Of a DNA stretch of 46,669 bases, positions 1 to 46,669 are shown piece after piece. Below the pieces are notes generated by a model. The model was not told where the DNA came from and made no database searches. It was given only the letters and a program-made list of their open reading frames with translations. Positions within the stretch are counted from its first letter, which is position 1, and each line of letters starts with the position of its first letter. The translations under genes and the position numbers were made by a program. Source of the stretch: a virus; IMG/VR virus record IMGVR_UViG_3300010236_000002, one strand, 5' to 3'.

Positions 1-99
1 GAGGCGGAGGCGGTGGAGATACCACAACTACATTAAGATATGCTCCTTATCTCGAGGGGCATCATCATCATTTGCTTGATATTGCTCGGGGAAACTATC
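1..99. repeat. Terminal overlap: nt 1-99 are identical to nt 46571-46669 (circular-assembly overlap or terminal redundancy)
   Basis: Direct comparison of the first and last 99 nt (gaggcggaggcggtggagat...gggaaactatc) shows identity. Confidence 0.95.
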
Positions 100-866
100 A
101 CGCAGCAATAGCTACTGCTTCTCCCTATGCAAGTTTCGCAGCGGTGGAGGTCGAAGATGCATTCTTTGGAGCAGGCTATGCAATTGCTAGTTTCCCAAGC
201 CTCTATGATATGTACGGTAAGTTCATGGCAGGCCTGGATATTGAGGTTCTATGGGCGCAGGAGTTTGATGATACGGTTAATGCCACTGAAGTAGACAACC
301 TTGTAGCAGCAGAGCGAGATCTTCTGGACGATGATATCGAGATGAATATCTTGCCAAGGTTTCTCACTGGGCAGAGGGATATCAACTCGGTTATGTCTTC
401 CAGCTTTGTCACTGGCAAGGCGATTGTAGAAGATGCAAGGGTGAAGTCTATTAATAAGTTTAGCAGAGAGCTTCGGTATCATCTTATACCATATGCGGTA
501 GACAGATGGAAGACACATCTGCAGTGGAACAAAGATGTAGTTATGACATATGCAGAGTTGATGAAGTTTTACTATGCTGCTAGAAGAGATGTAGATGATC
601 TTAATACCTCAATGCTTGCTAAGGATGCCCTCTGGCCCTTCACAGCGCTTGAGTACTATCGACTTGCAGTAGGCACGCTGAATGGAGCAACGAATACTTC
701 GACTGATGTAGCTGGTGGATCGAAGATTGGGTCTGCTCTTAGCGGAGCGTTAGCCGGAGGTGTCGCTGGTGGACTGATCGCAGGCACCGAAGCTGGATCA
801 TTCCTAGGTCCTTGGGGTATGGTAGGTGGTGCAATTATTGGAGGCTTATCTGGATTGCTTGGTTAA
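1..866 (+). CDS. 3' part of the junction-spanning gene (starts at ATG 46546; 296 aa in total). Gly-rich protein, putative internal virion/ejection protein.
   Basis: The frame is open from nt 3 and in phase with ATG 46546 across the 99-nt overlap. The TTG 72 start in the ORF track is internal. N-terminal GGGGKGGGGGGGG and HHHH tracts; C-terminal GxxxG-rich segment (GALAGGVAGGLIAGTEAG...GGAIIGGLSGLLG). Function is inferred from position next to the other internal-virion-type genes. Confidence 0.6.
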   Translation, partial: GGGGGDTTTTLRYAPYLEGHHHHLLDIARGNYHAAIATASPYASFAAVEVEDAFFGAGYAIASFPSLYDMYGKFMAGLDIEVLWAQEFDDTVNATEVDNLVAAERDLLDDDIEMNILPRFLTGQRDINSVMSSSFVTGKAIVEDARVKSINKFSRELRYHLIPYAVDRWKTHLQWNKDVVMTYAELMKFYYAARRDVDDLNTSMLAKDALWPFTALEYYRLAVGTLNGATNTSTDVAGGSKIGSALSGALAGGVAGGLIAGTEAGSFLGPWGMVGGAIIGGLSGLLG

Positions 867-889
867 CTATGTTTAAATTTTGAACAAAG
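867..889. repeat. Palindromic intergenic element copy 1 (ctatgtttaaattttgaacaaag)
   Basis: Lies directly after stop 866. The CAAAG end is fused to SD AAGGAG (887-892) of the CDS starting at ATG 901. Confidence 0.9.
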
Positions 890-900
890 GAGAACAATAC

Positions 901-2466
901 ATGAACTACTTCTATGGATCGGATATGTATCCTACTATAACGGAAATGAGTGAGCTTGCACCTAGTCTCGGTGGTGCAGCTGCAGCGAGTAATCCTTGGC
1001 TTTCACTAATGGCGAATCCTGCTGTGCAGACGACGCTGTTGAACTTCGCCCAGGCTCTCGACCCGAAGGGCTTCGGCGGTAGGCTTGCTGATACCACGAG
1101 ACAGGCTATACAATCAGCGCAGACTGCGAAGGCTAACGCTATGGCGACAGGAATAGGTGCGACTAATGCACAGGTACCGCAACCGGCTGTCGCGCCCCCT
1201 GCAGGGAACGCTGGTACGCAGCCAGGAACGCCTGCGCCTATTCATGATCCTATGGACATTGCGCAGCAGTATACAAAATATGGCTCGGTGTTGAAGACGC
1301 TATCAGGGATGAACCCAAACTACTTCACCCCAAATGCGAGCCTTGCCTTAGGGAATGCCTTCAACAGCCAACCTGCCGTAAACCCTACACAAGCGGTCGA
1401 TAGCCAAGCTGCTGGACAGCCTTCGGCCGCTATGAACCCTGTTCAGCCCTTCGAGATTCCAGAGACTATGGCTATGGCTATGACACCAGAGCTCGTGCAG
1501 AATGCCTTTACGCATAGGCTTAATGTGCAGAAGACTGCGAACGAGACGCGTGCACAGAATAACGCTGACGCGATGTTGCCTACGGAGATTAACTACAAGC
1601 AGGCAGCTACGGATAAGCTGAAGTGGGATATAGACCCACAGAGAGTGGAAGATACCATTCGTGTGAACAGAGAGCAGGTGATGAACTATCTCGAGTTGCA
1701 TAAGGGTAAGCAGCAATTTGATATAGACACTGCGAAGGATTTCGTCAGTAGGTTCCCTGGCTTGTCGAAGACGAAGATTCCTTATAGTAACATGACCTAT
1801 GGCCAGGCGATTACTATGGCTGCGTATAATCCGCAGGGGAGTCAGAACATCTCTGGGCTTATCAACGCTGGGCTTGATTATAGAGCACAGATGGCTAGAA
1901 TGAACGCAGATATGGAGATGACAAAGATCAGAGCCGTTGCGGAAGGTAAAGCTGTAGATGCTAATAAGATGTTTCTTACATATGAGAAGGTGAATAAGGA
2001 TATAATGCATTATAGCAGCGATATTCCTGCAAAAGAATGGGAAGCTATGAAGCCCGAGCAACAAAGGGAAGCTATTGCGCTAGGTAGAAATCCGAGAACT
2101 CCAGAACGAGAGCAAGCTCTGCAACAAGCCATTATGCTTAGAGATACTATCGGTAGGCAGTTGATGCCTAACACTTATGATGACTTCAAAGTTGTAGAGC
2201 AGAACGCATCCAAAGCGGCAGGCGGTGTAACCCCTGGTATTCAGAGCGAGATAAATAAACTTCCCTATGGCTATACAGCACAGACAGACAAGCGTGCACC
2301 TGGTAGTGAATCTAGACCATTTACGTTGAAGGCAGATCCACAGAAGCTGAAAGATGTAGAACGTTCTATGCCAACAGTAGGTGGGCCAACAAAGCCTAAG
2401 AGTGTGCCTAGTAGCATGTGGCAGATGATGAATATCTTCAATTCTCCTTATGGAGGTAAGTCGTGA
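901..2466 (+). CDS. Hypothetical virion protein (521 aa), putative internal/ejection protein
   Basis: ATG 901 lies 8 nt after AAGGAG. The TTG 880 of the ORF track lies inside the palindrome and is less likely. Ala/Gln/Pro-rich with no catalytic motif recognised. The stop overlaps the GTG of the next gene (GTGA). Confidence 0.6.
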   Translation: MNYFYGSDMYPTITEMSELAPSLGGAAAASNPWLSLMANPAVQTTLLNFAQALDPKGFGGRLADTTRQAIQSAQTAKANAMATGIGATNAQVPQPAVAPPAGNAGTQPGTPAPIHDPMDIAQQYTKYGSVLKTLSGMNPNYFTPNASLALGNAFNSQPAVNPTQAVDSQAAGQPSAAMNPVQPFEIPETMAMAMTPELVQNAFTHRLNVQKTANETRAQNNADAMLPTEINYKQAATDKLKWDIDPQRVEDTIRVNREQVMNYLELHKGKQQFDIDTAKDFVSRFPGLSKTKIPYSNMTYGQAITMAAYNPQGSQNISGLINAGLDYRAQMARMNADMEMTKIRAVAEGKAVDANKMFLTYEKVNKDIMHYSSDIPAKEWEAMKPEQQREAIALGRNPRTPEREQALQQAIMLRDTIGRQLMPNTYDDFKVVEQNASKAAGGVTPGIQSEINKLPYGYTAQTDKRAPGSESRPFTLKADPQKLKDVERSMPTVGGPTKPKSVPSSMWQMMNIFNSPYGGKS

Positions 2467-5400
2467 ACGTAGTACTTCCTAATGGACAGATGATAGAGTT
2501 CCCTGATGGTACGAGGCAGGAGGTTATAGATGCATACCTTGCGAAGTATCCTGTAGGCCAGAAGCCAACTGAGGAGCCAGGGATAGGTGGGAGAATAGTT
2601 GGACACCTGTCTCGAGGTACAGCGAATACTCTGCAGATGCTCGACAACCTGGCGTCGTATGATAAGACTGGTTTGATGCAGCCTACAACGAAGGAGCAAG
2701 AGTTCTTTCGGCAGAATAAGTATGCCAGAGCAGTTGAGGAGCATCCGGAGAAGACTTGGTATGGGCAGCTAGGTGCAGGGCTGGTAGAGTTTGCCCCCGA
2801 GATGCCGCTGTATAGCATGGGTGGAGGCCTTGCGCTTCGTGGAGCTGCTACGATTCCAAAGGTTGGGAAGTATGCACAGGCGTTGCTTACGAAGTCTCCT
2901 ACTGCTCTTGGGCGCTATGGGAAGGCGATAGCAAGAGGTGGAGTAGAAGGTGGCGTGGTAGGTACAGTTGCCGGTACGCCTGCAGATACGCCGCTAGGTG
3001 AGAAGCTTCTGGAGGGTGGGAAGGGTGCACTGGAGTTTGCCGGTGCGGTTACAGTTCTGCATCCTGCATTTGCCGGTCTTGGGCTTGTCGGTAAGTCGAT
3101 ACTTCGTAGGCTCGGGAAGAAAGCAACGCCAGAGAAGGTAGAGCTTGAGCTAGAGAAGCGTGCAGAGAAAGACCCTAAGGCTGCTGAGGAGCTACAGGCA
3201 CTGAGGGAAGCAAGGGCAGAAGAGCCAGCTAAGACAGAGGAAGGCGAGCTATACGTCCCTGGGAAGGGAGAGAAGCTAGAGCAAGGTGAGCTCTTTGTGG
3301 AAATGCCAGGAGAGGCAGAAACGAAGAAGCTGAACGAGCTTGGCTTTGATAACGCGACGATTGAGCAGAAGCTGAGGGAAGGGAAAGATCAAGAGCTGAT
3401 TAATGCGATTGAGAAGGAGATACCTAATGATAAAGCGAACGAGCCAGGGGTACCAAGTGAAGTCGGAGGAAGGGAAGAAGCTGTCAAAGCCGACGTTATC
3501 GAGAGTGCAGGCAAGGAGGAGGCTGGCGCAGGTGGAGTGGTTCAAGAAGCACAAGGGGAAGCAACGAAGGTTGAGGAGGTAGGTACAGGCGAAGCCACCT
3601 CTGTTCAAAAATTAAACATAGAAGAACCGAAGAAGATAGAAGACATTCTTCCTCCAGAGGACGTAGCTAAAGCGAAAGCAGACGTCGCGAAGATAGAGGA
3701 GATAAAAAACGAAGAGAAGCCTGTTCCTACGGAAGAGAGCAAAGAAGCAGCAGTAGATAGTCTAGAGCAACGCCTCAACAAGCCACTCGAAGAAGGTGAA
3801 GAGATAGACTGGGATATGCTTCGAGACCTTGAGGGTACAGATGATCCTGTTGCGAAAGCGCTTGTAGAGAATATTCCGAGCAGCGGAGGTGAGCTTGCAG
3901 AGAGGCTAAGCTTCAGGCAGATGGTAGAGAAGGCGAAGGCTGAGGGGAAGGTTGAGGGTGTTTCTACGAAGCCAATCGAGACAAAGAACAAGAAGGGCAC
4001 GATCCGTAGAAGGAAAGCCACCAAGACTCCAGGGGACAAGCAGACTGTCAACGTACAGAAAGAAGCAGCAGCAGAACTTAAGGCTGAGTGGGAGAAGATA
4101 CTCGCAGACGAGGGGATGCCTGAGGAGCTTGGAAGGGAAGAGCTGCCTACAGAGAGTCTAGACTCCAGCTTTGATAGAGATGGAGCGCTAGATTTCAGTG
4201 ATCAAAGCATGTCGGTCTATAATAATATCGAAGATGGAGTTTACTTAGATAGCCTAGGCTTTCAGCAGATGTACCTGAAGCTTGCACCTTATGCTACCAA
4301 AAGTGCTCAGGCTCTAGGCCATCTCGGCAAGTTCATCTACATGGAAGGGCATAGGACGTTTGCAGAGTTTTCTAGCAAGCTGAAAGAAGTGCTGGGTGAG
4401 AGTTGGAATGCTGTTCGTCGCTACGCCAGGGATGCCTACAACGCTGCGAAAGAGTGGAATGATAGACTAGGCGAAGGTGGGTGGATTAGAGTTGGCCAGG
4501 GTGGTGCTAGTGAACTTGCAGGCGGAAGGATACAGGATAAGTTTATAGGTACAGGTGAAGGGTCAGGCCGCACAGCCTATACGGGTATGAAAGGTTGGGG
4601 GCATTACTTTAGCGCTGCGAAAGATGTCTATGAGTGGTATGCTGAGACTATTGGAGGGGCTAGACCTGGAGGTAAGAAGCACGTTCATGAGTTTGATCTT
4701 TCTATAGGACCTAGATATACATATAAAGGAGAAGAATTAAACGCTAATGATTTTGGGGCAGCTGATGCATATTTAGATCGAGGAGATATACCAGGCGCTA
4801 TTGAAATGCTAAATGATGTATCTCGGAGGGCTAAAGTTAATGGTGATATGAAAGGTAGTGAACACTTCAAAGCTATGGCAGATATAGTAGCTAGTCCTGA
4901 CTTTTCTTATAGTAATAAAAACACACTTAATCTACTTAATCTCGATCAAGAGATTCCTAAAGAGCAAGCTAAAACTATATCAGATGCTCTTAATTCATAC
5001 TTAGAAAAGGCAGATGATAGAAACAGAGATTATATCGAGATGCTGAAGAGAGAACTTGATCAAGATGTCCCTTATATTACTGGGACAGAAGTTCAAGCTA
5101 ATCTCCAGCTTATCTTTGGCGGTAAGAATGCATCGAAGTTTCTTACAAAGAAAGCAGGTATCCATGGAAATACCTATATCGGAGAAGAAAGTGGCGAACG
5201 TAACTACGTAATCTTCGACGAGAAGAACGTCCCGCCTCCAGTTAACCACTACACCCTCGACATGCTAGGTATGCATCAAATGTACGAGTGGGGCAGGAAG
5301 CTCGTTGCTTCTCGTCGTGCACAGAAGAACGCTCCCTCGAACGGAATTATAGCTGAGCTAAATGGGAAGACGCTTACAGCGAAAGACGATGCAGAGTTTG

Positions 5401-7961
5401 TAGAGGGCTCTATGCGCTCTCTCGAAGGCTTTAGAAGCCTTGCAGTCAAGGCGAAGATTATGACGCCTGATTTTGCGGTTAAGGACAACGAGAAGGTCTC
5501 ACCGTTAGTGTTCGATCTGCATAAGCGGTTCATGGAGGGCTTGCACAATGCATCTAAGCGAAACGAGGTAGTGCGTGCAGCTGAGACGTTGCTGGGCTCG
5601 ACAGGAGATAAAGAGGCTCTGAAGAATATTCTCGAAGGTAGAGAGATTCCTAAGAATAAAGACCTCAGAGACGCAGCCCTCATGATACGTGGTGAGCTAG
5701 AAGCTATTCGCGAAAAGATGAAAGACCACTTACGAGTGCAGATGATAGAGAATCTGAACAAGCATGAGTTCGCTGTCATAGCGCAGGTTCTTGCAGGGAA
5801 GGATATATCAGAAGCGATTGCTAGCTACATTCCGAGGGATAAGCTCGGGCGTAGGATGAAGAGCCCAGTTGATCGCGTGGTTATAGAAGATATTGTAAAA
5901 GAGTATAATGCGTTAGATAACTGGGGACTTGATAACTACTTCACCCACTATGAGCGTGGATCGCTACGTATTGTGAGTGGAGGGAAGCTGTATGCGAAGG
6001 CTATCTCCGTGGAGGATGCCGCGAGGAAGTTTATTGATCTAAATAACATGTATCCAGAGCTTGACTTCCAACTCGATACAGCGCACATGCAAGGAGAGCT
6101 TGCTACAGGCATTAGCAATCGAAGCTATAGTCTTATCATGAAAGACCTCGAGCGAGGGTTGAGTGAAACTATCGACGGAATCAACGGTGCAGTGAAGAGA
6201 AGGCTCGCACAAAAGACACTTGAGAGTCGCTTCTTTATTAAGCCATCTAAGCAGTTCTCTCCCTATACGCTTGATAGGCGAGCACGTCTCCAAGGTGAAA
6301 AGAATCCCTTTGATGTTCTCTATCACTATATGTATAGCATGGAGAAGAAGATGGCTCTTGACCCTGCGATAGATGCTATTCGCAAGGCCATGGCTAGGAA
6401 GGATGTTATAGGGCAGGAAGCGTACACAGCGAAAGATGGCTCAACGAAGATGAGAGACATCAAGCAGAACTATCTGACAGACGAAGAGAGTAAGTTTCTC
6501 GAGAACTATGTGGCCGATGTGAAGGGTAGGCTATACAAGGAGGATGAGTTCGTAGACGGCATTCTCAAGGGCTTCGTTGCGCCAAGGGCTTACTCACGAT
6601 TCGTAGCCAGGTCACGTGAAGTTGAAGCAAACCTTAAGTTTGCATATCGTCCAGTAGCAGGCTTCATCAATGGGCTTAGTGGACTAGGGCATGTGTGGAC
6701 GAAGACTGGATTGAAGTACACGACGGAAGGCGCAGCGTTCTTGCGTACAAAGGAAGGTAAAGCGTTCATTCGAGACATGGAACCTTACCTGGGCATGAAT
6801 GTAGTCGAGAGTGCGACTGGTGAGCTAACGACTCGTGGGACGTTCGAGAGAATGCGCCTGCTACCTGCACCTAAGACTAAGCTTGGTGAGTTCGGTCACA
6901 AGGCAATCGAACCTATGGCATTCTTCCAGGCACCTGAGCTTCCAGTGCGTAAGTTGACCATGGCTGCGAACTATCTCATGGCTAAGAGCGAAGGGCTCAG
7001 TGAGGCTGCGTGTAGGGATGCTGCGATTAAGGCTACATGGTTTCAGCAGTTTAGCTACGACATAGCTTCGTTGCCAGAGCTAATGCGAGGACCTACAGGC
7101 AGGTTAGTGACACAGTTCAAGCCATACCTTGTGAAAGAGCTAGAGTTCATCAGCCAGCTACGTGGTTGGGAGATTGCCCGCTATGCAGGAATGCAAGTAG
7201 CTCTAGGTGGACCTCGCGGGCTGATTATGGTCGCTAAAAGTATACCAATACTTGGTGCGTTCTATGGCTGGGGTGAACTTGAGGATTATCTAAACAAAGA
7301 GTTCCCGAGGGCTAGCCGAGGTATAGGTGGGGTTATGGGAGTTGATATATCTGCACCTGCGACATTCCAGTTTCCTCAGGCTATGCGAGATTGGATAGGG
7401 CCAACACTTAGCGATCTTACGAACCTGTACAAGAATGTACTCTCTTCAACAGTGGAGAACATAGTCAACTTTATGAACCCAGATACGCCAGATATAGAGG
7501 TAGGTAAGTTTGCTAGGAGCGCGGTGCCTATCTTCAAGCATTATGCTAATCTATGGGATCAGGTGGTGAGCAAAGATGGCTGGGTGAAAGATGAGAGAGG
7601 AAGAAGGCTGTGGCATATAGACAGCATGGCTACATTCACGGCCAAGAGTCTCGCTGGTGCGGAGAGCCTAGAGCTTGCTAGGATTCGTACTTATGAAAGG
7701 AACCTTCGTGAGAAGGAGAGGAGAATAGATGATGCTAAGACTGGTACAGTGGATAGCATTCTCGATGCCATTGAGAAGGGAAAGCCCATTGAGAAGGAGG
7801 ATATTGATACTATGGTTCGCTTAGGAATCAAGCCTCAGACTCTACGGCGGGCATATAGAAACCGAGTGCTTGATCCTAAGCTACGAAGGACTTTGATGAC
7901 GGAAGTTATCCGCCGGCCTGAGATTCTTGAGGAGTACCCTGATGCGAACGATTTAGAGTAG
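2463..7961 (+). CDS. Giant (1832 aa) multi-domain virion protein, polyvalent/internal ejection protein class
   Basis: GTG 2463 lies 6 nt after GGAGG (2452-2456). N-terminal MNVVLPNGQMIEFPDG motif, long E/K-rich acidic linker, and several globular modules including GWGHYFSA...GIHGNTYIGEESGERNYVIFDEKNV. It is the last gene of the rightward block and is followed by a terminator. The functional class is an inference. Confidence 0.6.
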   Translation: MNVVLPNGQMIEFPDGTRQEVIDAYLAKYPVGQKPTEEPGIGGRIVGHLSRGTANTLQMLDNLASYDKTGLMQPTTKEQEFFRQNKYARAVEEHPEKTWYGQLGAGLVEFAPEMPLYSMGGGLALRGAATIPKVGKYAQALLTKSPTALGRYGKAIARGGVEGGVVGTVAGTPADTPLGEKLLEGGKGALEFAGAVTVLHPAFAGLGLVGKSILRRLGKKATPEKVELELEKRAEKDPKAAEELQALREARAEEPAKTEEGELYVPGKGEKLEQGELFVEMPGEAETKKLNELGFDNATIEQKLREGKDQELINAIEKEIPNDKANEPGVPSEVGGREEAVKADVIESAGKEEAGAGGVVQEAQGEATKVEEVGTGEATSVQKLNIEEPKKIEDILPPEDVAKAKADVAKIEEIKNEEKPVPTEESKEAAVDSLEQRLNKPLEEGEEIDWDMLRDLEGTDDPVAKALVENIPSSGGELAERLSFRQMVEKAKAEGKVEGVSTKPIETKNKKGTIRRRKATKTPGDKQTVNVQKEAAAELKAEWEKILADEGMPEELGREELPTESLDSSFDRDGALDFSDQSMSVYNNIEDGVYLDSLGFQQMYLKLAPYATKSAQALGHLGKFIYMEGHRTFAEFSSKLKEVLGESWNAVRRYARDAYNAAKEWNDRLGEGGWIRVGQGGASELAGGRIQDKFIGTGEGSGRTAYTGMKGWGHYFSAAKDVYEWYAETIGGARPGGKKHVHEFDLSIGPRYTYKGEELNANDFGAADAYLDRGDIPGAIEMLNDVSRRAKVNGDMKGSEHFKAMADIVASPDFSYSNKNTLNLLNLDQEIPKEQAKTISDALNSYLEKADDRNRDYIEMLKRELDQDVPYITGTEVQANLQLIFGGKNASKFLTKKAGIHGNTYIGEESGERNYVIFDEKNVPPPVNHYTLDMLGMHQMYEWGRKLVASRRAQKNAPSNGIIAELNGKTLTAKDDAEFVEGSMRSLEGFRSLAVKAKIMTPDFAVKDNEKVSPLVFDLHKRFMEGLHNASKRNEVVRAAETLLGSTGDKEALKNILEGREIPKNKDLRDAALMIRGELEAIREKMKDHLRVQMIENLNKHEFAVIAQVLAGKDISEAIASYIPRDKLGRRMKSPVDRVVIEDIVKEYNALDNWGLDNYFTHYERGSLRIVSGGKLYAKAISVEDAARKFIDLNNMYPELDFQLDTAHMQGELATGISNRSYSLIMKDLERGLSETIDGINGAVKRRLAQKTLESRFFIKPSKQFSPYTLDRRARLQGEKNPFDVLYHYMYSMEKKMALDPAIDAIRKAMARKDVIGQEAYTAKDGSTKMRDIKQNYLTDEESKFLENYVADVKGRLYKEDEFVDGILKGFVAPRAYSRFVARSREVEANLKFAYRPVAGFINGLSGLGHVWTKTGLKYTTEGAAFLRTKEGKAFIRDMEPYLGMNVVESATGELTTRGTFERMRLLPAPKTKLGEFGHKAIEPMAFFQAPELPVRKLTMAANYLMAKSEGLSEAACRDAAIKATWFQQFSYDIASLPELMRGPTGRLVTQFKPYLVKELEFISQLRGWEIARYAGMQVALGGPRGLIMVAKSIPILGAFYGWGELEDYLNKEFPRASRGIGGVMGVDISAPATFQFPQAMRDWIGPTLSDLTNLYKNVLSSTVENIVNFMNPDTPDIEVGKFARSAVPIFKHYANLWDQVVSKDGWVKDERGRRLWHIDSMATFTAKSLAGAESLELARIRTYERNLREKERRIDDAKTGTVDSILDAIEKGKPIEKEDIDTMVRLGIKPQTLRRAYRNRVLDPKLRRTLMTEVIRRPEILEEYPDANDLE

Positions 7962-8220
7962 CTACTGCAGCCCTCATTCTTTTCTTTAGATGTACGAGAG
8001 GATGAGGGTTTTCTTTTCTCTTTCGCTTCTTTTCCTGTTTTGCTAGATAGGCTTTCTTCTGATATTCTTTTTCACACTCTATGCAATTCGATCTATAGCC
8101 GTCGACTCTATTCTTTTGCACATAGAAGAACTTTGCTGTGTCTTCGATTGCACAGCTGAAGCTACACTTTGAGCAATACCTTCTACCATCTTTTATATAC
8201 TTTGGTTTATACCTATTCAT
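7906..8220 (-). CDS. Zinc-ribbon protein (104 aa), Lys/Arg-rich C-terminus
   Basis: ATG 8220 has SD AAGGAA fused to palindrome copy 2. Contains CSKC...CIEC cysteine pairs. The last 56 nt overlap the convergent 1832-aa gene and the terminator hairpin, so the C-terminus is uncertain. Confidence 0.5.
   Translation of the reverse strand: MNRYKPKYIKDGRRYCSKCSFSCAIEDTAKFFYVQKNRVDGYRSNCIECEKEYQKKAYLAKQEKKRKRKENPHPLVHLKKRMRAAVATLNRSHQGTPQESQAGG
7971..8020 (+). terminator. Intrinsic terminator at the convergence point of the two transcription blocks
   Basis: CCCTCAT (7971-7977) pairs with ATGAGGG (8002-8008), with additional inner pairs. It is followed by TTTTCTTTTCTC and begins 10 nt after stop 7961. 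Confidence 0.6.
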
Positions 8221-8227
8221 ATTGTTC

Positions 8228-8250
8228 CTTTGTTTAAAATTTGAACATAG
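8228..8250. repeat. Palindromic intergenic element copy 2 (ctttgtttaaaatttgaacatag)
   Basis: Lies between stop 8251 of the helicase-like gene and the SD/ATG 8220 of the next minus-strand gene. Confidence 0.9.
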
Positions 8251-9441
8251 TTATTGTTGTTCGTAATCTTCATTATACTGCAGATACGTAGAACTTCCCT
8301 TGACAACCGTTCGGCAGAAGTTCATCTCCATAAGTGTAGCAGTTATTGCTGCGAGGGTGCGACTATCTGCGTCTAGGTATGTCATTCTCTGGAGCTCTGC
8401 TATACTTATCTCTTTCCTGCTCCCTATAATAGCCATCACTCGGTTCAGAGTATCGGCTTCTCTATTCTTCCCATATCCAGCAAACGTATGCGGCATGTTT
8501 CGCTCAGTTCGCTCTAGAATGTCCAGTGCTCGAAGGAAGTCCTCGTCTGTCAGAACCATATCGCCACAGCGACTAGCATTCATTATCATAGAGAGCTTCC
8601 ATAGATGCGTTGGCTTTCGCTCGAAGTATGGGGCGAAGCGATGATCGTCAAAGGGAGGCGGGCTATTGTCCGCTTTATAGTACCACTTTGTATAGACGTC
8701 GATAAAGCTATCGCTACATTGGAAGTTACCTTGCATCATCGAGATCTGTTCTAGGTCTATTAGCAACCGAGTCCCCAGTTCCTTTTCTTCTGGCGTTAGG
8801 AATGGCGCCAGCTCTGTGTGGTCTTTATTGCTTTCGTAGACAAAGATCATTCGACTTGTGAGGCCACCACCAATAGCATCAGGAGGCAGGGTTGAGTTGA
8901 GCAGTGCAGGTGTTGTTGCACCTATCAGGTTCACCCAGACTCCGGTTATGTCATCTGTTCCCATATTCTTCGTTCGATATTCCCAAGAGTCGCTACAGTC
9001 AAACCAGTCAGTCAAGTCCATCATCAGTTGTATGTTGTTGTATCCTAAGAATACAGTTAGTTCCTTGCTGAAGATCGTCAGCGAGGAGTGTAAGTACATC
9101 CTTCCACTCGCGTCTATGTGAGTATCTGAACTCGTTTTTAACTGATGTATCAAGGCCTCTCGGGTGATTGAGGAGCTCGATAGCTTTATCCCTAATTCTT
9201 TCAGGAAGCTTTCGCCGACAGACATAGCAGTCCCTTTTCGACACCGTCCTGGAGGACCAACAAGAACAATATACAGGTTCGGATATACGTTTATAGTGCC
9301 CCATTCGAGTTTAGTCTTCCTCCTCATACACGCAGCAATCACTGAGATAGCTGTCCATGTGTGATACATCCTCGGCGGCTCTGATCTCAAGGTGAATTCT
9401 AGATAACTCTCGAGCCAATCCTTGCACAGTCTCGTGCCCAT
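8251..9441 (-). CDS. P-loop NTPase, DUF3987/primase-helicase-like replication protein (396 aa)
   Basis: ATG 9441 has SD AAAGGAG upstream. P-loop-like LVGPPGRCRKGT, hydrophobic-acidic MIFVYE, and an N-terminal DWLESYLEF...YHTW segment typical of phage DUF3987-type proteins. The 5' 131 nt overlap the 3' end of the polymerase gene. Confidence 0.55.
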   Translation of the reverse strand: MGTRLCKDWLESYLEFTLRSEPPRMYHTWTAISVIAACMRRKTKLEWGTINVYPNLYIVLVGPPGRCRKGTAMSVGESFLKELGIKLSSSSITREALIHQLKTSSDTHIDASGRMYLHSSLTIFSKELTVFLGYNNIQLMMDLTDWFDCSDSWEYRTKNMGTDDITGVWVNLIGATTPALLNSTLPPDAIGGGLTSRMIFVYESNKDHTELAPFLTPEEKELGTRLLIDLEQISMMQGNFQCSDSFIDVYTKWYYKADNSPPPFDDHRFAPYFERKPTHLWKLSMIMNASRCGDMVLTDEDFLRALDILERTERNMPHTFAGYGKNREADTLNRVMAIIGSRKEISIAELQRMTYLDADSRTLAAITATLMEMNFCRTVVKGSSTYLQYNEDYEQQ

Positions 9442-17252: not shown

Positions 17253-18189
17253 TTTTCACACTACCTCCTTCACTTATCTCGAATGTATGCTTTGCTTCCT
17301 CTTCCTTCGGGTTCCAGTAGCGTTGCACGAAACCTATCGGAAGCTGGTCTACATGCTGAAGCGGGTTACTCCAAGCCATACAGTAGTCATGGAACGCACA
17401 ACCGAAGTATTTAGTGCAGCTTTCCGTGTTCTGCTTAAACGCATGAAGAACGCTATCGTTCTCGGAGCAAGAGTTAAGAGCATCGAAGTCTCTCGCTATG
17501 TCGTCCAGCCAAGAGATTGCGTTATAGTACCAACTCTCCATGCCTGCGATTGTTCGTCTAGCCGGAACTCGCTGGAACTTCACCTCTCGCTTGCTAAAGA
17601 TCGTCCCGTTTATCTCTACTCCCCATACATTCTCAGGGCCAAAGAGACAGCAGAGAACATGATTATAGACACCTGTCTGCATCTTAAGTGCCCACTGATC
17701 CATCCAGGGGCGAGAGAGCTGTGAGCCAGTCTTATGCTCCCGAGACTTAATTCCGTCTGCAGTCTCGAGAATTGAGTCCATCTTAAAGGTTAGCGTATGC
17801 CGTTCGCTTAGAGCGATAGTCCCAGCAATCTCGGTATATAGCGTTTTATGCCTGTCGTGCTTGTACTCAAGAGCGTAGCCCAGAAGAGCCTTCAGTGCCA
17901 TAGCCGGCGTCTTAGGATGGTACTGATCTTCGATAAGCTCAGAGAAGAACTGGCGATAGTAGGAAACAAACTTCTCGTACGCCCCAAGGATAGCTACGTC
18001 ATCGTAGCCGTTGAGGAGTAGGTGCTCCATTGCCAAGTGCCAAGCGGAGCCAAACTCCAGGTGGATATTAGGAGCCTCATTCTGCCAGCCGAGAACATAC
18101 TCGTAGAAGTACTTACGAGGGCAGTCCATATAACACTGGATTTTGGTTGCGTCTTGGATTTTCCAAGTTTCATGTGGGGTTAGGTTCAT
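17230..18189 (-). CDS. PD-(D/E)XK exonuclease, Cas4/RecB-like with Cys cluster (319 aa)
   Basis: N-terminal CYMDCPRKYFY, catalytic-type D...EHK (MDSILE...SREHKTG), and C-terminal CTKYFGCAFHDYC. Confidence 0.75.
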   Translation of the reverse strand: MNLTPHETWKIQDATKIQCYMDCPRKYFYEYVLGWQNEAPNIHLEFGSAWHLAMEHLLLNGYDDVAILGAYEKFVSYYRQFFSELIEDQYHPKTPAMALKALLGYALEYKHDRHKTLYTEIAGTIALSERHTLTFKMDSILETADGIKSREHKTGSQLSRPWMDQWALKMQTGVYNHVLCCLFGPENVWGVEINGTIFSKREVKFQRVPARRTIAGMESWYYNAISWLDDIARDFDALNSCSENDSVLHAFKQNTESCTKYFGCAFHDYCMAWSNPLQHVDQLPIGFVQRYWNPKEEEAKHTFEISEGGSVKSESTGTP

Positions 18190-18349
18190 TTGGTATCTCC
18201 TTTACAATGATTGCTTCTATCTTCACGCTTCCGTTCTCGATGTAGCTTCTACGAATTGCTATCTCGTAGACCCCGCTAGGGATGTGTGCTGTCTTATTCG
18301 GACTCTCGAGAACTATCGTCGCCAGTATATTCTTCTTCCTGCTGCTCAT
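18170..18349 (-). CDS. Small hypothetical ORF (59 aa), below the ORF-track cutoff
   Basis: ATG 18349 follows TAAGGAGGG. The stop overlaps the start region of the exonuclease gene. Confidence 0.45.
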   Translation of the reverse strand: MSSRKKNILATIVLESPNKTAHIPSGVYEIAIRRSYIENGSVKIEAIIVKEIPNEPNPT

Positions 18350-18986
18350 ATTCCCTCCTTATAGCGTTGAATTTTTGAATGCATATATCTACCGCCTGAT
18401 CTGCAGTATTACACGTCTCCATGAGTCCACCGAAGGCTCCGTACACAGGAGTCTCGATATAGGCTTGATACGTAGGCTTAGGTGAGAGGCTAGAGTATAT
18501 TAGCGCTAGCCGATGACAGCGATCCCCTGCTACTTTACCTAGCTGTTTGTAGGCTCTATCCATTTCCTTTTTCATTGTCGCCTCCATTTCTGTCATGTCG
18601 CTTGCTCCGCTATCTTCTCCAATTTCCGTGTCTATCGCTGCTCGTAAAGTAAGGCTGTCATTCTCTTGTAAACACCTAATATAAAGCATCATGGATGGAC
18701 ATTTCTCCAGCCAGTCTAGCCGATCCTTATCCTTGCGGAGGGCGGCGTTCTCTTCCCGCAACTCCTTGGTCTGCACCAGGAAGCTCTCGCCCTGGTCGTG
18801 TTCGATTTCGACAGCCTTCTGGAGCTGCTTGAGTCTGGTCTTCAGCAAAACGATAGCGTCATTTGCCGAACCAAGTTCTTTCCGCAGCCGCTTGACTTCG
18901 GCAACGAGCCACGCAACCATATCCCATTCATGCTCAGTTAATGGAATCTCCTCCAACTCTTCCTCAATCTCTTCCAGATTCATCAT
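18294..18986 (-). CDS. Coiled-coil protein (230 aa)
   Basis: ATG 18986 overlaps the upstream stop (ATGA). Heptad-like AEVKRLRKEL...KELREENAALRKDKDRL shares a module with CDS 21099-21452. Confidence 0.6.
   Translation of the reverse strand: MMNLEEIEEELEEIPLTEHEWDMVAWLVAEVKRLRKELGSANDAIVLLKTRLKQLQKAVEIEHDQGESFLVQTKELREENAALRKDKDRLDWLEKCPSMMLYIRCLQENDSLTLRAAIDTEIGEDSGASDMTEMEATMKKEMDRAYKQLGKVAGDRCHRLALIYSSLSPKPTYQAYIETPVYGAFGGLMETCNTADQAVDICIQKFNAIRREYEQQEEEYTGDDSSRESE
18365..18381. repeat. Degenerate palindromic element copy (cgttgaatttttgaatg)
   Basis: Has the same position logic as the strong copies: it lies just upstream of SD TAAGGAGGG / ATG 18349. Several core positions are diverged. Confidence 0.5.
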
Positions 18987-19357
18987 TCCCCCTCCTTCAG
19001 AAAATCAGCTACCAACTGACAAAATCGTTCAGGGTTTATGAGCCATTTGATAATATCGAACCACGGATTCACTGTAATATCTTTATGAAAATCATCTCCA
19101 TCTTGGTCCAAGCAATACTCTATAAAGCCTTCCCATCGACCCAACTCCACCAGCCGATCCTTGCAGGCCATCATATCGTCAGGCGTTGTGAAGGTGTGGC
19201 CTTGCTGTTTCAGAAACGGCTCTCCGCAATTAGCGCAAATAGCCCAAATCGCTCTGTCGCGTTGGTCTCTGATTTGTTGTGCGGTAGCATTGGCATCTTC
19301 TTCATGCCAGCACTCGCCTAACCATTCTGTGAGTCGCTTTCTGTCATTGTCGTTCAT
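18983..19357 (-). CDS. Hypothetical protein (124 aa)
   Basis: ATG 19357 follows GGTAGGAGG, with an ATGA overlap to the upstream ORF. The N-terminus MNDNDRK is shared with neighbouring ORFs. Confidence 0.6.
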   Translation of the reverse strand: MNDNDRKRLTEWLGECWHEEDANATAQQIRDQRDRAIWAICANCGEPFLKQQGHTFTTPDDMMACKDRLVELGRWEGFIEYCLDQDGDDFHKDITVNPWFDIIKWLINPERFCQLVADFLKEGE

Positions 19358-19575
19358 GGCGTTCCTCCTACCTGTTCTTCTTCGATAAACAAAACCTTAT
19401 CCATATCGATCAATATCTCTTTGTTGGGAGTGCGAATGATGAAATGCCTGCTTTTGCTAAACTTGCTGAAATCTATCCTGTTAGGCATGTGTAATTCCAG
19501 CCACTTCCCACCTTCAAAAAGGACTGATAGTTTATAGTTCATCATTCCCCCTCCTTTGCGGTCTTCGTCGTTCAT
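19354..19575 (-). CDS. Hypothetical protein (73 aa; an alternative internal start at MNYKL is possible)
   Basis: Open frame with N-terminus MNDEDRK. An internal AAAGGAGG precedes the ATGATG at codons 11-12. Confidence 0.5.
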   Translation of the reverse strand: MNDEDRKGGGMMNYKLSVLFEGGKWLELHMPNRIDFSKFSKSRHFIIRTPNKEILIDMDKVLFIEEEQVGGTP

Positions 19576-19651
19576 GGCTTTCCTTTCTATTGATGTCGCT
19601 GGCCGGATGCTTCCCCGGCTTGAGGTTTACGGTGCTGTTATCCTCTTCGCA

Positions 19652-19789
19652 CGATTACCCACACGAACCCAGTAGCGGACAATCTGCTCTTCCCCGTATG
19701 ACGGCTTCCAGAGTTAAGGGTTGCGCCTCTGCCGGAAGAAATTCGGCATCGACTATCTTTTCGTCATTCAATACAGCTTCAAAATTCAT
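19652..19789 (-). CDS. Small hypothetical ORF (45 aa)
   Basis: ATG 19789 follows GGAAGGAGA, with an ATGA overlap to the stop of CDS 19786-20091. Confidence 0.4.
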
Positions 19790-20091
19790 GATCTTTCTCC
19801 TTCCTCGCCATCCAATTTCTTTTTTTCGGTTGAGTTTGCCCTATGAACTGCAGGAAGCGCCATTTCAAGAAGTTCGGCGGATGCTCTCAGCAACGCAGCG
19901 GCCTTTTCAAGGTGTGCCTCATTATTTTTCAAATTCACAAGCCGATCATACATTTCAGAGACTTTTATTGAATCTCCAACATTTAACTTCTTTCCGGACG
20001 CATACTGTGATGAATGGCCAATAAGGTTATATGCATCTCGTTCATCCACCTGCATGATAAATCCCCTTCCATTTTTACCGAGTATTTGCAT
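19786..20091 (-). CDS. Hypothetical protein (101 aa)
   Basis: ATG 20091 follows AAGGGAGAG. Confidence 0.55.
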   Translation of the reverse strand: MQILGKNGRGFIMQVDERDAYNLIGHSSQYASGKKLNVGDSIKVSEMYDRLVNLKNNEAHLEKAAALLRASAELLEMALPAVHRANSTEKKKLDGEEGERS

Positions 20092-20150
20092 TTTCTCTCC
20101 CTTTCTATTTCTTCATATAATTGTAGACATTCAAAGCACTAAGGAAGGCG

Positions 20151-20381
20151 TTAAAGTCGGTTGCGCATCCTCCTGTGGATCGTCCGACTGGGTATGAGGG
20201 GCTCCTTGCCTTGCGTGTTCCCACCACGCCGCAGCGACAAGTTATATTGGTGGCCGTGGCAGGATTCGATACCTGCATGGTTGACCTTCTCCGACTTCCA
20301 CGGATTGATTACCGTGTCTGTGTACTCAACCTTCCAACCTGAGCGTCTATCTTCCGCCACACGGCCATGTTTGGTTGACAT
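20151..20381 (-). CDS. Doubtful ORF (76 aa) that coincides with a tRNA-like structured segment
   Basis: The frame is open but there is no convincing SD. The same DNA folds into an acceptor-like stem plus a T-arm-like hairpin (see findings). Confidence 0.25.
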   Translation of the reverse strand: MSTKHGRVAEDRRSGWKVEYTDTVINPWKSEKVNHAGIESCHGHQYNLSLRRGGNTQGKEPLIPSRTIHRRMRNRL

Positions 20382-20493
20382 TTTCGCGCCTATTCCGCTT
20401 CGGGAGGGGGCAAGTCGGCGGCCTAAGATCGGGAAAGGTCTCCCTTATAAACCGCCGTAGAATCCCCTTTGACTACCCGTTCCGCTGTTGCTA

Positions 20494-20679
20494 TTATTTT
20501 TTCTTCTCCACAGCATCAGCAGCTTTTCTGAGACATTCAGCAATGCCTTGTTTTCTAACGTGTGAGAACTCCGCGACAACCTGCCTGTTGACCCGCAACA
20601 TATAGTTGCACTCTCCCTGATAGGATGCTGGTGCGTCAGAGCAACTTCCAGCGATTCCAGTATTAATTATGGTTATCAT
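20494..20679 (-). CDS. Hypothetical protein (61 aa)
   Basis: ATG 20679 follows GGCAGGAGGTAGG. Confidence 0.6.
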   Translation of the reverse strand: MITIINTGIAGSCSDAPASYQGECNYMLRVNRQVVAEFSHVRKQGIAECLRKAADAVEKKK

Positions 20680-20710
20680 TTCCTACCTCCTGCCTGCCTC
20701 ATGAAGGCAT

Positions 20711-20869
20711 TTATCGTGAGTTTCTGCAAAGGCCATCCGTTTTCATCGACTTGCGGCCATTCCTTCCCCGAATTATGAGACAGCCCCCGGTGAAGCGGGA
20801 CACCTCTTGCCGTGCAACCCAGGCCGACGGCCACTTGTTTGCCATTTCCTGAAAAATGTTTGTTTGCAT
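20711..20869 (-). CDS. Small hypothetical ORF (52 aa)
   Basis: ATG 20869 lies 7 nt after TAAGGAGG. Confidence 0.45.
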   Translation of the reverse strand: MQTNIFQEMANKWPSAWVARQEVSRFTGGCLIIRGRNGRKSMKTDGLCRNSR

Positions 20870-20881
20870 GTGTTTGCCTCC

Positions 20882-21040
20882 TTACTTTGTTATCCCGCAG
20901 GATGTATTGTGTTCACTGCACTTTTGTAAGAACAAGTCAGGGTCTTTATCTTTCAGCTTCAACAGTTCAATGGCCAGTTCGCTGCCCTCAATTGCACAGC
21001 TTGATAGGGCAAACAAAAGGGCGGGAATGTCGTCATTCAT
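20882..21040 (-). CDS. Small hypothetical ORF (52 aa), N-terminus MNDD
   Basis: ATG 21040 follows GGAGACGGAGAA. Confidence 0.45.
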   Translation of the reverse strand: MNDDIPALLFALSSCAIEGSELAIELLKLKDKDPDLFLQKCSEHNTSCGITK

Positions 21041-21098
21041 TTCTCCGTCTCCATTTCTGTGTCGCGCCAGATTGAAAAAATATCGGCAAGGCGCTTCT

Positions 21099-21452
21099 CT
21101 AACGAATGAATTCTATTTCCCATTCGCTATCCATTTCTTCGTCGATGGTTCTGTTGTGTTCCACTATTGGGCAATGATCACAAGGCCACGGATATCCGTA
21201 GTCACACTCACAATCACTTTCCGTTTGAGTGTAGGAACACCCAACTTCAATTACATAACGTCTGAACTGGTTGTTCTCAAATTCTATCCGCTCCTTGTCC
21301 TTGCGGAGGGCAGTGTTTTCTTCCCTTAGCCGCTTGACTTCTGCGATGAGCTTTTCCTCGTCAGCATCCCGCTGTAAATCATAACAGCCAAAAAACACCT
21401 GGTCAGTTTCTCTGCGCTTCTTGCGATTCTCAATATCATCCAGCCAGTCCAT
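21099..21452 (-). CDS. Coiled-coil/Cys-rich hypothetical protein (117 aa)
   Basis: ATG 21452 follows TAGGAG, which is fused to palindrome copy 7. The AEVKRLREENTALRKDKERI module is related to CDS 18294-18986. Confidence 0.6.
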   Translation of the reverse strand: MDWLDDIENRKKRRETDQVFFGCYDLQRDADEEKLIAEVKRLREENTALRKDKERIEFENNQFRRYVIEVGCSYTQTESDCECDYGYPWPCDHCPIVEHNRTIDEEMDSEWEIEFIR

Positions 21453-21463
21453 TTGCTAAACTC

Positions 21464-21486
21464 CTATGTTCAAATTTTAAACAAAG
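21464..21486. repeat. Palindromic element copy 7 (ctatgttcaaattttaaacaaag)
   Basis: Overlaps the ligase stop codon (21477) and abuts the SD of ATG 21452. Confidence 0.9.
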
Positions 21487-22334
21487 TTTGCATCAAGGAT
21501 CTCTACCACAACTGGGAAACGTGGGACGCCTCGCGCGCTAGTCATATGCTGATAGCGAACACGTGCCATCTTTCCGATCAATCCCTCACGCTGTTGCCAA
21601 AGATTCTCTCTGGCAACACGTGTAAGTAGCGACCCGCTCCCGACCCTAAAGTGCGTACCGTCGTTTCCCATACACACAAGGGCACCAAGCGAGTTCTTAG
21701 GGACACCGTCAATGGAGATTTCTTCTTGCGTGGCAACAATCTCATATAGGTCCTCCTTTCTTGGCTTGAACTTCATTAAGCTTGTAGATCGCTTCCGCAC
21801 ATAAGGTGCAGATGCTTCCCTTAAGACAAAACCTTCATAACCAAGGCGAGCATATTCATCCTGTGCTGCCATGATTTCTTCAAGGTTGTTTACTATGCGC
21901 GAGGGCACGAGTTGAATCGGAGAGAAGTTTCTCTTCTGATTCGGGAAGAGATCTATAAGCAGCCGAGTCCTTTCGACTTGTGGGTGAGAGGTCACAATGT
22001 CGAAGACGTGGAACTCGACTAGCTTATAGTCTGGGTGGATGTTTTCTGTTCGAGATACGATAGAATGTATCTCACTATGTGGTGCTCCGTGGATGTAGAG
22101 TTCTCCATCGAGTTCTATATCATGTAGGCCAAGTGCGCGAAGAGCATCATTTATATGAGGTACACTCTTGTACTCGTTCATTTCACTACTAAGCAGTATA
22201 GCAGAGTCGTTACCTAAGATTGCTCTCGCTCGATCTCCGTCGAGTTTAGGTTGCTGAATATAAGGAGGTCTCCACTTAGCCAGTCTACGCTCCTCAAACG
22301 GCATACATAGCATGATACCAGCTCTCTTGCTCAT
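21477..22334 (-). CDS. ATP-dependent DNA ligase (285 aa)
   Basis: Motif I PKLDGDR, motif III ELDGELY, motif IV EGFVLR, motif V LMKFKP. ATG 22334 lies 5 nt after GGAGG, with an ATGA overlap to the HNH stop. The TTG 22346 in the ORF track is less likely. Confidence 0.9.
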   Translation of the reverse strand: MSKRAGIMLCMPFEERRLAKWRPPYIQQPKLDGDRARAILGNDSAILLSSEMNEYKSVPHINDALRALGLHDIELDGELYIHGAPHSEIHSIVSRTENIHPDYKLVEFHVFDIVTSHPQVERTRLLIDLFPNQKRNFSPIQLVPSRIVNNLEEIMAAQDEYARLGYEGFVLREASAPYVRKRSTSLMKFKPRKEDLYEIVATQEEISIDGVPKNSLGALVCMGNDGTHFRVGSGSLLTRVARENLWQQREGLIGKMARVRYQHMTSARGVPRFPVVVEILDANFV

Positions 22335-22807
22335 ATATGCCTCCAAAGGTGTGACTTCTTACTTACAGCGTTGAATATGGTTGACCTAGATACATTAAAC
22401 ATAGCTGCTAACTTAGTACATGACATTTTCCTACTGGTTGCGTATAGTGCTCTTATCTCAACTACTTGCTCTTCAGTTAACTTTGCTGTTCCATTAGCTG
22501 ACCCTTTCGCTTGCCTACCTTTTAAAGCCTTGTCAAACTGATTGCCTTGGTGTGTAGTAGAGAACAAGTGATCTGGATTAACACACGCAGGATTATCACA
22601 AGTATGTGCTATGTCTCCATCTGGGAGAATGCCATAGTGCAAAAAGTAAGCAACTCTATGTGCGCCCTCATAGCGACCATTTATCCAGATTCTCTTGTGG
22701 CCATACGAGTTATGATCTGCACAATCGAATATCCAGCAGCTACTTTCTGCTAGTTTAATTACTTTGCTATTAAACCTCTTTATATCTTTCTCGCTAAGGT
22801 CTAACAT
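22331..22807 (-). CDS. Free-standing HNH endonuclease with C-terminal HTH-like tail (158 aa)
   Basis: CWIFDCADHNSYGHKRIWINGRYEGAHRVAYFLHYG...HTCDNPACVNPDHL is the classic phage HNH pattern. Low GC. ATG 22807 follows GGAGG. Confidence 0.8.
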   Translation of the reverse strand: MLDLSEKDIKRFNSKVIKLAESSCWIFDCADHNSYGHKRIWINGRYEGAHRVAYFLHYGILPDGDIAHTCDNPACVNPDHLFSTTHQGNQFDKALKGRQAKGSANGTAKLTEEQVVEIRALYATSRKMSCTKLAAMFNVSRSTIFNAVSKKSHLWRHI

Positions 22808-22991
22808 CTTGTAACGCCTCCACTACTTCTTCTTGCTTAACGAGTACGTTTATCTCTCTCGGAAGGCCTGCATCTCGCTTTATATAGAACCCTCCACTTA
22901 CGGTAGATCGCTTTGTGCCGAAGGTATAGCGAGCAAGCTCGCCTGTACAGTGCCTATCGAGCGTTGCTACTAGCGTGAGTTTCTCTGGCAT
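22794..22991 (-). CDS. Hypothetical protein (65 aa)
   Basis: ATG 22991 shares one nt with the upstream stop (TGATG). Confidence 0.5.
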   Translation of the reverse strand: MPEKLTLVATLDRHCTGELARYTFGTKRSTVSGGFYIKRDAGLPREINVLVKQEEVVEALQDVRP

Positions 22992-23296
22992 CAGCGCGTT
23001 CCTCCTTCGATTGAGAGCAGCTCTTCTGCAGTAGGCCTCATCTTATCGAACGCAAGCTGCGCTTCATGCGCTATCTTCACAAGGTCTCGAAGGGTTTCGA
23101 TCCTACCACGAGCATTAGAGCTATGCCTTGCAGCACGCTTGCCTATAGCTCGAACGCACTCTTCATGCGTCCAACCTTCGATTTGGTCATCAGGTGCATC
23201 CCCATACTGTGGGATGGTATAGTTCGCTATATGCTTTGCTACGATGGTTGAGAATCTCCACCAATCCCACTCTCGAATGCTTTTTTCTTCACTCAT
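22991..23296 (-). CDS. Hypothetical protein (101 aa)
   Basis: ATG 23296 follows GAGAGGAGCTAAGG. It is the first gene after the structured 245-nt gap. Confidence 0.6.
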   Translation of the reverse strand: MSEEKSIREWDWWRFSTIVAKHIANYTIPQYGDAPDDQIEGWTHEECVRAIGKRAARHSSNARGRIETLRDLVKIAHEAQLAFDKMRPTAEELLSIEGGTR

Positions 23297-23378
23297 GTCC
23301 TTAGCTCCTCTCGCTTCTCGCTATAGTCTCTAAGACGTTCCAATCGAGGAAAGTCCCACAAATTATGGCGAGACTAAA

Positions 23379-23414
23379 GCGGGAAGTAGTGTTGTCGTTC
23401 CACTATCTTCCCGC
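23379..23414 (-). terminator. Strong hairpin (13 bp, 1 bulge); candidate terminator in the non-coding gap 23297-23543
   Basis: GCGGGAAGTAGTG pairs with CACTATCTTCCCGC. In minus-strand sense it is followed by TTTAGTCT. Two further hairpins lie upstream at 23461-23482 and 23499-23525. Confidence 0.4.
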
Positions 23415-23543
23415 CATAGCCCGATCAATATCCGAGTGATATATTTACGCTACTACCAACGCTCCCTCACTCTACAGGGAGCACCTTAAAAGGGGGATGC
23501 GCTAGTTATTTAATGTCGCTAGCGCCTAACGACAGTGAGTTTG

Positions 23544-23900
23544 TTATCCCTGAGCCGCAGCTTCGAGTTTCGCCTTGAGGTCAGCGAAGGCCTGCGCCTG
23601 CTCTTCCGGAGACATCTTGGCGAACTTGCTAGCCAAGGCAGCAACAGGATCGACCACTCGTTCGAGGGTAACGCCAGGTTTGTATCCATCGAACTTGGCC
23701 TGGATTTCTTCCTGCGAAAGCCCGCTCTCGAGATACCGACGAATACCACCCTGCACCGTGATCTTCACGTTGGCCTGATAGTTGCTGAAGACAACTTCTT
23801 CTCCAAAACGAGCTGTTGCATCTTCCAGATTGTCTCCTAAGTCAACCATGATAGTCGCTTCTTTTCCAACCTTAGGTGCTTTTGCACTAACTTCGATCAT
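23544..23900 (-). CDS. Early protein (118 aa), apparent paralogue of CDS 26999-27361
   Basis: ATG 23900 follows AGAGGAGAAAG. It has its own TTGACT-17-TATGTT promoter upstream and hairpins downstream. Confidence 0.65.
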   Translation of the reverse strand: MIEVSAKAPKVGKEATIMVDLGDNLEDATARFGEEVVFSNYQANVKITVQGGIRRYLESGLSQEEIQAKFDGYKPGVTLERVVDPVAALASKFAKMSPEEQAQAFADLKAKLEAAAQG

Positions 23901-23969
23901 TTCTTTCTCCTCTTCTTTTCTAAGTTATTCACTCCCGAAACTGGAAGCGTGTTCGTTAAAACCAAATGC

Positions 23970-23998
23970 AACATATCATGGAAAGCGATAGAAGTCAA
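23970..23998 (-). promoter_or_regulatory. sigma70-type promoter TTGACT-17 nt-TATGTT (leftward)
   Basis: Minus strand: -35 at 23998-23993 and -10 at 23975-23970. GCTTGACTTCTAT and TGATATGTTG are shared with the promoter at 26359-26387. Confidence 0.65.
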
Positions 23999-24043
23999 GC
24001 ACTACATAAAATTTATTTGGCCTCTATCGCTTTCCCTCTACTA

Positions 24044-24229
24044 TTATTCCGCTGTAGTGTCGTCGCTTTCAACCACATAGAACCGTGGTGCGAAGCCTGT
24101 TTTCTGGTAGATTGTAGTTGCAATCTCCCCGTTTAACCACATCTCTAAGTCGAGAAGCTTTTTAGGCATATCTTCGCTATCGTCATCCTTGGGATAGCGC
24201 ACATAGAACGTACCATTATATCTTATCAT
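24044..24229 (-). CDS. Hypothetical protein (61 aa)
   Basis: ATG 24229 is downstream of AAAGGAGGTGA. Confidence 0.55.
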   Translation of the reverse strand: MIRYNGTFYVRYPKDDDSEDMPKKLLDLEMWLNGEIATTIYQKTGFAPRFYVVESDDTTAE

Positions 24230-24232
24230 GGC

Positions 24233-24724
24233 TTATAGTTTCACCTCCTTTCTATCGGCTTCGTCCACTGTGTTCAATTTTTGAACATAGTTTGCAAGCC
24301 CATGAACTTGCGCAAACGGATAACTTGCGAGAAGACTTAGATACTTGTCTTCTAACTCTTCTCGACTTAGACTATGAATATGGTCTGGACAGCGGTTGCA
24401 GAAGCCTACGTAGTGATGGACGACTGCAGGGCTCTTGGCAGATATCGTGGTAACGTGACCGTCTATGCCCATGTTAGCAAGTGTCTCACCCTTCTGCAAA
24501 CGCACTGTGGTAGTCCACGTAGCATCGCAATGTGTGCAGTGATGGATACGAGTTACCTCAGTGTAGACGGTAACCGGAGGTTGACGCTTTGCAAAAGCCT
24601 TCTTGCTCTCGACCTTCTCAGCATCGGTAAGTTGCTTAACCATCTCCTTGAAGAGAGGATTACTCTCTGGGCTATCGCCGAAGAGAGTTCGCAGTTGTTC
24701 TGTGAGATCGTCTATATCTGCCAT
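24233..24724 (-). CDS. Cys/His-rich (zinc-finger-like) hypothetical protein (163 aa)
   Basis: HHCTHCD...FCNRCPDH. ATG 24724 follows GGGAGG. The 3' end reads through palindrome copy 8 (YVQKLNTV). Confidence 0.6.
   Translation of the reverse strand: MADIDDLTEQLRTLFGDSPESNPLFKEMVKQLTDAEKVESKKAFAKRQPPVTVYTEVTRIHHCTHCDATWTTTVRLQKGETLANMGIDGHVTTISAKSPAVVHHYVGFCNRCPDHIHSLSREELEDKYLSLLASYPFAQVHGLANYVQKLNTVDEADRKEVKL
24268..24290. repeat. Palindromic element copy 8 (ctgtgttcaatttttgaacatag)
   Basis: Lies inside the 3' end of CDS 24233-24724, 39 nt upstream of ATG 24229. Confidence 0.9.
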
Positions 24725-24727
24725 GGT

Positions 24728-24904
24728 CTACGACCTCCCTTCTTTGTAGGCGAGCCCACGACCAGAGAGCCACTTGCTCGCCTGCCTACGGGTAGGCGGG
24801 ATGCCAACCTTATTGCAGGCCGCCACGAAGAGTGGGTTGTTACTACGGAAGAACCCCACTACATGATTATCTTGCTGCTTTGCTACTTTAGTTGCCGCTT
24901 TCAT
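24728..24904 (-). CDS. Small hypothetical ORF (58 aa)
   Basis: ATG 24904 follows GAAAGGAG. Sequence: MKAATKVAKQQDNHVVGFFRSNNPLFVAACNKVGIPPTRRQASKWLSGRGLAYKEGRS. Confidence 0.5.
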   Translation of the reverse strand: MKAATKVAKQQDNHVVGFFRSNNPLFVAACNKVGIPPTRRQASKWLSGRGLAYKEGRS

Positions 24905-25109
24905 TGCCTTACTCCTTTCAGCTTTCGCCAGGGTTATCAGACTAGTTGGTTACTTAGTTATACCTTTTCCTCTGTATAGCCATGAGCTCTTCGCAAAGCT
25001 TATGCAACTCTGCATCACGTTTTACTGACATTTTTCACCTCCCCTTATAAAACCCACTGTAATATCGCCCACACAAGAAGCAAGAAGATGATGCTTGGTA
25101 GTAGCTCCT

Positions 25110-25247
25110 TCATACGCAGATGCTCTCCAGTTCCTCGTCGTAGGTGTATGCAGCCTCGCACTGCTCAGGGGTTACGTCTTCTATGGAAGAGCAGTACACC
25201 AGGCATGTGCCTTCATAGAAGAACTCACACTCGCTACAGATGCTCAT
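25110..25247 (-). CDS. Small Cys-rich ORF (45 aa)
   Basis: ATG 25247 follows GGGAGG, with an ATGA overlap to the stop of CDS 25244-25486. Contains CSEC...C...C...C...C. Confidence 0.45.
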   Translation of the reverse strand: MSICSECEFFYEGTCLVYCSSIEDVTPEQCEAAYTYDEELESICV

Positions 25248-25486
25248 CGGTAGTCCTCCCACATGTAGAGAATCATTTCTCGTATATCCTCGATAAACGT
25301 GTCAGGGTCGCTAGGAAGGTCTTCTAGCGAACCAACCTTCTCTGCGAGGATACTCTCGATCATATCGGATAGTCCCTGTATAAACTTTTCTCTCTTGTCG
25401 TCGAGCTCCTGCACCTTGTCGAGCTCGCGCTCGAATGTAGCTTCTACACACTTTTGATGCTTTGTAAGATCATTGTCGAAACTCAT
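25244..25486 (-). CDS. Highly acidic early protein (80 aa)
   Basis: ATG 25486 follows GGAGGTGAAG. It lies immediately downstream of a perfect TTGACA-17-TATAAT promoter and is rich in D/E. Confidence 0.65.
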   Translation of the reverse strand: MSFDNDLTKHQKCVEATFERELDKVQELDDKREKFIQGLSDMIESILAEKVGSLEDLPSDPDTFIEDIREMILYMWEDYR

Positions 25487-25530
25487 ATCGCTTCACCTCC
25501 ATATGTGTTGTTTTTGTTTATCATGATCCC

Positions 25531-25559
25531 ATTATATCGCAACTACGAGCGTTTGTCAA
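25531..25559 (-). promoter_or_regulatory. Perfect-consensus sigma70 promoter TTGACA-17 nt-TATAAT (leftward)
   Basis: Minus strand: -35 at 25559-25554 and -10 at 25536-25531. Palindrome copy 9 starts 4 nt upstream of the -35. Confidence 0.75.
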
Positions 25560-25562
25560 TAA

Positions 25563-25585
25563 CTATGTTTAATTTTTGAACATAG
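25563..25585. repeat. Palindromic element copy 9 (ctatgtttaatttttgaacatag; full 23-bp dyad)
   Basis: Abuts the -35 of the consensus promoter at 25531-25559. Confidence 0.9.
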
Positions 25586-25595
25586 CGTGCGATGC

Positions 25596-25724
25596 TCACC
25601 AGTTCCACGTTCCTACGCCTAAACCATGTGTCACAGCGCCGTAGGCCAACCAGGCTACAAACACCAGCACTACATAAACCGCCCAGCGAACGCGCTGTCT
25701 GAACTTGTATATGTTCCTAGTCAT
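25596..25724 (-). CDS. Small membrane ORF (42 aa, one TMD)
   Basis: ATG 25724 follows GGGAGGTGA. Hydrophobic core: WAVYVVLVFVAWLAYGAV. Confidence 0.4.
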   Translation of the reverse strand: MTRNIYKFRQRVRWAVYVVLVFVAWLAYGAVTHGLGVGTWNW

Positions 25725-26328
25725 CTGTTTCACCTCCCTTCACTTGTCCATTAGCAGACATCATTTTAATAAGATCCGCCTGCTTCGCTTTGAACTCTCT
25801 ATCTCTTTGTGCCTGCGCCTCAGCGCGTGCTTGTATGCTATCTCCGCTAATAGCTTTAGTCGCAGCAGGAATAACTCCATTATTCTGCAAATGCGCTGCA
25901 GTTCTATGCACGGCAGCTTTACGCTCTTCTTCAGTCATATCTAAAAACGACTTCTGAGGTTGCTGTAGAGCAAGCATGCCATCTCGCTCAGCCTTTAGCA
26001 TACCCTTCTTCATCATAACATTAGGCGGAAGAGAGCCAGTCTCCTTGAAGTACGCCTCATCTGCGGCAGCCTGTAAGAGTGCCTTAGTAGCCCTTGGATT
26101 ACTGTGTAGTGACATGCCTATAGTTTCCATATAGTCAATAGCCTCAACCACAGAAGAAAACGGCTCTACACCATGCTTTCTATTATACAACCATGCTAAC
26201 TGCTCTACAGCATGCCATAGAACATCACTCTTCGACCTACACCCAGCACCTTCCTTCTCGTACGCCCTGGCTAACTCGGCGAAGCTAGTGATACTAACCC
26301 TCGCCTGTACACTAACCGTCTTGTGCAT
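25717..26328 (-). CDS. Early protein (203 aa), possible RHH-like N-terminus
   Basis: The preferred start is ATG 26328 (MHKTVSVQARVS), 7 nt after GGAGGG. The ATG 26343 of the ORF track has no SD. It is downstream of the promoter at 26359-26387. Confidence 0.6.
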   Translation of the reverse strand: MHKTVSVQARVSITSFAELARAYEKEGAGCRSKSDVLWHAVEQLAWLYNRKHGVEPFSSVVEAIDYMETIGMSLHSNPRATKALLQAAADEAYFKETGSLPPNVMMKKGMLKAERDGMLALQQPQKSFLDMTEEERKAAVHRTAAHLQNNGVIPAATKAISGDSIQARAEAQAQRDREFKAKQADLIKMMSANGQVKGGETDD

Positions 26329-26358
26329 CACCTGTCCCTCCATGTCATTATTTCAGCC

Positions 26359-26387
26359 AACATATCACATAAACACATAGAAGTCAA
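26359..26387 (-). promoter_or_regulatory. sigma70-type promoter TTGACT-17 nt-TATGTT (leftward)
   Basis: Minus strand: -35 at 26387-26382 and -10 at 26364-26359. Near-identical to the promoter at 23970-23998. Confidence 0.65.
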
Positions 26388-26407
26388 GCTCTACACAAAT
26401 GTTTGCA

Positions 26408-26675
26408 TGTTTGCTATGTATGTATGTATGTCTGTATACATGTATACAGTATACACCCAGTACCTCCCCAATGCCATTATTTCATGTATCTCGCTTTTTG
26501 ATCTCCTCTCTCTTATCTTCTAGTTATTTTTTTTATATAGTAATATATATATATAAGTAGAAAGAAAAGAAGAGAGAAAGAAAAGAGAAGAAACGAACTA
26601 AAGGCCAAAAAAATCATTGGGGAGGTATCCCATGTATACTGTATACATGTATACATACACACATACATACAAACA
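26408..26675. repeat. Composite inverted repeat (~60-bp arms, nested polypyrimidine/polypurine arms, A/T core); candidate replication origin or cruciform
   Basis: The left arm (26408-26473) is the approximate reverse complement of the right arm (26615-26675). Both arms contain the perfect 16-bp palindrome TGTATACATGTATACA (26433-26448, 26640-26655) and TACCTCCCCAATG. A CT-rich tract (26491-26521) faces a GA-rich tract (26558-26594) around TTATTTTTTTTATATAGTAATATATATATATAAG. Confidence 0.85.
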
Positions 26676-26717
26676 CACAACCCTGAGTTCATGCCCTCTA
26701 TAGAGGGCAAGAATAGG

Positions 26718-26930
26718 TTATTCGTGATTACTTAGGTAGTCAATCATAGCTGCCGCGATTGTTCCTCCGTACATACTGTTACACCAGTCAACGAACTCTT
26801 CTAAGGTCTTTCCTGTTTTATCCTTACGGTATGCAAGGCTAACCAGCAGACCAAACTTGTCACTGCAATCTGTGTTGTGTGGATACTTACTAATAAACGT
26901 ACCAAGATCTGTATCTGCAACTTTTTCCAT
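26718..26930 (-). CDS. Hypothetical early protein (70 aa)
   Basis: ATG 26930 follows GGAGGAGAGAAG. It is flanked by the 14-nt direct repeat TTCATGCCCTCTAT (26688-26701 and 26948-26961). Confidence 0.6.
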   Translation of the reverse strand: MEKVADTDLGTFISKYPHNTDCSDKFGLLVSLAYRKDKTGKTLEEFVDWCNSMYGGTIAAAMIDYLSNHE

Positions 26931-26975
26931 CTTCTCTCCTCCATAGATTCATGCCCTCTATCCGTCCCGCCTCGA

Positions 26976-26998
26976 CTATGTTTATAATTTGAACACAG
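26976..26998. repeat. Palindromic element copy 10 (ctatgtttataatttgaacacag)
   Basis: Abuts stop 26999 of the first early gene, 46 nt upstream of ATG 26930. Confidence 0.9.
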
Positions 26999-27361
26999 TT
27001 ACTCCGCTTTCCCCGCTGCCGCTTCCATCATCTCGCGCATAAGCTCCAGCGCTTTCGCCGCGTCTCCACCGGCTTTCCGCAGAATCGTCTTCACCGCTTT
27101 CTCCGCAGAGACCTCTCCTGTCGCGCGCGTCCCAGGCTTTGGCACGACATATGTTGCCTGCGTCGGAATAGCAACCGCGCCGTCTTTCTTCAACGCTGCC
27201 CTTCTCGCTGCGGCCTGCCACTTAATCACCGCAGAGTCCGCGGCCATATTGAAGATATCCTCCTCGCTCAGGTTCGAGAAATCCAGTGTAAGTTCTGTAA
27301 CTGTCTCCCCGTCACCTTCAAACCGCCTGGTCCTGCATGTAACTGTAACTTTCTTCTCCAT
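26999..27361 (-). CDS. First early protein of the leftward block (120 aa), apparent paralogue of CDS 23544-23900
   Basis: The preferred start is ATG 27361 (MEKKVTVT), after AGGAGGTGA (27375-27367). The longer ORF-track version starts inside the structured leader. Confidence 0.65.
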   Translation of the reverse strand: MEKKVTVTCRTRRFEGDGETVTELTLDFSNLSEEDIFNMAADSAVIKWQAAARRAALKKDGAVAIPTQATYVVPKPGTRATGEVSAEKAVKTILRKAGGDAAKALELMREMMEAAAGKAE

Positions 27362-27429
27362 CTCTCTCACCTCCTGCCCGTTTCGGGCGAAAAAACGAGG
27401 CGAGACTGATAGAGAGCATGAACTCCCTC

Positions 27430-27521
27430 GAGGGCATAACACGCCTGCTTATTTGTTATTAGATGTCACTTACCTCGCCAGGTGCAAAATCCCATTCCAT
27501 AAGCAGGCTTATTATGCCCTC
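27430..27521 (-). promoter_or_regulatory. Long imperfect hairpin in the 5' leader of the leftward early transcript
   Basis: GAGGGCATAAcacGCCTGCTTAT (27430-27452) pairs with ATAAGCAGGCttaTTATGCCCTC (27499-27521). That gives 20 bp in two 10-bp helices with a 46-nt loop, between the promoter at 27709-27737 and the SD at 27367-27375. Confidence 0.6.
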
Positions 27522-27708
27522 GAGTTCCCAGTCAAGGCGTATCGTGTCACACTCGATTCGTCACCGAGCGAGGCCTTGCCGATTCGCAACATTGCGTTGT
27601 TGGTTCGGTTGCCCGTCCATTGACGTAACACAGAAACACCACGTTACGTGTATCGGTCGAACCCGCCATGCGATATGTCAAAGATCATCATCTCATTTTG
27701 TTGACTCC

Positions 27709-27737
27709 ATCATAACAGACAATCACGCAAATGTCAA
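27709..27737 (-). promoter_or_regulatory. sigma70-type promoter TTGACA-17 nt-TATGAT (leftward early promoter)
   Basis: Minus strand: -35 at 27737-27732 and -10 at 27714-27709. It is the most upstream promoter of the minus-strand block. Confidence 0.7.
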
Positions 27738-27797
27738 GCAAAATCTTAACGACCCCGCCCCTTGGGGAAACGCCACCCTCGCGCACACAGCAAGGAC

Positions 27798-27825
27798 TTG
27801 GTAGAGTATGTATAGAGAATAAAAT
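27798..27825 (+). promoter_or_regulatory. Possible additional rightward promoter TTGGTA-16 nt-TAAAAT
   Basis: Hexamers at 27798-27803 and 27820-27825. The predicted start falls in the tandem repeat cacattttcg x2 (27828-27847). Weaker match than the others. Confidence 0.35.
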
Positions 27826-27926
27826 ACCACATTTTCGCACATTTTCGCATAGCCTTCGCTCTCGCCTTCGGGTTCTCCGTGCGTGCGTGCGAGCGGTTGC
27901 GATGGATAGCCGCGCATCGAACGCAC

Positions 27927-27949
27927 CTGTGTTTATATTTTAAACATAG
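27927..27949. repeat. Palindromic element copy 11 (ctgtgtttatattttaaacatag)
   Basis: Lies in the centre of the divergent promoter region, between the leftward promoter (27709-27737) and the rightward promoter (28103-28131). Confidence 0.9.
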
Positions 27950-28102
27950 CTTTTCGTTGTAGGTAGAAATTATTGCTATATCTGTGCCAAACCTTTCATT
28001 TTTGTGCAATTTGCTAATCTACACAGAGCTCTGCTAATAGGCGTGCATCTATCCCAAGGAAGACACCTAATAGCACGCCTAAAAATTCATTCATGAAAAC
28101 AC

Positions 28103-28131
28103 TTGACAAGAACGGGTTTTTATTGTATGCT
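28103..28131 (+). promoter_or_regulatory. sigma70-type promoter TTGACA-17 nt-TATGCT (rightward)
   Basis: -35 at 28103-28108 and -10 at 28126-28131, followed by SD AGGAGA and ATG 28157. Confidence 0.7.
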
Positions 28132-28156
28132 ATGCACACGATAGGAGAAGAAGTAC

Positions 28157-28627
28157 ATGGATAGAAGGCGCAATCCGAATAAGAAGAGCTTCGCTGTCAC
28201 CGAGATGTGGAACACGCACCGGGAGATTGCGAGGCTGGCTGCTACGGGAATGAAAGGGGCAGATATAGCGAGGACGCTAAACGTCACGCCAGTGATGGTT
28301 AGCTATACACTGAATAGCCCTATCGTCAAGCGCCAGCTCGATCAGATGCACGCAGCGAGGGATATAGACGCGATCGACGTAGCTAAGCGTATTCATGAAG
28401 TGGCACCCAAGGCTCTGGAGGTTCTTGAGGAGCTGCTTGATGCAGAGACAGACTCTATTCGTCTGAAGGCTGCTACAGATATTCTTGACCGAGCAGGGCA
28501 TGCAGCTGTGAAGACACTCCGGACGGAGAGCTTAGCGGTGCATCTGAATAAGGATGATCTGGATGAGATCAAAGAGCGAGCACGTTCTATCGGGCTTTGT
28601 ATAGATGTAGATAACGCTGAGAGGTGA
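28157..28627 (+). CDS. HTH DNA-binding protein (156 aa): small-terminase-like or transcription regulator
   Basis: N-terminal HTH REIARLAATGMKGADIARTLNVTPVMVS. The C-terminal RLKAATDILDRAGH pattern is common in small terminase subunits. It is the first gene of the rightward block but is separated from terL by the lysis genes. Confidence 0.45.
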   Translation: MDRRRNPNKKSFAVTEMWNTHREIARLAATGMKGADIARTLNVTPVMVSYTLNSPIVKRQLDQMHAARDIDAIDVAKRIHEVAPKALEVLEELLDAETDSIRLKAATDILDRAGHAAVKTLRTESLAVHLNKDDLDEIKERARSIGLCIDVDNAER

Positions 28628-28634
28628 TCGCGAG

Positions 28635-28874
28635 TTGGGGGATTATGATCTTATCAGGCGAGCTGTAGAAGACGCGATGAAGGAGCAGATGAAGAACTTC
28701 TACATCGAGCGAGAGAAGCACTACAAGCATCATGAGTTCATTGACGAGTGGATGGAGTGGACGAAGGAGACCAAGAGCACATGTAGAAAGGCACTGATGA
28801 CGATAGTTATAGGTGGCCTGGTGGCGTTACTTGCAGTTGGTTTCGCCGTAAAGGTGGGAGGGCAGATTAGATGA
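28635..28874 (+). CDS. Putative holin (79 aa, single C-terminal TMD)
   Basis: TTG 28635 lies 8 nt after GAGAGGTGA. TMD: ALMTIVIGGLVALLAVGFAVKVGG. The stop overlaps the ATG of the amidase gene (ATGA). Confidence 0.5.
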   Translation: MGDYDLIRRAVEDAMKEQMKNFYIEREKHYKHHEFIDEWMEWTKETKSTCRKALMTIVIGGLVALLAVGFAVKVGGQIR

Positions 28875-29320
28875 GGAGGAAGGATACGAGGTATATCGTC
28901 ATTCACTGTGCCGCCACAAGGCCGGAGCAAGATATAGGTGTGAAAGAGATCAGAAAGTGGCACCTGGCCAGGAAGTTCAAGGATGTAGGCTATCACTTTG
29001 TGATTCGTAGAAGTGGAGAGGTAGAGCGAGGTAGGGCGATTGATGAGGTTGGAGCACATGTAGTTGGATACAATCATTGCTCTATTGGTATTTGTCTAGT
29101 CGGCGGGATTGACGAAGATCTTAGGCCTGCAGATAACTTCACGCCAGTGCAGATGAGAGCATTAGGAGAGCTTCTGGCTCACTTGACTGCAGTGTATCCT
29201 AGTGCGATTGTGGTTGGGCATAGGGACTTCAACGGGGTAGCTAAAGCATGCCCCTGCTTTAACGCAGGAAAGTGGTGGAGAGCCACAAAGACATCTAACG
29301 TGGAGGCTGTAAATGTTTAG
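28871..29320 (+). CDS. N-acetylmuramoyl-L-alanine amidase, T7 lysozyme (gp3.5) type (149 aa)
   Basis: Collinear with T7 lysozyme: IVIHCAAT, VGYHFVIRRSGEVERGR, GAHVVGYNHCSIGICLVGGID, FTPVQM, HRDF...KACPCF. Confidence 0.95.
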   Translation: MRRKDTRYIVIHCAATRPEQDIGVKEIRKWHLARKFKDVGYHFVIRRSGEVERGRAIDEVGAHVVGYNHCSIGICLVGGIDEDLRPADNFTPVQMRALGELLAHLTAVYPSAIVVGHRDFNGVAKACPCFNAGKWWRATKTSNVEAVNV

Positions 29321-29693
29321 TGCACTGTTTGGTTGGTTGAAGGGCTTGTTTGGGGTGGGGAAGGAAGAGAGTAAGGAAGCAAGCGTGAAGAAGGTTGCGA
29401 AGATAGCTGGGCTCTTCGTAGCAGCAAACAATCAGAGCTATGTGCCACTTGCGAAGGCAGCGTTGGAAGATGTGCAAGGTTTTGTAGAGAATGGGGCTGC
29501 TAAGATGGTCGTGAACAAGGCCTTCAAGGATGCACTAGACGAGATTGCTGATAACGTGAAGGATAGAGCCAAGATACTGGCCGTGTTTACTATCCTCGGC
29601 ATAGACCCAGGGAACAATGTGACTATCCCGAATGTAGAGCTTCCATTGATCGAGGCGGCAGTAGAAGGCTTTCTCGAGGGCTTTGCGGTATAG
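29313..29693 (+). CDS. Hypothetical protein (126 aa), possibly lysis-associated
   Basis: ATG 29313 lies 6 nt after GGAGG and overlaps the end of the amidase gene. N-terminus is amphipathic (MFSALFGWLKGLFG). Confidence 0.5.
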   Translation: MFSALFGWLKGLFGVGKEESKEASVKKVAKIAGLFVAANNQSYVPLAKAALEDVQGFVENGAAKMVVNKAFKDALDEIADNVKDRAKILAVFTILGIDPGNNVTIPNVELPLIEAAVEGFLEGFAV

Positions 29694-29695
29694 CT

Positions 29696-30100
29696 ATGAT
29701 TCAGTATCGAAAGGGATTTAAGTATCAACTTAATGCTGATTATCAGGAGTATGTAGGCATTAAGGCTCCACGAGGCGGGATTAACACGCAGTGGCTCTCC
29801 CTATCTGAGACAGGATGGCTCACAATGCGAAAAGGCTACGCATGGGATGGGCCTAGTGGGCTAACGATAGATACGAAAGATAGCTTGCGTGGCTCTTTGG
29901 TGCATGATGCGCTGTATCAGCTTATGCGCCTTGGGTTACTCTCACAGAGCTATCGGGACGAGGCAGACGCCTTGCTAAAGAAGCTATGCATAGAGGACGG
30001 AATGAACTCTGTTAGGGCGCAACTCTGGTACATAGTGGTAAGAATGTTTGCTGAACCTTATGCTCGTTATAGTGCAGAGGAGGTACTAACAGCACCATGA
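29696..30100 (+). CDS. DUF1353-like protein (134 aa)
   Basis: GYAWDGPSG ... SLVHDALYQL, as in DUF1353-family phage proteins. Confidence 0.55.
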   Translation: MIQYRKGFKYQLNADYQEYVGIKAPRGGINTQWLSLSETGWLTMRKGYAWDGPSGLTIDTKDSLRGSLVHDALYQLMRLGLLSQSYRDEADALLKKLCIEDGMNSVRAQLWYIVVRMFAEPYARYSAEEVLTAP

Positions 30101-30227
30101 TGATACCTGCAGGAGATGAGGTTCTTCGAGAGTTTCTTACGAATAATCTGGATTGCATAATCCTTCTATATTGCTTTCTGCAGAGCTTGTTTCCAGAGAG
30201 TAGGCTTCTAGCAGCTTTGCGGAATGG

Positions 30228-30250
30228 CTATGTTCAATTTATGAACAGAG
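30228..30250. repeat. Palindromic element copy 12 (ctatgttcaatttatgaacagag)
   Basis: Lies in the 169-nt gap before terL, 20 nt upstream of ATG 30270. Confidence 0.9.
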
Positions 30251-30269
30251 GGGATCGGGCGAAATAGCG

Positions 30270-31781
30270 ATGCTACCAGAAGAGAAGGAACAGATAAAGG
30301 CGATTATGTCCCAGTGCTTTCTGAGCACGAAGGTCTGTTGCAAAGTTCTCTTTGGGGAGAGCTTCTCTCGACCATTTGCTAGCGTTACTGACCCCGTGTT
30401 TGAGGTTATAGATAACGATGAGTTGCAAAAAGTAGTGATCAAAGCCCCACGAGGTTGGGGAAAGAGCACTATTATGAACATAGGCCACGCTGGAAAGAAA
30501 GCACTTTTTCGGGAGAAGAAGTTCATTGTGCCGATCTCTAGTACGGCTACCAAGGCCCAGATGGAAAGCGAGAACCTGAAGCGGGAGCTGATGACCAATG
30601 CGATGGTTAGAAAGATATTCGGAAACGTCAAGACGAACACAGCTGGTGATACAGATATCGATCCTACCTTCAGCAAGGAGATGTGGACTGTTAATGGGGA
30701 AACTCTCATCTTCCCCCGTGGCGCTGGGCAACAGGTTCGTGGTGTACGATGGGGGAAGCGGAGGCCAGATCTTATTATTGTGGACGATCTGGAAGACCCT
30801 GAGGAAGTTGTTAGTGAAGAGCAGAGGAGAAAGTTGAAGGAGTGGTTCTTCGCAGATGTGATGAACTCTATCGACCGTAGCGTCCCTTGGAAGGTTATCT
30901 TCATCGGTACGCTTCTGCATGAGAATGCGCTTCTAGCAGACCTCCTCGCAGACCCTACATGGGCAAAGGTCGAGATTGATCTGTGTGATGATGAGTTGAA
31001 CTCGAACTGGCCAGACTTTATGACTACCGAGGAGGTTAAGTCGCTCTATGAAAGCTATCGTGTCCAGGGCTTACTGGATGTGTTTTATCGTGAGTACCGT
31101 GGTATTCCTATTGCTAAAGAGACCGCGACTTTTAAACAGGAATACTTCCGTAACTATAGTGAAAGTGATGAGTCATTTACTAAGAACCGCGGAAGGCTTG
31201 AGTCGATAGTTATCATCGACCCTGCTAAGTCGACCAACGTAGCGAGTGATGATAGTGCGATTGTAGGAGTAGGCGTTGATACCAGTATACCTAGGGTCTA
31301 TATCAGAGATATCGTTGCAGGAAAGATGCACCCCGAAGAGATCTATGCTCAAGCGTTTAGCATGGCAGATAGACTTGGAGCTAGGACAATTGGATACGAG
31401 GTCACTTCTCTTAATGAGTTCATTACCTATCCGATTACAACCTACATGCTACAGAGAGGCAAGTTTTATAGCCTTATCGAGCTTAAGGCTAGGGGTAAGA
31501 AAGAAGATAGAATCGCAATGCTATCCCCACTTTATAGGTTAGGCTATATCTACCACAACCCGAACGTCTGCGCGATTCTTGAGTCGCAGTTGCTATCTTT
31601 CCCCAAGAGCAAGCGTGATGACGTCTCGGATGCTACAGCATACTTGGTGGAGATGCTAGAACTCGGTGAACGCTACTTCGCCCCAGACGTGAACGCAGTG
31701 GGCGAGAAGCCGGATGAAGATGAGTTTGCCGAGCTAGAACGAGAATACGAGCCTGCTGTGCAAGGTTGGCGGCAAGCGTAA
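30270..31781 (+). CDS. terL: Terminase large subunit (503 aa)
   Basis: Walker A APRGWGKST, Walker B PDLIIVDDLED, and a C-terminal RNase H-like nuclease region (IIDPA...DDSA...DDVSDA). Lies directly upstream of the portal gene. Confidence 0.9.
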   Translation: MLPEEKEQIKAIMSQCFLSTKVCCKVLFGESFSRPFASVTDPVFEVIDNDELQKVVIKAPRGWGKSTIMNIGHAGKKALFREKKFIVPISSTATKAQMESENLKRELMTNAMVRKIFGNVKTNTAGDTDIDPTFSKEMWTVNGETLIFPRGAGQQVRGVRWGKRRPDLIIVDDLEDPEEVVSEEQRRKLKEWFFADVMNSIDRSVPWKVIFIGTLLHENALLADLLADPTWAKVEIDLCDDELNSNWPDFMTTEEVKSLYESYRVQGLLDVFYREYRGIPIAKETATFKQEYFRNYSESDESFTKNRGRLESIVIIDPAKSTNVASDDSAIVGVGVDTSIPRVYIRDIVAGKMHPEEIYAQAFSMADRLGARTIGYEVTSLNEFITYPITTYMLQRGKFYSLIELKARGKKEDRIAMLSPLYRLGYIYHNPNVCAILESQLLSFPKSKRDDVSDATAYLVEMLELGERYFAPDVNAVGEKPDEDEFAELEREYEPAVQGWRQA

Positions 31782-31804
31782 CTATGTTTAAATTTTAAAC
31801 AAAG
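31782..31804. repeat. Palindromic element copy 13 (ctatgtttaaattttaaacaaag)
   Basis: Starts 1 nt after the terL stop. The CAAAG end is fused to the SD AAAGGTGGA of the portal gene (GTG 31815). Confidence 0.9.
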
Positions 31805-31814
31805 GTGGAAATAA

Positions 31815-34800
31815 GTGGCACTAAATCTTGACCCAGGACAAACAGGCGGAGGGAATGTGACGAGCATAGGGAGCGTGGAGTATCACTATCCACGAGGCCT
31901 AGACCTTCGTCCAAGTGGGCCTATACATGCCAAGCTTCTTGCTCGACTCAACCAGCGTATTATGGAGAGCTCAAATGAAATTAGCAAGAGACATAGCAGC
32001 TGGAAGAAGATAGACCGTACTCTTACGGCGTATATCCCGCTGGATGATGCGGAGAAGAAGGTACAAGATAGAGATGAGAGGAAGCCAGTATCTATTGTCA
32101 TTCCCTATAGCTTCGCTACTCTGGAGACTTTGCTTACTTACTTCTCTGCTGCCTTTCTTGAGTATCCTATTTTTAAGTATAGTGGCCACGGCCCCGAGGA
32201 TCGGGTCGGTGCGATACTGTTGGAGAAGGTTATCGAGATGCAGTCGAGAAGAGCTAAAATGGCTCTTGCTCTGCATACTGCTTTCCGAGACGGCTGGGCT
32301 TATGGACTGGGTGCAGTCGCTCCTTATTGGGATAAAGTATGGGGGAAGAAGACTGTTGTGGAAGATGCGACGTTCTTCTCTGCGCTCTTTGCTAAAATGA
32401 TGAGTAGTGGACAGAAGAGGGTCACTAAGGATGTAGTGCTCTACGAAGGGAACTATCTGAGAAACATTGATCCTTATTGCATCCTGCCAGACCCAAACGT
32501 GCCTATACATGAAGTGCAGAAGGGCGAGAGCTTTGGTTGGATTGATACTAGTAACTATCTGGCTATTCTAAGCGAAGAGCAGAGCGACCCACAGAACTGC
32601 TTCAATGCAAGATATCTCGCAGGCTATCGTGGTGCTAGTGGGAACAGTATCTATAACAAGGCGAAGAGTAGTAGTGGCCGTGAAGAACGCTTTGGTGTAG
32701 GCACACAGAGCGCGGCTAGCTCTACAAGTCCGATAGATAAGGTCTATCTCTACGTAAACCTAATTCCGAAGGATTGGGGCCTTGGGTCGCAGGAGTATCC
32801 GGAGAAGTGGCTCTTCTGTGTGGCAGCAGACAAAATCATCTTGCAGGCTCGGCCTCTTGGCCTGAACCACGGAATGTTTCCTGTAGCTACATGCAGCCCG
32901 GACTATGATGGCTATAGCGTGAGCCCAGTCTCTAGACTTGAGCTTATAGGCGGACTCCAGACGACTCTCGATTGGCTCGTAAACTGCTATGATGACCAGA
33001 CTGAGGTACTTACAGATAGAGGCTGGGTCTTGCTATCAGAAACTATAGATAGTGACCGAGTAGCTACTGTAGACCCTGTGACTAGAGGCTTCTGGTTTGA
33101 ACAGCCTAAACAATGGTTCGAGTATGACTACGATGGCTGGATGCTTAACTTTAAGTCTTCCAGAATGGATATATGCGTAACTCCACACCATAACATGTTT
33201 GCTCGAAGAAGATATAAAGGTAGCTGGGATTTTATTCCTGCTATTAACTTAGCTTTGGATGCTAAGAGTGAGTATAAAACGATAGGAAACCTTAACTGGA
33301 ATGGCGTTGAGCCTAACGCAGTTGAGTTCGCTGCAGAGCAACCTAAGAGAGATAGGGGACACGAAGTTAAGTACAAAAAGGCTAGAATAGAGCCTTTAGT
33401 TTTAGCTGGCTTCCTAGGCTGGTTTTTGTCTGAGGGTTCTATTTCTAAAGGTAAAGTTAGTGGCTCATATGCTATTTCTATCAAACAGGCTAAGAGAGAA
33501 AACTATGCAGATATAGATGGAATTATGTCTGCGATGCCCTTTCACGTAACCAAAACTTGGGATGATAAGAAAGATGCCACTCAGTGGACTATTACAGATA
33601 AGCGTCTATACATGTGGCTGAAGGATAATTGTTATAGTAGCGAAGGCACTACAAGTGAATTTAAAAAAGTACCTTTCTTTGTGAAGGCTTGGGATACTTA
33701 TTATCTCGAGCTTCTGTTTGAACGCGCTATCTTAGGTGATGGGTACTGGATAAAAGGTAGAGACAACTTAGCACAGTATGGATCCAAAAGTAAGCAGTTA
33801 GTAGATGACTTACAGGAGGTAGCCCTTAGACTAGGCTACTTTAGTCATACTAAGCTGTCTACTACACCTGCTGGGTTGCCTTTCTACGTACTAAACATTA
33901 GTACCAGCGAAACTAATCCTACAATAACTACTAGAAACTGTTATAAAACGCAGTATAAAGGAAAGGTTTACTGTTTTGAAAATTCTACTCATCTGACGGT
34001 GACTCGACGTAATGGAAAGGTGGCCATCCAAGGCCAGTCCCACATACAGAATGTGCGGAAGTCTATCAACGACATGCTCGTGGTTGATCCTAGCCTCGTA
34101 AACATAAACGACTTGCTCGACCCTGCACCTGGAAAGCTGATTCGTATGCGTAGGGCAGCATGGGGAAGGGGAGTGCAAAATGCTGTATCTCAGCTTGCTG
34201 TTAATGACATTACTCGTAGCCATATCCAGGACAGTGCCTACATCACGGAGCTTATTAAGACGTGTTCTGGTAGTGTTGATAGTGTCATGGGTCTTGCACG
34301 TACTGGTTCTGAGCGAGTGTCTGCAGACGAAAGTAGAGGAACAAGGATGGCTGCTCTTTCTCGTCTAACGAAGGCTGCGAAGGTTGTCTCACTCCAGATG
34401 ATGCAGGATCTTAGCTACATGCTTGCAAGCCATACGCAGCAGTTGATGACGAGACAAGTCTACGTGGAGGCTACAGGGCGATGGGAAGAAGAACTTCGTT
34501 CACAGTATCCTGATCAGAGTAGGATAAACGTAGACCCATTGAAGCTTTCGATAGACTACGATATTGTTGAGGGCGATGGAAGTTTACCAACGGGCGAGAA
34601 TGCAGATGTGATGACTACGCTCTTCCAGAGTATCGTCTCTCAACCTATGCTCTCACAACAGTTCGATATTGTGAGGATCTTCCAGCGCATCTGTATGATG
34701 ATGGGAGTCAAGGACGTGAATGAGTTTAAGCTTCGCCAGCAGCAAGGGACACTACCGAATGCTGCGGCTATCACGATGCCAGACCAGGTGGTGGAAAGTG

Positions 34801-34835
34801 AAGCGCAGAAAGGGAACTTGGTACCGATAGAATGA
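31815..34835 (+). CDS. Portal protein interrupted by an intein (1006 aa; 655 aa after excision)
   Basis: Lies directly after terL and before the scaffold and capsid genes. Extein size is typical of portals. The intein is defined separately. Confidence 0.75.
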   Translation: MALNLDPGQTGGGNVTSIGSVEYHYPRGLDLRPSGPIHAKLLARLNQRIMESSNEISKRHSSWKKIDRTLTAYIPLDDAEKKVQDRDERKPVSIVIPYSFATLETLLTYFSAAFLEYPIFKYSGHGPEDRVGAILLEKVIEMQSRRAKMALALHTAFRDGWAYGLGAVAPYWDKVWGKKTVVEDATFFSALFAKMMSSGQKRVTKDVVLYEGNYLRNIDPYCILPDPNVPIHEVQKGESFGWIDTSNYLAILSEEQSDPQNCFNARYLAGYRGASGNSIYNKAKSSSGREERFGVGTQSAASSTSPIDKVYLYVNLIPKDWGLGSQEYPEKWLFCVAADKIILQARPLGLNHGMFPVATCSPDYDGYSVSPVSRLELIGGLQTTLDWLVNCYDDQTEVLTDRGWVLLSETIDSDRVATVDPVTRGFWFEQPKQWFEYDYDGWMLNFKSSRMDICVTPHHNMFARRRYKGSWDFIPAINLALDAKSEYKTIGNLNWNGVEPNAVEFAAEQPKRDRGHEVKYKKARIEPLVLAGFLGWFLSEGSISKGKVSGSYAISIKQAKRENYADIDGIMSAMPFHVTKTWDDKKDATQWTITDKRLYMWLKDNCYSSEGTTSEFKKVPFFVKAWDTYYLELLFERAILGDGYWIKGRDNLAQYGSKSKQLVDDLQEVALRLGYFSHTKLSTTPAGLPFYVLNISTSETNPTITTRNCYKTQYKGKVYCFENSTHLTVTRRNGKVAIQGQSHIQNVRKSINDMLVVDPSLVNINDLLDPAPGKLIRMRRAAWGRGVQNAVSQLAVNDITRSHIQDSAYITELIKTCSGSVDSVMGLARTGSERVSADESRGTRMAALSRLTKAAKVVSLQMMQDLSYMLASHTQQLMTRQVYVEATGRWEEELRSQYPDQSRINVDPLKLSIDYDIVEGDGSLPTGENADVMTTLFQSIVSQPMLSQQFDIVRIFQRICMMMGVKDVNEFKLRQQQGTLPNAAAITMPDQVVESEAQKGNLVPIE
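32985..34037 (+). mobile_element. Intein (351 aa, Cys1 ... Gly-Gln / Ser+1) with LAGLIDADG homing endonuclease in the portal gene
   Basis: The TGC Cys codon is at 32985-32987 (DWLVN|CYDDQTEVLTDRGW). Block B is VTPHHN; LAGLIDADG-type motifs are LAGFLGWFLSEGS and LLFERAILGDGY. The C-terminus is KVAIQGQ|SHIQN, with the Gln codon at 34035-34037. It aligns without gaps to the last 28 aa of the polymerase intein. Low GC. Confidence 0.8.
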
Positions 34836-35113
34836 ACGAAGATAGGCTGGAGATATCTATAAGCGACCTTGAGAGCTTTGCAGAGAATAGGGTCTGGAGA
34901 CTCCTCGTGCAAGCTGCGATCAGTAGGACGAATGAGGAAGTAGAAAGAATTATTGGAACTAGTGCCTTCAAAGATCCTGATGTGATTAGCAGAGGACAGG
35001 GCTATATAGAAGGCATGAACTTCATGATTGATTATCCAGCAGTGCTTAAGGAACAGCTGGAATACCAACAACAAGAGGAGACTTGGAAAGATGGGAATAG
35101 AGAACGAGATTAA
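34832..35113 (+). CDS. Hypothetical protein (93 aa)
   Basis: The ATG overlaps the portal stop (ATGA). Confidence 0.5.
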   Translation: MNEDRLEISISDLESFAENRVWRLLVQAAISRTNEEVERIIGTSAFKDPDVISRGQGYIEGMNFMIDYPAVLKEQLEYQQQEETWKDGNRERD

Positions 35114-35930
35114 TGATATTTTAGGTGATGCGCTTCCAGTGGCAGAGCCTGTTGTGGATGAACCTATAGCAGCTCCGGCGGAGCCTGTCGCTGATTCGAC
35201 ACCTGCCGAACCGGAGCCTACAGCTGCTCCTGATGCGCCTCAGGAGCCTGTTGCCGAGCCTACTGGAGAGCCTGTCACCCCTCCTGCAGAGCCTCCAGTA
35301 GAGCCGGCTCCCAATCAGGGCGATCCGAGAGATGCGCAGATTGCGCAGTTGAACGAGACGATTGCTGCATTGCAGAAGACTATCAACGATGTGGTGGTGA
35401 AGCAGACACAGGAGGTAGCGCCAGCAAGTGAGCCAGCTGCTCCAGCCGCTATGAAGTTCGTGGAGAGCGAAGAGGCTCTGGATGAGGCACTGAAGACGGT
35501 AGATAACTTCAATGCTATGATGAGTAATGCGATGCAGAAGATGCAAGAACAGATGGCCGAAATGGTGCAGCAGATGGCCCTCCAAGTGGCACATGGGGTC
35601 TACTCCCAACGGGCAGCCGCTGATGACTTCTATCGGGCGAACCAAGACCTTGCAGCGAACAAAGCCTTCGTTGGGATGGTAGCAGATGAAATAGCTGCTG
35701 CACACCCTGATTGGGATATGTTTCAGGTGATGGAGACTTTAGGAGTAGAAGTTAGGAATAGGCTGAAGTTGGCTAACCCGAATGCACCAGTTGTGCCGAA
35801 CGAGCCTGTGCCATCGAACGAGCCTGCTCCAGCATTTGCCGGAAAGCAAGGGGCTAGACCAAGTGGTGGAGCTCCGCAACTTAGTCCTCAGCAGAAAGAG
35901 ATCAACGCTCTGCTAGACGGGTTTCTCTGA
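35091..35930 (+). CDS. Putative scaffolding protein (279 aa)
   Basis: ATG 35091 follows AGGAGACTTGGAAAG. N-terminus is a P/E/A-rich repeat (AEPV...EPVAEPTGEPV), followed by long helical Q/A/M-rich segments. Lies between the portal and capsid genes. Confidence 0.5.
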   Translation: MGIENEINDILGDALPVAEPVVDEPIAAPAEPVADSTPAEPEPTAAPDAPQEPVAEPTGEPVTPPAEPPVEPAPNQGDPRDAQIAQLNETIAALQKTINDVVVKQTQEVAPASEPAAPAAMKFVESEEALDEALKTVDNFNAMMSNAMQKMQEQMAEMVQQMALQVAHGVYSQRAAADDFYRANQDLAANKAFVGMVADEIAAAHPDWDMFQVMETLGVEVRNRLKLANPNAPVVPNEPVPSNEPAPAFAGKQGARPSGGAPQLSPQQKEINALLDGFL

Positions 35931-35933
35931 TAA

Positions 35934-35956
35934 CTATGTTTATAAATTGAACATAG
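35934..35956. repeat. Palindromic element copy 14 (ctatgtttataaattgaacatag)
   Basis: Lies 4 nt after the scaffold stop and 164 nt upstream of ATG 36120. Confidence 0.9.
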
Positions 35957-36119
35957 ACATATAACAAAGACAAGGCTTCTAAGCATACTAACGGGACGAG
36001 AGCTAGTCGTTGTGTAAGCACTGAGGTGCTCGACAAGGCGAAGCGAAGTTAGGTGAGCTAAGAGAAGGCTTGCAGCGGATAGAGGATTCAACTTTAACTC
36101 GAACAAGAAAGGAAATAAG

Positions 36120-37076
36120 ATGGCCGGATTAGATAAGTTTTTATACCGCCTGGCTAGGAGAGGCGAGCTTGCTTATGCGAAACTGCAGGGCAAGACGGTC
36201 GTAGATGCGGGAAGCACCACGATTAAGGTGCTGCTGAAGGATTCCAGTGGAAAGATCCTTCTAGCGACTGGAACTACAGTTCCGACAGATAGTGTGCCTG
36301 GATATGCGAAAGGCTGTATCTTCATCGACACTGATGCGGGAGCAGGCTCACAGGGTGCCTATATCAACGTAGGCACGAATGCAGCGTGCAACTTCGATGT
36401 GATTACCCCTATCGGTACTGGAGATGTAGACACGACTCAGCTGGCTGATGATGCAGTGACGCTGGATAAGCTCGATGCCATAGCACGAGGTTCTATCATT
36501 GTCGGTGGAGTTGACGACGCTCCCACTGCGCTTAGTGCCAAGACTGATAAGCAGATTCTGATTGGCGATGGGACAGATTTAAAGTCTGTTGCAGTTAGCG
36601 GGGACGTAACTATTGCTAACACTGGGGCAGTTACAATCGGCGCGAAGAAAGTTCTCTCCACTATGCTCGCTGACGCAGTGTTGCATGTAGACAAAGTGTC
36701 GATTAGCAAGGAAGATATTCTGACCGCTACGACAATCAAGACACTTGTTGCGGCTCCTCCGGAAGGCTATTATCTGGAGTTCCTCAGTGCATCGCTGACG
36801 TATAAGTATGCTACTGCACCGTACGCAGACGGTGGAAACATCTCCATAGGTTGGGTAGGCGGAGCAGCGTTGACTGGTGTAGCGAGTGCAGCGGACAGCT
36901 TTAGGAAGGGATCAGATACGATCCTTCAATTCGTTCCTCTGAGCACAGCAGCGAACACGCTGGTGAAAGAGACAGCTCTTGGTCTACAGACTGCTGGACA
37001 GTTCACCGACCCAGGCACTGCAGCTGGTACGGCCGAAGTAACCATCGCCTATCGCATCCTGCCGATTGAGGCTTAA
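36120..37076 (+). CDS. Virion structural protein (318 aa), head-fibre/decoration-like
   Basis: SD AAAGGAAATAAG. Contains fibre-like repeats (TTQLADDAVTLDKLDAIARGS...VTIANTGAVTIGAKK). Located in the head module. Confidence 0.5.
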   Translation: MAGLDKFLYRLARRGELAYAKLQGKTVVDAGSTTIKVLLKDSSGKILLATGTTVPTDSVPGYAKGCIFIDTDAGAGSQGAYINVGTNAACNFDVITPIGTGDVDTTQLADDAVTLDKLDAIARGSIIVGGVDDAPTALSAKTDKQILIGDGTDLKSVAVSGDVTIANTGAVTIGAKKVLSTMLADAVLHVDKVSISKEDILTATTIKTLVAAPPEGYYLEFLSASLTYKYATAPYADGGNISIGWVGGAALTGVASAADSFRKGSDTILQFVPLSTAANTLVKETALGLQTAGQFTDPGTAAGTAEVTIAYRILPIEA

Positions 37077-37103
37077 TAAGTAAGAAAGAGAGGTCTATAG
37101 ATA

Positions 37104-37718
37104 ATGAGTGTAGATATTAACGCGGAGTGGACTCAGGAGATCAACACCCTGATTATCACAAATGGAGCGGCAGCTGATACGACTACGGTCTATGCCGATA
37201 CCGATATTGATGATACTACTGGTTATGATGGAGCTACGGAAGCTGCTGGAGGCGATCTTATCCTGGCAGCGATCGCTACGCGGCAGAACGTTGCTAGGAA
37301 CGTAGTTGCCACAGTGACGGATGCTGATGCTTCGATCACTGGTGGCTACGCAGCTGTCTATGGCTACGACGCCAATGGAATTCCCGCGAGAGAACTGTTC
37401 ACCTTCGCAGGTGGAACGGAGACTGTTACGGGAAACGTGGCCTTCGCAACGGTGGATAAGATTACCATCTGGGGCTTCACGGGAACGGTTGCTAATACTG
37501 ACGATAACATCAAGTTTGGTGGCGGAGTGAAGCTTGGTCTGCCTATGGGCGGGAATTGTGCGCTGCTTGATGTTATCAAGGAGAGTGCTGGCGGTAGCCT
37601 TCAGGTCGTAAACCACGCTGGCATTGACAGAACCTATGGAACTTATACCTGCACATCCGCCCTGAACGGGACGAATGAACAGGAAATCACATACACCTTC
37701 AAGCGGCGAATTCGCTAG
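37104..37718 (+). CDS. Hypothetical structural protein (204 aa)
   Basis: ATG 37104 is downstream of AGAGAGG. Located in the head module. Confidence 0.5.
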   Translation: MSVDINAEWTQEINTLIITNGAAADTTTVYADTDIDDTTGYDGATEAAGGDLILAAIATRQNVARNVVATVTDADASITGGYAAVYGYDANGIPARELFTFAGGTETVTGNVAFATVDKITIWGFTGTVANTDDNIKFGGGVKLGLPMGGNCALLDVIKESAGGSLQVVNHAGIDRTYGTYTCTSALNGTNEQEITYTFKRRIR

Positions 37719-37741
37719 AGTGAAAGAGAGGTAATAGAGCT

Positions 37742-37893
37742 ATGTTTGGAATGAGAGGAACCGGAGATTGGGTCACCGATCAGAGGCCGAAGAATTTTAG
37801 GGAAACGATGCTTTTTCTGTACCCCAACGGACAGCTTCCGCTGACCGCTATGATGAGTAAGATGAAGAACGAGGCTGTAGATGATCCTGAGTT
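37742..37893 (+). CDS. Major capsid protein, exon 1
   Basis: MFGMRGTGDWVTDQRPKNFRETMLFLYPNGQLPLTAMMSKMKNEAVDDPEF... ends at an in-frame TAG only 8 nt past the proposed splice site. The reading frame continues at 38787. Confidence 0.7.
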
Positions 37894-38786
37894 TAGGTTC
37901 TAGGTCCACCTAGATATTGGACTCCTTCCGGCGAAATCCGGATGCAAAATGGCAGAAATTGCTGGAACATCCTAAAGCCTTCTTGACCAAAGCGTGAAAC
38001 TAAGAAAGGATAGTACAATGGACGATCAGCAGGGAAACTTACTAAATGTGATGGATAAGTATTTTGATGTTATGGCCTATTCTATAGGCGCACTTACAGG
38101 AGATGGGCACACTAGAAACTATGTTGTACAAAGAGACGGCGGTAAAGGTTTTCAAGTTACTTACCCTGTCACGATTAGCAACATGGATATGGATTGTGTA
38201 GGTAGAGTTTGCTGGGAGATCAATAGCCTCTTTGATAAGGCATACGACATTGTACCTTATAACAACGTAAATGGTACGCAGATGTTCAGGCTAGCGATCA
38301 ACAACTCTATCATTAACCAGTTCTTCGCATACTTTATTGGAGAGAAACAGTTTGTAGCAGACGAAGTATTTAGAGCGAGTAAGCAGGCAAAGTTAGATTA
38401 TCTCGCTGGACTGTTTGACACCGATGGGTATGTAGCGGAGATAAAGCATCCGCAATCTAAGTATGGCTACTCCTGGAGAGTTGGTTTTGCGTCTAGGCAT
38501 AGAACTTTTGTAGAAGATGTAACTAGGCTAATGCAGAAACTTGGGATTAAAGTTGGCAGTATATACTCTCAAGTATCTGGTCATGGGACAGTGATGTTTG
38601 TTATAAAGCCAAATATCAGGTCCTTTATCGAAGCTGGTTGCTACTTCAACATAAAGCGAAAGAATGATAGACTTAAACATTACATGAGTGCAATGAAATA
38701 GTAAGACCTTCAGAGACTATAATGCCAAGACCTTGACTAAGGTTTAAGATATAGTCCGGCGTTAGTTGAAAGGCTAACGATAGAAG
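37894..38786 (+). mobile_element. Group I intron (893 nt in the best model) carrying a LAGLIDADG endonuclease ORF, inserted in the major capsid gene
   Basis: P1: exon/intron TTTAGGT (37892-37898) pairs with ACCTAGA (37908-37914), with a U37893-G37913 wobble at the 5' splice site. A J8/7-P7-like TAAGATATAGTCCGG lies at 38745-38759, with complementary CCGGA at 37936-37940. The intron ends in G38786. Joining gives ...DDPEF|NWWTKNLPTQR in frame (433 aa). Boundaries are +/- a few nt. Confidence 0.75.
38018..38701 (+). CDS. LAGLIDADG homing endonuclease (227 aa), intron-encoded
   Basis: Two LAGLIDADG motifs (YSIGALTGDGH and YLAGLFDTDGY). ATG 38018 follows GAAAGGA. Low GC. Confidence 0.85.
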   Translation: MDDQQGNLLNVMDKYFDVMAYSIGALTGDGHTRNYVVQRDGGKGFQVTYPVTISNMDMDCVGRVCWEINSLFDKAYDIVPYNNVNGTQMFRLAINNSIINQFFAYFIGEKQFVADEVFRASKQAKLDYLAGLFDTDGYVAEIKHPQSKYGYSWRVGFASRHRTFVEDVTRLMQKLGIKVGSIYSQVSGHGTVMFVIKPNIRSFIEAGCYFNIKRKNDRLKHYMSAMK

Positions 38787-39936
38787 CAATTGGTGGACAA
38801 AGAACCTGCCGACTCAGAGGGCTACGATCACTGGCGTCTATACCGACGCTGCTATGAACGTGGCATATACTAGCGGTGGAGTTGCAGGTAGCGTGCTGTA
38901 CTGCAAGATGGGATCTGCCGATATCGTGCACTTCCGCGCTGGCCATCAGGTTCTCCTGCGGGATGCCAGTGACTTCACGGTTGATGTGAATGCGAAGGTT
39001 ATTGCGATCTCTAACAACGGGACGTCGAGCTTCATTCAGGTGAAGCTACTGGAAGCTGACGATAATAGCGCACACGGCCACGATCTGAGCGATGCAGATA
39101 CTGCGATTATCATCGGTAACATCAACGCTGAAGGTGCAACGATGCCTTCGGCTATCTCCTATGATCCTGTGAAGCTGTATAACTACACCCAGATCTTCCG
39201 CACCCCGTTGAGCATCACCAGAACAGCGAGGAAGACCAAGCTTCGCACGGGTGATGCCTATAACGAAATGAAGCGGGAAGCCCTGGAACTCCACGGGATC
39301 GAGATGGAGAAGGCCTTCCTTTTCGGTGTGAAGACGGAGAACACTGGCGACAACGGAAAGCCTGAGAGAACCACGGAAGGCCTTATCACCTGCATTCGTG
39401 CAAACAATGCTACGAATGGTGTAGATGATTTCTCCTTGTCCAGCACCTACAGTGGTAAGGGATGGACTGAAGATGGTGGTGGTGAAGACTGGCTTGACAC
39501 CGTTCTTATGAACCTGTTTATGTATGGTAGGGACACCAAGTTGGCCTTCTGTGGCAACGGTGCTCTGCTGGGTATCAACAAGCTGGCTAAAGCTGGTAGC
39601 CATTTCAACATCACGCCTACCACGATCGGCTATGGCATCAAGGTCATGGAGTGGATCACGCCCTATGGAACGCTGATGCTGAAGACGCATCCGCTGTTCA
39701 ACTATGAAACCACGCTTCGTTACTCGATGCTCTGCTTCGAGCCTGAGAATCTCTCCTATCGCTACATCGACGATACGTCGTTCTATGGCGAGGGAGGGAA
39801 GACTGCTGCTAGTGGAACGAACGCTGGACGGAAGGACGGAACGGATGAGGAGTATCTCACCGAAGCCGGTCTTGAGTATCATCATCCCTACACCGCAGCT
39901 TTCCTGAATGGTGTTGGTGTAGATAACGCTGTATAG
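38787..39936 (+). CDS. Major capsid protein, exon 2
   Basis: The frame is open from 38770 and there is no SD before the first ATG (38854). It continues the exon 1 sequence. The spliced product is 433 aa, is followed by a strong terminator, and lies in the head module. Confidence 0.7.
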
Positions 39937-39976
39937 GCGATAGAAGTGCCGTAGGTCTTCTCCTCTTATGCGGCAT

Positions 39977-40026
39977 GGGTTTGTGGGAGTACATACTCCA
40001 GCCGTGCTTCCACAAACCCTTTGTTT
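39977..40026 (+). terminator. Intrinsic terminator after the major capsid gene
   Basis: GGGTTTGTGG (39977-39986) pairs with CCACAAACCC (40010-40019). There is an inner GGAGTAcaTACTCC hairpin, and the stem is followed by TTTGTTT. Confidence 0.7.
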
Positions 40027-40041
40027 AAAATTTGAACATAG
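40019..40041. repeat. Palindromic element copy 15 (ctttgtttaaaatttgaacatag)
   Basis: Overlaps the T-tract of the capsid terminator and lies 20 nt upstream of ATG 40061. Confidence 0.9.
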
Positions 40042-40060
40042 AGGAAAGAAAGGACGAGAT

Positions 40061-40396
40061 ATGTTTGTATTCGAGACAATGGGAGTTGCTGGTGGTTTTG
40101 AGACGCTTAGTGATACTACTAGTGCGATAGGCTTCACTGCTGCTACAATAGCACCGACGACAGGGAACCATGCTGGGAAGAAAGCTAAGGCTGCGCTTAT
40201 TTCGGTGGAGACCGCAGATATCCGCTTTACGCTTGATGGAACTACGCCGACTGTAACTGCAGGTACAGCTGCCGGGCACTTGGTACCTTCTGATGGGGAG
40301 TACGAGATCAAGGGAAGCGCGAACGTAGCGAACTTTCAGTGCATCAATGCGGTAGCGAGTAACGGTGCAGTTGTTAAGTGCACATTCTTTTTCTAG
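40061..40396 (+). CDS. Small structural protein (111 aa)
   Basis: ATG 40061 follows GAGGAAAGAAAGGA. The longer ORF-track version starts inside the terminator. Confidence 0.55.
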   Translation: MFVFETMGVAGGFETLSDTTSAIGFTAATIAPTTGNHAGKKAKAALISVETADIRFTLDGTTPTVTAGTAAGHLVPSDGEYEIKGSANVANFQCINAVASNGAVVKCTFFF

Positions 40397-40406
40397 GAGT
40401 ATGACT

Positions 40407-42698
40407 ATGAAACTCAAATCCCTTCTTCTCTCCCTTCTCTGCCTGTTTCTGTTCTGCGGGACGGGGTGGGGGGCGACTTGGTACACGAAAGTTGACCCCG
40501 TTAATGGGGCAACGAAGGTTTGTTATTCAACAACCTCCTTTGATGCTGCTTGTACGGAAAACAGCAACAAGACGTTTGCTGATCTGGTAACAGCGATCAC
40601 CGCAGGAGATACCATAGAATTAAGCGGAGGGTCATCGGGGGCAACGTATGAACAGGCAATCAACTTAACTAAAGCCTGTAATTTCAATGCCTCAACTGCC
40701 AGTGGACACAATGGAACGATAACGCTTGATACAAAGAGTGCTGCGGAGGGTATTGATTTTCACCATACTTCTGGGACGGTAACTATAAACGGTCCTTTTT
40801 ATCATACTTATGTATATCAAGAGGATTGTGGTGCGGGACAAGCTCTTCTTTTTCGTTCAGGGGGAAACCCAGTAATTATCAATAATTATCATCTTGTCAA
40901 ATCAAGGGCAGCAACTTGGGCGCAACATGTGAATAGCGCTAACGTTCAATTCAACTATAGCTCTATTCAAGATATCGGGGTTGGGGATCAATTATATAAT
41001 AACGCCACAACCGCCACCTATACTTTCAATTACTGCCTATTTAGGAATTGCTATTTAAACTTTGCGGGAACGCTGAACCTAAACAATAGCATCCTGATTA
41101 GGCAGACCAAGAAACGAGACGAGCATATAAATGTATTAGCGACAGGGGTATTAAATTCAAAAAATAATGTCTATTTGGGCGGTCAGATACCAGTTAACTC
41201 TACTACCGGCTCAACGGTTAATTCAACCAGTGATTATTATGAAACAACCAACTTCGACGATGCGGGGTTGTGTACTCCTGTTAATAGAGTAACTAATTTC
41301 CCAGACTTTGTGAACATGCGAGATGGGAGCGGTGAGGTTGTTATCGCCGTAGATGATATGATCGCGGATGCCTATAATTTTGCATCTGATCCAGCGGTTA
41401 TCGCTTCTGGTATTAAGATGTCCTTTGCTTATCCGGCCAACGCAAATACTTGGACAGCAACGACAATAGACTACCTGCGGTATTTCATCAATAACGGGCA
41501 TGAGGTTGCAACGCATAACAATACTCATTCTGGAATGGGCAATCTTAATTGTGGGTTTTCCCTATCCGCAACTGGAACATCACCAACAATTACTATTACA
41601 GGCACCCGTTCCGGAGATTCCTCAACGTGGACAGGCACACTACGGATTACAATCAACGGGCAGAATTTAGACGTTGATCTGGCAAACGCCTCCTATGACA
41701 CGATGGGAGAGTTATTTACTTATCTAAAAAACAAAACGGTTGGTGATGGCACTATTTCGGTTCCGTCACTAACTCCGACAGACAGCAAAGCGGCAATACT
41801 GAAAAGTTTAACTCTGGCAGATGTATCCGCACAGTCTATATCAGCCTCATATATACCGCAGTTAGATGAGACAGCCTTTATCCGATTCGAAGCGATTGAG
41901 GCGATCCTTGATTTACAAGCACGGGTAAATACTGGTTCTGACAGAAATGGCAATGGAACCGTAACAGGTATGACTCAACCAGCACCAAGTCCAGCCTATG
42001 TGTGTCATATTTTCAGGACAGCAAATGGACAAGGTCGTGTTGCATTGGAAACAGCACTTAGAGATCAAGGAACCGTGCAGATTTATGGTGGCACAGCAAT
42101 TGGAACTGGCACAGCAACAACAGATATATGGGCTGGAGGAGTGAACGCATATCAATCCAACTATCCTATCAATATGTATCGGTTCCCATACATTAACGCC
42201 ACCGATGCGCTCTATCTAACATATGTCAAATCAGCCACAGTAAGCCCTGGGAGGGTTTGGCATCCATTATATCATGAAGCCCCTACGTATGGTGGAACAA
42301 TACAGGGGCTGGTCGATCTATTTAATCAGTATGGCCTAAAGGGTGTTAGGCTTGAGGATGTCATCACCCGCGTCACGGATAGCGGCAACTGGACGGCGTG
42401 CAATACGAATTACTGGTGCTATACGGGATCATACGGGGCATACGCCGCGAAAGGTGATTTTCGGTTGAAATCGCCATCCCCTTTTATCAACGCCGGAGTC
42501 AACATCTGCACCGGAGTGGATACGCCTCTGGTGGGATGCACCGGGGCGGGAACGGGAACTTATACCGACTATGCAGGGAAGGCAATCAGGGGGCTGCCCG
42601 ACATCGGGGCGTATGAGTTCTATCCAAGTGGAGGGGGAGGGGGAGCATTTGGACGAGCATTCAAGCGCTTCTGGAATGTGTTTAATCCTATTAACTAA
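40407..42698 (+). CDS. Sec-signal-bearing parallel beta-helix protein with CE4 (NodB)-like polysaccharide deacetylase motifs (763 aa); candidate receptor-modifying enzyme or tailspike
   Basis: ATG 40407 lies 7 nt after AGGAG. Signal-peptide-like MKLKSLLLSLLCLFLFCGTGWG|A. Asn-ladder repeats (IINNYHL, FNYSSIQ, FNYCLFRNCYLNF...LNNSILI). VIAVDDM and GHEVATHNNTH match the NodB DD / HxxxH motifs. C-terminal PDIGAYEF. Lower GC than its neighbours. Confidence 0.55.
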   Translation: MKLKSLLLSLLCLFLFCGTGWGATWYTKVDPVNGATKVCYSTTSFDAACTENSNKTFADLVTAITAGDTIELSGGSSGATYEQAINLTKACNFNASTASGHNGTITLDTKSAAEGIDFHHTSGTVTINGPFYHTYVYQEDCGAGQALLFRSGGNPVIINNYHLVKSRAATWAQHVNSANVQFNYSSIQDIGVGDQLYNNATTATYTFNYCLFRNCYLNFAGTLNLNNSILIRQTKKRDEHINVLATGVLNSKNNVYLGGQIPVNSTTGSTVNSTSDYYETTNFDDAGLCTPVNRVTNFPDFVNMRDGSGEVVIAVDDMIADAYNFASDPAVIASGIKMSFAYPANANTWTATTIDYLRYFINNGHEVATHNNTHSGMGNLNCGFSLSATGTSPTITITGTRSGDSSTWTGTLRITINGQNLDVDLANASYDTMGELFTYLKNKTVGDGTISVPSLTPTDSKAAILKSLTLADVSAQSISASYIPQLDETAFIRFEAIEAILDLQARVNTGSDRNGNGTVTGMTQPAPSPAYVCHIFRTANGQGRVALETALRDQGTVQIYGGTAIGTGTATTDIWAGGVNAYQSNYPINMYRFPYINATDALYLTYVKSATVSPGRVWHPLYHEAPTYGGTIQGLVDLFNQYGLKGVRLEDVITRVTDSGNWTACNTNYWCYTGSYGAYAAKGDFRLKSPSPFINAGVNICTGVDTPLVGCTGAGTGTYTDYAGKAIRGLPDIGAYEFYPSGGGGGAFGRAFKRFWNVFNPIN

Positions 42699-42704
42699 GA
42701 ACCT

Positions 42705-42727
42705 CTATGTTCAAAATTTGAACAAAG
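42705..42727. repeat. Palindromic element copy 16 (ctatgttcaaaatttgaacaaag)
   Basis: Lies 6 nt after stop 42698. The CAAAG end is fused to the SD AAGGAG of GTG 42737. Confidence 0.9.
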
Positions 42728-42736
42728 GAGACGCAA

Positions 42737-43474
42737 GTGGACTACGTTGATATAAGAAAAAAGTTCTGCGAGATTTCTGGCCGCTACGATCTGATGACTG
42801 CTACGTATGAAGATAACGGGGCAGATTTCTTTCTGAACCTTGCGCAGAAATACCTCGACCGCTTCTTTGATGATGGAAAGGCTATCGCTCGGTATCCAGT
42901 AGCCTTGGCTGCTGGGGAGTATATAGCTAAGACTGTTGGTATTAGGTCGATCAAGGAAGTATGGATTGCGAATAGCGATGGGAAGAGCGAACTCGAAAAG
43001 TGCACTCTTCAGGGGCTGCAGACAGAATATAGCGATGGGTTTGCTTATACTGACCAAGGGACGCCAGCTTACTACGCTCCAGCAGTCTTTCGGCCTTATC
43101 CAGATACGCTGGCAAGTATCACTGGCTTGTATGGAGTAGATGACCTTATCCTCAACGCAACGGAGCACTATACCTACAATGGTGTAGTAATCATGCCCCC
43201 GCCTGATGTAGCTTACACGCTTGAGATAGTCGGGCTCTTCTACTCTCCAACGCTGAGCGCAACCCTAAGCGGTGCAGTGTGGACGCAGACTAAGAGCTAC
43301 TGGACAGAAGTCCACCCTGAGACACTGATAAAGGCTGCTATCTACCAAATGAAAGCGATGTATCATGATAGTAGCTCGGCGGACTACAAAGCTATCTTGG
43401 CTGAGGACGTAACAGGGCTAATCGCTGACGATACAGAGCAGATGCTAACTAGCTACCTCCAGATGAATGGCTAA
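42737..43474 (+). CDS. Hypothetical structural protein (245 aa), head-tail connector/tail region
   Basis: GTG 42737 lies 6 nt after AAGGAG. The call rests on position only. Confidence 0.5.
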   Translation: MDYVDIRKKFCEISGRYDLMTATYEDNGADFFLNLAQKYLDRFFDDGKAIARYPVALAAGEYIAKTVGIRSIKEVWIANSDGKSELEKCTLQGLQTEYSDGFAYTDQGTPAYYAPAVFRPYPDTLASITGLYGVDDLILNATEHYTYNGVVIMPPPDVAYTLEIVGLFYSPTLSATLSGAVWTQTKSYWTEVHPETLIKAAIYQMKAMYHDSSSADYKAILAEDVTGLIADDTEQMLTSYLQMNG

Positions 43475-43478
43475 ACGG

Positions 43479-43501
43479 CTATGTTCAAATTTTAAACAAA
43501 G
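43479..43501. repeat. Palindromic element copy 17 (ctatgttcaaattttaaacaaag)
   Basis: Lies 4 nt after stop 43474. The CAAAG end is fused to the SD AAGGAG of ATG 43510. Confidence 0.9.
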
Positions 43502-43509
43502 GAGCAGAT

Positions 43510-43875
43510 ATGTTGACAGAGGAAGAGAGGAATGAGATAATAAACGCAGCTGTGGAGAAAGCTCTGCTCATGGTGCCTCAAGTAGTAGGAAATATGATGG
43601 AGCAGATGTCTGCATATACGCAGATTAATAAGGACTTCTATGCTGCGTATCCTGAGTTCAAGCAGCATAGAGATATCGTGCAAGCAGTGGTGGAGAGTGT
43701 AGATGGGAAGAACCCGCTGATGACGTTGCAGGAGAAGTTGAACGAGGCTGTGCCAACGATTAGGGAGCAGATTAAGCTTAGAGGGAGTCTCGATGTGACG
43801 AAAGCTAGTAGGCCAAATAGAGACTTCAGAACCTTTGAAGCAGATAGACCTAGCTTGAATAATGGAGAACTGTAA
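43510..43875 (+). CDS. Hypothetical structural protein (121 aa)
   Basis: ATG 43510 lies 5 nt after AAGGAG. Confidence 0.55.
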   Translation: MLTEEERNEIINAAVEKALLMVPQVVGNMMEQMSAYTQINKDFYAAYPEFKQHRDIVQAVVESVDGKNPLMTLQEKLNEAVPTIREQIKLRGSLDVTKASRPNRDFRTFEADRPSLNNGEL

Positions 43876-44348
43876 TGGACGCAGTTGTTGTAAAAGGTGG
43901 GAAGTTCACCTTTGTTGCTAATGCGCTGGAGCTTTCCAGAGGACTTAGGCCGAGTAAGAGGACTCCGAGGAATATGGAGTATCTGGTCGAGTGCTCTGGT
44001 GCTATAGGTGATGACGGGGTGCTCTCTGTGATGGATGAGGTTACTAGGGTGGCAACTGACATTATCACGGATAGCTTCCCGTTTCCACAGATATTCGTCT
44101 TTACAAACGTGATCTTGGTCTGCGGACGGAATAAGATATACGAGTGGAATGGCACAAGTCTTGTGCTTAAGTACACAGCTACAACGGCTGGCAGTACGTG
44201 GGCAGCGGTAGACTTCTTTGATTACATCTACCTGAGCAACGGAGTTGAAGCAGTGGAGAGAGATGCAGGGAGTAAGACCTACGTGCTTTCTACTACGCTT
44301 CCAACAGCTCAGGCGATGTGTAACTATAATGGGCAAGTGATGATATGA
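43875..44348 (+). CDS. Hypothetical structural protein (157 aa)
   Basis: The ATG overlaps the upstream stop (TAATG). Confidence 0.55.
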   Translation: MDAVVVKGGKFTFVANALELSRGLRPSKRTPRNMEYLVECSGAIGDDGVLSVMDEVTRVATDIITDSFPFPQIFVFTNVILVCGRNKIYEWNGTSLVLKYTATTAGSTWAAVDFFDYIYLSNGVEAVERDAGSKTYVLSTTLPTAQAMCNYNGQVMI

Positions 44349-44445
44349 GGGCTTGCTAGTGGGCTCGGTGCGAGCGCCATTTTACTCTGACGGTGCAGAG
44401 GCAGAGAACGGGATTGGTATTATTAAATAAATAAGGAGAAACAAA

Positions 44446-44880
44446 ATGGCAAGTGCGGCAAGTAATAAGATTAAGTATTTGTTGGCGAAGAAAGTAGTTG
44501 ATTTTTCGGCTGATACATTTAAAGCTATTCTGATGCAAAGTGGATTTACTTTCGACAAGGACGCGCATCACGGATATGCAGACGTAAGTGCGAGTGAACT
44601 TGCTACTGGTAATGGCTATATAGCTGGTGGGGCTACGCTTACTGGAGTAACAGTAACAGAGAATGATATAGATGACAGGTGTGATATTACCTGGAACAAT
44701 ATATCCTGGGTAGCAAGCGGAGGTTCGATTGGCCCTGCAGCTGGAATGATTATCTATGATGATACGGTAACTACTCCGACTGCTGATCCTGTTATCTGCT
44801 ACATAGATTTTGGTTCTGATAAGACACAGGCAGATGGCGGAACCGTTACGATTTCAAGTGTTGGTGTACGGATAGCGTAA
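44446..44880 (+). CDS. Hypothetical structural protein (144 aa)
   Basis: ATG 44446 follows TAAGGAGAA. Confidence 0.55.
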   Translation: MASAASNKIKYLLAKKVVDFSADTFKAILMQSGFTFDKDAHHGYADVSASELATGNGYIAGGATLTGVTVTENDIDDRCDITWNNISWVASGGSIGPAAGMIIYDDTVTTPTADPVICYIDFGSDKTQADGGTVTISSVGVRIA

Positions 44881-44921
44881 GGCAATACGTCAAAATCGGC
44901 GTTTCTTGAAAAGGTGTAGAC

Positions 44922-46100
44922 ATGGCAGATACAAATATTACAGCTGATGTTATTGAAGTAGTTGTTACTCCAAAGCAATCAGTTGTATCGCACTATCCAG
45001 CAGCTGCACGGGATTCTGGATTAGACCAGTACTTCGATCTAAGCTGGAGTCCTGATGATCCTAGCGATGTTGATCCAGGGGCTGTATATGTCACAGTTAC
45101 TGGTGATTGGTTTAACGAAAGTGTAGTTGCTGACTTTCCTACAATCACTGTAACGCCAGTGGGTACTGGTGTTTTTGGCGGAGTGTGGGGAACAAGTACA
45201 CCTCCAACAATTACACTTTCTATTCCGGCTGATAGTTCTGACGTTGTACTGGAACAGCTTCGCAAGAACTGGGTTAAGTGGTCTAACATCGGCTCACTGG
45301 ATTTCACGATATGGAAGGATAATGTAGCCGGTGAGAGGCCGATAGATCTTCGTGGCTGGTGCTACGAGGTGAAGAAGCTCGGGAATAAGGTTGTATACTA
45401 TAGCGAGAATGGGGTTGCCTTTCTCTCTCCATCAGGTGTCCACTGGGGATTGCAGATTGTCTCTCGTATTGGCGTGAGAAGTAAGCAAGCCATCTGTGGG
45501 AACGATCAGGGACATTTCTATGTAGATCGAGAAGGTAGGCTCTGTAGGGTTGGTGAGGGAATAGAAGTTCTAGACTATAGCGAGTATATAGACCAGATGC
45601 TCTCTAACCTTGTGCTCTCCTTAGACGAGCTTAACCAGCGTGTGTATATCTGCGATGGGCTTGTCGGGTATGTTTATGATATAGCGAGCAAGAGCTTCGC
45701 TGAAGGGCCTGCGAATATTACTGGTATTGGTGTGCAAGATGGGTTGCTACTGGTCGCCGCGTCTAGCGCAATATCGGTTCCAGCGTTCTCTATGTGCACG
45801 GATATCTATGACATGGGAAACAGGAAGCAGAAGACTATACACTATCTCGATATAGGGGCGGACTTGACGAACGCTCTATACGCTGCGATAGACTATCGCT
45901 TTGACAAGAGCAGAGCATTCGATACTACCCCTTGGACAATAGTGAACCCGAATGGTAGAGCGAACCTTCCTTGTGGTGGCGTTGAGTTTCGCTTCCGCCT
46001 AAAGGCACTTGTGTATGAGCAGTTTGAGCTGGACTACATTCGAGCAGTAGGCATCCTGCATGACTACTCTTGGTTAGACTCTTTTTCATCGAAAGGATAG
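44922..46100 (+). CDS. Hypothetical tail protein (392 aa)
   Basis: ATG 44922 follows AAAGGTG. The call rests on size and position in the tail module only. Confidence 0.5.
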   Translation: MADTNITADVIEVVVTPKQSVVSHYPAAARDSGLDQYFDLSWSPDDPSDVDPGAVYVTVTGDWFNESVVADFPTITVTPVGTGVFGGVWGTSTPPTITLSIPADSSDVVLEQLRKNWVKWSNIGSLDFTIWKDNVAGERPIDLRGWCYEVKKLGNKVVYYSENGVAFLSPSGVHWGLQIVSRIGVRSKQAICGNDQGHFYVDREGRLCRVGEGIEVLDYSEYIDQMLSNLVLSLDELNQRVYICDGLVGYVYDIASKSFAEGPANITGIGVQDGLLLVAASSAISVPAFSMCTDIYDMGNRKQKTIHYLDIGADLTNALYAAIDYRFDKSRAFDTTPWTIVNPNGRANLPCGGVEFRFRLKALVYEQFELDYIRAVGILHDYSWLDSFSSKG

Positions 46101-46102
46101 AT

Positions 46103-46543
46103 ATGATTATACAACTAATTCCACCAGATATTCCTCGCTTCTGGGAGGCGATTAAGTTTGCCTGTAAGAAGGTAGATGAGGTAGACGAGAAGCATATGCC
46201 TTCTTACATGAACGAAATGCTGGTTGCTCTGCTAAACGGAGATGCACAGTGCTTCGCTAGGATCTCTGATGATAGGAAGGAGCTTCAGGCTCTCGTGGTC
46301 ACAAAGGTTTTGCATAATGCACAGTTTGACGAGAAGTATCTATATGTGCAATGCCTATACTCGTGGGAGATCGTAGAAGACGATGTGTGGCAGAGGGACA
46401 TAGACTTCATTAAGGGCTATGCCAAGCGGGAAGGCTGCAAGTATATAGGTGCTATGTCTAGAAACAAGCGTGCTCAGGACATTATGCAGATGATAGGATT
46501 TAAAGAATATACCAGAGTGTATGCTCTGAGGTTAGGAGAATAG
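46103..46543 (+). CDS. Hypothetical protein (146 aa), weak GNAT-fold resemblance
   Basis: ATG 46103 follows GAAAGGA and lies 2 nt after the upstream stop. The TTG 46070 of the ORF track overlaps the upstream gene. The C-terminal YAKREGCKYIGAMSRNKRAQDIMQMIGFKE resembles acetyltransferase motif A/B regions, but weakly. Confidence 0.45.
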   Translation: MIIQLIPPDIPRFWEAIKFACKKVDEVDEKHMPSYMNEMLVALLNGDAQCFARISDDRKELQALVVTKVLHNAQFDEKYLYVQCLYSWEIVEDDVWQRDIDFIKGYAKREGCKYIGAMSRNKRAQDIMQMIGFKEYTRVYALRLGE

Positions 46544-46545
46544 CT

Positions 46546-46669
46546 ATGGGTGGTGGTGGAAAAGGCGGTGGAGGCGGAGGCGGTGGAGATACCACAACTA
46601 CATTAAGATATGCTCCTTATCTCGAGGGGCATCATCATCATTTGCTTGATATTGCTCGGGGAAACTATC
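46546..46669 (+). CDS. 5' part of the junction-spanning Gly-rich gene (continues at nt 1-866)
   Basis: ATG 46546 lies 2 nt after stop 46543 and reads MGGGGKGGGGGGGGDTTTTLRYAPYLEGHHHHLLDIARGNY. It is in phase with the frame that ends at 866. Confidence 0.6.
   Translation, partial: MGGGGKGGGGGGGGDTTTTLRYAPYLEGHHHHLLDIARGNY
46571..46669. repeat. Terminal overlap, second copy (identical to nt 1-99)
   Basis: Direct comparison shows identity. Confidence 0.95.

Follow-up and report, generated by a model that had tools for sequence, protein, structure and literature searches.

We propose that a 23-bp dyad element, present in 17 copies in the 46.6-kb genome of an uncultivated phage (the window, by which we mean the whole stretch of DNA analyzed), constitutes an array of dispersed parS-like loading sites, and that its likeliest reader is the HTH of a ParB-NTPase/HTH/N6-N4-methyltransferase fusion protein (ParB-MTase) encoded at 12758-14122. 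Judging from sequence comparison, we give this reading roughly an even chance. The element would be a double-stranded DNA site that is read as sequence, with a phage-encoded protein binding its two half-sites and all copies having co-evolved with that putative reader. Two molecules of the fusion protein may dock on the dyad, the binding of NTP (probably CTP) would close their N-terminal domains, and the protein could spread or slide in an NTP-dependent manner across the neighboring few kilobases; with a site every ~2.7 kb and gaps of at most 4.6 kb, the whole phage chromosome would lie within its reach. The simplest purpose would be to aim the fused methyltransferase at phage rather than host DNA, an anti-restriction strategy based on methylation in cis. 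A second possibility would be that the protein influences transcription globally, as KorB does, given that one copy abuts the strongest early promoter and another is kept just upstream of the gene cassette that includes the fusion. The ParB-MTase fusions are a class without a known target site, and the array suggests docking points for a ParB-like clamp. The links between the ParB-MTase and the element are correlative, and the tight fit of stop codon, element and Shine-Dalgarno (SD) sequence is beyond what a pure loading-site role explains.

Definition and Distribution of the Element

The element has the layout 3+6+5+6+3 = 23 bp, in which each half-site reads CTnTGTTYA, and the consensus common to the 17 exact copies is CTNTGTTYA-W5-TRAACANAG, with none expected by chance. 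Each of the 17 fits CTNTGTTYAWWWWWTRAACANAG without a mismatch, the genome contains no extra sites at 1-2 mismatches, and 100 dinucleotide-shuffled controls gave 0 matches. In a PWM scan the copies score 30-37 bits and stand well apart from the runner-up at 2.6 bits. An earlier note on this DNA had claimed a genome-wide palindromic element that would not occur by chance, and both claims are borne out by these counts. As a whole, its observation of the element is partly confirmed and its interpretation partly supported. Of the 16 starts that it listed as strong copies 15 are exact, the copy placed at 17043 in fact beginning at 17033, and it overlooked the copy at 3599-3621; the decayed copy that it reported at 18365 has no PWM support and there is no copy there. 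Its consensus captured the element with 1-2 letters too many, and its placement of all copies at gene boundaries was too sweeping, since copy 3599 is mid-gene, those at 17033 and 24268 lie within ORF ends, and that at 21464 spans the ligase stop. The fusion of the CAAAG end to the SD does hold at 867, 8228, 12735, 15033, 31782, 42705 and 43479, the promoter beside copy 25563 is a perfect TTGACA-17-TATAAT, and copy 27927 is indeed flanked by divergent promoters (Table 1). That first reading did not extend to how evenly the copies are spaced, to their co-evolution across the family or to their linkage with the cassette.

Table 1. Copies of the element in the window and genes of the conserved cassette.
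Feature	Coordinates	Strand	Location or description
Copy 1	867..889		Between stop of 72-866 and SD/ATG (901) of next + gene
Copy 2	3599..3621		In frame (S-V-Q-K-L-N-I) within 1832-aa ORF 2463-7961
Copy 3	8228..8250		Between primase stop (8251) and SD/ATG of 7906-8220(-)
Copy 4	12735..12757		Just past ParB-MTase stop, ahead of PolA start
Copy 5	15033..15055		Upstream of string dCMP deaminase - 77-aa - 79-aa - ParB-MTase genes
Copy 6	17033..17055		3' end (last ~27 codons) of predicted ORF 16977-17252(-), upstream of AAA_24 ATPase gene
Copy 7	21464..21486		Contains DNA ligase stop codon; then SD of 21099-21452(-)
Copy 8	24268..24290		Last ~15 codons of predicted ORF 24233-24724(-)
Copy 9	25563..25585		3 nt upstream of -35 of perfect sigma70-type promoter (25559-25531, minus strand)
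Copy 10	26976..26998		Intergenic, leftward block
Copy 11	27927..27949		Divergent control region, promoters 27737(-) and 28103(+)
Copy 12	30228..30250		Closely upstream of TerL
Copy 13	31782..31804		Immediately past TerL stop, ahead of portal gene
Copy 14	35934..35956		Intergenic, late block
Copy 15	40019..40041		Downstream of major capsid protein gene (38854-39936)
Copy 16	42705..42727		Joined to SD of 42737-43474
Copy 17	43479..43501		Joined to SD of 43510-43875
ParB-MTase	12758..14122	-	ParB NTPase fold (GGRRFKA, ENICRED) + ParB-type HTH + N6/N4 methyltransferase
79-aa basic protein	14119..14358	-	Gene overlaps ParB-MTase gene start by 4 nt
s77, 77-aa protein	14361..14594	-	First gene of conserved cassette; rival or accessory candidate binder

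A 99-bp terminal overlap implies a circular genome, around which the copies are evenly spaced. The mean density is one copy per ~2.7 kb, the largest gap is 4.6 kb versus 9.4 kb expected (P = 3e-4), and the gap CV is 0.47 versus an expected 0.92 (P = 8e-4); with the null limited to gene junctions, the even spacing has P < 1e-4. The sole mid-gene copy (3599) splits an otherwise 7.4-kb gap and belongs to the window's longest gene; in the relative L105, too, the mid-gene copy is in the longest gene. Relatives follow this trend (Fisher combined P about 5e-9, the loci not all being independent), for example L049, whose gaps are 5800/5675/5451, and L105, whose gaps are 3313/4513/4396/2864/4557.

Variation of the Element Among Related Phages

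The 22-24-bp dyad architecture recurs, at a density of 2-4 copies per 10 kb, in a Desulfofustis phage and in over 100 contigs of related uncultivated phages, and on this one architecture, with its A/T center and mostly a CTnTG...CAnAG frame, more than 20 lineage-specific arm types are found. Orthologous junctions keep their copies across arm types, namely before and after TerL, after the primase gene and upstream of the cassette. Copy 12 is kept in relatives of other arm types (L004, L022), copy 13 in L002, L019 and L021, and the copy upstream of the cassette (15033 in the window) in at least 12 arm types. Because the arm types differ at conserved positions, all copies within a genome change together, and this joint change implies a co-evolving, phage-encoded reader protein. 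Across 596 Gb of bacterial reference genomes the element does not occur beyond chance, with 12 single matches, none of which resembles the phage.

Sequence Versus Structure

The evidence is against an RNA hairpin. Of 10 copies folded in the sense strand, 4 have an MFE of 0 and the other 6 lie between -2.8 and -7.5 kcal/mol, a C.A mismatch occurs at positions 8/16 of the sense strand in 8 of the 17 copies, and positions 3/21 are mostly non-complementary. Changes within genomes are one-sided and more often transversions (133 of 230 single-arm deviations), while 42 double changes, 19 of them compensated, compare with 13.6 expected under independence; this excess comes mostly from spurious, loosely matched sites and thus is no evidence for compensation, compensated pairs being at chance level. 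Some lineages have consistently asymmetric half-sites, and two stem mismatches are present in most copies of L105 and L013/L184. An Rfam search with the element gave no match, there is no trailing U-tract, and a terminator scan does not select the copies, in agreement with the previous claim that they are no ordinary terminators. Of the two functions envisaged in that note, a DNA operator is supported by sequence being conserved over pairing, by the independent variation of half-sites and by the joint change of copies at kept positions, and a sequence-specific RNA hairpin is not supported, given the folding energies, the C.A mismatches and the chance-level compensation.

We hold it very unlikely that the element is any nucleic-acid hairpin, be it an mRNA terminator, processing site, stabilizer or SD-masking coupling stem, or a cruciform or single-stranded DNA signal for priming or nicking. 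Such a structure would be in keeping with the dyad symmetry, with the loop-like center spacing of 4 to 6 nt, and with the many copies that fit exactly between stop codon and SD, their 3' arm supplying AAAG to the latter; the G+C-rich arms of some relatives, e.g., TGAGCGGTCAAA/TTTGACCGCTCA, would fold well, and an endonuclease VII-like gene lies at 7906-8220. The arms also change between lineages with palindromy kept, but a homodimer site would be palindromic in every lineage anyway, so this is no argument for pairing, and a hairpin leaves the one shared sequence per genome unexplained.

The ParB-Methyltransferase and Its Covariation With the Site

In the ParB-MTase of the window the HTH occupies about residues 131-160 and the N6/N4 DNA methyltransferase residues 230-427. 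A profile of the N-terminal 215 residues matches Noc, ParB, Spo0J and KorB (E = 1e-17 to 2e-6), the GGRR and ENxxR boxes are invariant in the homologs, and the HTH is in register with that of Noc, the HMMER alignment here being a sub-threshold segment. A ParB-N plus MTase protein is encoded in all 76 contig groups in which the region is covered, and the cassette in relatives ends in the same fusion of ParB NTPase fold, ParB-type HTH and N6/N4 methyltransferase. No family member is without the element or without the cassette, and co-occurrence therefore has no negative control. The core of the element, TGTT(C/T)AAA-T-TTT(G/A)AACA, equals parS (TGTTTCAC-GTGAAACA) at 5-6 of 8 positions per half-site.

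Covariation of protein and site was assessed by a partial Mantel test over 42 lineages with primase distance as the control. The partial r with the element is 0.34 for the ParB HTH region (P = 0.0005), 0.06 for the NTD and 0.14 for the MTase; for s77 it is -0.06 (strand), -0.07 (helix 2) and 0.14 (helix 3; P = 0.04). Only the HTH region of the ParB-MTase co-varies with the element beyond phylogeny, the signal from helix 3 of s77 being weaker. The protein regions had not been separable in a previous version of the test, which covered 25 lineages and used the MTase domain for control. The residue that follows the conserved Ser of the recognition helix is P146 in the window and aligns with Noc Q158 and ParB R173, the experimentally defined specificity residue (PMC7383237). 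Its equivalent is H, R or K in 15 of 15 lineages with GG at half-site positions 5-6 and in 5 of 26 lineages without (tallied by eye; hypergeometric P about 2e-7, which ignores phylogeny), that is, the residue aligned to the ParB specificity residue tracks the T-to-G change in the site. Recognition helices can differ at the same arm TGTTCAAA, reading KSVGSISMD in L033 and VSPAKLVQD in the window. The fusion is without the ParB C-terminal dimerization domain, which closes the canonical clamp.

Of the binders that had been suggested for the element, the ParB-HTH-MTase is the candidate favored by the comparative data. The protein at 28157-28627, proposed as an HTH binder, is no regulator but the homolog of the Desulfofustis-phage gene annotated as terminase small subunit, and that at 25717-26328, proposed as an RHH-like binder, has no family match and no match among the 55 annotated Desulfofustis-phage proteins queried. 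The last candidate, the RHH-like protein at 14361-14594 (s77), is conserved beside the ParB-MTase in nearly all relatives; its N-terminal strand remains constant when the site changes, and the searches gave no confirmation of its fold.

Alternative Explanations

It seems to us rather unlikely that the array is a set of operators for another phage DNA-binding protein (s77, the 79-aa basic protein or an unrecognized factor), with the ParB-MTase merely co-inherited. Such a protein would serve as a global transcription regulator, be it a roadblock or 'stoperator', a KorA/KorB-like repressor, or an insulator between transcription units. The s77 gene leads the cassette in nearly all loci (81 matches) and is present in 73 of 76 contig groups, 2 of the 3 absences being contig-end truncations; in at least 12 arm types a copy is placed directly at its start or one gene farther up, an arrangement that resembles autoregulation. 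In the AF2 model of s77, three helices come after an extended N-terminal segment, which would suit a ribbon-helix-helix with one additional helix, and there are weak matches to RHH_1/ParD in 3 of 29 homologs (E 0.05-0.09) and to the ArgR winged helix (E = 0.016); the modest covariation of helix 3 and the copy that abuts a consensus promoter could be added. Yet covariation with the site is absent from the N-terminal strand and first helix of s77 (r = -0.06), the strand reads PRLSVEIS whether a genome has TGTTCAAA or TGGTAAAT arms, searches with the window protein gave no Pfam or PHROG family and no Foldseek match, and L183 retains both the array and the ParB-MTase with no 77-aa gene at the conserved place. 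The 79-aa gene lies directly upstream of the ParB-MTase gene in L001 and L183 also. Furthermore, a start codon follows within 7-20 nt of most copies, so that these have no promoter downstream for which they could be operators; the scan of roughly 40 ORFs revealed no integrase or repressor, and so no hint of lysogeny that would need silencing; and the element is symmetric, whereas stoperators are asymmetric and transcription-oriented (PMC4351075).

That the element is selfish or recombinational, either a REP/MITE-like mobile palindrome or a module-boundary sequence for cassette exchange whose uniformity results from copying, has little probability in our view. Short gene-boundary palindromes that hardly vary inside one genome yet differ from lineage to lineage would fit, as would the encoded AAA_24 ATPase, DUF669 protein and PD-(D/E)XK nuclease with their recombination functions, and the homing endonucleases and probable inteins indicate a genome open to mobile DNA. 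The three copies inside ORFs share one reading frame, and Rickettsia palindromic elements also sit inside ORFs in one reading frame. However, positions are kept while arms differ (TerL, primase, cassette), which speaks against turnover by transposition, no transposase or RAYT-like gene is present among the ORFs scanned, the bacterial matches are at chance level, even spacing is unexpected for a selfish element, and 23 bp with a 5-bp constant frame would probably be too short for homogenization by gene conversion. Least probable is a T7-group-like promoter, or a terminator, that serves a sigma-like factor or RNA polymerase of the phage which escaped recognition. T7-type promoters do agree with the element in size, in copy number and in being uniform within a genome, the copies co-evolve as a set across lineages, and a cryptic polymerase might lie in the large ORFs 880-2466, 2463-7961 and 40365-42698, which have no detectable family. 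But these ORFs probably belong to a virion module (synteny with L001), in what would be a podovirus internal/ejection protein region, and no RNA polymerase or sigma domain is present in any ORF scanned, as had been claimed for the polymerase. Strong host-type promoters are at the expected places, the symmetry of the element gives no direction, copies of the same form occur in both transcription blocks and inside genes, and a start codon is often just 7-20 nt away.

Comparison With Known Systems

Among the analogs that had been named, KorB of RK2 is apt, and the stoperators and PeSL cassettes fail on defining features. KorB, too, combines a ParB-family NTPase fold with an HTH, and the N-terminal profile of the phage protein matches it in the PDB (8qa8, E = 2e-6). 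It reads a short perfect palindrome, the 12 OB operators being dispersed over a 60-kb replicon with some adjoining promoters and others far from any, and it is encoded beside a small partner protein, KorA, just as the ParB-like gene of the phage comes after two conserved small genes. The differences are that OB is 13 bp and the phage site 22-24 bp, that KorB has a C-terminal dimerization domain and no enzyme domain where the C-terminal half of the phage protein is a DNA methyltransferase, and that KorB works with IncC (ParA) in partition, while no ParA is seen in the phage. We know of no description of even spacing for OB sites. T7 has 17 promoters of 23 bp, and the promoter sets of T7-group phages (podovirus genomes of ~40 kb) evolve with the specificity of one phage protein; unlike the dyad element, these promoters are asymmetric and directional and require a phage RNA polymerase, and no polymerase was detected among the ORFs scanned.

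With ParB-parS and Noc-NBS, in which two HTH domains bind a 16-bp dyad with two-fold symmetry (PMC7383237), the phage system shares the conserved GxxRxxA and ENxxR NTP-binding boxes, the alignment of its site-tracking residue with R173/Q158 and, in the case of Noc, the dispersal of sites over the chromosome. In contrast to the parS sites, which cluster near the origin and serve segregation with ParA, it occurs in a phage without ParA or signs of lysogeny; its site exceeds parS in length, having a CTn/nAG frame in addition and a center of 0-2 bp, a methyltransferase replaces the C-terminal domain, and more than 20 specificity types exist within one phage group. The combination of ParB fold and PF01555 methyltransferase is that of M.EcoGIX, M.BceJIII and the phage ParB-CTPase/N6N4-MTase fusions, which are frequent in phages and prophages and for which an anti-defense role is suspected (PMC12704722, PMC7736820). 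M.EcoGIX and M.BceJIII have single-stranded DNA as their substrate, where they target SAY, a short and degenerate motif, and they have no known loading site (PMC7736820); the ParB-fold/SAM-dependent methyltransferase fusions assayed bound ATP, not CTP (PMC12704722); and none of the characterized plasmid ParB-domain methyltransferases is known to be linked to a dispersed palindrome.

Cluster A stoperators resemble the array in their many short intergenic copies, a single phage-encoded reader and a lineage-specific consensus; they are, however, 13-14 bp long, asymmetric and transcription-oriented, and the protein that reads them is the immunity repressor of temperate phages (PMC4351075), whereas the phage site is symmetric and a repressor, an integrase and signs of lysogeny were not found among the ORFs scanned. 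The Cluster O mycobacteriophages (Corndog) carry a 17-bp palindromic repeat, 5'-TGTTCGGNNNCCGAACA, in more than 30 copies with perfect dyad symmetry, mostly in short intergenic gaps and in some cases inside genes, with no transcription orientation and in a lytic phage (PMC4351075); we re-found 9 copies in 10.5 kb. Corndog is an unrelated Mycobacterium siphovirus, its repeat of 17 rather than 23 bp is denser at one genome end where the array described here is even, and a link between the repeat and gp90 is not proposed in the Corndog paper (PMC4351075). This gp90, which has no methyltransferase domain, is an orphan ParB-like protein of Corndog; it contains ParB_N as well as an HTH-like stretch, and it is not accompanied by parA. 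The outer bases of the Corndog repeat, TGTTC...GAACA, are the same as those of the element.

A Genome-Wide Array of Palindromic Sites

The 23-bp dyad dispersed over the window is real, and it is a stronger feature than was realized when it was first described from the sequence alone, in that the array is evenly spaced and family-wide and its copies co-evolve. The corrected consensus CTNTGTTYAWWWWWTRAACANAG recovers 17 copies at zero mismatches, none at one or two mismatches, and none in 100 shuffles, and in a position weight matrix scan the same 17 copies score 30–37 bits while the next best position reaches 2.6 bits. The type-B form of the 23-mer is CTATGGTAAATAATTTACCATAG. Fifteen of the start coordinates listed in the earlier note proved to be exact in these scans, the one given as 17043 should read 17033, the copy at 3599 had been missed, and the "decayed" copy reported at 18365 is unsupported.

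The proposal that every copy sits at a gene boundary holds for the 14 copies that are strictly intergenic, which often occupy the entire space from a stop codon to the next Shine-Dalgarno sequence, but not for copy 3599, which lies mid-gene, or for copies 17033 and 24268, which fall within the last codons of predicted ORFs. The stop codon of the ligase gene falls within copy 21464. One copy is 3 nt from the −35 element of the strongest promoter, which is of consensus type, another lies in the divergent control region, and most copies leave no room for a downstream promoter. The choice of C or T at positions 8/16 has no consistent orientation relative to transcription. The three ORF-internal copies are read in one shared frame, x-(S/Y)-V-Q-(K/N)-L-N-(T/I), which is not significant (n = 3; the element has stop codons in just one of its three frames).

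On the circular genome the gaps between the 17 copies range from 0.8 to 4.6 kb. Seventeen points placed at random would be expected to leave a largest gap of 9.4 kb (P = 3e-4) and to give a coefficient of variation of 0.92, compared with 0.47 for the observed gaps (P = 8e-4), and the result also holds when copies are drawn from gene junctions only (P < 1e-4). The sole mid-gene copy is in the longest gene, where the gap would otherwise be 7.4 kb, and the same is seen in the related locus L105. Regular gaps are likewise found in other relatives (5800/5675/5451 bp in L049, 4340/4371/4010 in L088, and 3313/4513/4396/2864/4557 in L105), with a Fisher's combined P of ~5e-9 for 24 loci, some of them non-independent. 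Such even coverage points to a function that acts from separate sites and has to extend over the entire chromosome.

Genome and Gene Content

The exact overlap of its two ends shows that the assembly is circular and represents a complete genome with a true size of 46,570 bp. The phage, assigned by exact protein matches to NCBI WGS project LDZT01, is uncultivated and podovirus-like, with recognizable genes for virion and packaging proteins (SU10-type major capsid protein, portal, and TerL), for replication (a DUF3987 primase and a DNA polymerase of family A that carries a fused UDG domain), and for a dCMP deaminase, a DNA ligase, a PD-(D/E)XK nuclease, an AAA_24 ATPase, and an HNH homing endonuclease. 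Features with their coordinates are listed in the table below. Scanning ~40 ORFs with Pfam or PHROGs revealed no integrase, no repressor, and no partition ATPase. Three large late ORFs have no Pfam or PHROG match and are presumably virion or ejection proteins; the product of the longest of them had no match by tblastn against GenBank phages or by phmmer against the PDB.

The sole GenBank relative is Desulfofustis phage LS06-2018-MD01, which has the same gene order and a TerL identity of 44%; a megablast search with 16.7 kb gave no match among GenBank phages. This metagenome-assembled phage is the only named member of the group, which is large since more than 500 IMG/VR stretches, mostly on 42–52-kb contigs, encode a relative of the DUF3987 primase (scanned with a primase alignment). 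Two genes are longer than their counterparts in the relative. The PHROG matches within the polymerase we take to be due to intein-bearing family members, which suggests an intein inserted in this gene, and the extra length and LAGLIDADG_3 domain of the portal protein suggest that a structural gene, too, holds an intein with a homing endonuclease. The free-standing HNH_3 gene had no match among the annotated Desulfofustis-phage proteins queried.

Coordinates of features in the window and, where named, in related loci
Feature	Coordinates	Observation
Terminal overlap	1-99 = 46571-46669	99 bp, exact
Leftward gene block	~27.9 to 7.9 kb	Early/replication genes
Rightward gene block	28.1 kb through junction to 8.0 kb	Late genes
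Strong host-type promoters	27737(-), 28103(+), 25559(-)	
Large late ORF	880-2466	528 aa
Large late ORF	2463-7961	1832 aa; 5.5-kb gene, copy 3599 in frame
Large late ORF	40365-42698	777 aa
Cys-rich protein	7906-8220(-)	Last leftward gene; 104 aa; weak endonuclease VII/Lar-like matches (E about 5e-5); overlaps 3' end of convergent 1832-aa gene by ~55 nt
UDG-PolA fusion	9311-12721(-)	~310 aa longer than Desulfofustis-phage ortholog; residues 515-833 match PHROG families annotated PhoH-like and ribonucleotide reductase
ParB-methyltransferase	12758-14122(-)	
79-aa basic protein	14119-14358(-)	
77-aa protein	14361-14594(-)	
HNH_3 endonuclease	22331-22807(-)	Free-standing, C-terminal HTH, between early genes
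Portal protein	31815-34835(+)	1006 aa vs 652 aa in relative; LAGLIDADG_3 domain at residues 639-698
Asymmetric copies, L105	about 237, 3550, 8077, 12459, 15323, 19894	CTACGTTgAAT-A-ATTcAACACAG
77-aa gene missing, L183	4760-5061	Between DUF669 gene and basic-protein/ParB-methyltransferase pair; 72-nt gap holds element copy
Corndog gp90 region, L108	50000-60500	Mycobacterium phage Corndog; 9 copies of TGTTCGGNNNCCGAACA in 10.5 kb

Conservation of the Array Among Related Phages

Related loci were fetched from IMG/VR with TerL, ParB-methyltransferase, and primase queries and gave 114 contig groups, in which a dyad of 22–24 bp is present at 2–4 copies per 10 kb wherever sequence suffices. The dyad of the relatives has an A/T-rich center, usually in a CTnTG...CAnAG frame, and its arms comprise more than 20 lineage-specific sequences, examples of which are TGTTCAAA, TGGTAAAT, TGTCCCAA, TGTCCAAT, GGTGAAA, CGTAACAA, GCGGTCAAA, GTTACAT, GTTGATT, and GGTTAA. 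Orthologous junctions, namely those before TerL, after TerL, and after the primase, keep their copies despite the differing sequence, and in at least 12 arm types a copy lies directly or one gene upstream of the cassette formed by the ParB-methyltransferase gene and two small genes. That all copies of a genome change together at fixed positions is expected from a co-evolving trans-acting reader and argues against a mobile element. The promoters of T7-group phages and the stoperators of Cluster A mycobacteriophages likewise change together with their trans-acting reader.

A negative control, that is, a relative with the cassette and no array or the reverse, was sought and none was found. The L013/L014, L105, L080, and L062 loci at first seemed to be element-free and each carries a diverged or asymmetric variant that was missed by the automatic detector, whose sensitivity is about 50% and whose "none" calls are therefore no evidence of absence. 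Gut-phage contigs L121–L123 showed no dispersed palindrome, a result that is uninformative because they are partial and encode distant ParB-like proteins that are not orthologs. The L105 site is consistently asymmetric, and 5 of the 10 copies in the L013/L184 genome have the asymmetric form CTTnGGTTAAT-W-ATCACCCnAAG. A simple homodimer site would hardly account for these asymmetric versions, and the site may be directional in those lineages; the L105 variant is co-oriented with transcription in 5 of 6 copies, which is not significant.

Alternative Explanations for the Element

Two readings of the dyad had been put forward in the earlier note, an operator set for a DNA-binding protein and a sequence-specific RNA hairpin, and it is the former that is favored by the present analysis. 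When the sense-strand RNA is folded, the minimum free energy is 0 in 4 of 10 copies and −2.8 to −7.5 kcal/mol in the remainder. Positions 3 and 21 are mostly non-complementary, and positions 8/16 of the sense strand would be C.A in eight copies, U.G in four, and a Watson-Crick pair in five. Across 33 genomes there are 230 single-sided deviations from the consensus of the same genome, 133 of them transversions. Double changes do number 42 versus 13.6 expected under independence, with 19 of them compensated, but they come mostly from spurious, loosely matched sites and so give no evidence for compensation. The asymmetric sites of L105 and L013/L184 would in addition produce two stem mismatches, Rfam has no match to the element, and the element copies are absent from the list of a terminator scan. 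An intrinsic terminator, an RNA processing hairpin, and a stem-loop of the PeSL type are thus all rejected, as is a DNA hairpin. The folding and substitution evidence indicates that what is conserved is the sequence of the two half-sites, which is what binding of a protein to double-stranded DNA would predict, and together with the joint change of copies across relatives this makes it likely that the element is a DNA site read by a protein.

Other identities fare no better. The stoperators of Cluster A mycobacteriophages, also proposed as an analogy, are asymmetric, oriented with transcription, and bound by the immunity repressor of a temperate phage, whereas here the site is a dyad without orientation and the ORFs scanned gave no repressor or integrase; this analogy and that with PeSL cassettes therefore fail on the defining features that were tested. 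A REP- or MITE-like mobile palindrome is opposed by the conservation of positions across arm types, by the lack of any transposase among the ORFs scanned, and by a scan of 185,579 reference bacterial and archaeal genomes that gave only chance-level single matches, none of them with similarity to the phage of the window. A set of promoters for a T7-like phage RNA polymerase would share the joint change of copies but would be directional; the element is symmetric and, in agreement with the original statement that no such gene exists, the scanned ORFs yielded no polymerase domain. Strictly speaking, a cryptic polymerase could still be among the three large family-less ORFs. A reading of the element itself as a host sigma70 promoter, with TGTTTAAAT as the extended −10, is rejected because by inspection this motif is missing from relatives with G+C-rich arms. 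A host-factor site for LexA or CRP/FNR is rejected because the sequence varies between related phages, and the mini-ORF ATG-TTC-AAA-TTT-TGA that can be read within the element fails on the lack of conservation at position 3.

The ParB-Methyltransferase as Candidate Reader

The ParB-methyltransferase is encoded in all 81 loci fetched with it and in 76 of 76 primase-centered groups that cover the region. The window protein has PF02195 at residues 21–94 and PDB matches to ParB, Spo0J, and Noc (E = 1e-12 to 1e-17), and a profile of its first 215 residues matches structures of Noc, Spo0J, ParB, and KorB with E values from 1e-17 to 2e-6. Both NTP-binding boxes, GxxRxxA and ENxxR, are present, with GGRR invariant in 82 homologs and residues E92, N93, and R96 of the second box invariant in 7- and 22-sequence alignments. 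Directly after the NTPase fold is an HTH-type pattern, G-x-S-x5-D-[IL]-x-L-A, which a HMMER alignment places in register with the Noc HTH; this segment alone is sub-threshold and PF17762 is not reported by Pfam for the protein. The C-terminal half is an N6_N4 methyltransferase (PF01555, residues 230–427) and takes the place of the canonical ParB C-terminal dimerization, or clamp-closing, domain, which is absent.

Two small genes, for the 77-aa and the 79-aa basic protein, precede that of the ParB-methyltransferase. The former, the "RHH-like" candidate of the earlier note for the binding factor, is found in 81 loci. In the window this 77-aa protein belongs to no Pfam or PHROG family, its homolog search gave 54 clusters, all of them unnamed, and a PDB profile search returned ArgR only (E = 0.016), with scattered RHH_1/ParD matches in Pfam (E 0.05–0.09). 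The AF2 model had a pLDDT of 62 from the single sequence and of 80 with 46 homologs, and with the latter model Foldseek found nothing in the PDB. The L183 locus keeps the array and the ParB-methyltransferase though the 77-aa gene is not at its usual place.

Which of these proteins recognizes the element was addressed by covariation. A first test with 25 lineages and the methyltransferase domain as control was non-discriminating, with r = 0.16–0.24 for every region. A partial Mantel analysis of half-site consensus distance against protein-region distance, using 42 lineage representatives and the primase as phylogenetic control, is summarized in the following table, where region labels are ~8 residues above window numbering because the group of the window is represented by the closely related L031 protein.

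Covariation of protein regions with the half-site consensus
Protein region	Partial Mantel r	P
ParB HTH region	0.34	0.0005
ParB NTPase domain	0.06	not significant
ParB linker (label 167-205)	0.13	0.05
Methyltransferase domain	0.14	0.065
77-aa protein, N-terminal strand + helix 1	-0.06	not significant
77-aa protein, helix 2	-0.07	not significant
77-aa protein, helix 3	0.14	0.04

The HTH-specific signal supports the ParB-methyltransferase among the candidate binders named originally, and the others are unsupported; genomes with TGTTCAAA arms and genomes with TGGTAAAT arms encode a 77-aa protein with the same N-terminal strand, PRLSVEIS. At the residue after the conserved Ser of the ParB recognition helix (P146 in the window) all 15 lineages with GG at element positions 5–6 have His, Arg, or Lys, compared with 5 of 26 other lineages, in which Pro occurs 14 times and otherwise Ala, Val, Phe, or Gln (hypergeometric P ~2e-7, tallied by eye and uncorrected for phylogeny). 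In the HMMER alignment P146 corresponds to Noc Q158 and ParB R173, the position that sets parS-versus-NBS specificity as established by mutagenesis and crystallography (PMC7383237). Some lineages share an arm type and yet differ appreciably in their recognition helices. The case is suggestive rather than closed, and on this comparative evidence we give the ParB-methyltransferase about an even chance of being the reader protein.

A Possible Loading-Site Mechanism

If the ParB-methyltransferase is the reader, the dyad could be a parS-like nucleation site on which two molecules would dock via their HTH domains. NTP binding would then engage the N-terminal domains and the protein would spread or slide over neighboring DNA, so that the even 2–5-kb spacing would permit cover of the whole genome. 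The simplest purpose would be cis-targeted methylation of phage DNA as anti-restriction, and it is possible, if somewhat doubtful, that the element works as a loading array for such methylation. Equally tentative is the fuller proposal that the parS-like sites recruit an NTP-switched ParB clamp carrying its own methyltransferase, which would be loaded only on phage DNA and slide a few kb; if this loading-clamp reading holds, the spacing would reflect how far the clamp can travel. Transcription might also be influenced in the manner of KorB, given the copy next to the strongest promoter and the one kept just upstream of the cassette.

There are difficulties with the loading-site mechanism, as the clamp-closing domain is missing and the tight packing of stop codon, element, and Shine-Dalgarno sequence is left out of account. 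The plasmid ParB-domain methyltransferases characterized so far act on single-stranded DNA with a short degenerate motif and have no known loading site (PMC7736820), and those ParB-fold fusions to SAM-dependent methyltransferases that were tested bound ATP rather than CTP (PMC12704722).

A DNA methyltransferase is one of the most frequent fusion partners of the ParB fold in phages and prophages, and as of the 2025 survey such proteins have no known DNA target or mechanism (PMC12704722). The 23-bp dyad of this phage group is a concrete candidate for that target, together with a protein residue that apparently sets its specificity. If true, this would be the first loading site for these widespread proteins and a new way for a virus to distinguish its own DNA from that of the host when modifying it, and the CTP-switch/parS principle would extend from segregation to targeted DNA modification. 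Palindromes scattered over the genomes of lytic phages would likewise be explained as a class, the repeats of Cluster O mycobacteriophages being the obvious next example, and the more than 20 site/HTH specificities would be a natural series of orthogonal ParB-parS pairs, a kind already used for DNA labeling. Should the prediction fail, the array would still be a robust genome-wide feature of a large uncultivated phage group.

Comparison With Known Systems

We found no paper in which a dispersed palindrome is linked with a ParB-methyltransferase fusion; N6N4-methyltransferase fusions are described as frequent in phages, with function and DNA site not known, in the 2025 survey of the ParB-CTPase fold (PMC12704722). 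In descriptive terms the array comes closest to the 17-bp repeat TGTTCGGNNNCCGAACA of Cluster O mycobacteriophages, lytic phages in which this dispersed repeat has no explained function (PMC4351075). It shares with the present array tens of perfect-dyad copies that are mostly intergenic and unoriented, a lytic phage, and an orphan ParB-like gene, the product of which has an HTH but, unlike the window protein, no methyltransferase. Corndog gp90, for example, has a ParB_N domain and, after it, the HTH-like stretch GLSVTKVAKRLSVSSEKV, which can be aligned with the HTH of the window protein; a methyltransferase domain is lacking, and a link between gp90 and the repeat is conceivable. As the Cluster O class is descriptive and without a known mechanism, membership says little about function.

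The window protein resembles the ParB of ParB/parS systems in its NTPase fold with GxxRxxA and ENxxR boxes and differs in lacking the C-terminal dimerization domain and a ParA partner, since no ParA/CbiA-type match was seen among the ~40 ORFs scanned with Pfam or PHROGs and the sole ATPase, AAA_24, is of the recombination type. The analogy with KorB of plasmid RK2, already drawn in the original description, is apt. By analogy the array is best described as a dispersed ParB/KorB-like operator array. In mechanism it would stand closest to KorB and the 12 OB operators of that protein, which the 17 palindromic copies resemble in being dispersed over a replicon with some of them adjoining promoters.

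Follow-up and report, generated by a model that had tools for sequence, protein, structure and literature searches.

The early region of the phage genome IMGVR_UViG_3300010236_000002 contains a dyad-symmetric, non-coding element in which two inverted arrays of short repeats flank the least stable duplex of the genome. The window, meaning the whole stretch of 46,669 nucleotides analysed here, is a complete phage assembled as a circle (99-bp terminal overlap, 46,570 unique bp). Elements of the same architecture occupy the matching early-region position in at least 14 relatives, at TerL identities down to ~44%. We read the element as a putative bidirectional replication origin, with inverted iteron sets on both sides of an unwinding element, and hold this reading at a probability of about 0.5 because three rival explanations share parts of the evidence.

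As the probable origin, the element would be of an ordinary kind, with a layout not described before. Origins composed of iterons and a DNA-unwinding element are textbook knowledge, and no specialist would be surprised that a phage has one. New are the clade-wide grammar (inverted arrays with an 8-bp period, C/G boxes, pyrimidine and purine tracts, and an adjoining outward promoter), the fast sequence turnover beneath the layout that is kept, and the occurrence of the element in a cultured phage, Mel-JY34, where it is testable. To our knowledge, replication origins are unknown for nearly all uncultured phages and for the PaP2/MD01/Mel-JY34 group (PolA/DUF3987 phages). The element provides an origin candidate that can be defined by sequence, and its grammar can be searched for in metagenomes. 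It could also help to pair initiator specificity domains with their cognate sites.

Genomic location and anatomy

The early and replication genes form a minus-strand block from ~8.2 to 27.4 kb, and the structural genes lie on the plus strand from terS (28157) onward. Apart from the genes listed in Table 1, the early block encodes, on the minus strand, a ParB-methylase, a dCMP deaminase, Sak4, a PD-(D/E)XK exonuclease, a ligase and HNH endonucleases. The phage has its own PolA and P-loop DUF3987 protein, a gene complement in keeping with an origin of its own. The element occupies a 374-bp gap between a 70-aa gene (26718-26930, minus strand) and the gene of the 208-aa protein. It is separated from terS by 1.5 kb that include a divergent promoter region. 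Repeat and motif searches found a single copy per genome.

Positions 26403-26685 constitute one imperfect, non-coding dyad of ~290 bp with its axis near 26544. The arms (26417-26473 and 26615-26671) are 57 nt each, 88% complementary and 141 nt apart, and represent the largest inverted repeat of the whole 46.6-kb genome. From left to right, RCATGTAY repeats with an 8-bp period are followed by a C4-AATG box, a pyrimidine tract and a centre of T8 and (TA)n; beyond the centre come a 35-nt pure purine tract, a CATT-G4 box and the inverted repeat arrays. Autocorrelation of the left array peaks at lag 8, as it does in most relatives. The exact 16-mer palindrome TGTATACATGTATACA occurs at 26433 and 26640, and all four genome copies of TGTATACA fall inside the element. 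The arms are repeat arrays and permit no unambiguous alignment. A perfect palindrome in each arm, the C/G boxes and the A/T core had all been named in the preliminary description, and sequence checks recovered each of them.

Two other claims of that description stand in part. The composite inverted repeat is real, but it is modular: the stretches 26474-26490 on the left and 26595-26614 on the right are unpaired spacers, and the dyad centre itself is not palindromic. The functional unit is also larger than first described, as it includes the promoter at 26359-26387 and the small palindrome at 26688-26713. The mirrored CT and GA tracts are both present but only ~70% complementary, and pyrimidine-versus-purine composition alone gives not much less. 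The 35-nt purine run is the longest homopurine/homopyrimidine run of the genome (the runner-up measures 22 nt). A check for H-DNA motifs found in it only a 10-nt mirror repeat with an 8-nt spacer.

Table 1. Positions of the modules of the dyad element and of the early genes and proteins considered with it.
Feature	Position	Strand	Description
DUF3987 "primase" P-loop protein	8251-9441	-	Early/replication block
PolA with UDG-like N-terminus	9311-12721	-	Early/replication block
208-aa early protein	25717-26343	-	First gene of the promoter-proximal operon
Sigma70-like promoter	26359-26387	-	TTGACT, 17-nt spacer, TG-TATGTT (promoter scan)
Left iteron array	26403-26458		~6 units, 8-bp period, TGTATGTA / TGTATACA type; direct-repeat family, spacing 8
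C-box TACCTCCCCAATG	26461-26473		Inverted partner of the G-box
Pyrimidine-rich tract	26478-26531	+ (top strand)	80% pyrimidine; core 26491-26521, 87%
A+T core	26522-26557		92% A+T; T8 at 26527-26534, then TATATAGTAATATATATATATAAG; candidate DNA-unwinding element
Pure purine (GA) tract	26559-26593	+	35 nt
G-box CATTGGGGAGGTA	26615-26627		
Right iteron array	26628-26683		Inverted relative to the left array; hypervariable between strains through slippage of 8-nt units
Small palindrome TTCATGCCCTCTA/TAGAGGGCAAGAA	26688-26713		Just past the stop codon of the 70-aa gene (inverted-repeat search)
120-aa early protein family	26999-27361	-	Constant upstream neighbour of the element in relatives (synteny)

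Folding and duplex stability

As single-stranded DNA the element folds at -69.4 kcal/mol, compared with -23.0 +/- 3.6 kcal/mol for dinucleotide shuffles (z = -13), and none of 100 shuffles folds as well. This value and the 57-nt arms confirm the reverse-complement arms of about 60 nt that had been claimed. The leftward RNA reaches -132.6 kcal/mol against -68.0 kcal/mol (z = -12.6).

Nearest-neighbour free energies computed along the entire genome place the least stable duplex at the dyad centre at each of three scales: 26525-26554 for 30 bp, 26513-26562 for 50 bp and 26494-26593 for 100 bp. The minimal 30-mer has -25.0 kcal/mol, ~5 standard deviations from the genome mean of -41.1 (sd 3.2). 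The dyad centre is likewise the stability minimum in two complete genomes, those of MD01 and Mel-JY34, and in the relatives L002, L014, L076, L010, L070 and L078.

Conservation of the layout in related phages

A DNA search of GenBank phages with the region gave no match in near or distant modes, and protein searches with the 208-aa and 147-aa neighbours gave none in IMG/VR or GenBank phages. A TerL search of GenBank returned one distant relative, Desulfofustis phage LS06-2018-MD01 (MD01), at 44% identity. Relatives were thus gathered by TerL alignment, comprising 80 IMG/VR loci and 3 MAG contigs. The comparison with related phages that had been suggested earlier bears out the origin-like anatomy, which recurs at the equivalent position across a diverged clade. 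It lies 1-2.8 kb upstream of terS in a divergent early operon and is syntenic in phages with 44-88% TerL identity, its sequence diverging together with the genome. It has been assembled independently from many samples.

Where homologues of the 208-aa and 120-aa proteins are kept, the equivalent gap carries a large dyad (L002, L010, L014 and L076) or a partial one (L007 and L028). The grammar that the relatives have in common begins with an outward promoter, an iteron array, a C-rich box (often CCCC-A-A/T-TG) and a pyrimidine tract, and continues with a T-run and (TA)n, a purine tract, a G-rich box and the inverted iteron array. The pyrimidine tract is also present in L002, L014, L076, L010, L007 and L028. 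Fold z-scores range from -4.9 to -13 in 13 elements, and that of Mel-JY34 is -4.1.

An 8-nt period is the autocorrelation maximum in most arms of the relatives, and the repeated unit is specific to the lineage: ACATGTAT-like, ACGCATAC, GTCAGCC or CGTAATC, with a 9-nt unit in L070. A constant period and layout with a changing unit is the pattern that would be expected from co-evolution of the sites with a specific initiator. Among shared 6-mers, T-runs, TATATA and C/G runs show the strongest enrichment. CCCC and GGGG flank the axis at matching distances in 9 of 15 elements, the former 60-120 nt to its left and the latter 66-93 nt to its right. Of the loci compared, 24 extend at least 1.5 kb upstream of terS; in 16 of them the least stable 50-mer of the locus lies 1.0-4.3 kb upstream of terS, and a BLAST-detectable dyad spans it in 9 of these 16. 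Beyond the dyads detected by BLAST, several more loci carry the common grammar when read by eye.

The MD01 analogue is a 380-bp dyad (43054-43434) at the matching early-region position with short repeats in its arms. It contains four TAGTGGGATAATAT repeats, a G9 run and an A17/AT-rich centre. These inner repeats look DnaA-box-like by eye; by the same inspection, no DnaA boxes were seen in the element of the present genome. The cultured Microcystis phage Mel-JY34 has the same genome layout and a dyad with a T9 centre at ~44.1-44.3 kb.

Strain variation and open reading frames

Contigs L085-L087 represent strains that are 92-96% identical to this genome over the element. Among the differences, the left arm shows a 1-nt indel, the purine tract a 14-nt duplication, and the right arm alone either an insertion of an 8-nt unit or 5-6 substitutions. 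None of these changes is compensated on the opposite side, and the predicted hairpin energies of the strains vary from -50.6 to -65.2 kcal/mol. Exact base-pairing is therefore not under tight selection, which weakens the earlier suggestion of a cruciform insofar as an exact one would be needed. Such loose pairing favours symmetric sites for protein binding rather than a cruciform or RNA stem that would have to be perfect.

The three open reading frames listed over the element are not genes, because the strains carry indels of 1, 8 and 14 nt inside them. This supports their earlier dismissal as low-complexity artefacts. The element accounts for the spurious small open reading frames that gene callers place over it, including those in the GenBank record of MD01.

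Eight contigs (L007, L028, L063, L064, L072 and L087-L089) end in or beside the element, and three others (L014, L076 and L029) read straight through it. We attribute the many contig ends to strain variability combined with hairpin and homopolymer sequence, which accounts for the frequent assembly breaks at the element in these phages.

Transcriptional context

The sigma70-like promoter at 26359-26387 adjoins the left arm and fires outward, to the 208-aa gene. Promoters resembling TTGAC(A/T)-17-TATGAT occupy the equivalent place and orientation in L002, L014, L076, L010, L029, L078, L028 and Mel-JY34. The Mel-JY34 promoter is a called TTGACA-17-TATGGT directly after the element. A weaker TTGCAA-17-TAAGAT match is found at the promoter position of L001, and a promoter-like match of the same sequence follows the element in MD01. 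Elsewhere in the present genome, sigma70-like promoters diverge from the gap at 27.44-28.16 kb, and another leftward one lies at 25559-25531. The early promoter at 27737-27709 is directed toward the element.

No intrinsic terminator was called in 26344-26717. The stem of the element is A+T-rich, ~140 bp long and has no U-run behind it, which is not the form of an intrinsic terminator. In MD01, an intrinsic terminator (12-bp stem, T8 tail) was called between the upstream gene and the element, and in Mel-JY34 a terminator-like hairpin ahead of the element was read by eye. The element is thus probably a spacer between transcription units in these two phages. Because terminators precede it there, the conserved role cannot need transcription through the element, and the conserved function is most simply one at the DNA level.

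Candidate initiator proteins

In the DUF3987 protein, a P-loop (GPPGRCRKGT) is combined with an HTH-like segment at the C-terminus that is poorly conserved, and we consider the protein a candidate origin-binding helicase or initiator. Its family profile matches PDB sequences only as an AAA+ P-loop, and weakly. Identity to the MD01 orthologue is 22% over the C-terminal 75 aa and 53% over the core. A specificity domain matched to lineage-specific iterons could look like this diverged C-terminus, and protein C-termini are often variable in any case. The candidate gene lies 17 kb from the element. No recognisable initiator gene stands beside it, and both flanking families match nothing known.

The 208-aa protein may tentatively be regarded as a candidate iteron-binding protein. 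Members of its family are encoded in the operon downstream of the promoter in this genome and in L002, L010 and L078. Its AF2 model (pLDDT 72) has an extended segment (residues 1-12) followed by helices at 13-25 and 33-51, and we speculate that the N-terminus is compatible with a ribbon-helix-helix domain. This idea remains a guess based on secondary structure because the model has no significant Foldseek match in the PDB. The AF2 model of the 120-aa protein (pLDDT 84) has none either, and none of the 36 homologues of the latter carries a Pfam domain. Neither family has a match in Pfam, PHROGs, NCBIfam or PDB sequences.

A putative bidirectional replication origin

In the mechanism that we propose, a phage-encoded initiator would bind on either side of the centre, to the two inverted arrays of lineage-specific iterons with an 8-bp period and to the conserved C/G boxes; the 208-aa protein and the DUF3987 protein with its P-loop and HTH-like domain are the candidates for this role. 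The unstable, strand-asymmetric centre (pyrimidine tract, T-run, (TA)n and purine tract) would then melt as the unwinding element, and helicase and polymerase could load head-to-head, as at SaPI, SV40 and HSV origins. The strong, outward-firing promoter beside the left arm may help opening through the negative supercoiling left behind. As such an origin would have, at least two short repeats in opposite orientation lie on each side of the centre, both here and in the relatives, and the central A+T-rich segment is of exceptionally low stability at 30, 50 and 100 bp, as it is in 8 relatives and in Mel-JY34.

The anatomy, the conserved position and the least stable centre thus speak for the origin that had been suggested earlier; the GC skew gives it no support. 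The cumulative GC-skew minimum, which had been named as a check, lies at 28102, 1.55 kb from the dyad axis. It is uninformative about the origin, neither supporting nor refuting it, because it coincides with the coding-strand switch. The GC, purine and keto skews track gene orientation and do not locate an origin.

Several known origins resemble the element in layout. The HSV-1 oriL/oriS and SV40 core origins are palindromes of 45-144 bp that bind UL9 or large T antigen. Their initiator sites form dyad-symmetric arrays around or next to a melting segment rich in A+T, between transcription units, a layout that the element resembles. The present element differs in being ~290 bp long, imperfect and modular, and in residing in a tailed phage. 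At origins of the lambda and P4 type, iterons co-vary with the initiator from one related phage to another, an AT-rich purine-asymmetric stretch lies adjacent and nearby transcription is needed; the P4 iterons are octamers. Iterons next to an AT-rich segment with purine/pyrimidine strand asymmetry are thus common to lambda and the present phage, but the lambda origin is located inside gene O with direct iterons on one side only, whereas the element here is intergenic and symmetric.

In layout, the published description of SaPI origins corresponds to the element point by point: their 6-12 short iterons are split evenly between the two sides of an AT-rich centre and face opposite ways. The SaPI iterons are bound by a self-loading helicase, and their sequence is specific to each SaPI (PMC9371898). 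The comparison is one of layout, with no sequence homology. SaPI iterons are penta- or hexanucleotides immediately downstream of rep, whereas the period here is 8 bp, the candidate helicase gene is distant, and C/G boxes and long pyrimidine/purine tracts are present. The iterons of RepA_N plasmids and PLE are semi-palindromic repeats of 8-9 bp that converge on a poly-A tract (PMC7145576). There, however, a composite unit is repeated directly and a RepA_N protein binds it; no RepA_N-like gene was found here.

Alternative functions

A purely regulatory role fits much of the evidence, because an 8-bp period is typical of ribbon-helix-helix operators and the element adjoins a promoter. Both arrays could be operator sub-sites for a small phage DNA-binding protein, with replication starting elsewhere; the 208-aa protein, for instance, could coat the arms, loop the AT-rich spacer and switch the promoter, serving early/middle timing or autoregulation. 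We regard this regulatory array as possible but rather unlikely. It would agree with the near-consensus sigma70 promoter that adjoins the left arm in 8 of the 14 scanned relatives and in Mel-JY34 (weaker in MD01), with the 208-aa family encoded downstream of that promoter, and with the extended segment and two helices of its model. Known ribbon-helix-helix arrays (MetJ metboxes, ParG parH, omega heptads) likewise consist of tandem 7-8-bp sub-sites, direct and inverted, by the promoter of their own operon. They occur, however, without a 150-bp unstable pyrimidine/purine centre, and no partner partition ATPase is present here. A regulatory array would moreover rely on a fold for which Pfam, PDB sequences and Foldseek gave no match, and it leaves the extreme instability of the centre in nearly every relative unexplained. 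A consensus promoter does not depend on an activator bound upstream, and the right array is over 250 bp upstream of the promoter; in L014, two other genes stand between the promoter and the 208-aa homologue.

We think it improbable that the element is a pac site or genome terminus; in that case the first packaging cut would fall here, once the small terminase had attached to the arrays and bent or looped the centre. The pac sites of P1 and SPP1 (pacL-pacC-pacR) are bound by the small terminase and have two short-repeat clusters around a central region that is bent and cut, much like the present layout, and the element is always found within 1-2.8 kb of terS. Those pac sites nevertheless lie within or at terS; here a divergent promoter region and one or two early genes intervene. 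Two distant relatives, PaP2 and Mel-JY34, have linear GenBank records with an end inside or beside the analogous non-coding region, although the start points of such records are often arbitrary. Many metagenomic contigs also end in or by the element, which slippage variation and assembly breaks at hairpins and homopolymers explain equally well, and the circle of this genome breaks elsewhere while the three contigs named above continue over the element. For Shea, a PaP2-like phage, terminal redundancy of the ends and an episomal carrier state are reported (PMC13348215).

Two structural explanations attract still less of our confidence. Leftward read-through would give a hairpin with a stem of ~140 bp that could end, insulate or stabilise the upstream mRNA or yield a small RNA, for example as an RNase III site or a 3' protective structure. 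The folding energy of the leftward transcript, the lack of a canonical terminator between the 70-aa gene and the element in this genome, and the early promoter aimed at the element are all compatible with this. The large RNA hairpin that had been suggested earlier is nonetheless weakened by the terminator or terminator-like hairpin ahead of the element in the two relatives, by the missing U-run and by the changes in one arm that go uncompensated in the other. A search of Rfam 15 gave hits only to mir-297; at 28 bits, below the gathering score of 90, these are low-complexity matches due to chance. We give similarly little credence to selection for extrusion of the entire 290-bp dyad as a cruciform under negative supercoiling, with the structure itself as the signal. 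The cruciform might act as a supercoil-sensing switch that couples early transcription to the start of replication; alternatively, a junction-specific nuclease might nick the structure and so prime replication or make genome ends. The palindromic origins of HSV-1 and SV40 are prone to cruciform formation and clone instability. We know of no structure-triggered origin or terminus described for tailed phages.

We consider it extremely improbable that the element is a miniature inverted-repeat mobile element or arose as an artefact of assembly or amplification. The terminal inverted repeats and the non-coding location would suit such a reading, but the element is present once per genome, is syntenic and independently assembled in diverged phages, and has no target-site duplication in its flanks as judged by eye; no empty site was found, and the mobile element and the assembly artefact were both rejected. 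We also rejected a protelomerase target (telRL, N15-type). All early-region open reading frames of at least 250 aa are otherwise assigned (PolA, DUF3987, ParB-methylase, Sak4, exonuclease and ligase), and the dyad centre lacks the palindrome.

A palindrome at a module boundary

The motif of the small palindrome beside the right array is found again at 26948, 27409 and 35006, and the strains L085 and L086 diverge from this genome to the right of the copy at the element. The palindrome delimits a mosaic gene module and does not have the form of a canonical terminator.

Assembly breaks and window ends

In this phage clade, numerous independent contigs from metagenomes end within the dyad element or at most a few hundred bases away (L007, L028, L063, L064, L072, L087, L088 and L089). 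The element is an assembly-break hot spot, probably caused by strain-level repeat slippage together with hairpin and homopolymer sequence. The ends of the window, which lie in the structural gene region, share an exact direct overlap of 99 bp, showing that the assembly is circular or circularly permuted.

Coordinates of features in the window and in related phages
Feature	Record	Coordinates	Strand
99-bp end overlap	window	1-99 and 46571-46669	
DNA polymerase A ORF	window	9311-12721	-
HNH endonuclease gene	window	15399-16010	-
HNH endonuclease gene	window	22331-22807	-
TTCATGCCCTCTAT motif	window	26688-26713, 26948-26961, 27409-27422, 35006-35019	
27-nt inverted repeat	window	26948-26974 and 27396-27422	
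26-nt inverted repeat of leader	window	27427-27452 and 27499-27524	
Bracketed 120-aa gene homologue	L014	7397-7861	
Leader dyads	L002	3807-4150	
Sites of annotation problem	MD01, OP947158.1	42356-42817 and 43076-43537	
Analogous dyad	Mel-JY34, PP438425.1	~44090-44333	
Non-coding region at record ends	PaP2, NC_005884.1	43330-43783 and 1-380	

Analogous regions in named phages

The cultured Microcystis phage Mel-JY34 (L096) carries an analogous dyad built around a T9 centre, the least stable 50-mer in its genome, and a TTGACA-17-TATGGT promoter directly follows. This phage offers a tractable setting in which to test the element. In the GenBank record of Desulfofustis phage MD01 (L001), small minus-strand 'hypothetical protein' ORFs are annotated over that phage's dyad element, and the 120-aa early protein's homologue on the plus strand is overlooked. 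These faults are probably artefacts of the palindrome.

The linear record of Pseudomonas phage PaP2 (L095) starts and stops within a non-coding region of ~900 bp that lies ~2 kb upstream of terS, a position analogous to that of the element. Short repeats of the AAGGTA, ATAGGGGA and CCTTGGGC types abound in this region, which lacks a strong AT-rich core. Phage Shea, which is near-identical to PaP2, is reported to be an episomal pseudolysogen whose ends are terminally redundant (PMC13348215).

Repeats and a mosaic junction beside the early genes

The two arms of a 27-nt inverted repeat that includes TTCATGC(C/T)CTCTAT enclose the entire 120-aa early gene. Equivalent brackets flank its homologue in seven related loci (L014, L026, L007, L062, L064, L010 and L076), and the repeat could form a long-range RNA processing stem or represent paired operators. 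Directly upstream of the gene, the leader of the early leftward operon contains a 26-nt inverted repeat whose arms are 92% complementary; leader dyads occupy the matching place in the relatives L002 and L010.

The motif TTCATGCCCTCTAT occurs five times in the window against 0.4 expected, usually directly upstream of a ribosome-binding site or following a stop codon. At 26688-26713 the motif makes up a palindrome marking a mosaic module junction, the boundary at which another gene replaces the 70-aa gene in strains L085 and L086.

Possible homing elements in the replication block

The DNA polymerase A ORF has a UDG-superfamily domain at its N-terminus and an insert of ~300 aa (residues ~515-833). 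Matches of the insert to LAGLIDADG and intein-like sequences suggest an intein or homing endonuclease within PolA. The early/replication block also encodes two free-standing HNH endonucleases, both of which could be homing endonucleases.

Follow-up and report, generated by a model that had tools for sequence, protein, structure and literature searches.

The portal gene of an uncultured tailed phage, carried on a 46,669-nucleotide stretch of viral DNA (IMG/VR record IMGVR_UViG_3300010236_000002; hereafter the window), is interrupted in frame by a class 1 intein with a LAGLIDADG homing endonuclease, and this intein terminates in glutamine (Gln351) at the position of the cyclising asparagine. A mobile class 1 intein that underwent a single Asn to Gln replacement and splices through cyclisation of Gln351 is, with good confidence, the best explanation of the locus. 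The features on which this account is built are collected in Table 1.

Table 1. Features of the portal intein, its exteins and the second intein in the window
Feature	Position	Strand	Basis or comparison
Portal gene, 1006-aa precursor, GTG start, in-frame intein inside	31815..34835	+	ORF listing
N-extein, portal residues 1-390, ending ...TLDWLVN	31815..32984	+	collinear with intein-less P0001/L001, 98.4% nt identity
Nine silent differences from the intein-less allele, clustered immediately before the insertion point	32954..32981	+	
Intein, 351 aa, Cys1 to Gln351, HINT splicing domain with nested LAGLIDADG endonuclease	32985..34037	+	exact 1053-nt indel relative to L001
Block A, Cys1 nucleophile, CYDDQ(TEVLT)	32985..32999	+	C-[YFH]-[DS]-x-x-T-E-V-L-T conserved family-wide
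Block B, VTPHHN, intein residues 65-70, Thr66 (B:7), His69 (B:10)	33177..33194	+	V-T-P-x-H conserved
LAGLIDADG motif 1, LAGFLGWFLSEGS, residues 140-152, acidic Glu150	33402..33440	+	Pfam LAGLIDADG_3; conserved in portal alleles
LAGLIDADG motif 2, LLFERAILGDGY, residues 243-254, acidic Asp252	33711..33746	+	Pfam LAGLIDADG_3 at residues 249-309
Block F, KVYCFENSTHL, Cys330 (F:4), His336 (block-F His)	33963..33995	+	family census
Block G, TRRNGKVAIQGQ, Gly350 (G:6), Gln351 (G:7, CAG at 34035-34037)	34002..34037	+	RRNGKxxxxG[N/Q] register fixed in family
C-extein, beginning with the Ser+1 nucleophile (TCC)	34038..34835	+	collinear with L001 at 99.1%
Second intein, distant relative in the family, UDG-exo-PolA gene, 309 aa, CVLPDTEV...VVTGN/S	10247..11173	-	translation

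The intein and its insertion site in the portal gene

The portal precursor is of the SU10 type (Pfam SU10_portal PF23899, E = 1e-13), with gp5 in 8zkk as the nearest solved portal (E = 6e-72), and its gene lies directly downstream of that for the large terminase subunit. The intein corresponds to portal residues 391-741, opening with TGC (Cys) and closing with GGC CAG (Gly-Gln) ahead of TCC (Ser). An earlier note, made from the DNA sequence alone, had proposed a 351-aa insertion with these ends, and alignment of the exteins to intein-less homologues placed the insertion point exactly there. [quoted passage not shown] Its contig, L001, aligns to window positions 31796..32985 and 34038..36818, so that the two differ by one clean 1053-nt indel whose placement is ambiguous by a single nucleotide (T), and no alternative protein-level boundary fits.

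The terminal glutamine could be an artefact of drawing the boundary if the real C-terminal junction were elsewhere, for example at ...CFEN/ST..., and an Asn-Ser dipeptide (FEN/STH) does occur 19 residues before the proposed end of the intein. However, P0001 and L001 pick up precisely at SHIQNV, the stretch from the FEN asparagine to Gln351 has no counterpart in about 117 intein-less portals, and the family register RRNGKxxxxG[N/Q] places the glutamine on the asparagine column across 274 domains. No Asn-terminated boundary, the outcome named beforehand as refuting, is compatible with P0001 and L001; FEN/STH is ruled out in this role by the intein-less allele, and a junction elsewhere is vanishingly improbable.

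The splicing motifs are those of a class 1 intein with two departures. Cys1 (32985-32987) is nearly invariant in the family, and the TxxH-type block B anticipated in the earlier note was recovered with T66 and H69 in place, its V-T-P-x-H core being nearly invariant (at least 90% conserved in a 67-sequence alignment, A2). A +1 nucleophile is present as Ser+1. The C-terminal Asn at G:7 and the penultimate His at G:6 are absent, with Gln351 and Gly350 at these positions. Class 3 (WCT), a candidate raised by the Cys at F:4, was rejected because the intein has Cys1 and lacks both the Trp and the Thr of that motif; Met stands at B:12 and Gln at G:5, where other alleles have Cys, His, Ala or Ser.

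An AlphaFold2 model of the intein (pLDDT 95.2, pTM 0.93) has a predicted HINT fold, and the best PDB matches in a Foldseek search with this model were full-length endonuclease-containing inteins. TliVMA (7qsu; E = 3.5e-18, TM 0.68) ranked first, with further matches to PI-TkoII (2cw7), PI-SceI (1vde) and PI-PfuI (1dq3) at E values ranging from 3.5e-18 to 1e-10. All four have the same two-domain architecture and fold as the portal intein, but sequence identity to it of merely 10-14%. A sequence search of the PDB with the intein returned no intein at E <= 10, only chance matches to leucine-rich-repeat proteins.

The C-extein opens with SHxxNxRKxINDMxxVDP, the best-conserved motif of the portal, with invariant columns dense from S391 to P408. 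The insertion point is therefore directly ahead of this motif, and in the model it falls inside a predicted long helix. The AlphaFold2 model of the spliced portal has a pLDDT of 62.7, falling below 50 after residue 391, just past the insertion site, and is too poor for the insertion to be placed in any named portal domain.

The intein family and the distribution of the terminal glutamine

Searches returned 7860 representatives homologous to the portal intein at E <= 1e-3, and the family HMM matched it at E = 4e-143; the match is thus not due to chance, and the portal intein belongs to a very large environmental and phage intein family. Retrieval depended on the query: a search of viral contigs with the single intein sequence found no related loci and the five-sequence alignment A1 did, while a 164-aa query across the junction yielded just four short C-extein fragments, all below 290 aa. 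Matches to the 351-aa intein query end at 615 aa, and hit length may be capped according to the length of the query.

The catalytic set of the family consists of Cys1, the block B Thr and His, Cys at F:4, Gly at G:6 and Asn at G:7. In a census of 274 domains, G:7 was Asn in 258, Gln in 15 and Arg in one, and F:4 was Cys in 260. Among the top representatives (185 domains), G:7 was occupied by Asn (173) or Gln (12) and nothing else; in particular, no Lys or His intermediates were present among those 185.

The second intein in the window, PolA residues 517-825, was matched by the family HMM at E = 1.5e-70, and the C-terminal parts of the two inteins aligned in a pairwise BLASTP at E = 5e-5. The gapless alignment of their ends described in the earlier note holds, pairing ...YKGYVWCLQTPTSFFLIRKKGKIVVTGN/S of the polymerase intein with YKGKVYCFENSTHLTVTRRNGKVAIQGQ/S of the portal intein. 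The note had also singled out the two for lacking the penultimate His; Gly does occupy G:6 in each, but this is not peculiar to them, given that Gly is near-universal at G:6 (269/274 domains) and the missing His is hence a family-wide trait. A likeness between the C-extein sequence SHIQN and PolA SNMQN was dismissed as coincidence; the +4 Gln is unconserved among portal alleles, where Ala is most common.

At the portal site the glutamine marks nearly every allele. The residue at G:7 is Gln in 26 of 27 distinct junctions, at intein identities down to 39%, so that the substitution of Gln for the cyclising Asn noticed in the window is shared across the site. The Gln-ending alleles number at least 26, span 39-87% identity and include eight separate 50%-identity clusters. 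Both CAG and CAA encode the glutamine, and the +1 residue is Ser in all but one of the 27 junctions (Thr in the other), with Ser codons of both the TCN and AGY types.

The portal-site inteins form a monophyletic clade (100% bootstrap) in which the sole Asn allele, L017, is nested; Asn in L017 is therefore a reversion. On the best explanation, the terminal Asn of the portal-site lineage changed to Gln once, and the glutamine was retained from then on. Block-F His336 is present in 27/27 portal-site junctions versus 101/258 Asn-terminated relatives, and the four Gln-terminated relatives outside the portal site have Thr at this position in two cases. The association between Gln and the block-F His goes back to a single evolutionary event.

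Both the HINT and the endonuclease parts show a dN/dS of about 0.15 (0.13-0.18, unsaturated pairs; 0.13-0.15 for the endonuclease part), indicating purifying selection on the splicing and endonuclease parts alike. These values bear on whether the intein is splicing-dead or decaying, with a disabling glutamine and a portal that is either non-functional or tolerant of a 351-aa insert. The Gly-Gln end deviates at both residues from the textbook His-Asn, and in one allele (L005/L022) there are frameshifts and the second LAGLIDADG Asp is replaced by Gly. Yet the frame is intact in 26 independent alleles, all with Cys1, T..H, the block-F His, Gln and Ser+1; the codons for the last two vary synonymously, and the portal is an essential protein that the insert interrupts in its most conserved region. 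Several alleles lie on otherwise intact-looking phage contigs of 40-52 kb; because every allele was recovered from a metagenomic contig, viability is assumed for each phage. Taken with the dN/dS, a dead intein is extremely unlikely.

The proposed splicing route and the part played by glutamine

The intein most likely follows the usual class 1 pathway, with cyclisation of the terminal Gln assisted by the block-F His, as judged from conservation and from the behaviour of other inteins. The precursor portal would undergo the ordinary four-step reaction, opened by an N-S acyl shift at Cys1 and followed by a trans-esterification that would move the N-extein onto Ser+1. Gln351 would then cyclise to an aminoglutarimide and so resolve the branched intermediate, probably with the help of the invariant His336 because no penultimate His is present, and an O-N shift would yield the mature 655-aa portal (...DWLVN-SHIQN...). 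Gln at G:7 is a recognised class 1 variant and Gln-terminated inteins splice through Gln cyclisation (PMC4031507), a reaction that the block-F His is thought to activate (PMC8229266, PMC8175363); functional inteins without the penultimate His are also known (PMC4031507, PMC5050341). The earlier description of Gln-terminated inteins as rare, using Gln cyclisation and often having altered kinetics agrees with this literature (PMC4031507, PMC8175363). By comparison with the Pab and Pho PolII inteins, which retain the penultimate His, the catalytic arrangement of the portal intein may be different.

The branch might instead be resolved through direct hydrolysis, or through an attack helped by a different residue, in which case the glutamine would be a bystander that happens to fit the pocket. 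Where the terminal residue is not Asn, alternative mechanisms are considered possible (PMC4031507, Fig. 3 legend), and the site is ringed by changes specific to the portal clade, namely ENSTH for TVPN[GH] and Ile or Val for Trp at position -4. Against this, the top representatives hold only cyclisable amides at G:7, and the sole change seen in the portal clade restores Asn, which argues that the side-chain amide is needed. Resolution without cyclisation is thus very improbable.

Retention of Gln351 could reflect an adaptive kinetic brake on branch resolution that would make the mature portal, and with it procapsid initiation, late or condition-bound, the 'gating' raised in the earlier note. 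The glutamine persists throughout a deep clade, although L017 indicates that Asn is tolerated; splicing of the PolII inteins of Pab and Mma is slower with Gln (PMC4031507), and tuning of protein production has been proposed for phage inteins (PMC5050341). Additionally, the insertion into a predicted helix beside the most conserved motif makes assembly of the unspliced precursor unlikely, although the portal model on which this is based is poor around the site. Retention is explained equally well by a frozen accident, since Gln and Asn are separated by two nucleotide changes through non-cyclising Lys or His. Nor need Gln be slow, as the CIV RNR intein splices better with Gln than with Asn (PMC4031507), and 117 of the best 120 portals among 1598 homologues are intein-less, so there is no apparent regulatory need. 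An adaptive brake is unlikely on balance. The stronger proposal that the Gly-Gln end is a selected timing device, in which slow or conditional cyclisation of Gln351 would delay the mature portal and exert post-translational control over procapsid nucleation, is also quite doubtful; were it true, the block-F His would activate cyclisation alone, without a penultimate His, and L017, with its natural reversion to Asn, would be a case in which the brake had been released.

The homing endonuclease and known relatives

The two LAGLIDADG motifs reported in the earlier note lie at residues 140-152 and 243-254, and two stretches of the intein match Pfam LAGLIDADG_3 (PF14528; E = 3e-8). The GDG of the second motif is kept in four of five alleles (alignment A1). 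The motifs carry the acidic residues Glu150 and Asp252, as in a two-motif monomeric LAGLIDADG endonuclease, and the modelled domain superposes on I-DmoI with a TM-score of 0.68-0.71 normalised by the length of I-DmoI. Such an endonuclease would keep the intein moving among portal alleles.

Besides the upstream patch of silent differences (Table 1), four further silent differences from the intein-less allele occur at 34040..34082. Of the 43 mismatches to L001 across 3970 nt, 13 are concentrated between 31 nt before and 45 nt after the junction, where the protein is identical. The pattern is consistent with a gene-conversion tract left by gain or loss of the intein and, together with the dN/dS of the endonuclease part, is at most suggestive of site-specific cleavage of the intein-less allele by the putative endonuclease. 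In a comparison with three additional intein-less alleles and 15 intein-containing flanks, the silent sites were too scrambled to tell intein gain in the window from loss in L001.

C-terminal Gln, penultimate Gly and portal inteins have each been described already. Gln at G:7 is shared with the CIV RNR (RIR1) intein and the PolII inteins of P. abyssi, P. horikoshii and M. marisnigri, which also have Cys1, a +1 nucleophile and a block-F His available for the amide; the Chilo iridescent virus intein is, in addition, viral and from a mesophilic setting, like the portal intein. The PolII inteins are mini-inteins with a penultimate His and Cys+1 (PMC8175363), in contrast to the Gly at G:6, Ser+1 and full LAGLIDADG endonuclease found here, and the structurally studied Gln-terminated inteins, Pab and Pho PolII, both have the penultimate His that the portal intein lacks. 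The deposited PolII inteins (2LCJ, 5BKH) gave no sequence match to the portal intein in the PDB search (E <= 10); with the nearest relatives of the portal intein all ending in Asn, its glutamine has an independent origin. Compared with the CIV and PolII cases, Gln at the portal site is typical of an entire clade, with at least 26 alleles and one natural Asn revertant.

The mycobacteriophage Bethlehem gp51 (RDF) intein is likewise phage-borne, with Cys1, Gly at G:6 and a LAGLIDADG endonuclease; with its penultimate Gly it splices completely, and a Gly to His change slows it (PMC5050341). Inteins of this type end in Asn, unlike the portal intein, and reside in RDF, methylase, nucleotidyltransferase and terminase genes of actinophages. 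The intein part is 23-26% identical to mycobacteriophage inteins. Portal inteins are known from actinobacteriophages, sporadically among related phages (Kelley et al. 2016, PMC5050341; Gosselin et al. 2025 preprint, 10.1101/2025.01.02.630785), in a different portal family from the SU10-type PF23899 portal described here, and neither of these two papers mentions Gln termini. The closest cultured relative of the portal, from Desulfofustis phage LS06-2018-MD01 (41% identity), is intein-less, and the phage collection held no record with this intein at this portal site.

To the few Gln-terminated inteins already studied, the portal-site inteins add a third lineage of independent origin, one that is large, mesophilic, phage-borne and without the penultimate His. 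Controls are built in, with hundreds of Gly-Asn relatives and one natural Gln to Asn revertant. The lineage does not change how inteins are understood, and its bearing is confined to intein enzymology, where it offers a natural series for asking how an active site fits the longer side chain and whether a block-F His alone may drive glutarimide formation.

The portal insert and its exact boundary

Within the portal ORF, Pfam SU10_portal matches flank a central LAGLIDADG_3 match; the terminase large-subunit gene immediately precedes the portal gene and the major head protein gene lies a few genes downstream. A search with the conceptually spliced portal protein returned 1598 homologues, the best of which, an intein-less portal protein (P0001) with 99% identity, has a length of exactly 655 aa and the sequence ...GGLQTTLDWLVN/SHIQNVRKS... 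across the junction (slashes mark splice junctions). Its contig, L001, is collinear with window positions 31796..32985 and 34038..36818, leaving a 1053-nt indel that is clean but for one ambiguous base, and the protein sequence permits no other boundary position. The Asn-Ser dipeptide FEN/STH, 19 residues upstream, was considered as the junction and excluded by P0001 and L001, since the protein sequence is compatible with no shift of the boundary.

The earlier note had proposed, from sequence alone, a portal intein with Gln in place of the cyclising Asn, and had named extein alignment as the means of refuting it. The alignment placed the junction exactly as proposed; the coordinates, the 351 aa length, the VTPHHN block, both LAGLIDADG motifs and the step from Gln to Ser all agree with that description, and the core interpretation is supported. 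The first C-extein residue is Ser (TCC). In a database entry for this portal (P0002), whose contig measures exactly 46669 nt and shows the window to be the entire contig, the protein begins at an ATG further in and has 957 aa; the intein-less homologue favours the GTG start at 31815.

Coordinates of the inteins and associated features
Feature	Position	Strand	Description
Portal ORF with intein	31815..34835	+	1006 aa
Portal intein	32985..34037	+	portal residues 391-741; Cys (TGC) start, ...KVAIQ-Gly-Gln (GGC CAG) end
Second intein	10247..11173	-	inside ORF 9311..12721; 309 aa; CVLPDTEV...KIVVTGN/S
Silent-difference patch	window 32954..32981 and 34040..34082	+	against L001 1159..1234
L017 intein	L017 1608..2666		contig Ga0180008_1015496; sole Asn-ended portal-site allele; ..KVAVQGN/SH, codon AAT

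Across 3970 aligned positions the window and L001 show 43 differences, of which 13, all silent, cluster at the insertion point (nine in the 31 nt before it and four in the 45 nt after it). This patch looks like a short gene-conversion tract left by intein homing or by precise recombinational loss, and comparison with other alleles gave no pointer to gain or loss as its source. Identity between the window and two intein-bearing loci is similar in intein and extein (72% and 70% for L002; 68% and 67% for L006), and this parallel divergence suggests that the intein has long resided in the portal lineage, being gained and lost repeatedly among relatives.

A Gly-penultimate intein family with two members in the window

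An AF2 model of the intein, built from 67 family sequences, was very confident (pLDDT 95.2, pTM 0.93). Its top PDB fold matches were full-length endonuclease-containing inteins, namely TliVMA (7qsu; E = 3.5e-18, TM 0.68), PI-TkoII, PI-SceI and PI-PfuI, with I-DmoI matching the inner domain. A PDB sequence search with the intein gave no match, and the portal intein is therefore remote from all solved inteins. Homologues numbered 193 in a word-indexed search, and an exhaustive search gave 7860 representatives at E <= 1e-3 and 255 at E <= 1e-30; among the host proteins of the family are ThyX, Mcm, RuvC, methylases, peptidases and very long proteins with multiple inteins. The family is marked by a C-[YFH]-[DS]-x-x-T-E-V-L-T start, a block B with V-T-P-x-H, a block F with G-K-V-Y-C and a V-R-R-N-G-K-x4-G-N end. 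In an alignment of 274 domains, Gly precedes the last residue in 269 and Cys fills the block-F position F:4 in 260; 258 domains end in Asn, 15 in Gln and one in Arg (P0172, from the representative search). In inteins at large, only one residue is found more often than Cys at F:4 (PMC4031507).

The family HMM found exactly two inteins in the window, the second splitting the PolA domain of a protein that fuses uracil-DNA-glycosylase, 3'-5' exonuclease and family A polymerase; it sits immediately ahead of the SNMQNLP motif. It ends in Gly-Asn followed by Ser+1, and has Ser at the position of the portal intein's block-F His. Because both inteins belong to one Gly-penultimate family, the ungapped 28-residue alignment between them, noted earlier, is real homology, and the missing penultimate His, likewise real, is a trait of the whole family. 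Adjoining the polymerase gene is a fusion of a ParB N-terminal domain with an N6/N4 DNA methylase (12758..14122, minus strand). Elsewhere, an 1832-aa ORF (2463..7961, plus strand) had no Pfam or PHROG match, the ORFs upstream of it (72..866 and 880..2466) were also unmatched, and no tRNA genes were found in the whole window.

The Gln terminus across portal-site alleles

Portal-site alleles were collected from IMG/VR and metagenomes with a five-sequence portal-intein alignment, and more came from the representative search. All 27 distinct junction sequences lie at one site, ...[LFMT]-[FVIY]-N/C ... /[ST]-H-x-x-[N/H]..., and 26 end in Gln, the exception being L017; Gln is the last residue of a 28th allele (L005/L014) too. 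These inteins are 72% down to 39% identical to that of the window and form at least eight clusters at 50% identity. Among 16 loci examined, the Gln codon is CAG in 12 and CAA in three, and Ser+1 is encoded by both TCN and AGY. The portal inteins are monophyletic (100% bootstrap, neighbour-joining), and dN/dS, taken from pairs with unsaturated dS, is 0.13-0.18 in splicing and endonuclease parts alike. Together, the allele census, codons, tree and dN/dS argue that selection keeps the Gln-terminated intein as a working element, and exclude a recent lesion.

L017 groups with L008 (76%) and L007 (71%), within a clade (92%) to which the window's intein also belongs. Being nested among Gln-ended alleles, its Asn is apparently a two-nucleotide reversion, and the simplest history would be a single replacement of Asn by Gln at the root of the portal clade plus one reversion. 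Either change takes two nucleotide substitutions and passes through Lys or His, neither of which was present at the last position among 185 domains. Four non-portal family inteins from the representative search end in Gln (P0261, SYQ/S; P0284, LGQ/S; P0345, CGQ/T; P0354, AGQ/S), and the Gln terminus therefore has more than one origin within the family.

Several alleles vary further. L017 has Ala rather than Phe after the F:4 Cys, and L007 and L008 have Ser at F:4 (VYSFENSTH) with the Gln end kept. In a 2690-nt contig (L005/L022, Ga0210056_1032149) three frame changes break the portal-plus-intein frame, the C-extein start (SHMVSLEKAANGMLVVDPYLVNINDLKDP) occurs twice and GGG replaces GDG in the second LAGLIDADG motif; either the contig is poorly assembled or the allele is decaying. 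L014/L023 has the same intein end and C-extein start in a single frame.

Probable splicing mechanism and portal assembly

The class 1 catalytic set of the portal intein is complete save for the penultimate His and terminal Asn, and only amide side chains occupy the last position in the 185 domains from the top representatives. By analogy with other Gln-terminated inteins, splicing would follow the standard four steps, Gln351 cyclising in the third to an aminoglutarimide as described for such inteins (PMC4031507, PMC8175363). His336, in the clade-specific F-E-N-S-T-H of block F, is probably the activating residue: a block-F His is credited with this role in PolII inteins (PMC8229266) and is said to stand in for an absent penultimate His (PMC5050341). 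It is invariant in the 27 portal junctions, against 101/258 Asn-terminated relatives. It is missing from two of the four non-portal Gln-terminated relatives, and the Gln/His association, which goes back to one evolutionary event, is a lead rather than a demonstration. The clade also has Ile/Val in place of the family Trp, four residues before the end.

The earlier note proposed that splicing would gate portal assembly. The insertion site falls within a predicted helix (spliced-protein residues 374-403; the portal model is poor, pLDDT 62.7), and right after it begins the stretch from S391 to P408, where invariant portal residues are most tightly packed. Because the insertion splits a predicted helix beside this run, the unspliced precursor is probably unable to assemble. 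That Gln serves as an adaptive brake, delaying mature portal, is quite improbable. About 117 of the best 120 of the 1598 portal homologues lack an intein, there was no sign that the phage needs the delay, and a frozen accident accounts for Gln retention equally well, since neither codon intermediate encodes a residue able to cyclise. Published kinetics diverge: the Pab and Mma PolII inteins are slower with Gln and faster with Asn, whereas the CIV RNR intein splices better with its native Gln (PMC4031507).

Inteins with C-terminal Gln were already established (CIV RNR; Pab, Pho and Mma PolII; PMC4031507, PMC549080, PMC8175363), as were well-splicing phage inteins with penultimate Gly (PMC5050341) and actinophage portal inteins (PMC5050341; 10.1101/2025.01.02.630785). 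The cultured-phage collection held no record with the window's portal intein; its nearest portal, from Desulfofustis phage LS06-2018-MD01, has 41% identity and lacks an intein. What is new is that one clade combines a Gly-Gln end and Ser+1 with a complete endonuclease and a host protein of the SU10-type portal family. Specialists will be little surprised by these portal Gln inteins, which are useful material for intein enzymology as an independently evolved, sizeable and mesophilic clade with an apparent natural revertant.

Follow-up and report, generated by a model that had tools for sequence, protein, structure and literature searches.

A capsid gene in two pieces

How does a phage make its major capsid protein if the frame that begins it runs into a stop after 53 codons and the remainder lies in a second frame further downstream? 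This question is raised by a 46,669-nt stretch of virus DNA (IMG/VR record IMGVR_UViG_3300010236_000002; the window), where the ORF from ATG 37742 (MFGMRGTGDW...DDPEFRF) ends at TAG 37901-37903 and the frame running to 39936 is open from 38770, with a TGA (38767-38769) just before. The original prediction that one capsid gene is split here by a group I intron with a LAGLIDADG endonuclease gene is borne out by gap-free alignment of the spliced product, by helix covariation (25 aligned introns of a 30-member family), by guide sequences that co-vary with their exons and by a confident model of the endonuclease. We hold it very likely that a single major capsid gene (433 aa) is interrupted by a mobile group I intron with an endonuclease gene, laid out as follows.

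37742..37893, plus strand: capsid exon 1 (50 codons plus 2 nt, 3' end ...GAG UU), matching residues 1-51 of uninterrupted 431-437-aa homologues
37894..38786, plus strand: group I intron (893 nt, GC 0.41)
37901..37903, plus strand: UAG stop in the exon 1 frame, beginning 7 nt past the 5' splice site
38787..39936, plus strand: capsid exon 2 (1 nt, 382 codons, stop codon)

Joining U37893 to C38787, as had been proposed, yields 1302 nt or 433 aa, and this product aligns with uninterrupted capsid homologues without a gap through the junction DDPEF-NWWTK. Such homologues are many (431-437 aa, at most 90% identical to the spliced protein) and include P0001 (90% identity) and P0002 (87%, same junction peptide). 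The spliced protein matches the SU10_MCP profile (Pfam PF17236/DUF5309) with 119.7 bits, above the cut-off of 24.1, over profile positions 14-291 of 292, while exon 2 alone covers 44-291. Among isolates, Desulfofustis phage LS06-2018-MD01 comes closest, with a 'major head protein' sharing 50.8% identity with the spliced capsid. Judged by its sequence, the gene is one for an SU10/DUF5309-type major capsid protein of 433 aa, interrupted in Phe codon 51. Its ligated exon junction is predicted to read GATCCTGAGTTCAATTGGTGGACA and the peptide spanning it NEAVDDPEFNWWTK; across the junction, the intron-less capsid allele of a relative (L011) reads GATCCAGAGTTCAACTGGTGGACGAAG.

Gene callers return three separate ORFs in the window and in all relatives, namely a 53-aa and a 360-aa capsid fragment plus an unrelated ORF, and ATG 38854 could indeed start the 360-aa product. 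This would fit a free-standing endonuclease gene that has split the capsid into two separately translated pieces, which assemble without any RNA splicing; in Aeromonas phage Aeh1, nrdA is split by an endonuclease gene. However, without a start codon at the junction residues 52-73, including the conserved WWTK..PTQ, would be lost, and a free-standing gene has no need of flanks that form a covarying ribozyme core or of a guide that tracks the exons (see below). Hence, we give two separately translated pieces next to no weight. Under an interrupted capsid gene, as we prefer it, and since no further capsid gene copy was seen beside the split one, we infer on sound grounds that virion production would need splicing of the capsid mRNA. 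The most highly expressed late protein of the phage would then hinge on efficient RNA splicing.

Splice sites and guide sequence

Both exon ends can pair with one contiguous guide located shortly after the 5' splice site.

37889..37893, plus strand: P1 5' strand, exon gaguu; U37893 is the U of the U·G wobble at the 5' splice site
37899..37914, plus strand: hairpin within the P1 loop, UCUAGG-UCCA-CCUAGA (arms 37899-37904 and 37909-37914), with compensatory changes in relatives
37916..37924, plus strand: internal guide sequence AUUG·GACUC, co-varying with exon sequence across the family
37916-37919, plus strand: AUUG, P10 half of the guide, pairing with exon 2 caau (38787-38790)
37920-37924, plus strand: GACUC, P1 half of the guide, pairing with exon 1; G37920 lies opposite U37893
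38786..38786, plus strand: terminal intron guanosine (omega-G), directly 5' of C38787

That the intron ends with G38786 and exon 2 resumes at C38787 was confirmed, the restored frame being collinear with homologues and free of indels. A contiguous guide that matches both exon ends and places U·G at the splice site occurs in nearly every family member checked (P1 4-6 bp, P10 mostly 3-8 bp) and tracks exon differences among relatives, e.g. aguau/GUACU vs aguuu/GAACU. In all 29 family members checked, an in-frame stop begins close to the 5' splice site, between 1 nt upstream and 37 nt downstream of it (the splice-site table excludes L017). For P1, TTTAGGT/ACCTAGA had been put forward. Its complementarity exists and the U37893 wobble at the splice site stands unchanged, but the helix itself is wrong: ACCUAGA is an arm of the covarying hairpin, which reads CUUAG/CUAAG, CUCGG/CCGAG or CUUCGG/CCGAAG in relatives around a conserved UCCA loop, and the true partner of the exon is GACUC (37920-37924). 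On comparative grounds UUUAGGU/ACCUAGA was rejected as P1, a G-to-A change in L003 breaking the helix.

A compact group I core

The core helices and conserved sequence elements map to the following positions.

37927..37942, plus strand: P2 hairpin UCCGG/CCGGA with GAAA in the loop; changes on both sides in 5/5 pairs
37950..37954, plus strand: P3 5' strand UGGCA, partner UGCCA (38723-38727) ~770 nt apart; 5/5 pairs compensatory, 97.6% paired
37956-37966, plus strand: P element AAUUGCNGG, a conserved group I sequence element
37959..37964, plus strand: P4 5' strand UUGCUG (P element AAAUUGCUGGAA), partner CAGCAG (38027-38032)
37970..38022, plus strand: P5, UCC (37970-37972) with GGA (38020-38022); ACC/GGU, CCG/CGG and CCC/GGG in relatives
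37978-37984 with 38002-38009, plus strand: P5a inside P5, CCUUCUU with AAGAAAGG; compensatory variants
38038..38044, plus strand: P6 5' strand CUUACUA, pairing with UAGUAAG (38699-38705)
38699..38705, plus strand: P6 3' strand UAGUAAG, pairing with CUUACUA (38038-38044)
38709..38727, plus strand: R element UUCAGAGACUAUAA, with P7 5' strand GACUAU (38715-38720), then P3 3' strand UGCCA (38723-38727)
38709-38722, plus strand: R element stretch CAGAGACUA, a conserved group I sequence element
38729..38744, plus strand: P8 hairpin GACCUU-GACU-AAGGUU; changes on both sides in 5/6 pairs
38746..38757, plus strand: S element AAGAUAUAGUCC, J8/7 plus P7 3' strand AUAGUC (38751-38756)
38760..38779, plus strand: P9 hairpin CGUUAGUU-GAAA-GGCUAACG; changes on both sides in 7/8 pairs

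Among 42 pairs tested in an alignment of 25 of the 30 family introns (A3), 93.6% of cells are paired compared to 33-45% with slid partners, and 25 of the 42 pairs have changed on both sides, a count reached in none of 500 shuffles. P4 and P7 are almost invariant in this alignment; in P4, five of six pairs do not vary at all and the sixth (U·G) is unpaired in 4/25 introns. P5a and P2 pair less well in the column-based count (74-80%), which is partly explained by shifts in alignment register. Since insertion sites and bulges vary between introns, this count is poor for P1, P5a and P6, for which helices were searched per sequence instead. These searches separate weakly from the shuffled control for P6 (7.5 vs 5.5 bp) and P5a (5.7 vs 4.7 bp), so that P5a rests mainly on its visible compensatory variants. 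Minimum-energy folding of the intron minus its ORF recovered P1, P2, P6, P7, P8 and P9 independently (z = -2.68).

As to the J8/7-P7 signature in the original prediction, AAGATATAGTCC is indeed found (38746-38757), but not with CCGGA as its match. The latter, thought to lie at 37936-37940, is actually at 37938-37942 and forms the 3' strand of P2 (with UCCGG 37927-37931), whereas P7 is formed by GACUAU (38715-38720) and AUAGUC (38751-38756). CCGGA/CCGG as P7 was rejected comparatively. Neither this nor the misassigned P1 partner affects the intron boundaries. The pattern CAGAGACTA-N-GATATAGTCC, which combines R and S, occurs once in the window and in 0/100 shuffles.

For P4, an early candidate (UUGCUGG with CCAAAGCG) was dropped as it cannot form in L001, and with it went the early P6 candidates AAGG/CCUU or, in L001, CCAAGGA/UUCUUGG. 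The segment CAAUGG..AUCAGCAG is kept across clades in different reading frames and yields canonical P5' and P4' followed by a covarying P6; in L001 the P4 partner nucleotides are preserved although the reading frame differs. We note that the 3' strands of P4 and P5 fall in the first endonuclease codons, where conservation could partly be protein-driven. P5 encloses a CCUAAAG...CAAUGG motif that looks like a tetraloop receptor. P7.1/P7.2, P2.1 and P5abc are absent from the intron structure. The T4 introns belong to subgroup IA2 with P7.1/P7.2, for which the present intron, with only 1-2 nt between P3' and P8, leaves no place. Based on sequence and comparison, the P1-P10 group I ribozyme core is complete, with R and S elements, U·G and omega-G all present. 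It comprises both conserved domains, P4-P5-P6 and P3-P7-P8-P9, and with them the P3/P7 pseudoknot.

At the gathering threshold, Rfam gave no match in the window; RF00028 is the sole match there even at relaxed E-values, but with 30.6 bits (local E = 1.3e-5, whole-window E = 4.8e-4) it stays below the curated 50, a score that is an operational annotation threshold rather than a structural defining feature. J8/7, P7, P8 and P9 align well, while the 5' half is misplaced inside the ORF because a ~650-nt P6 loop filled by the endonuclease gene defeats the model. Of 20 related loci, 13 show the same sub-threshold match at the corresponding position (relatives 27-39 bits).

Could the insertion be an intein or a group II intron instead? 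LAGLIDADG genes occur in inteins and some group II introns, and the endonuclease ORF is in frame with exon 1. Yet the stop at 37901, further stops before 38018 and the different frame of exon 2 exclude an intein. As for a group II intron, there is no reverse transcriptase gene, RF00028 is what Rfam finds and the R/S elements, U·G pair and omega-G are group I hallmarks. With reading frames and RNA core both against them, these two options are refuted, and what probability may be left to them is negligible.

That the group I intron is a decaying remnant or the assembly defective or chimeric, with the capsid being a pseudogene, might be argued from the sub-threshold Rfam score and the purely metagenomic data. 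Against this, JGI, ENA and Logan assemblies made independently of each other show the same architecture, the window copy retains all core positions that are invariant in the family, both ORFs are intact and the window ends with a 99-nt identical direct repeat, as expected of a complete genome. We consider decay or misassembly very improbable and take the intron as an intact element.

The endonuclease inside P6

Because its two strands pair around the ORF, P6, which covaries, carries the body of the endonuclease gene as its loop.

38018..38701, plus strand: LAGLIDADG homing endonuclease gene (227 aa); overlaps P5', P4' and P6 through its first codons, UAG stop within the P6 3' strand
38075-38110, plus strand: LAGLIDADG motif 1, AYSIGALTGDGH, residues 20-31
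38393-38431, plus strand: LAGLIDADG motif 2, LDYLAGLFDTDGY, residues 126-138

As predicted, this ORF is low in GC (0.40, exons 0.48-0.52) and has two LAGLIDADG motifs. Their G28, D29, G30 and D134, D136, G137 (GDG and DTDG) are invariant among 32 homologues, and the PF14528 profile is matched with 37.4 bits (cut-off 22.5). The protein gave no tblastn match at E < 1e-5 in 50,697 phage records and weak sequence matches in PDB (2dch, E = 1e-3; 1dq3, E = 0.014), so a fold search was needed. The structure model (pLDDT 93.2, pTM 0.89) has two alpha-beta-beta-alpha-beta-beta-alpha domains, and its top Foldseek matches are I-LtrWI, I-DmoI and PI-PfuI, with bI3 maturase also matched. According to this model, the 227-aa protein is a single-chain, two-domain LAGLIDADG endonuclease fold of the I-DmoI type.

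The match to bI3 maturase bears on whether splicing is autonomous. LAGLIDADG maturases exist, and P5', P4' and P6 of the core lie partly within the ORF, which couples translation and folding; hence, the protein may mainly or also act as a maturase, or a host chaperone may assist the ribozyme. In opposition to this, both motifs have kept their catalytic acidic residues in all 32 homologues and a near-identical intron in diverged exons (see below) points to an active endonuclease. Moreover, the core is compact and complete, and its GNRA-type loops L2 and L9 together with the receptor-like motif could stabilise it without protein. All in all, we regard a need for protein help as rather unlikely and favour a ribozyme that would act on its own.

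Intron family and mobility

Thirty distinct homologous introns were found at the same capsid site in metagenomic phages, with capsids down to ~50% identity. The intron of L004 is 99.8% identical over 893 nt to that of the window although the exons are only 76% identical, which from sequence comparison indicates recent horizontal transfer between the two phages. Among close relatives, alleles with the intron occur alongside alleles lacking it. The picture is one of a mobile element that spreads within a clade of uncultured phages whose genomes measure ~45 kb. Also, the family provides a well-resolved structure of a compact phage ribozyme that Rfam misses at threshold.

Insertion positions differ: counting downstream from the Pro codon, clade A introns sit at 5, 6 or 10 nt and those of a second clade at 4 nt. 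Clade A introns are ~75% identical between position classes, the same as within, a neighbour-joining tree intermingles the classes, and in each class the guide is re-matched to the new exon ends. Possibly, therefore, one intron lineage has changed its point of splicing repeatedly while staying inside 7 nt of the same capsid codons, a scenario to which we give slightly less than even chances. If this is true sliding or re-targeting rather than independent insertion, it would offer a natural series for the co-evolution of ribozyme guide, endonuclease target and host codons. This scenario also hints that the conserved DDPEF-NWWTK coding stretch may be a site contested by competing phages.

As for mechanism, a ribosome on exon 1 would halt at UAG 37901, which would keep the ribozyme core free of ribosomes, and the intron RNA may then fold into its P1-P10 architecture with the guide AUUGGACUC aligning both exon ends. 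Free guanosine would attack after U37893 (in U·G with G37920) and the freed exon 1 end after G38786, so that the ligated mRNA encodes ...DDPEF-NWWTK. In co-infection, the endonuclease most likely cleaves those capsid alleles of related phages that lack the intron, whereupon repair would copy the intron into them (homing).

Comparison with known systems

The intron is a further case of an element kind already known from phage capsid genes (LittleE, Tuc2009, crAss-like phages). In mycobacteriophage LittleE, RT-PCR and N-terminal sequencing of the protein over the junction have demonstrated that a capsid gene intron is spliced; 'unclear, most likely group I' is how its type is given by the authors (Pope et al. 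2013, PMC3706429). Like the window phage, LittleE has a ~0.8-kb intron in its major capsid gene, with U as the last exon and G as the last intron base, an intron endonuclease gene related to LAGLIDADG/I-CreI and a patchy distribution, the intron being present in only some members of its phage cluster. Differences are that the LittleE endonuclease gene has opposite orientation and encodes a 177-aa product whose C-terminus is HNH-related, whereas the window ORF is co-oriented, has two motifs and lies in P6; that the LittleE capsid is HK97-like with a delta domain rather than of the SU10/DUF5309 type; and that the ribozyme core is fully mapped here, unlike in LittleE. Lactococcal phage Tuc2009 is mentioned in the same paper as having an intron in its capsid gene (PMC3706429).

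Also derived from metagenomes are crAss-like phages, where endonuclease-bearing group I introns are described to split core genes including, in the Delta and Zeta groups, those for major capsid proteins (Yutin et al. 2021, PMC7886860). Lineage and capsid family differ from those of the window phage, and the introns were recognised via protein domains; as far as that account goes, it offers no ribozyme structure or mapping of splice sites on a par with ours. It also describes inteins in other core genes of crAss-like genomes (PMC7886860); as a separate observation, the window contains a probable portal intein. Split capsids like ours are mis-annotated in the same way in dozens of public contigs, and recognising the intron leads to the correct 433-aa protein.

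With regard to the enzyme, the predicted 227-aa fold resembles I-DmoI (PDB 2vs8 and others; Foldseek E ~1e-10, TM 0.58/0.70) and the PI-PfuI endonuclease domain (1dq3; TMq 0.68), yet at only 14-20% sequence identity and from a different setting, namely a phage group I intron as opposed to an archaeal rRNA intron (I-DmoI) or an intein (PI-PfuI). Judged against a review that lists GIY-YIG, HNH, PD-(D/E)xK and EDxHD as the common phage intron endonucleases (PMC3984707), LAGLIDADG is an unusual type. The td, nrdB and nrdD (sunY) introns of phage T4 with I-TevI, II and III share with our intron an endonuclease gene looped from a peripheral helix, a stop in frame shortly after the intron begins and an R/S consensus of the same type, and they home in mixed infections (partly PMC3984707). 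Their enzymes, however, are GIY-YIG or HNH and their host genes serve nucleotide metabolism. Finally, the gene for the endonuclease gp210 of PhiPA3, a jumbo phage unlike the window phage, likewise lies in an intron of an essential gene, and when a relative without that intron co-infects, the enzyme is reported to be able to damage the relative's allele (Birkholz et al. 2024, PMC11620839).

The capsid gene and its interruption

In the window, ATG 37742 opens an ORF (MFGMRGTGDW...DDPEFRF) that stops at TAG 37901-37903, the frame ending at 39936 is open from 38770 on, and a third ORF (38018-38701) lies between these two capsid frames. Joining U37893 to C38787 removes 893 nt with a GC content of 0.41 (vs 0.48 and 0.52 in the exons) and yields 1302 nt coding for 433 aa, which moves the start of the Pfam SU10_MCP match from profile position 44 (exon 2 alone) to position 14 (119.7 bits). 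Thousands of relatives of the spliced protein were returned, and the top 120 consist mostly of uninterrupted proteins (~430-444 aa, 98-100% query coverage). When exon 1 plus exon 2 was aligned to uninterrupted homologues, including P0001 (90% identity) and P0002 (87%), the junction DDPEF^NWWTKNLPTQR proved collinear and gap-free; the junction peptide of P0002 is identical, and intron-less DNA alleles read GAGTT^CAACTGGTGG (locus L011) and GAGTT^CCACTGGTGG (locus L009). Six capsid matches are truncated and begin just past the junction, and in their contigs, if long enough, a LAGLIDADG ORF sits between a short first exon and a truncated capsid ORF. Since homologues run uninterrupted across the junction and the truncated ones share this three-part layout, the two capsid ORFs are normally one gene, as the original prediction of a single 433-aa product had it, rather than two separate genes.

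Ribozyme core of the intron

Rfam gave no match at its gathering threshold; in relaxed mode, the predicted intron class did emerge, with RF00028 (group I intron) as the only credible match in the whole window, at 30.6 bits vs a cut-off of 50 (E 1.3e-5 for the region, 4.8e-4 for the window). This alignment is good in its 3' part (P8, J8/7, P9) and mis-placed within the ORF in its 5' part. Core elements were mapped by hand and then tested comparatively.

Core elements of the capsid-gene intron (window coordinates; lower case, exon; upper case, intron)
P1: gaguu 37889-37893 with GACUC 37920-37924, U37893·G37920 wobble
P10: caau 38787-38790 with AUUG 37916-37919
Hairpin inside the P1 loop: 37899-37914
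P2: 37927-37942
P3: UGGCA 37950-37954 with UGCCA 38723-38727
P4: UUGCUG 37959-37964 with CAGCAG 38027-38032
P5: UCC 37970-37972 with GGA 38020-38022
P5a: 37978-37984 with 38002-38009
P6: CUUACUA 38038-38044 with UAGUAAG 38699-38705
R element: 38709-38722
P7: GACUAU 38715-38720 with AUAGUC 38751-38756
P8: 38729-38744
S element: 38746-38757
P9: 38760-38779, GAAA loop
omega-G: 38786

One contiguous guide sequence, AUUGGACUC, serves both P1 and P10. The window has the R...S pattern once, and shuffling never reproduced it (0/100). The minimum-energy fold of the intron minus its ORF body (z-score -2.68) independently gives P2, P6, P7, P8 and P9 as well as P1 and the hairpin within its loop. The original prediction was right on the splice sites, S element, terminal G and endonuclease ORF, and two of its pairings had to be replaced. 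ACCUAGA, taken for the guide sequence, forms the 3' side of a hairpin that covaries around a conserved UCCA loop; the arms of this hairpin in relatives read CUUAG/CUAAG (L018), CUCGG/CCGAG (L025) and CUUCGG/CCGAAG (L027); a P1 formed with ACCUAGA is broken by a G-to-A change in L003. CCGGA, which the prediction paired with the S element, is found at 37938-37942 as the strand that closes P2; the S element pairs with the R element.

Covariation and splice-site choice in the intron family

The protein collection contains 52 homologues of the endonuclease, and metagenome and viral contigs searched with an alignment of such homologues supplied loci L012-L123. Where the endonuclease shares 32% identity or more with that of the window, the locus nearly always places it between capsid residues ~50 and 54, an insertion site shared in capsids down to ~50% identity. 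Thirty distinct homologous introns were found, and our hand-mapped structure was scored on 25 that had been aligned with MAFFT. There, 93.6% of cells are paired, vs 33-45% with the 3' partners slid by 1-3 columns, and 25/42 pairs have changed on both sides, a value reached by 0/500 shuffles. Compensatory changes affect 5/5 pairs of P3 (97.6% paired), whose strands are ~770 nt apart in the genome, 5/6 of P8 and 7/8 of P9, while P4 and P7 are nearly without variation, as expected of a catalytic core. P6 encloses the endonuclease gene, and its two strands covary in register (CUUACUA/UAGUAAG, CUUACAG/CUGUAAG, UUUACCU/AGGUAAA, UUUAUUGCA/UGCAAUGAA and others). The segment CAAUGG..AUCAGCAG (P5'/P4') is kept in both intron clades even though the endonuclease ORFs read different frames there, which points to constraint at the RNA level. 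As a comparative intron data set, this is unusually clean.

Splice sites were assigned by a U as last exon base, a G as last intron base and a capsid frame restored at the family's fixed spacing. Almost all introns have a contiguous guide that base-pairs with the two exon ends and sets a U·G at the splice site, and this guide changes along with exon differences.

Exon ends (5' exon; 3' exon) and guide sequences
aguau; uauugg: guide CCAAUA·GUACU
aguuu; uauugg: guide CCAAUA·GAACU
uucauu; ggugga: guide UCUACU·GGUGAA
gagu; uuaac: guide GUUAG·GCUC

A stop in frame with exon 1 is present in 29/29 introns checked; it begins anywhere from 1 nt before the 5' splice site to 37 nt past it. An interesting secondary pattern is that splice position varies: in L001-L056 the introns are inserted 4, 5, 6 or 10 nt past a Pro codon, four positions that all fall in one 7-nt part of the capsid sequence, each with its own matching guide. 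In a core-sequence tree, clade B (position 4) stands apart from clade A, in which positions 5, 6 and 10 are intermixed and identity between classes (~75%) equals that within them. Because this is a quick neighbour-joining tree on ~230 columns, we raise re-targeting or sliding of clade A introns as a hypothesis only.

Endonuclease and mobility

The endonuclease matches PF14528 (LAGLIDADG_3; 37.4 bits, cut-off 22.5), and the acidic residues of both LAGLIDADG motifs are invariant in 32 homologues. An AlphaFold model built from their alignment (pLDDT 93.2, pTM 0.89) resembles the single-chain two-domain LAGLIDADG enzymes I-LtrWI, I-DmoI (TM 0.58/0.70) and the PI-PfuI endonuclease domain (TMq 0.68), all three at E ~1e-10. 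No relatives of the endonuclease were found among 50,697 deposited phage genomes. As its start codon and likely ribosome-binding site (AAGGA, in the P5a 3' strand) fall within ribozyme helices, its translation is probably coupled to RNA folding.

The intron of locus L004 differs from the window's at 2/893 positions (99.8% identity), while identity in the capsid exons on either side is only 76%, with differences setting in again within ~6 nt of the intron's upstream end and ~13 nt of its downstream end. Alleles without the intron occur among the closest capsid relatives (87-90% protein identity). Recent horizontal transfer by homing, with co-conversion limited to short tracts, would be expected to leave this signature. 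We conclude that the capsid-gene group I intron is genuine and intact, and probably mobile.

Further group-I-like elements occur in some relatives. Sub-threshold RF00028 matches accompany a second interruption in L024 (472-1317), which separates capsid residue 28 from 29 and carries a 231-aa LAGLIDADG ORF of its own, and an element in L018 (417-1191) just upstream of capsid exon 1, where a 255-aa ORF has LAGLIDADG-like motifs as judged by eye; in L028 (1-68) a match is cut off at the 5' end. In L042, R- and S-like motifs (~1013-1060) and a distant LAGLIDADG relative adjoin a capsid fragment (residues ~151-271), suggesting a possible further intron site in this capsid family.

Genome context and known capsid-gene introns

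Positions 1-99 and 46571-46669 are an identical 99-nt direct repeat, so the window is probably a complete phage genome of ~46.6 kb (~46.57 kb), circularly assembled or terminally redundant. It has SU10-type portal and capsid genes, and its nearest isolate is Desulfofustis phage LS06-2018-MD01 (capsid 50.8% identical). The portal ORF (31815-34835, + strand) encodes 1006 aa, vs 652-656 aa in relatives; relative to the Desulfofustis phage portal, residues 391-741 (~32985-34037) are an in-frame insertion (...DWLVN^CYDDQ...AIQGQ^SHIQNVRK vs ...DWLYN^SHITNVRK) containing a LAGLIDADG_3 domain. With Cys1, Gln rather than the usual Asn at its C-terminus, and Ser at +1, this is probably an intein; its sequence is not significantly similar to that of the endonuclease in the capsid intron. 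A single ORF (9311-12721, - strand) encodes a 1136-aa replication protein with uracil-DNA glycosylase superfamily, 3'-5' exonuclease and family A DNA polymerase domains.

The capsid gene of the Desulfofustis phage is uninterrupted. That of the window is intron-split and adds to a kind already known from other phages. Group I introns have been described in capsid genes of lactococcal phage Tuc2009 and mycobacteriophage LittleE, the latter with an I-CreI-related endonuclease and experimentally shown splicing (PMC3706429), and also in those of crAss-like phages (PMC7886860). Since the usual phage intron endonucleases are, according to a review, of the GIY-YIG, HNH, PD-(D/E)xK and EDxHD types (PMC3984707), a LAGLIDADG enzyme in a phage intron is the less common case, albeit not a new one.
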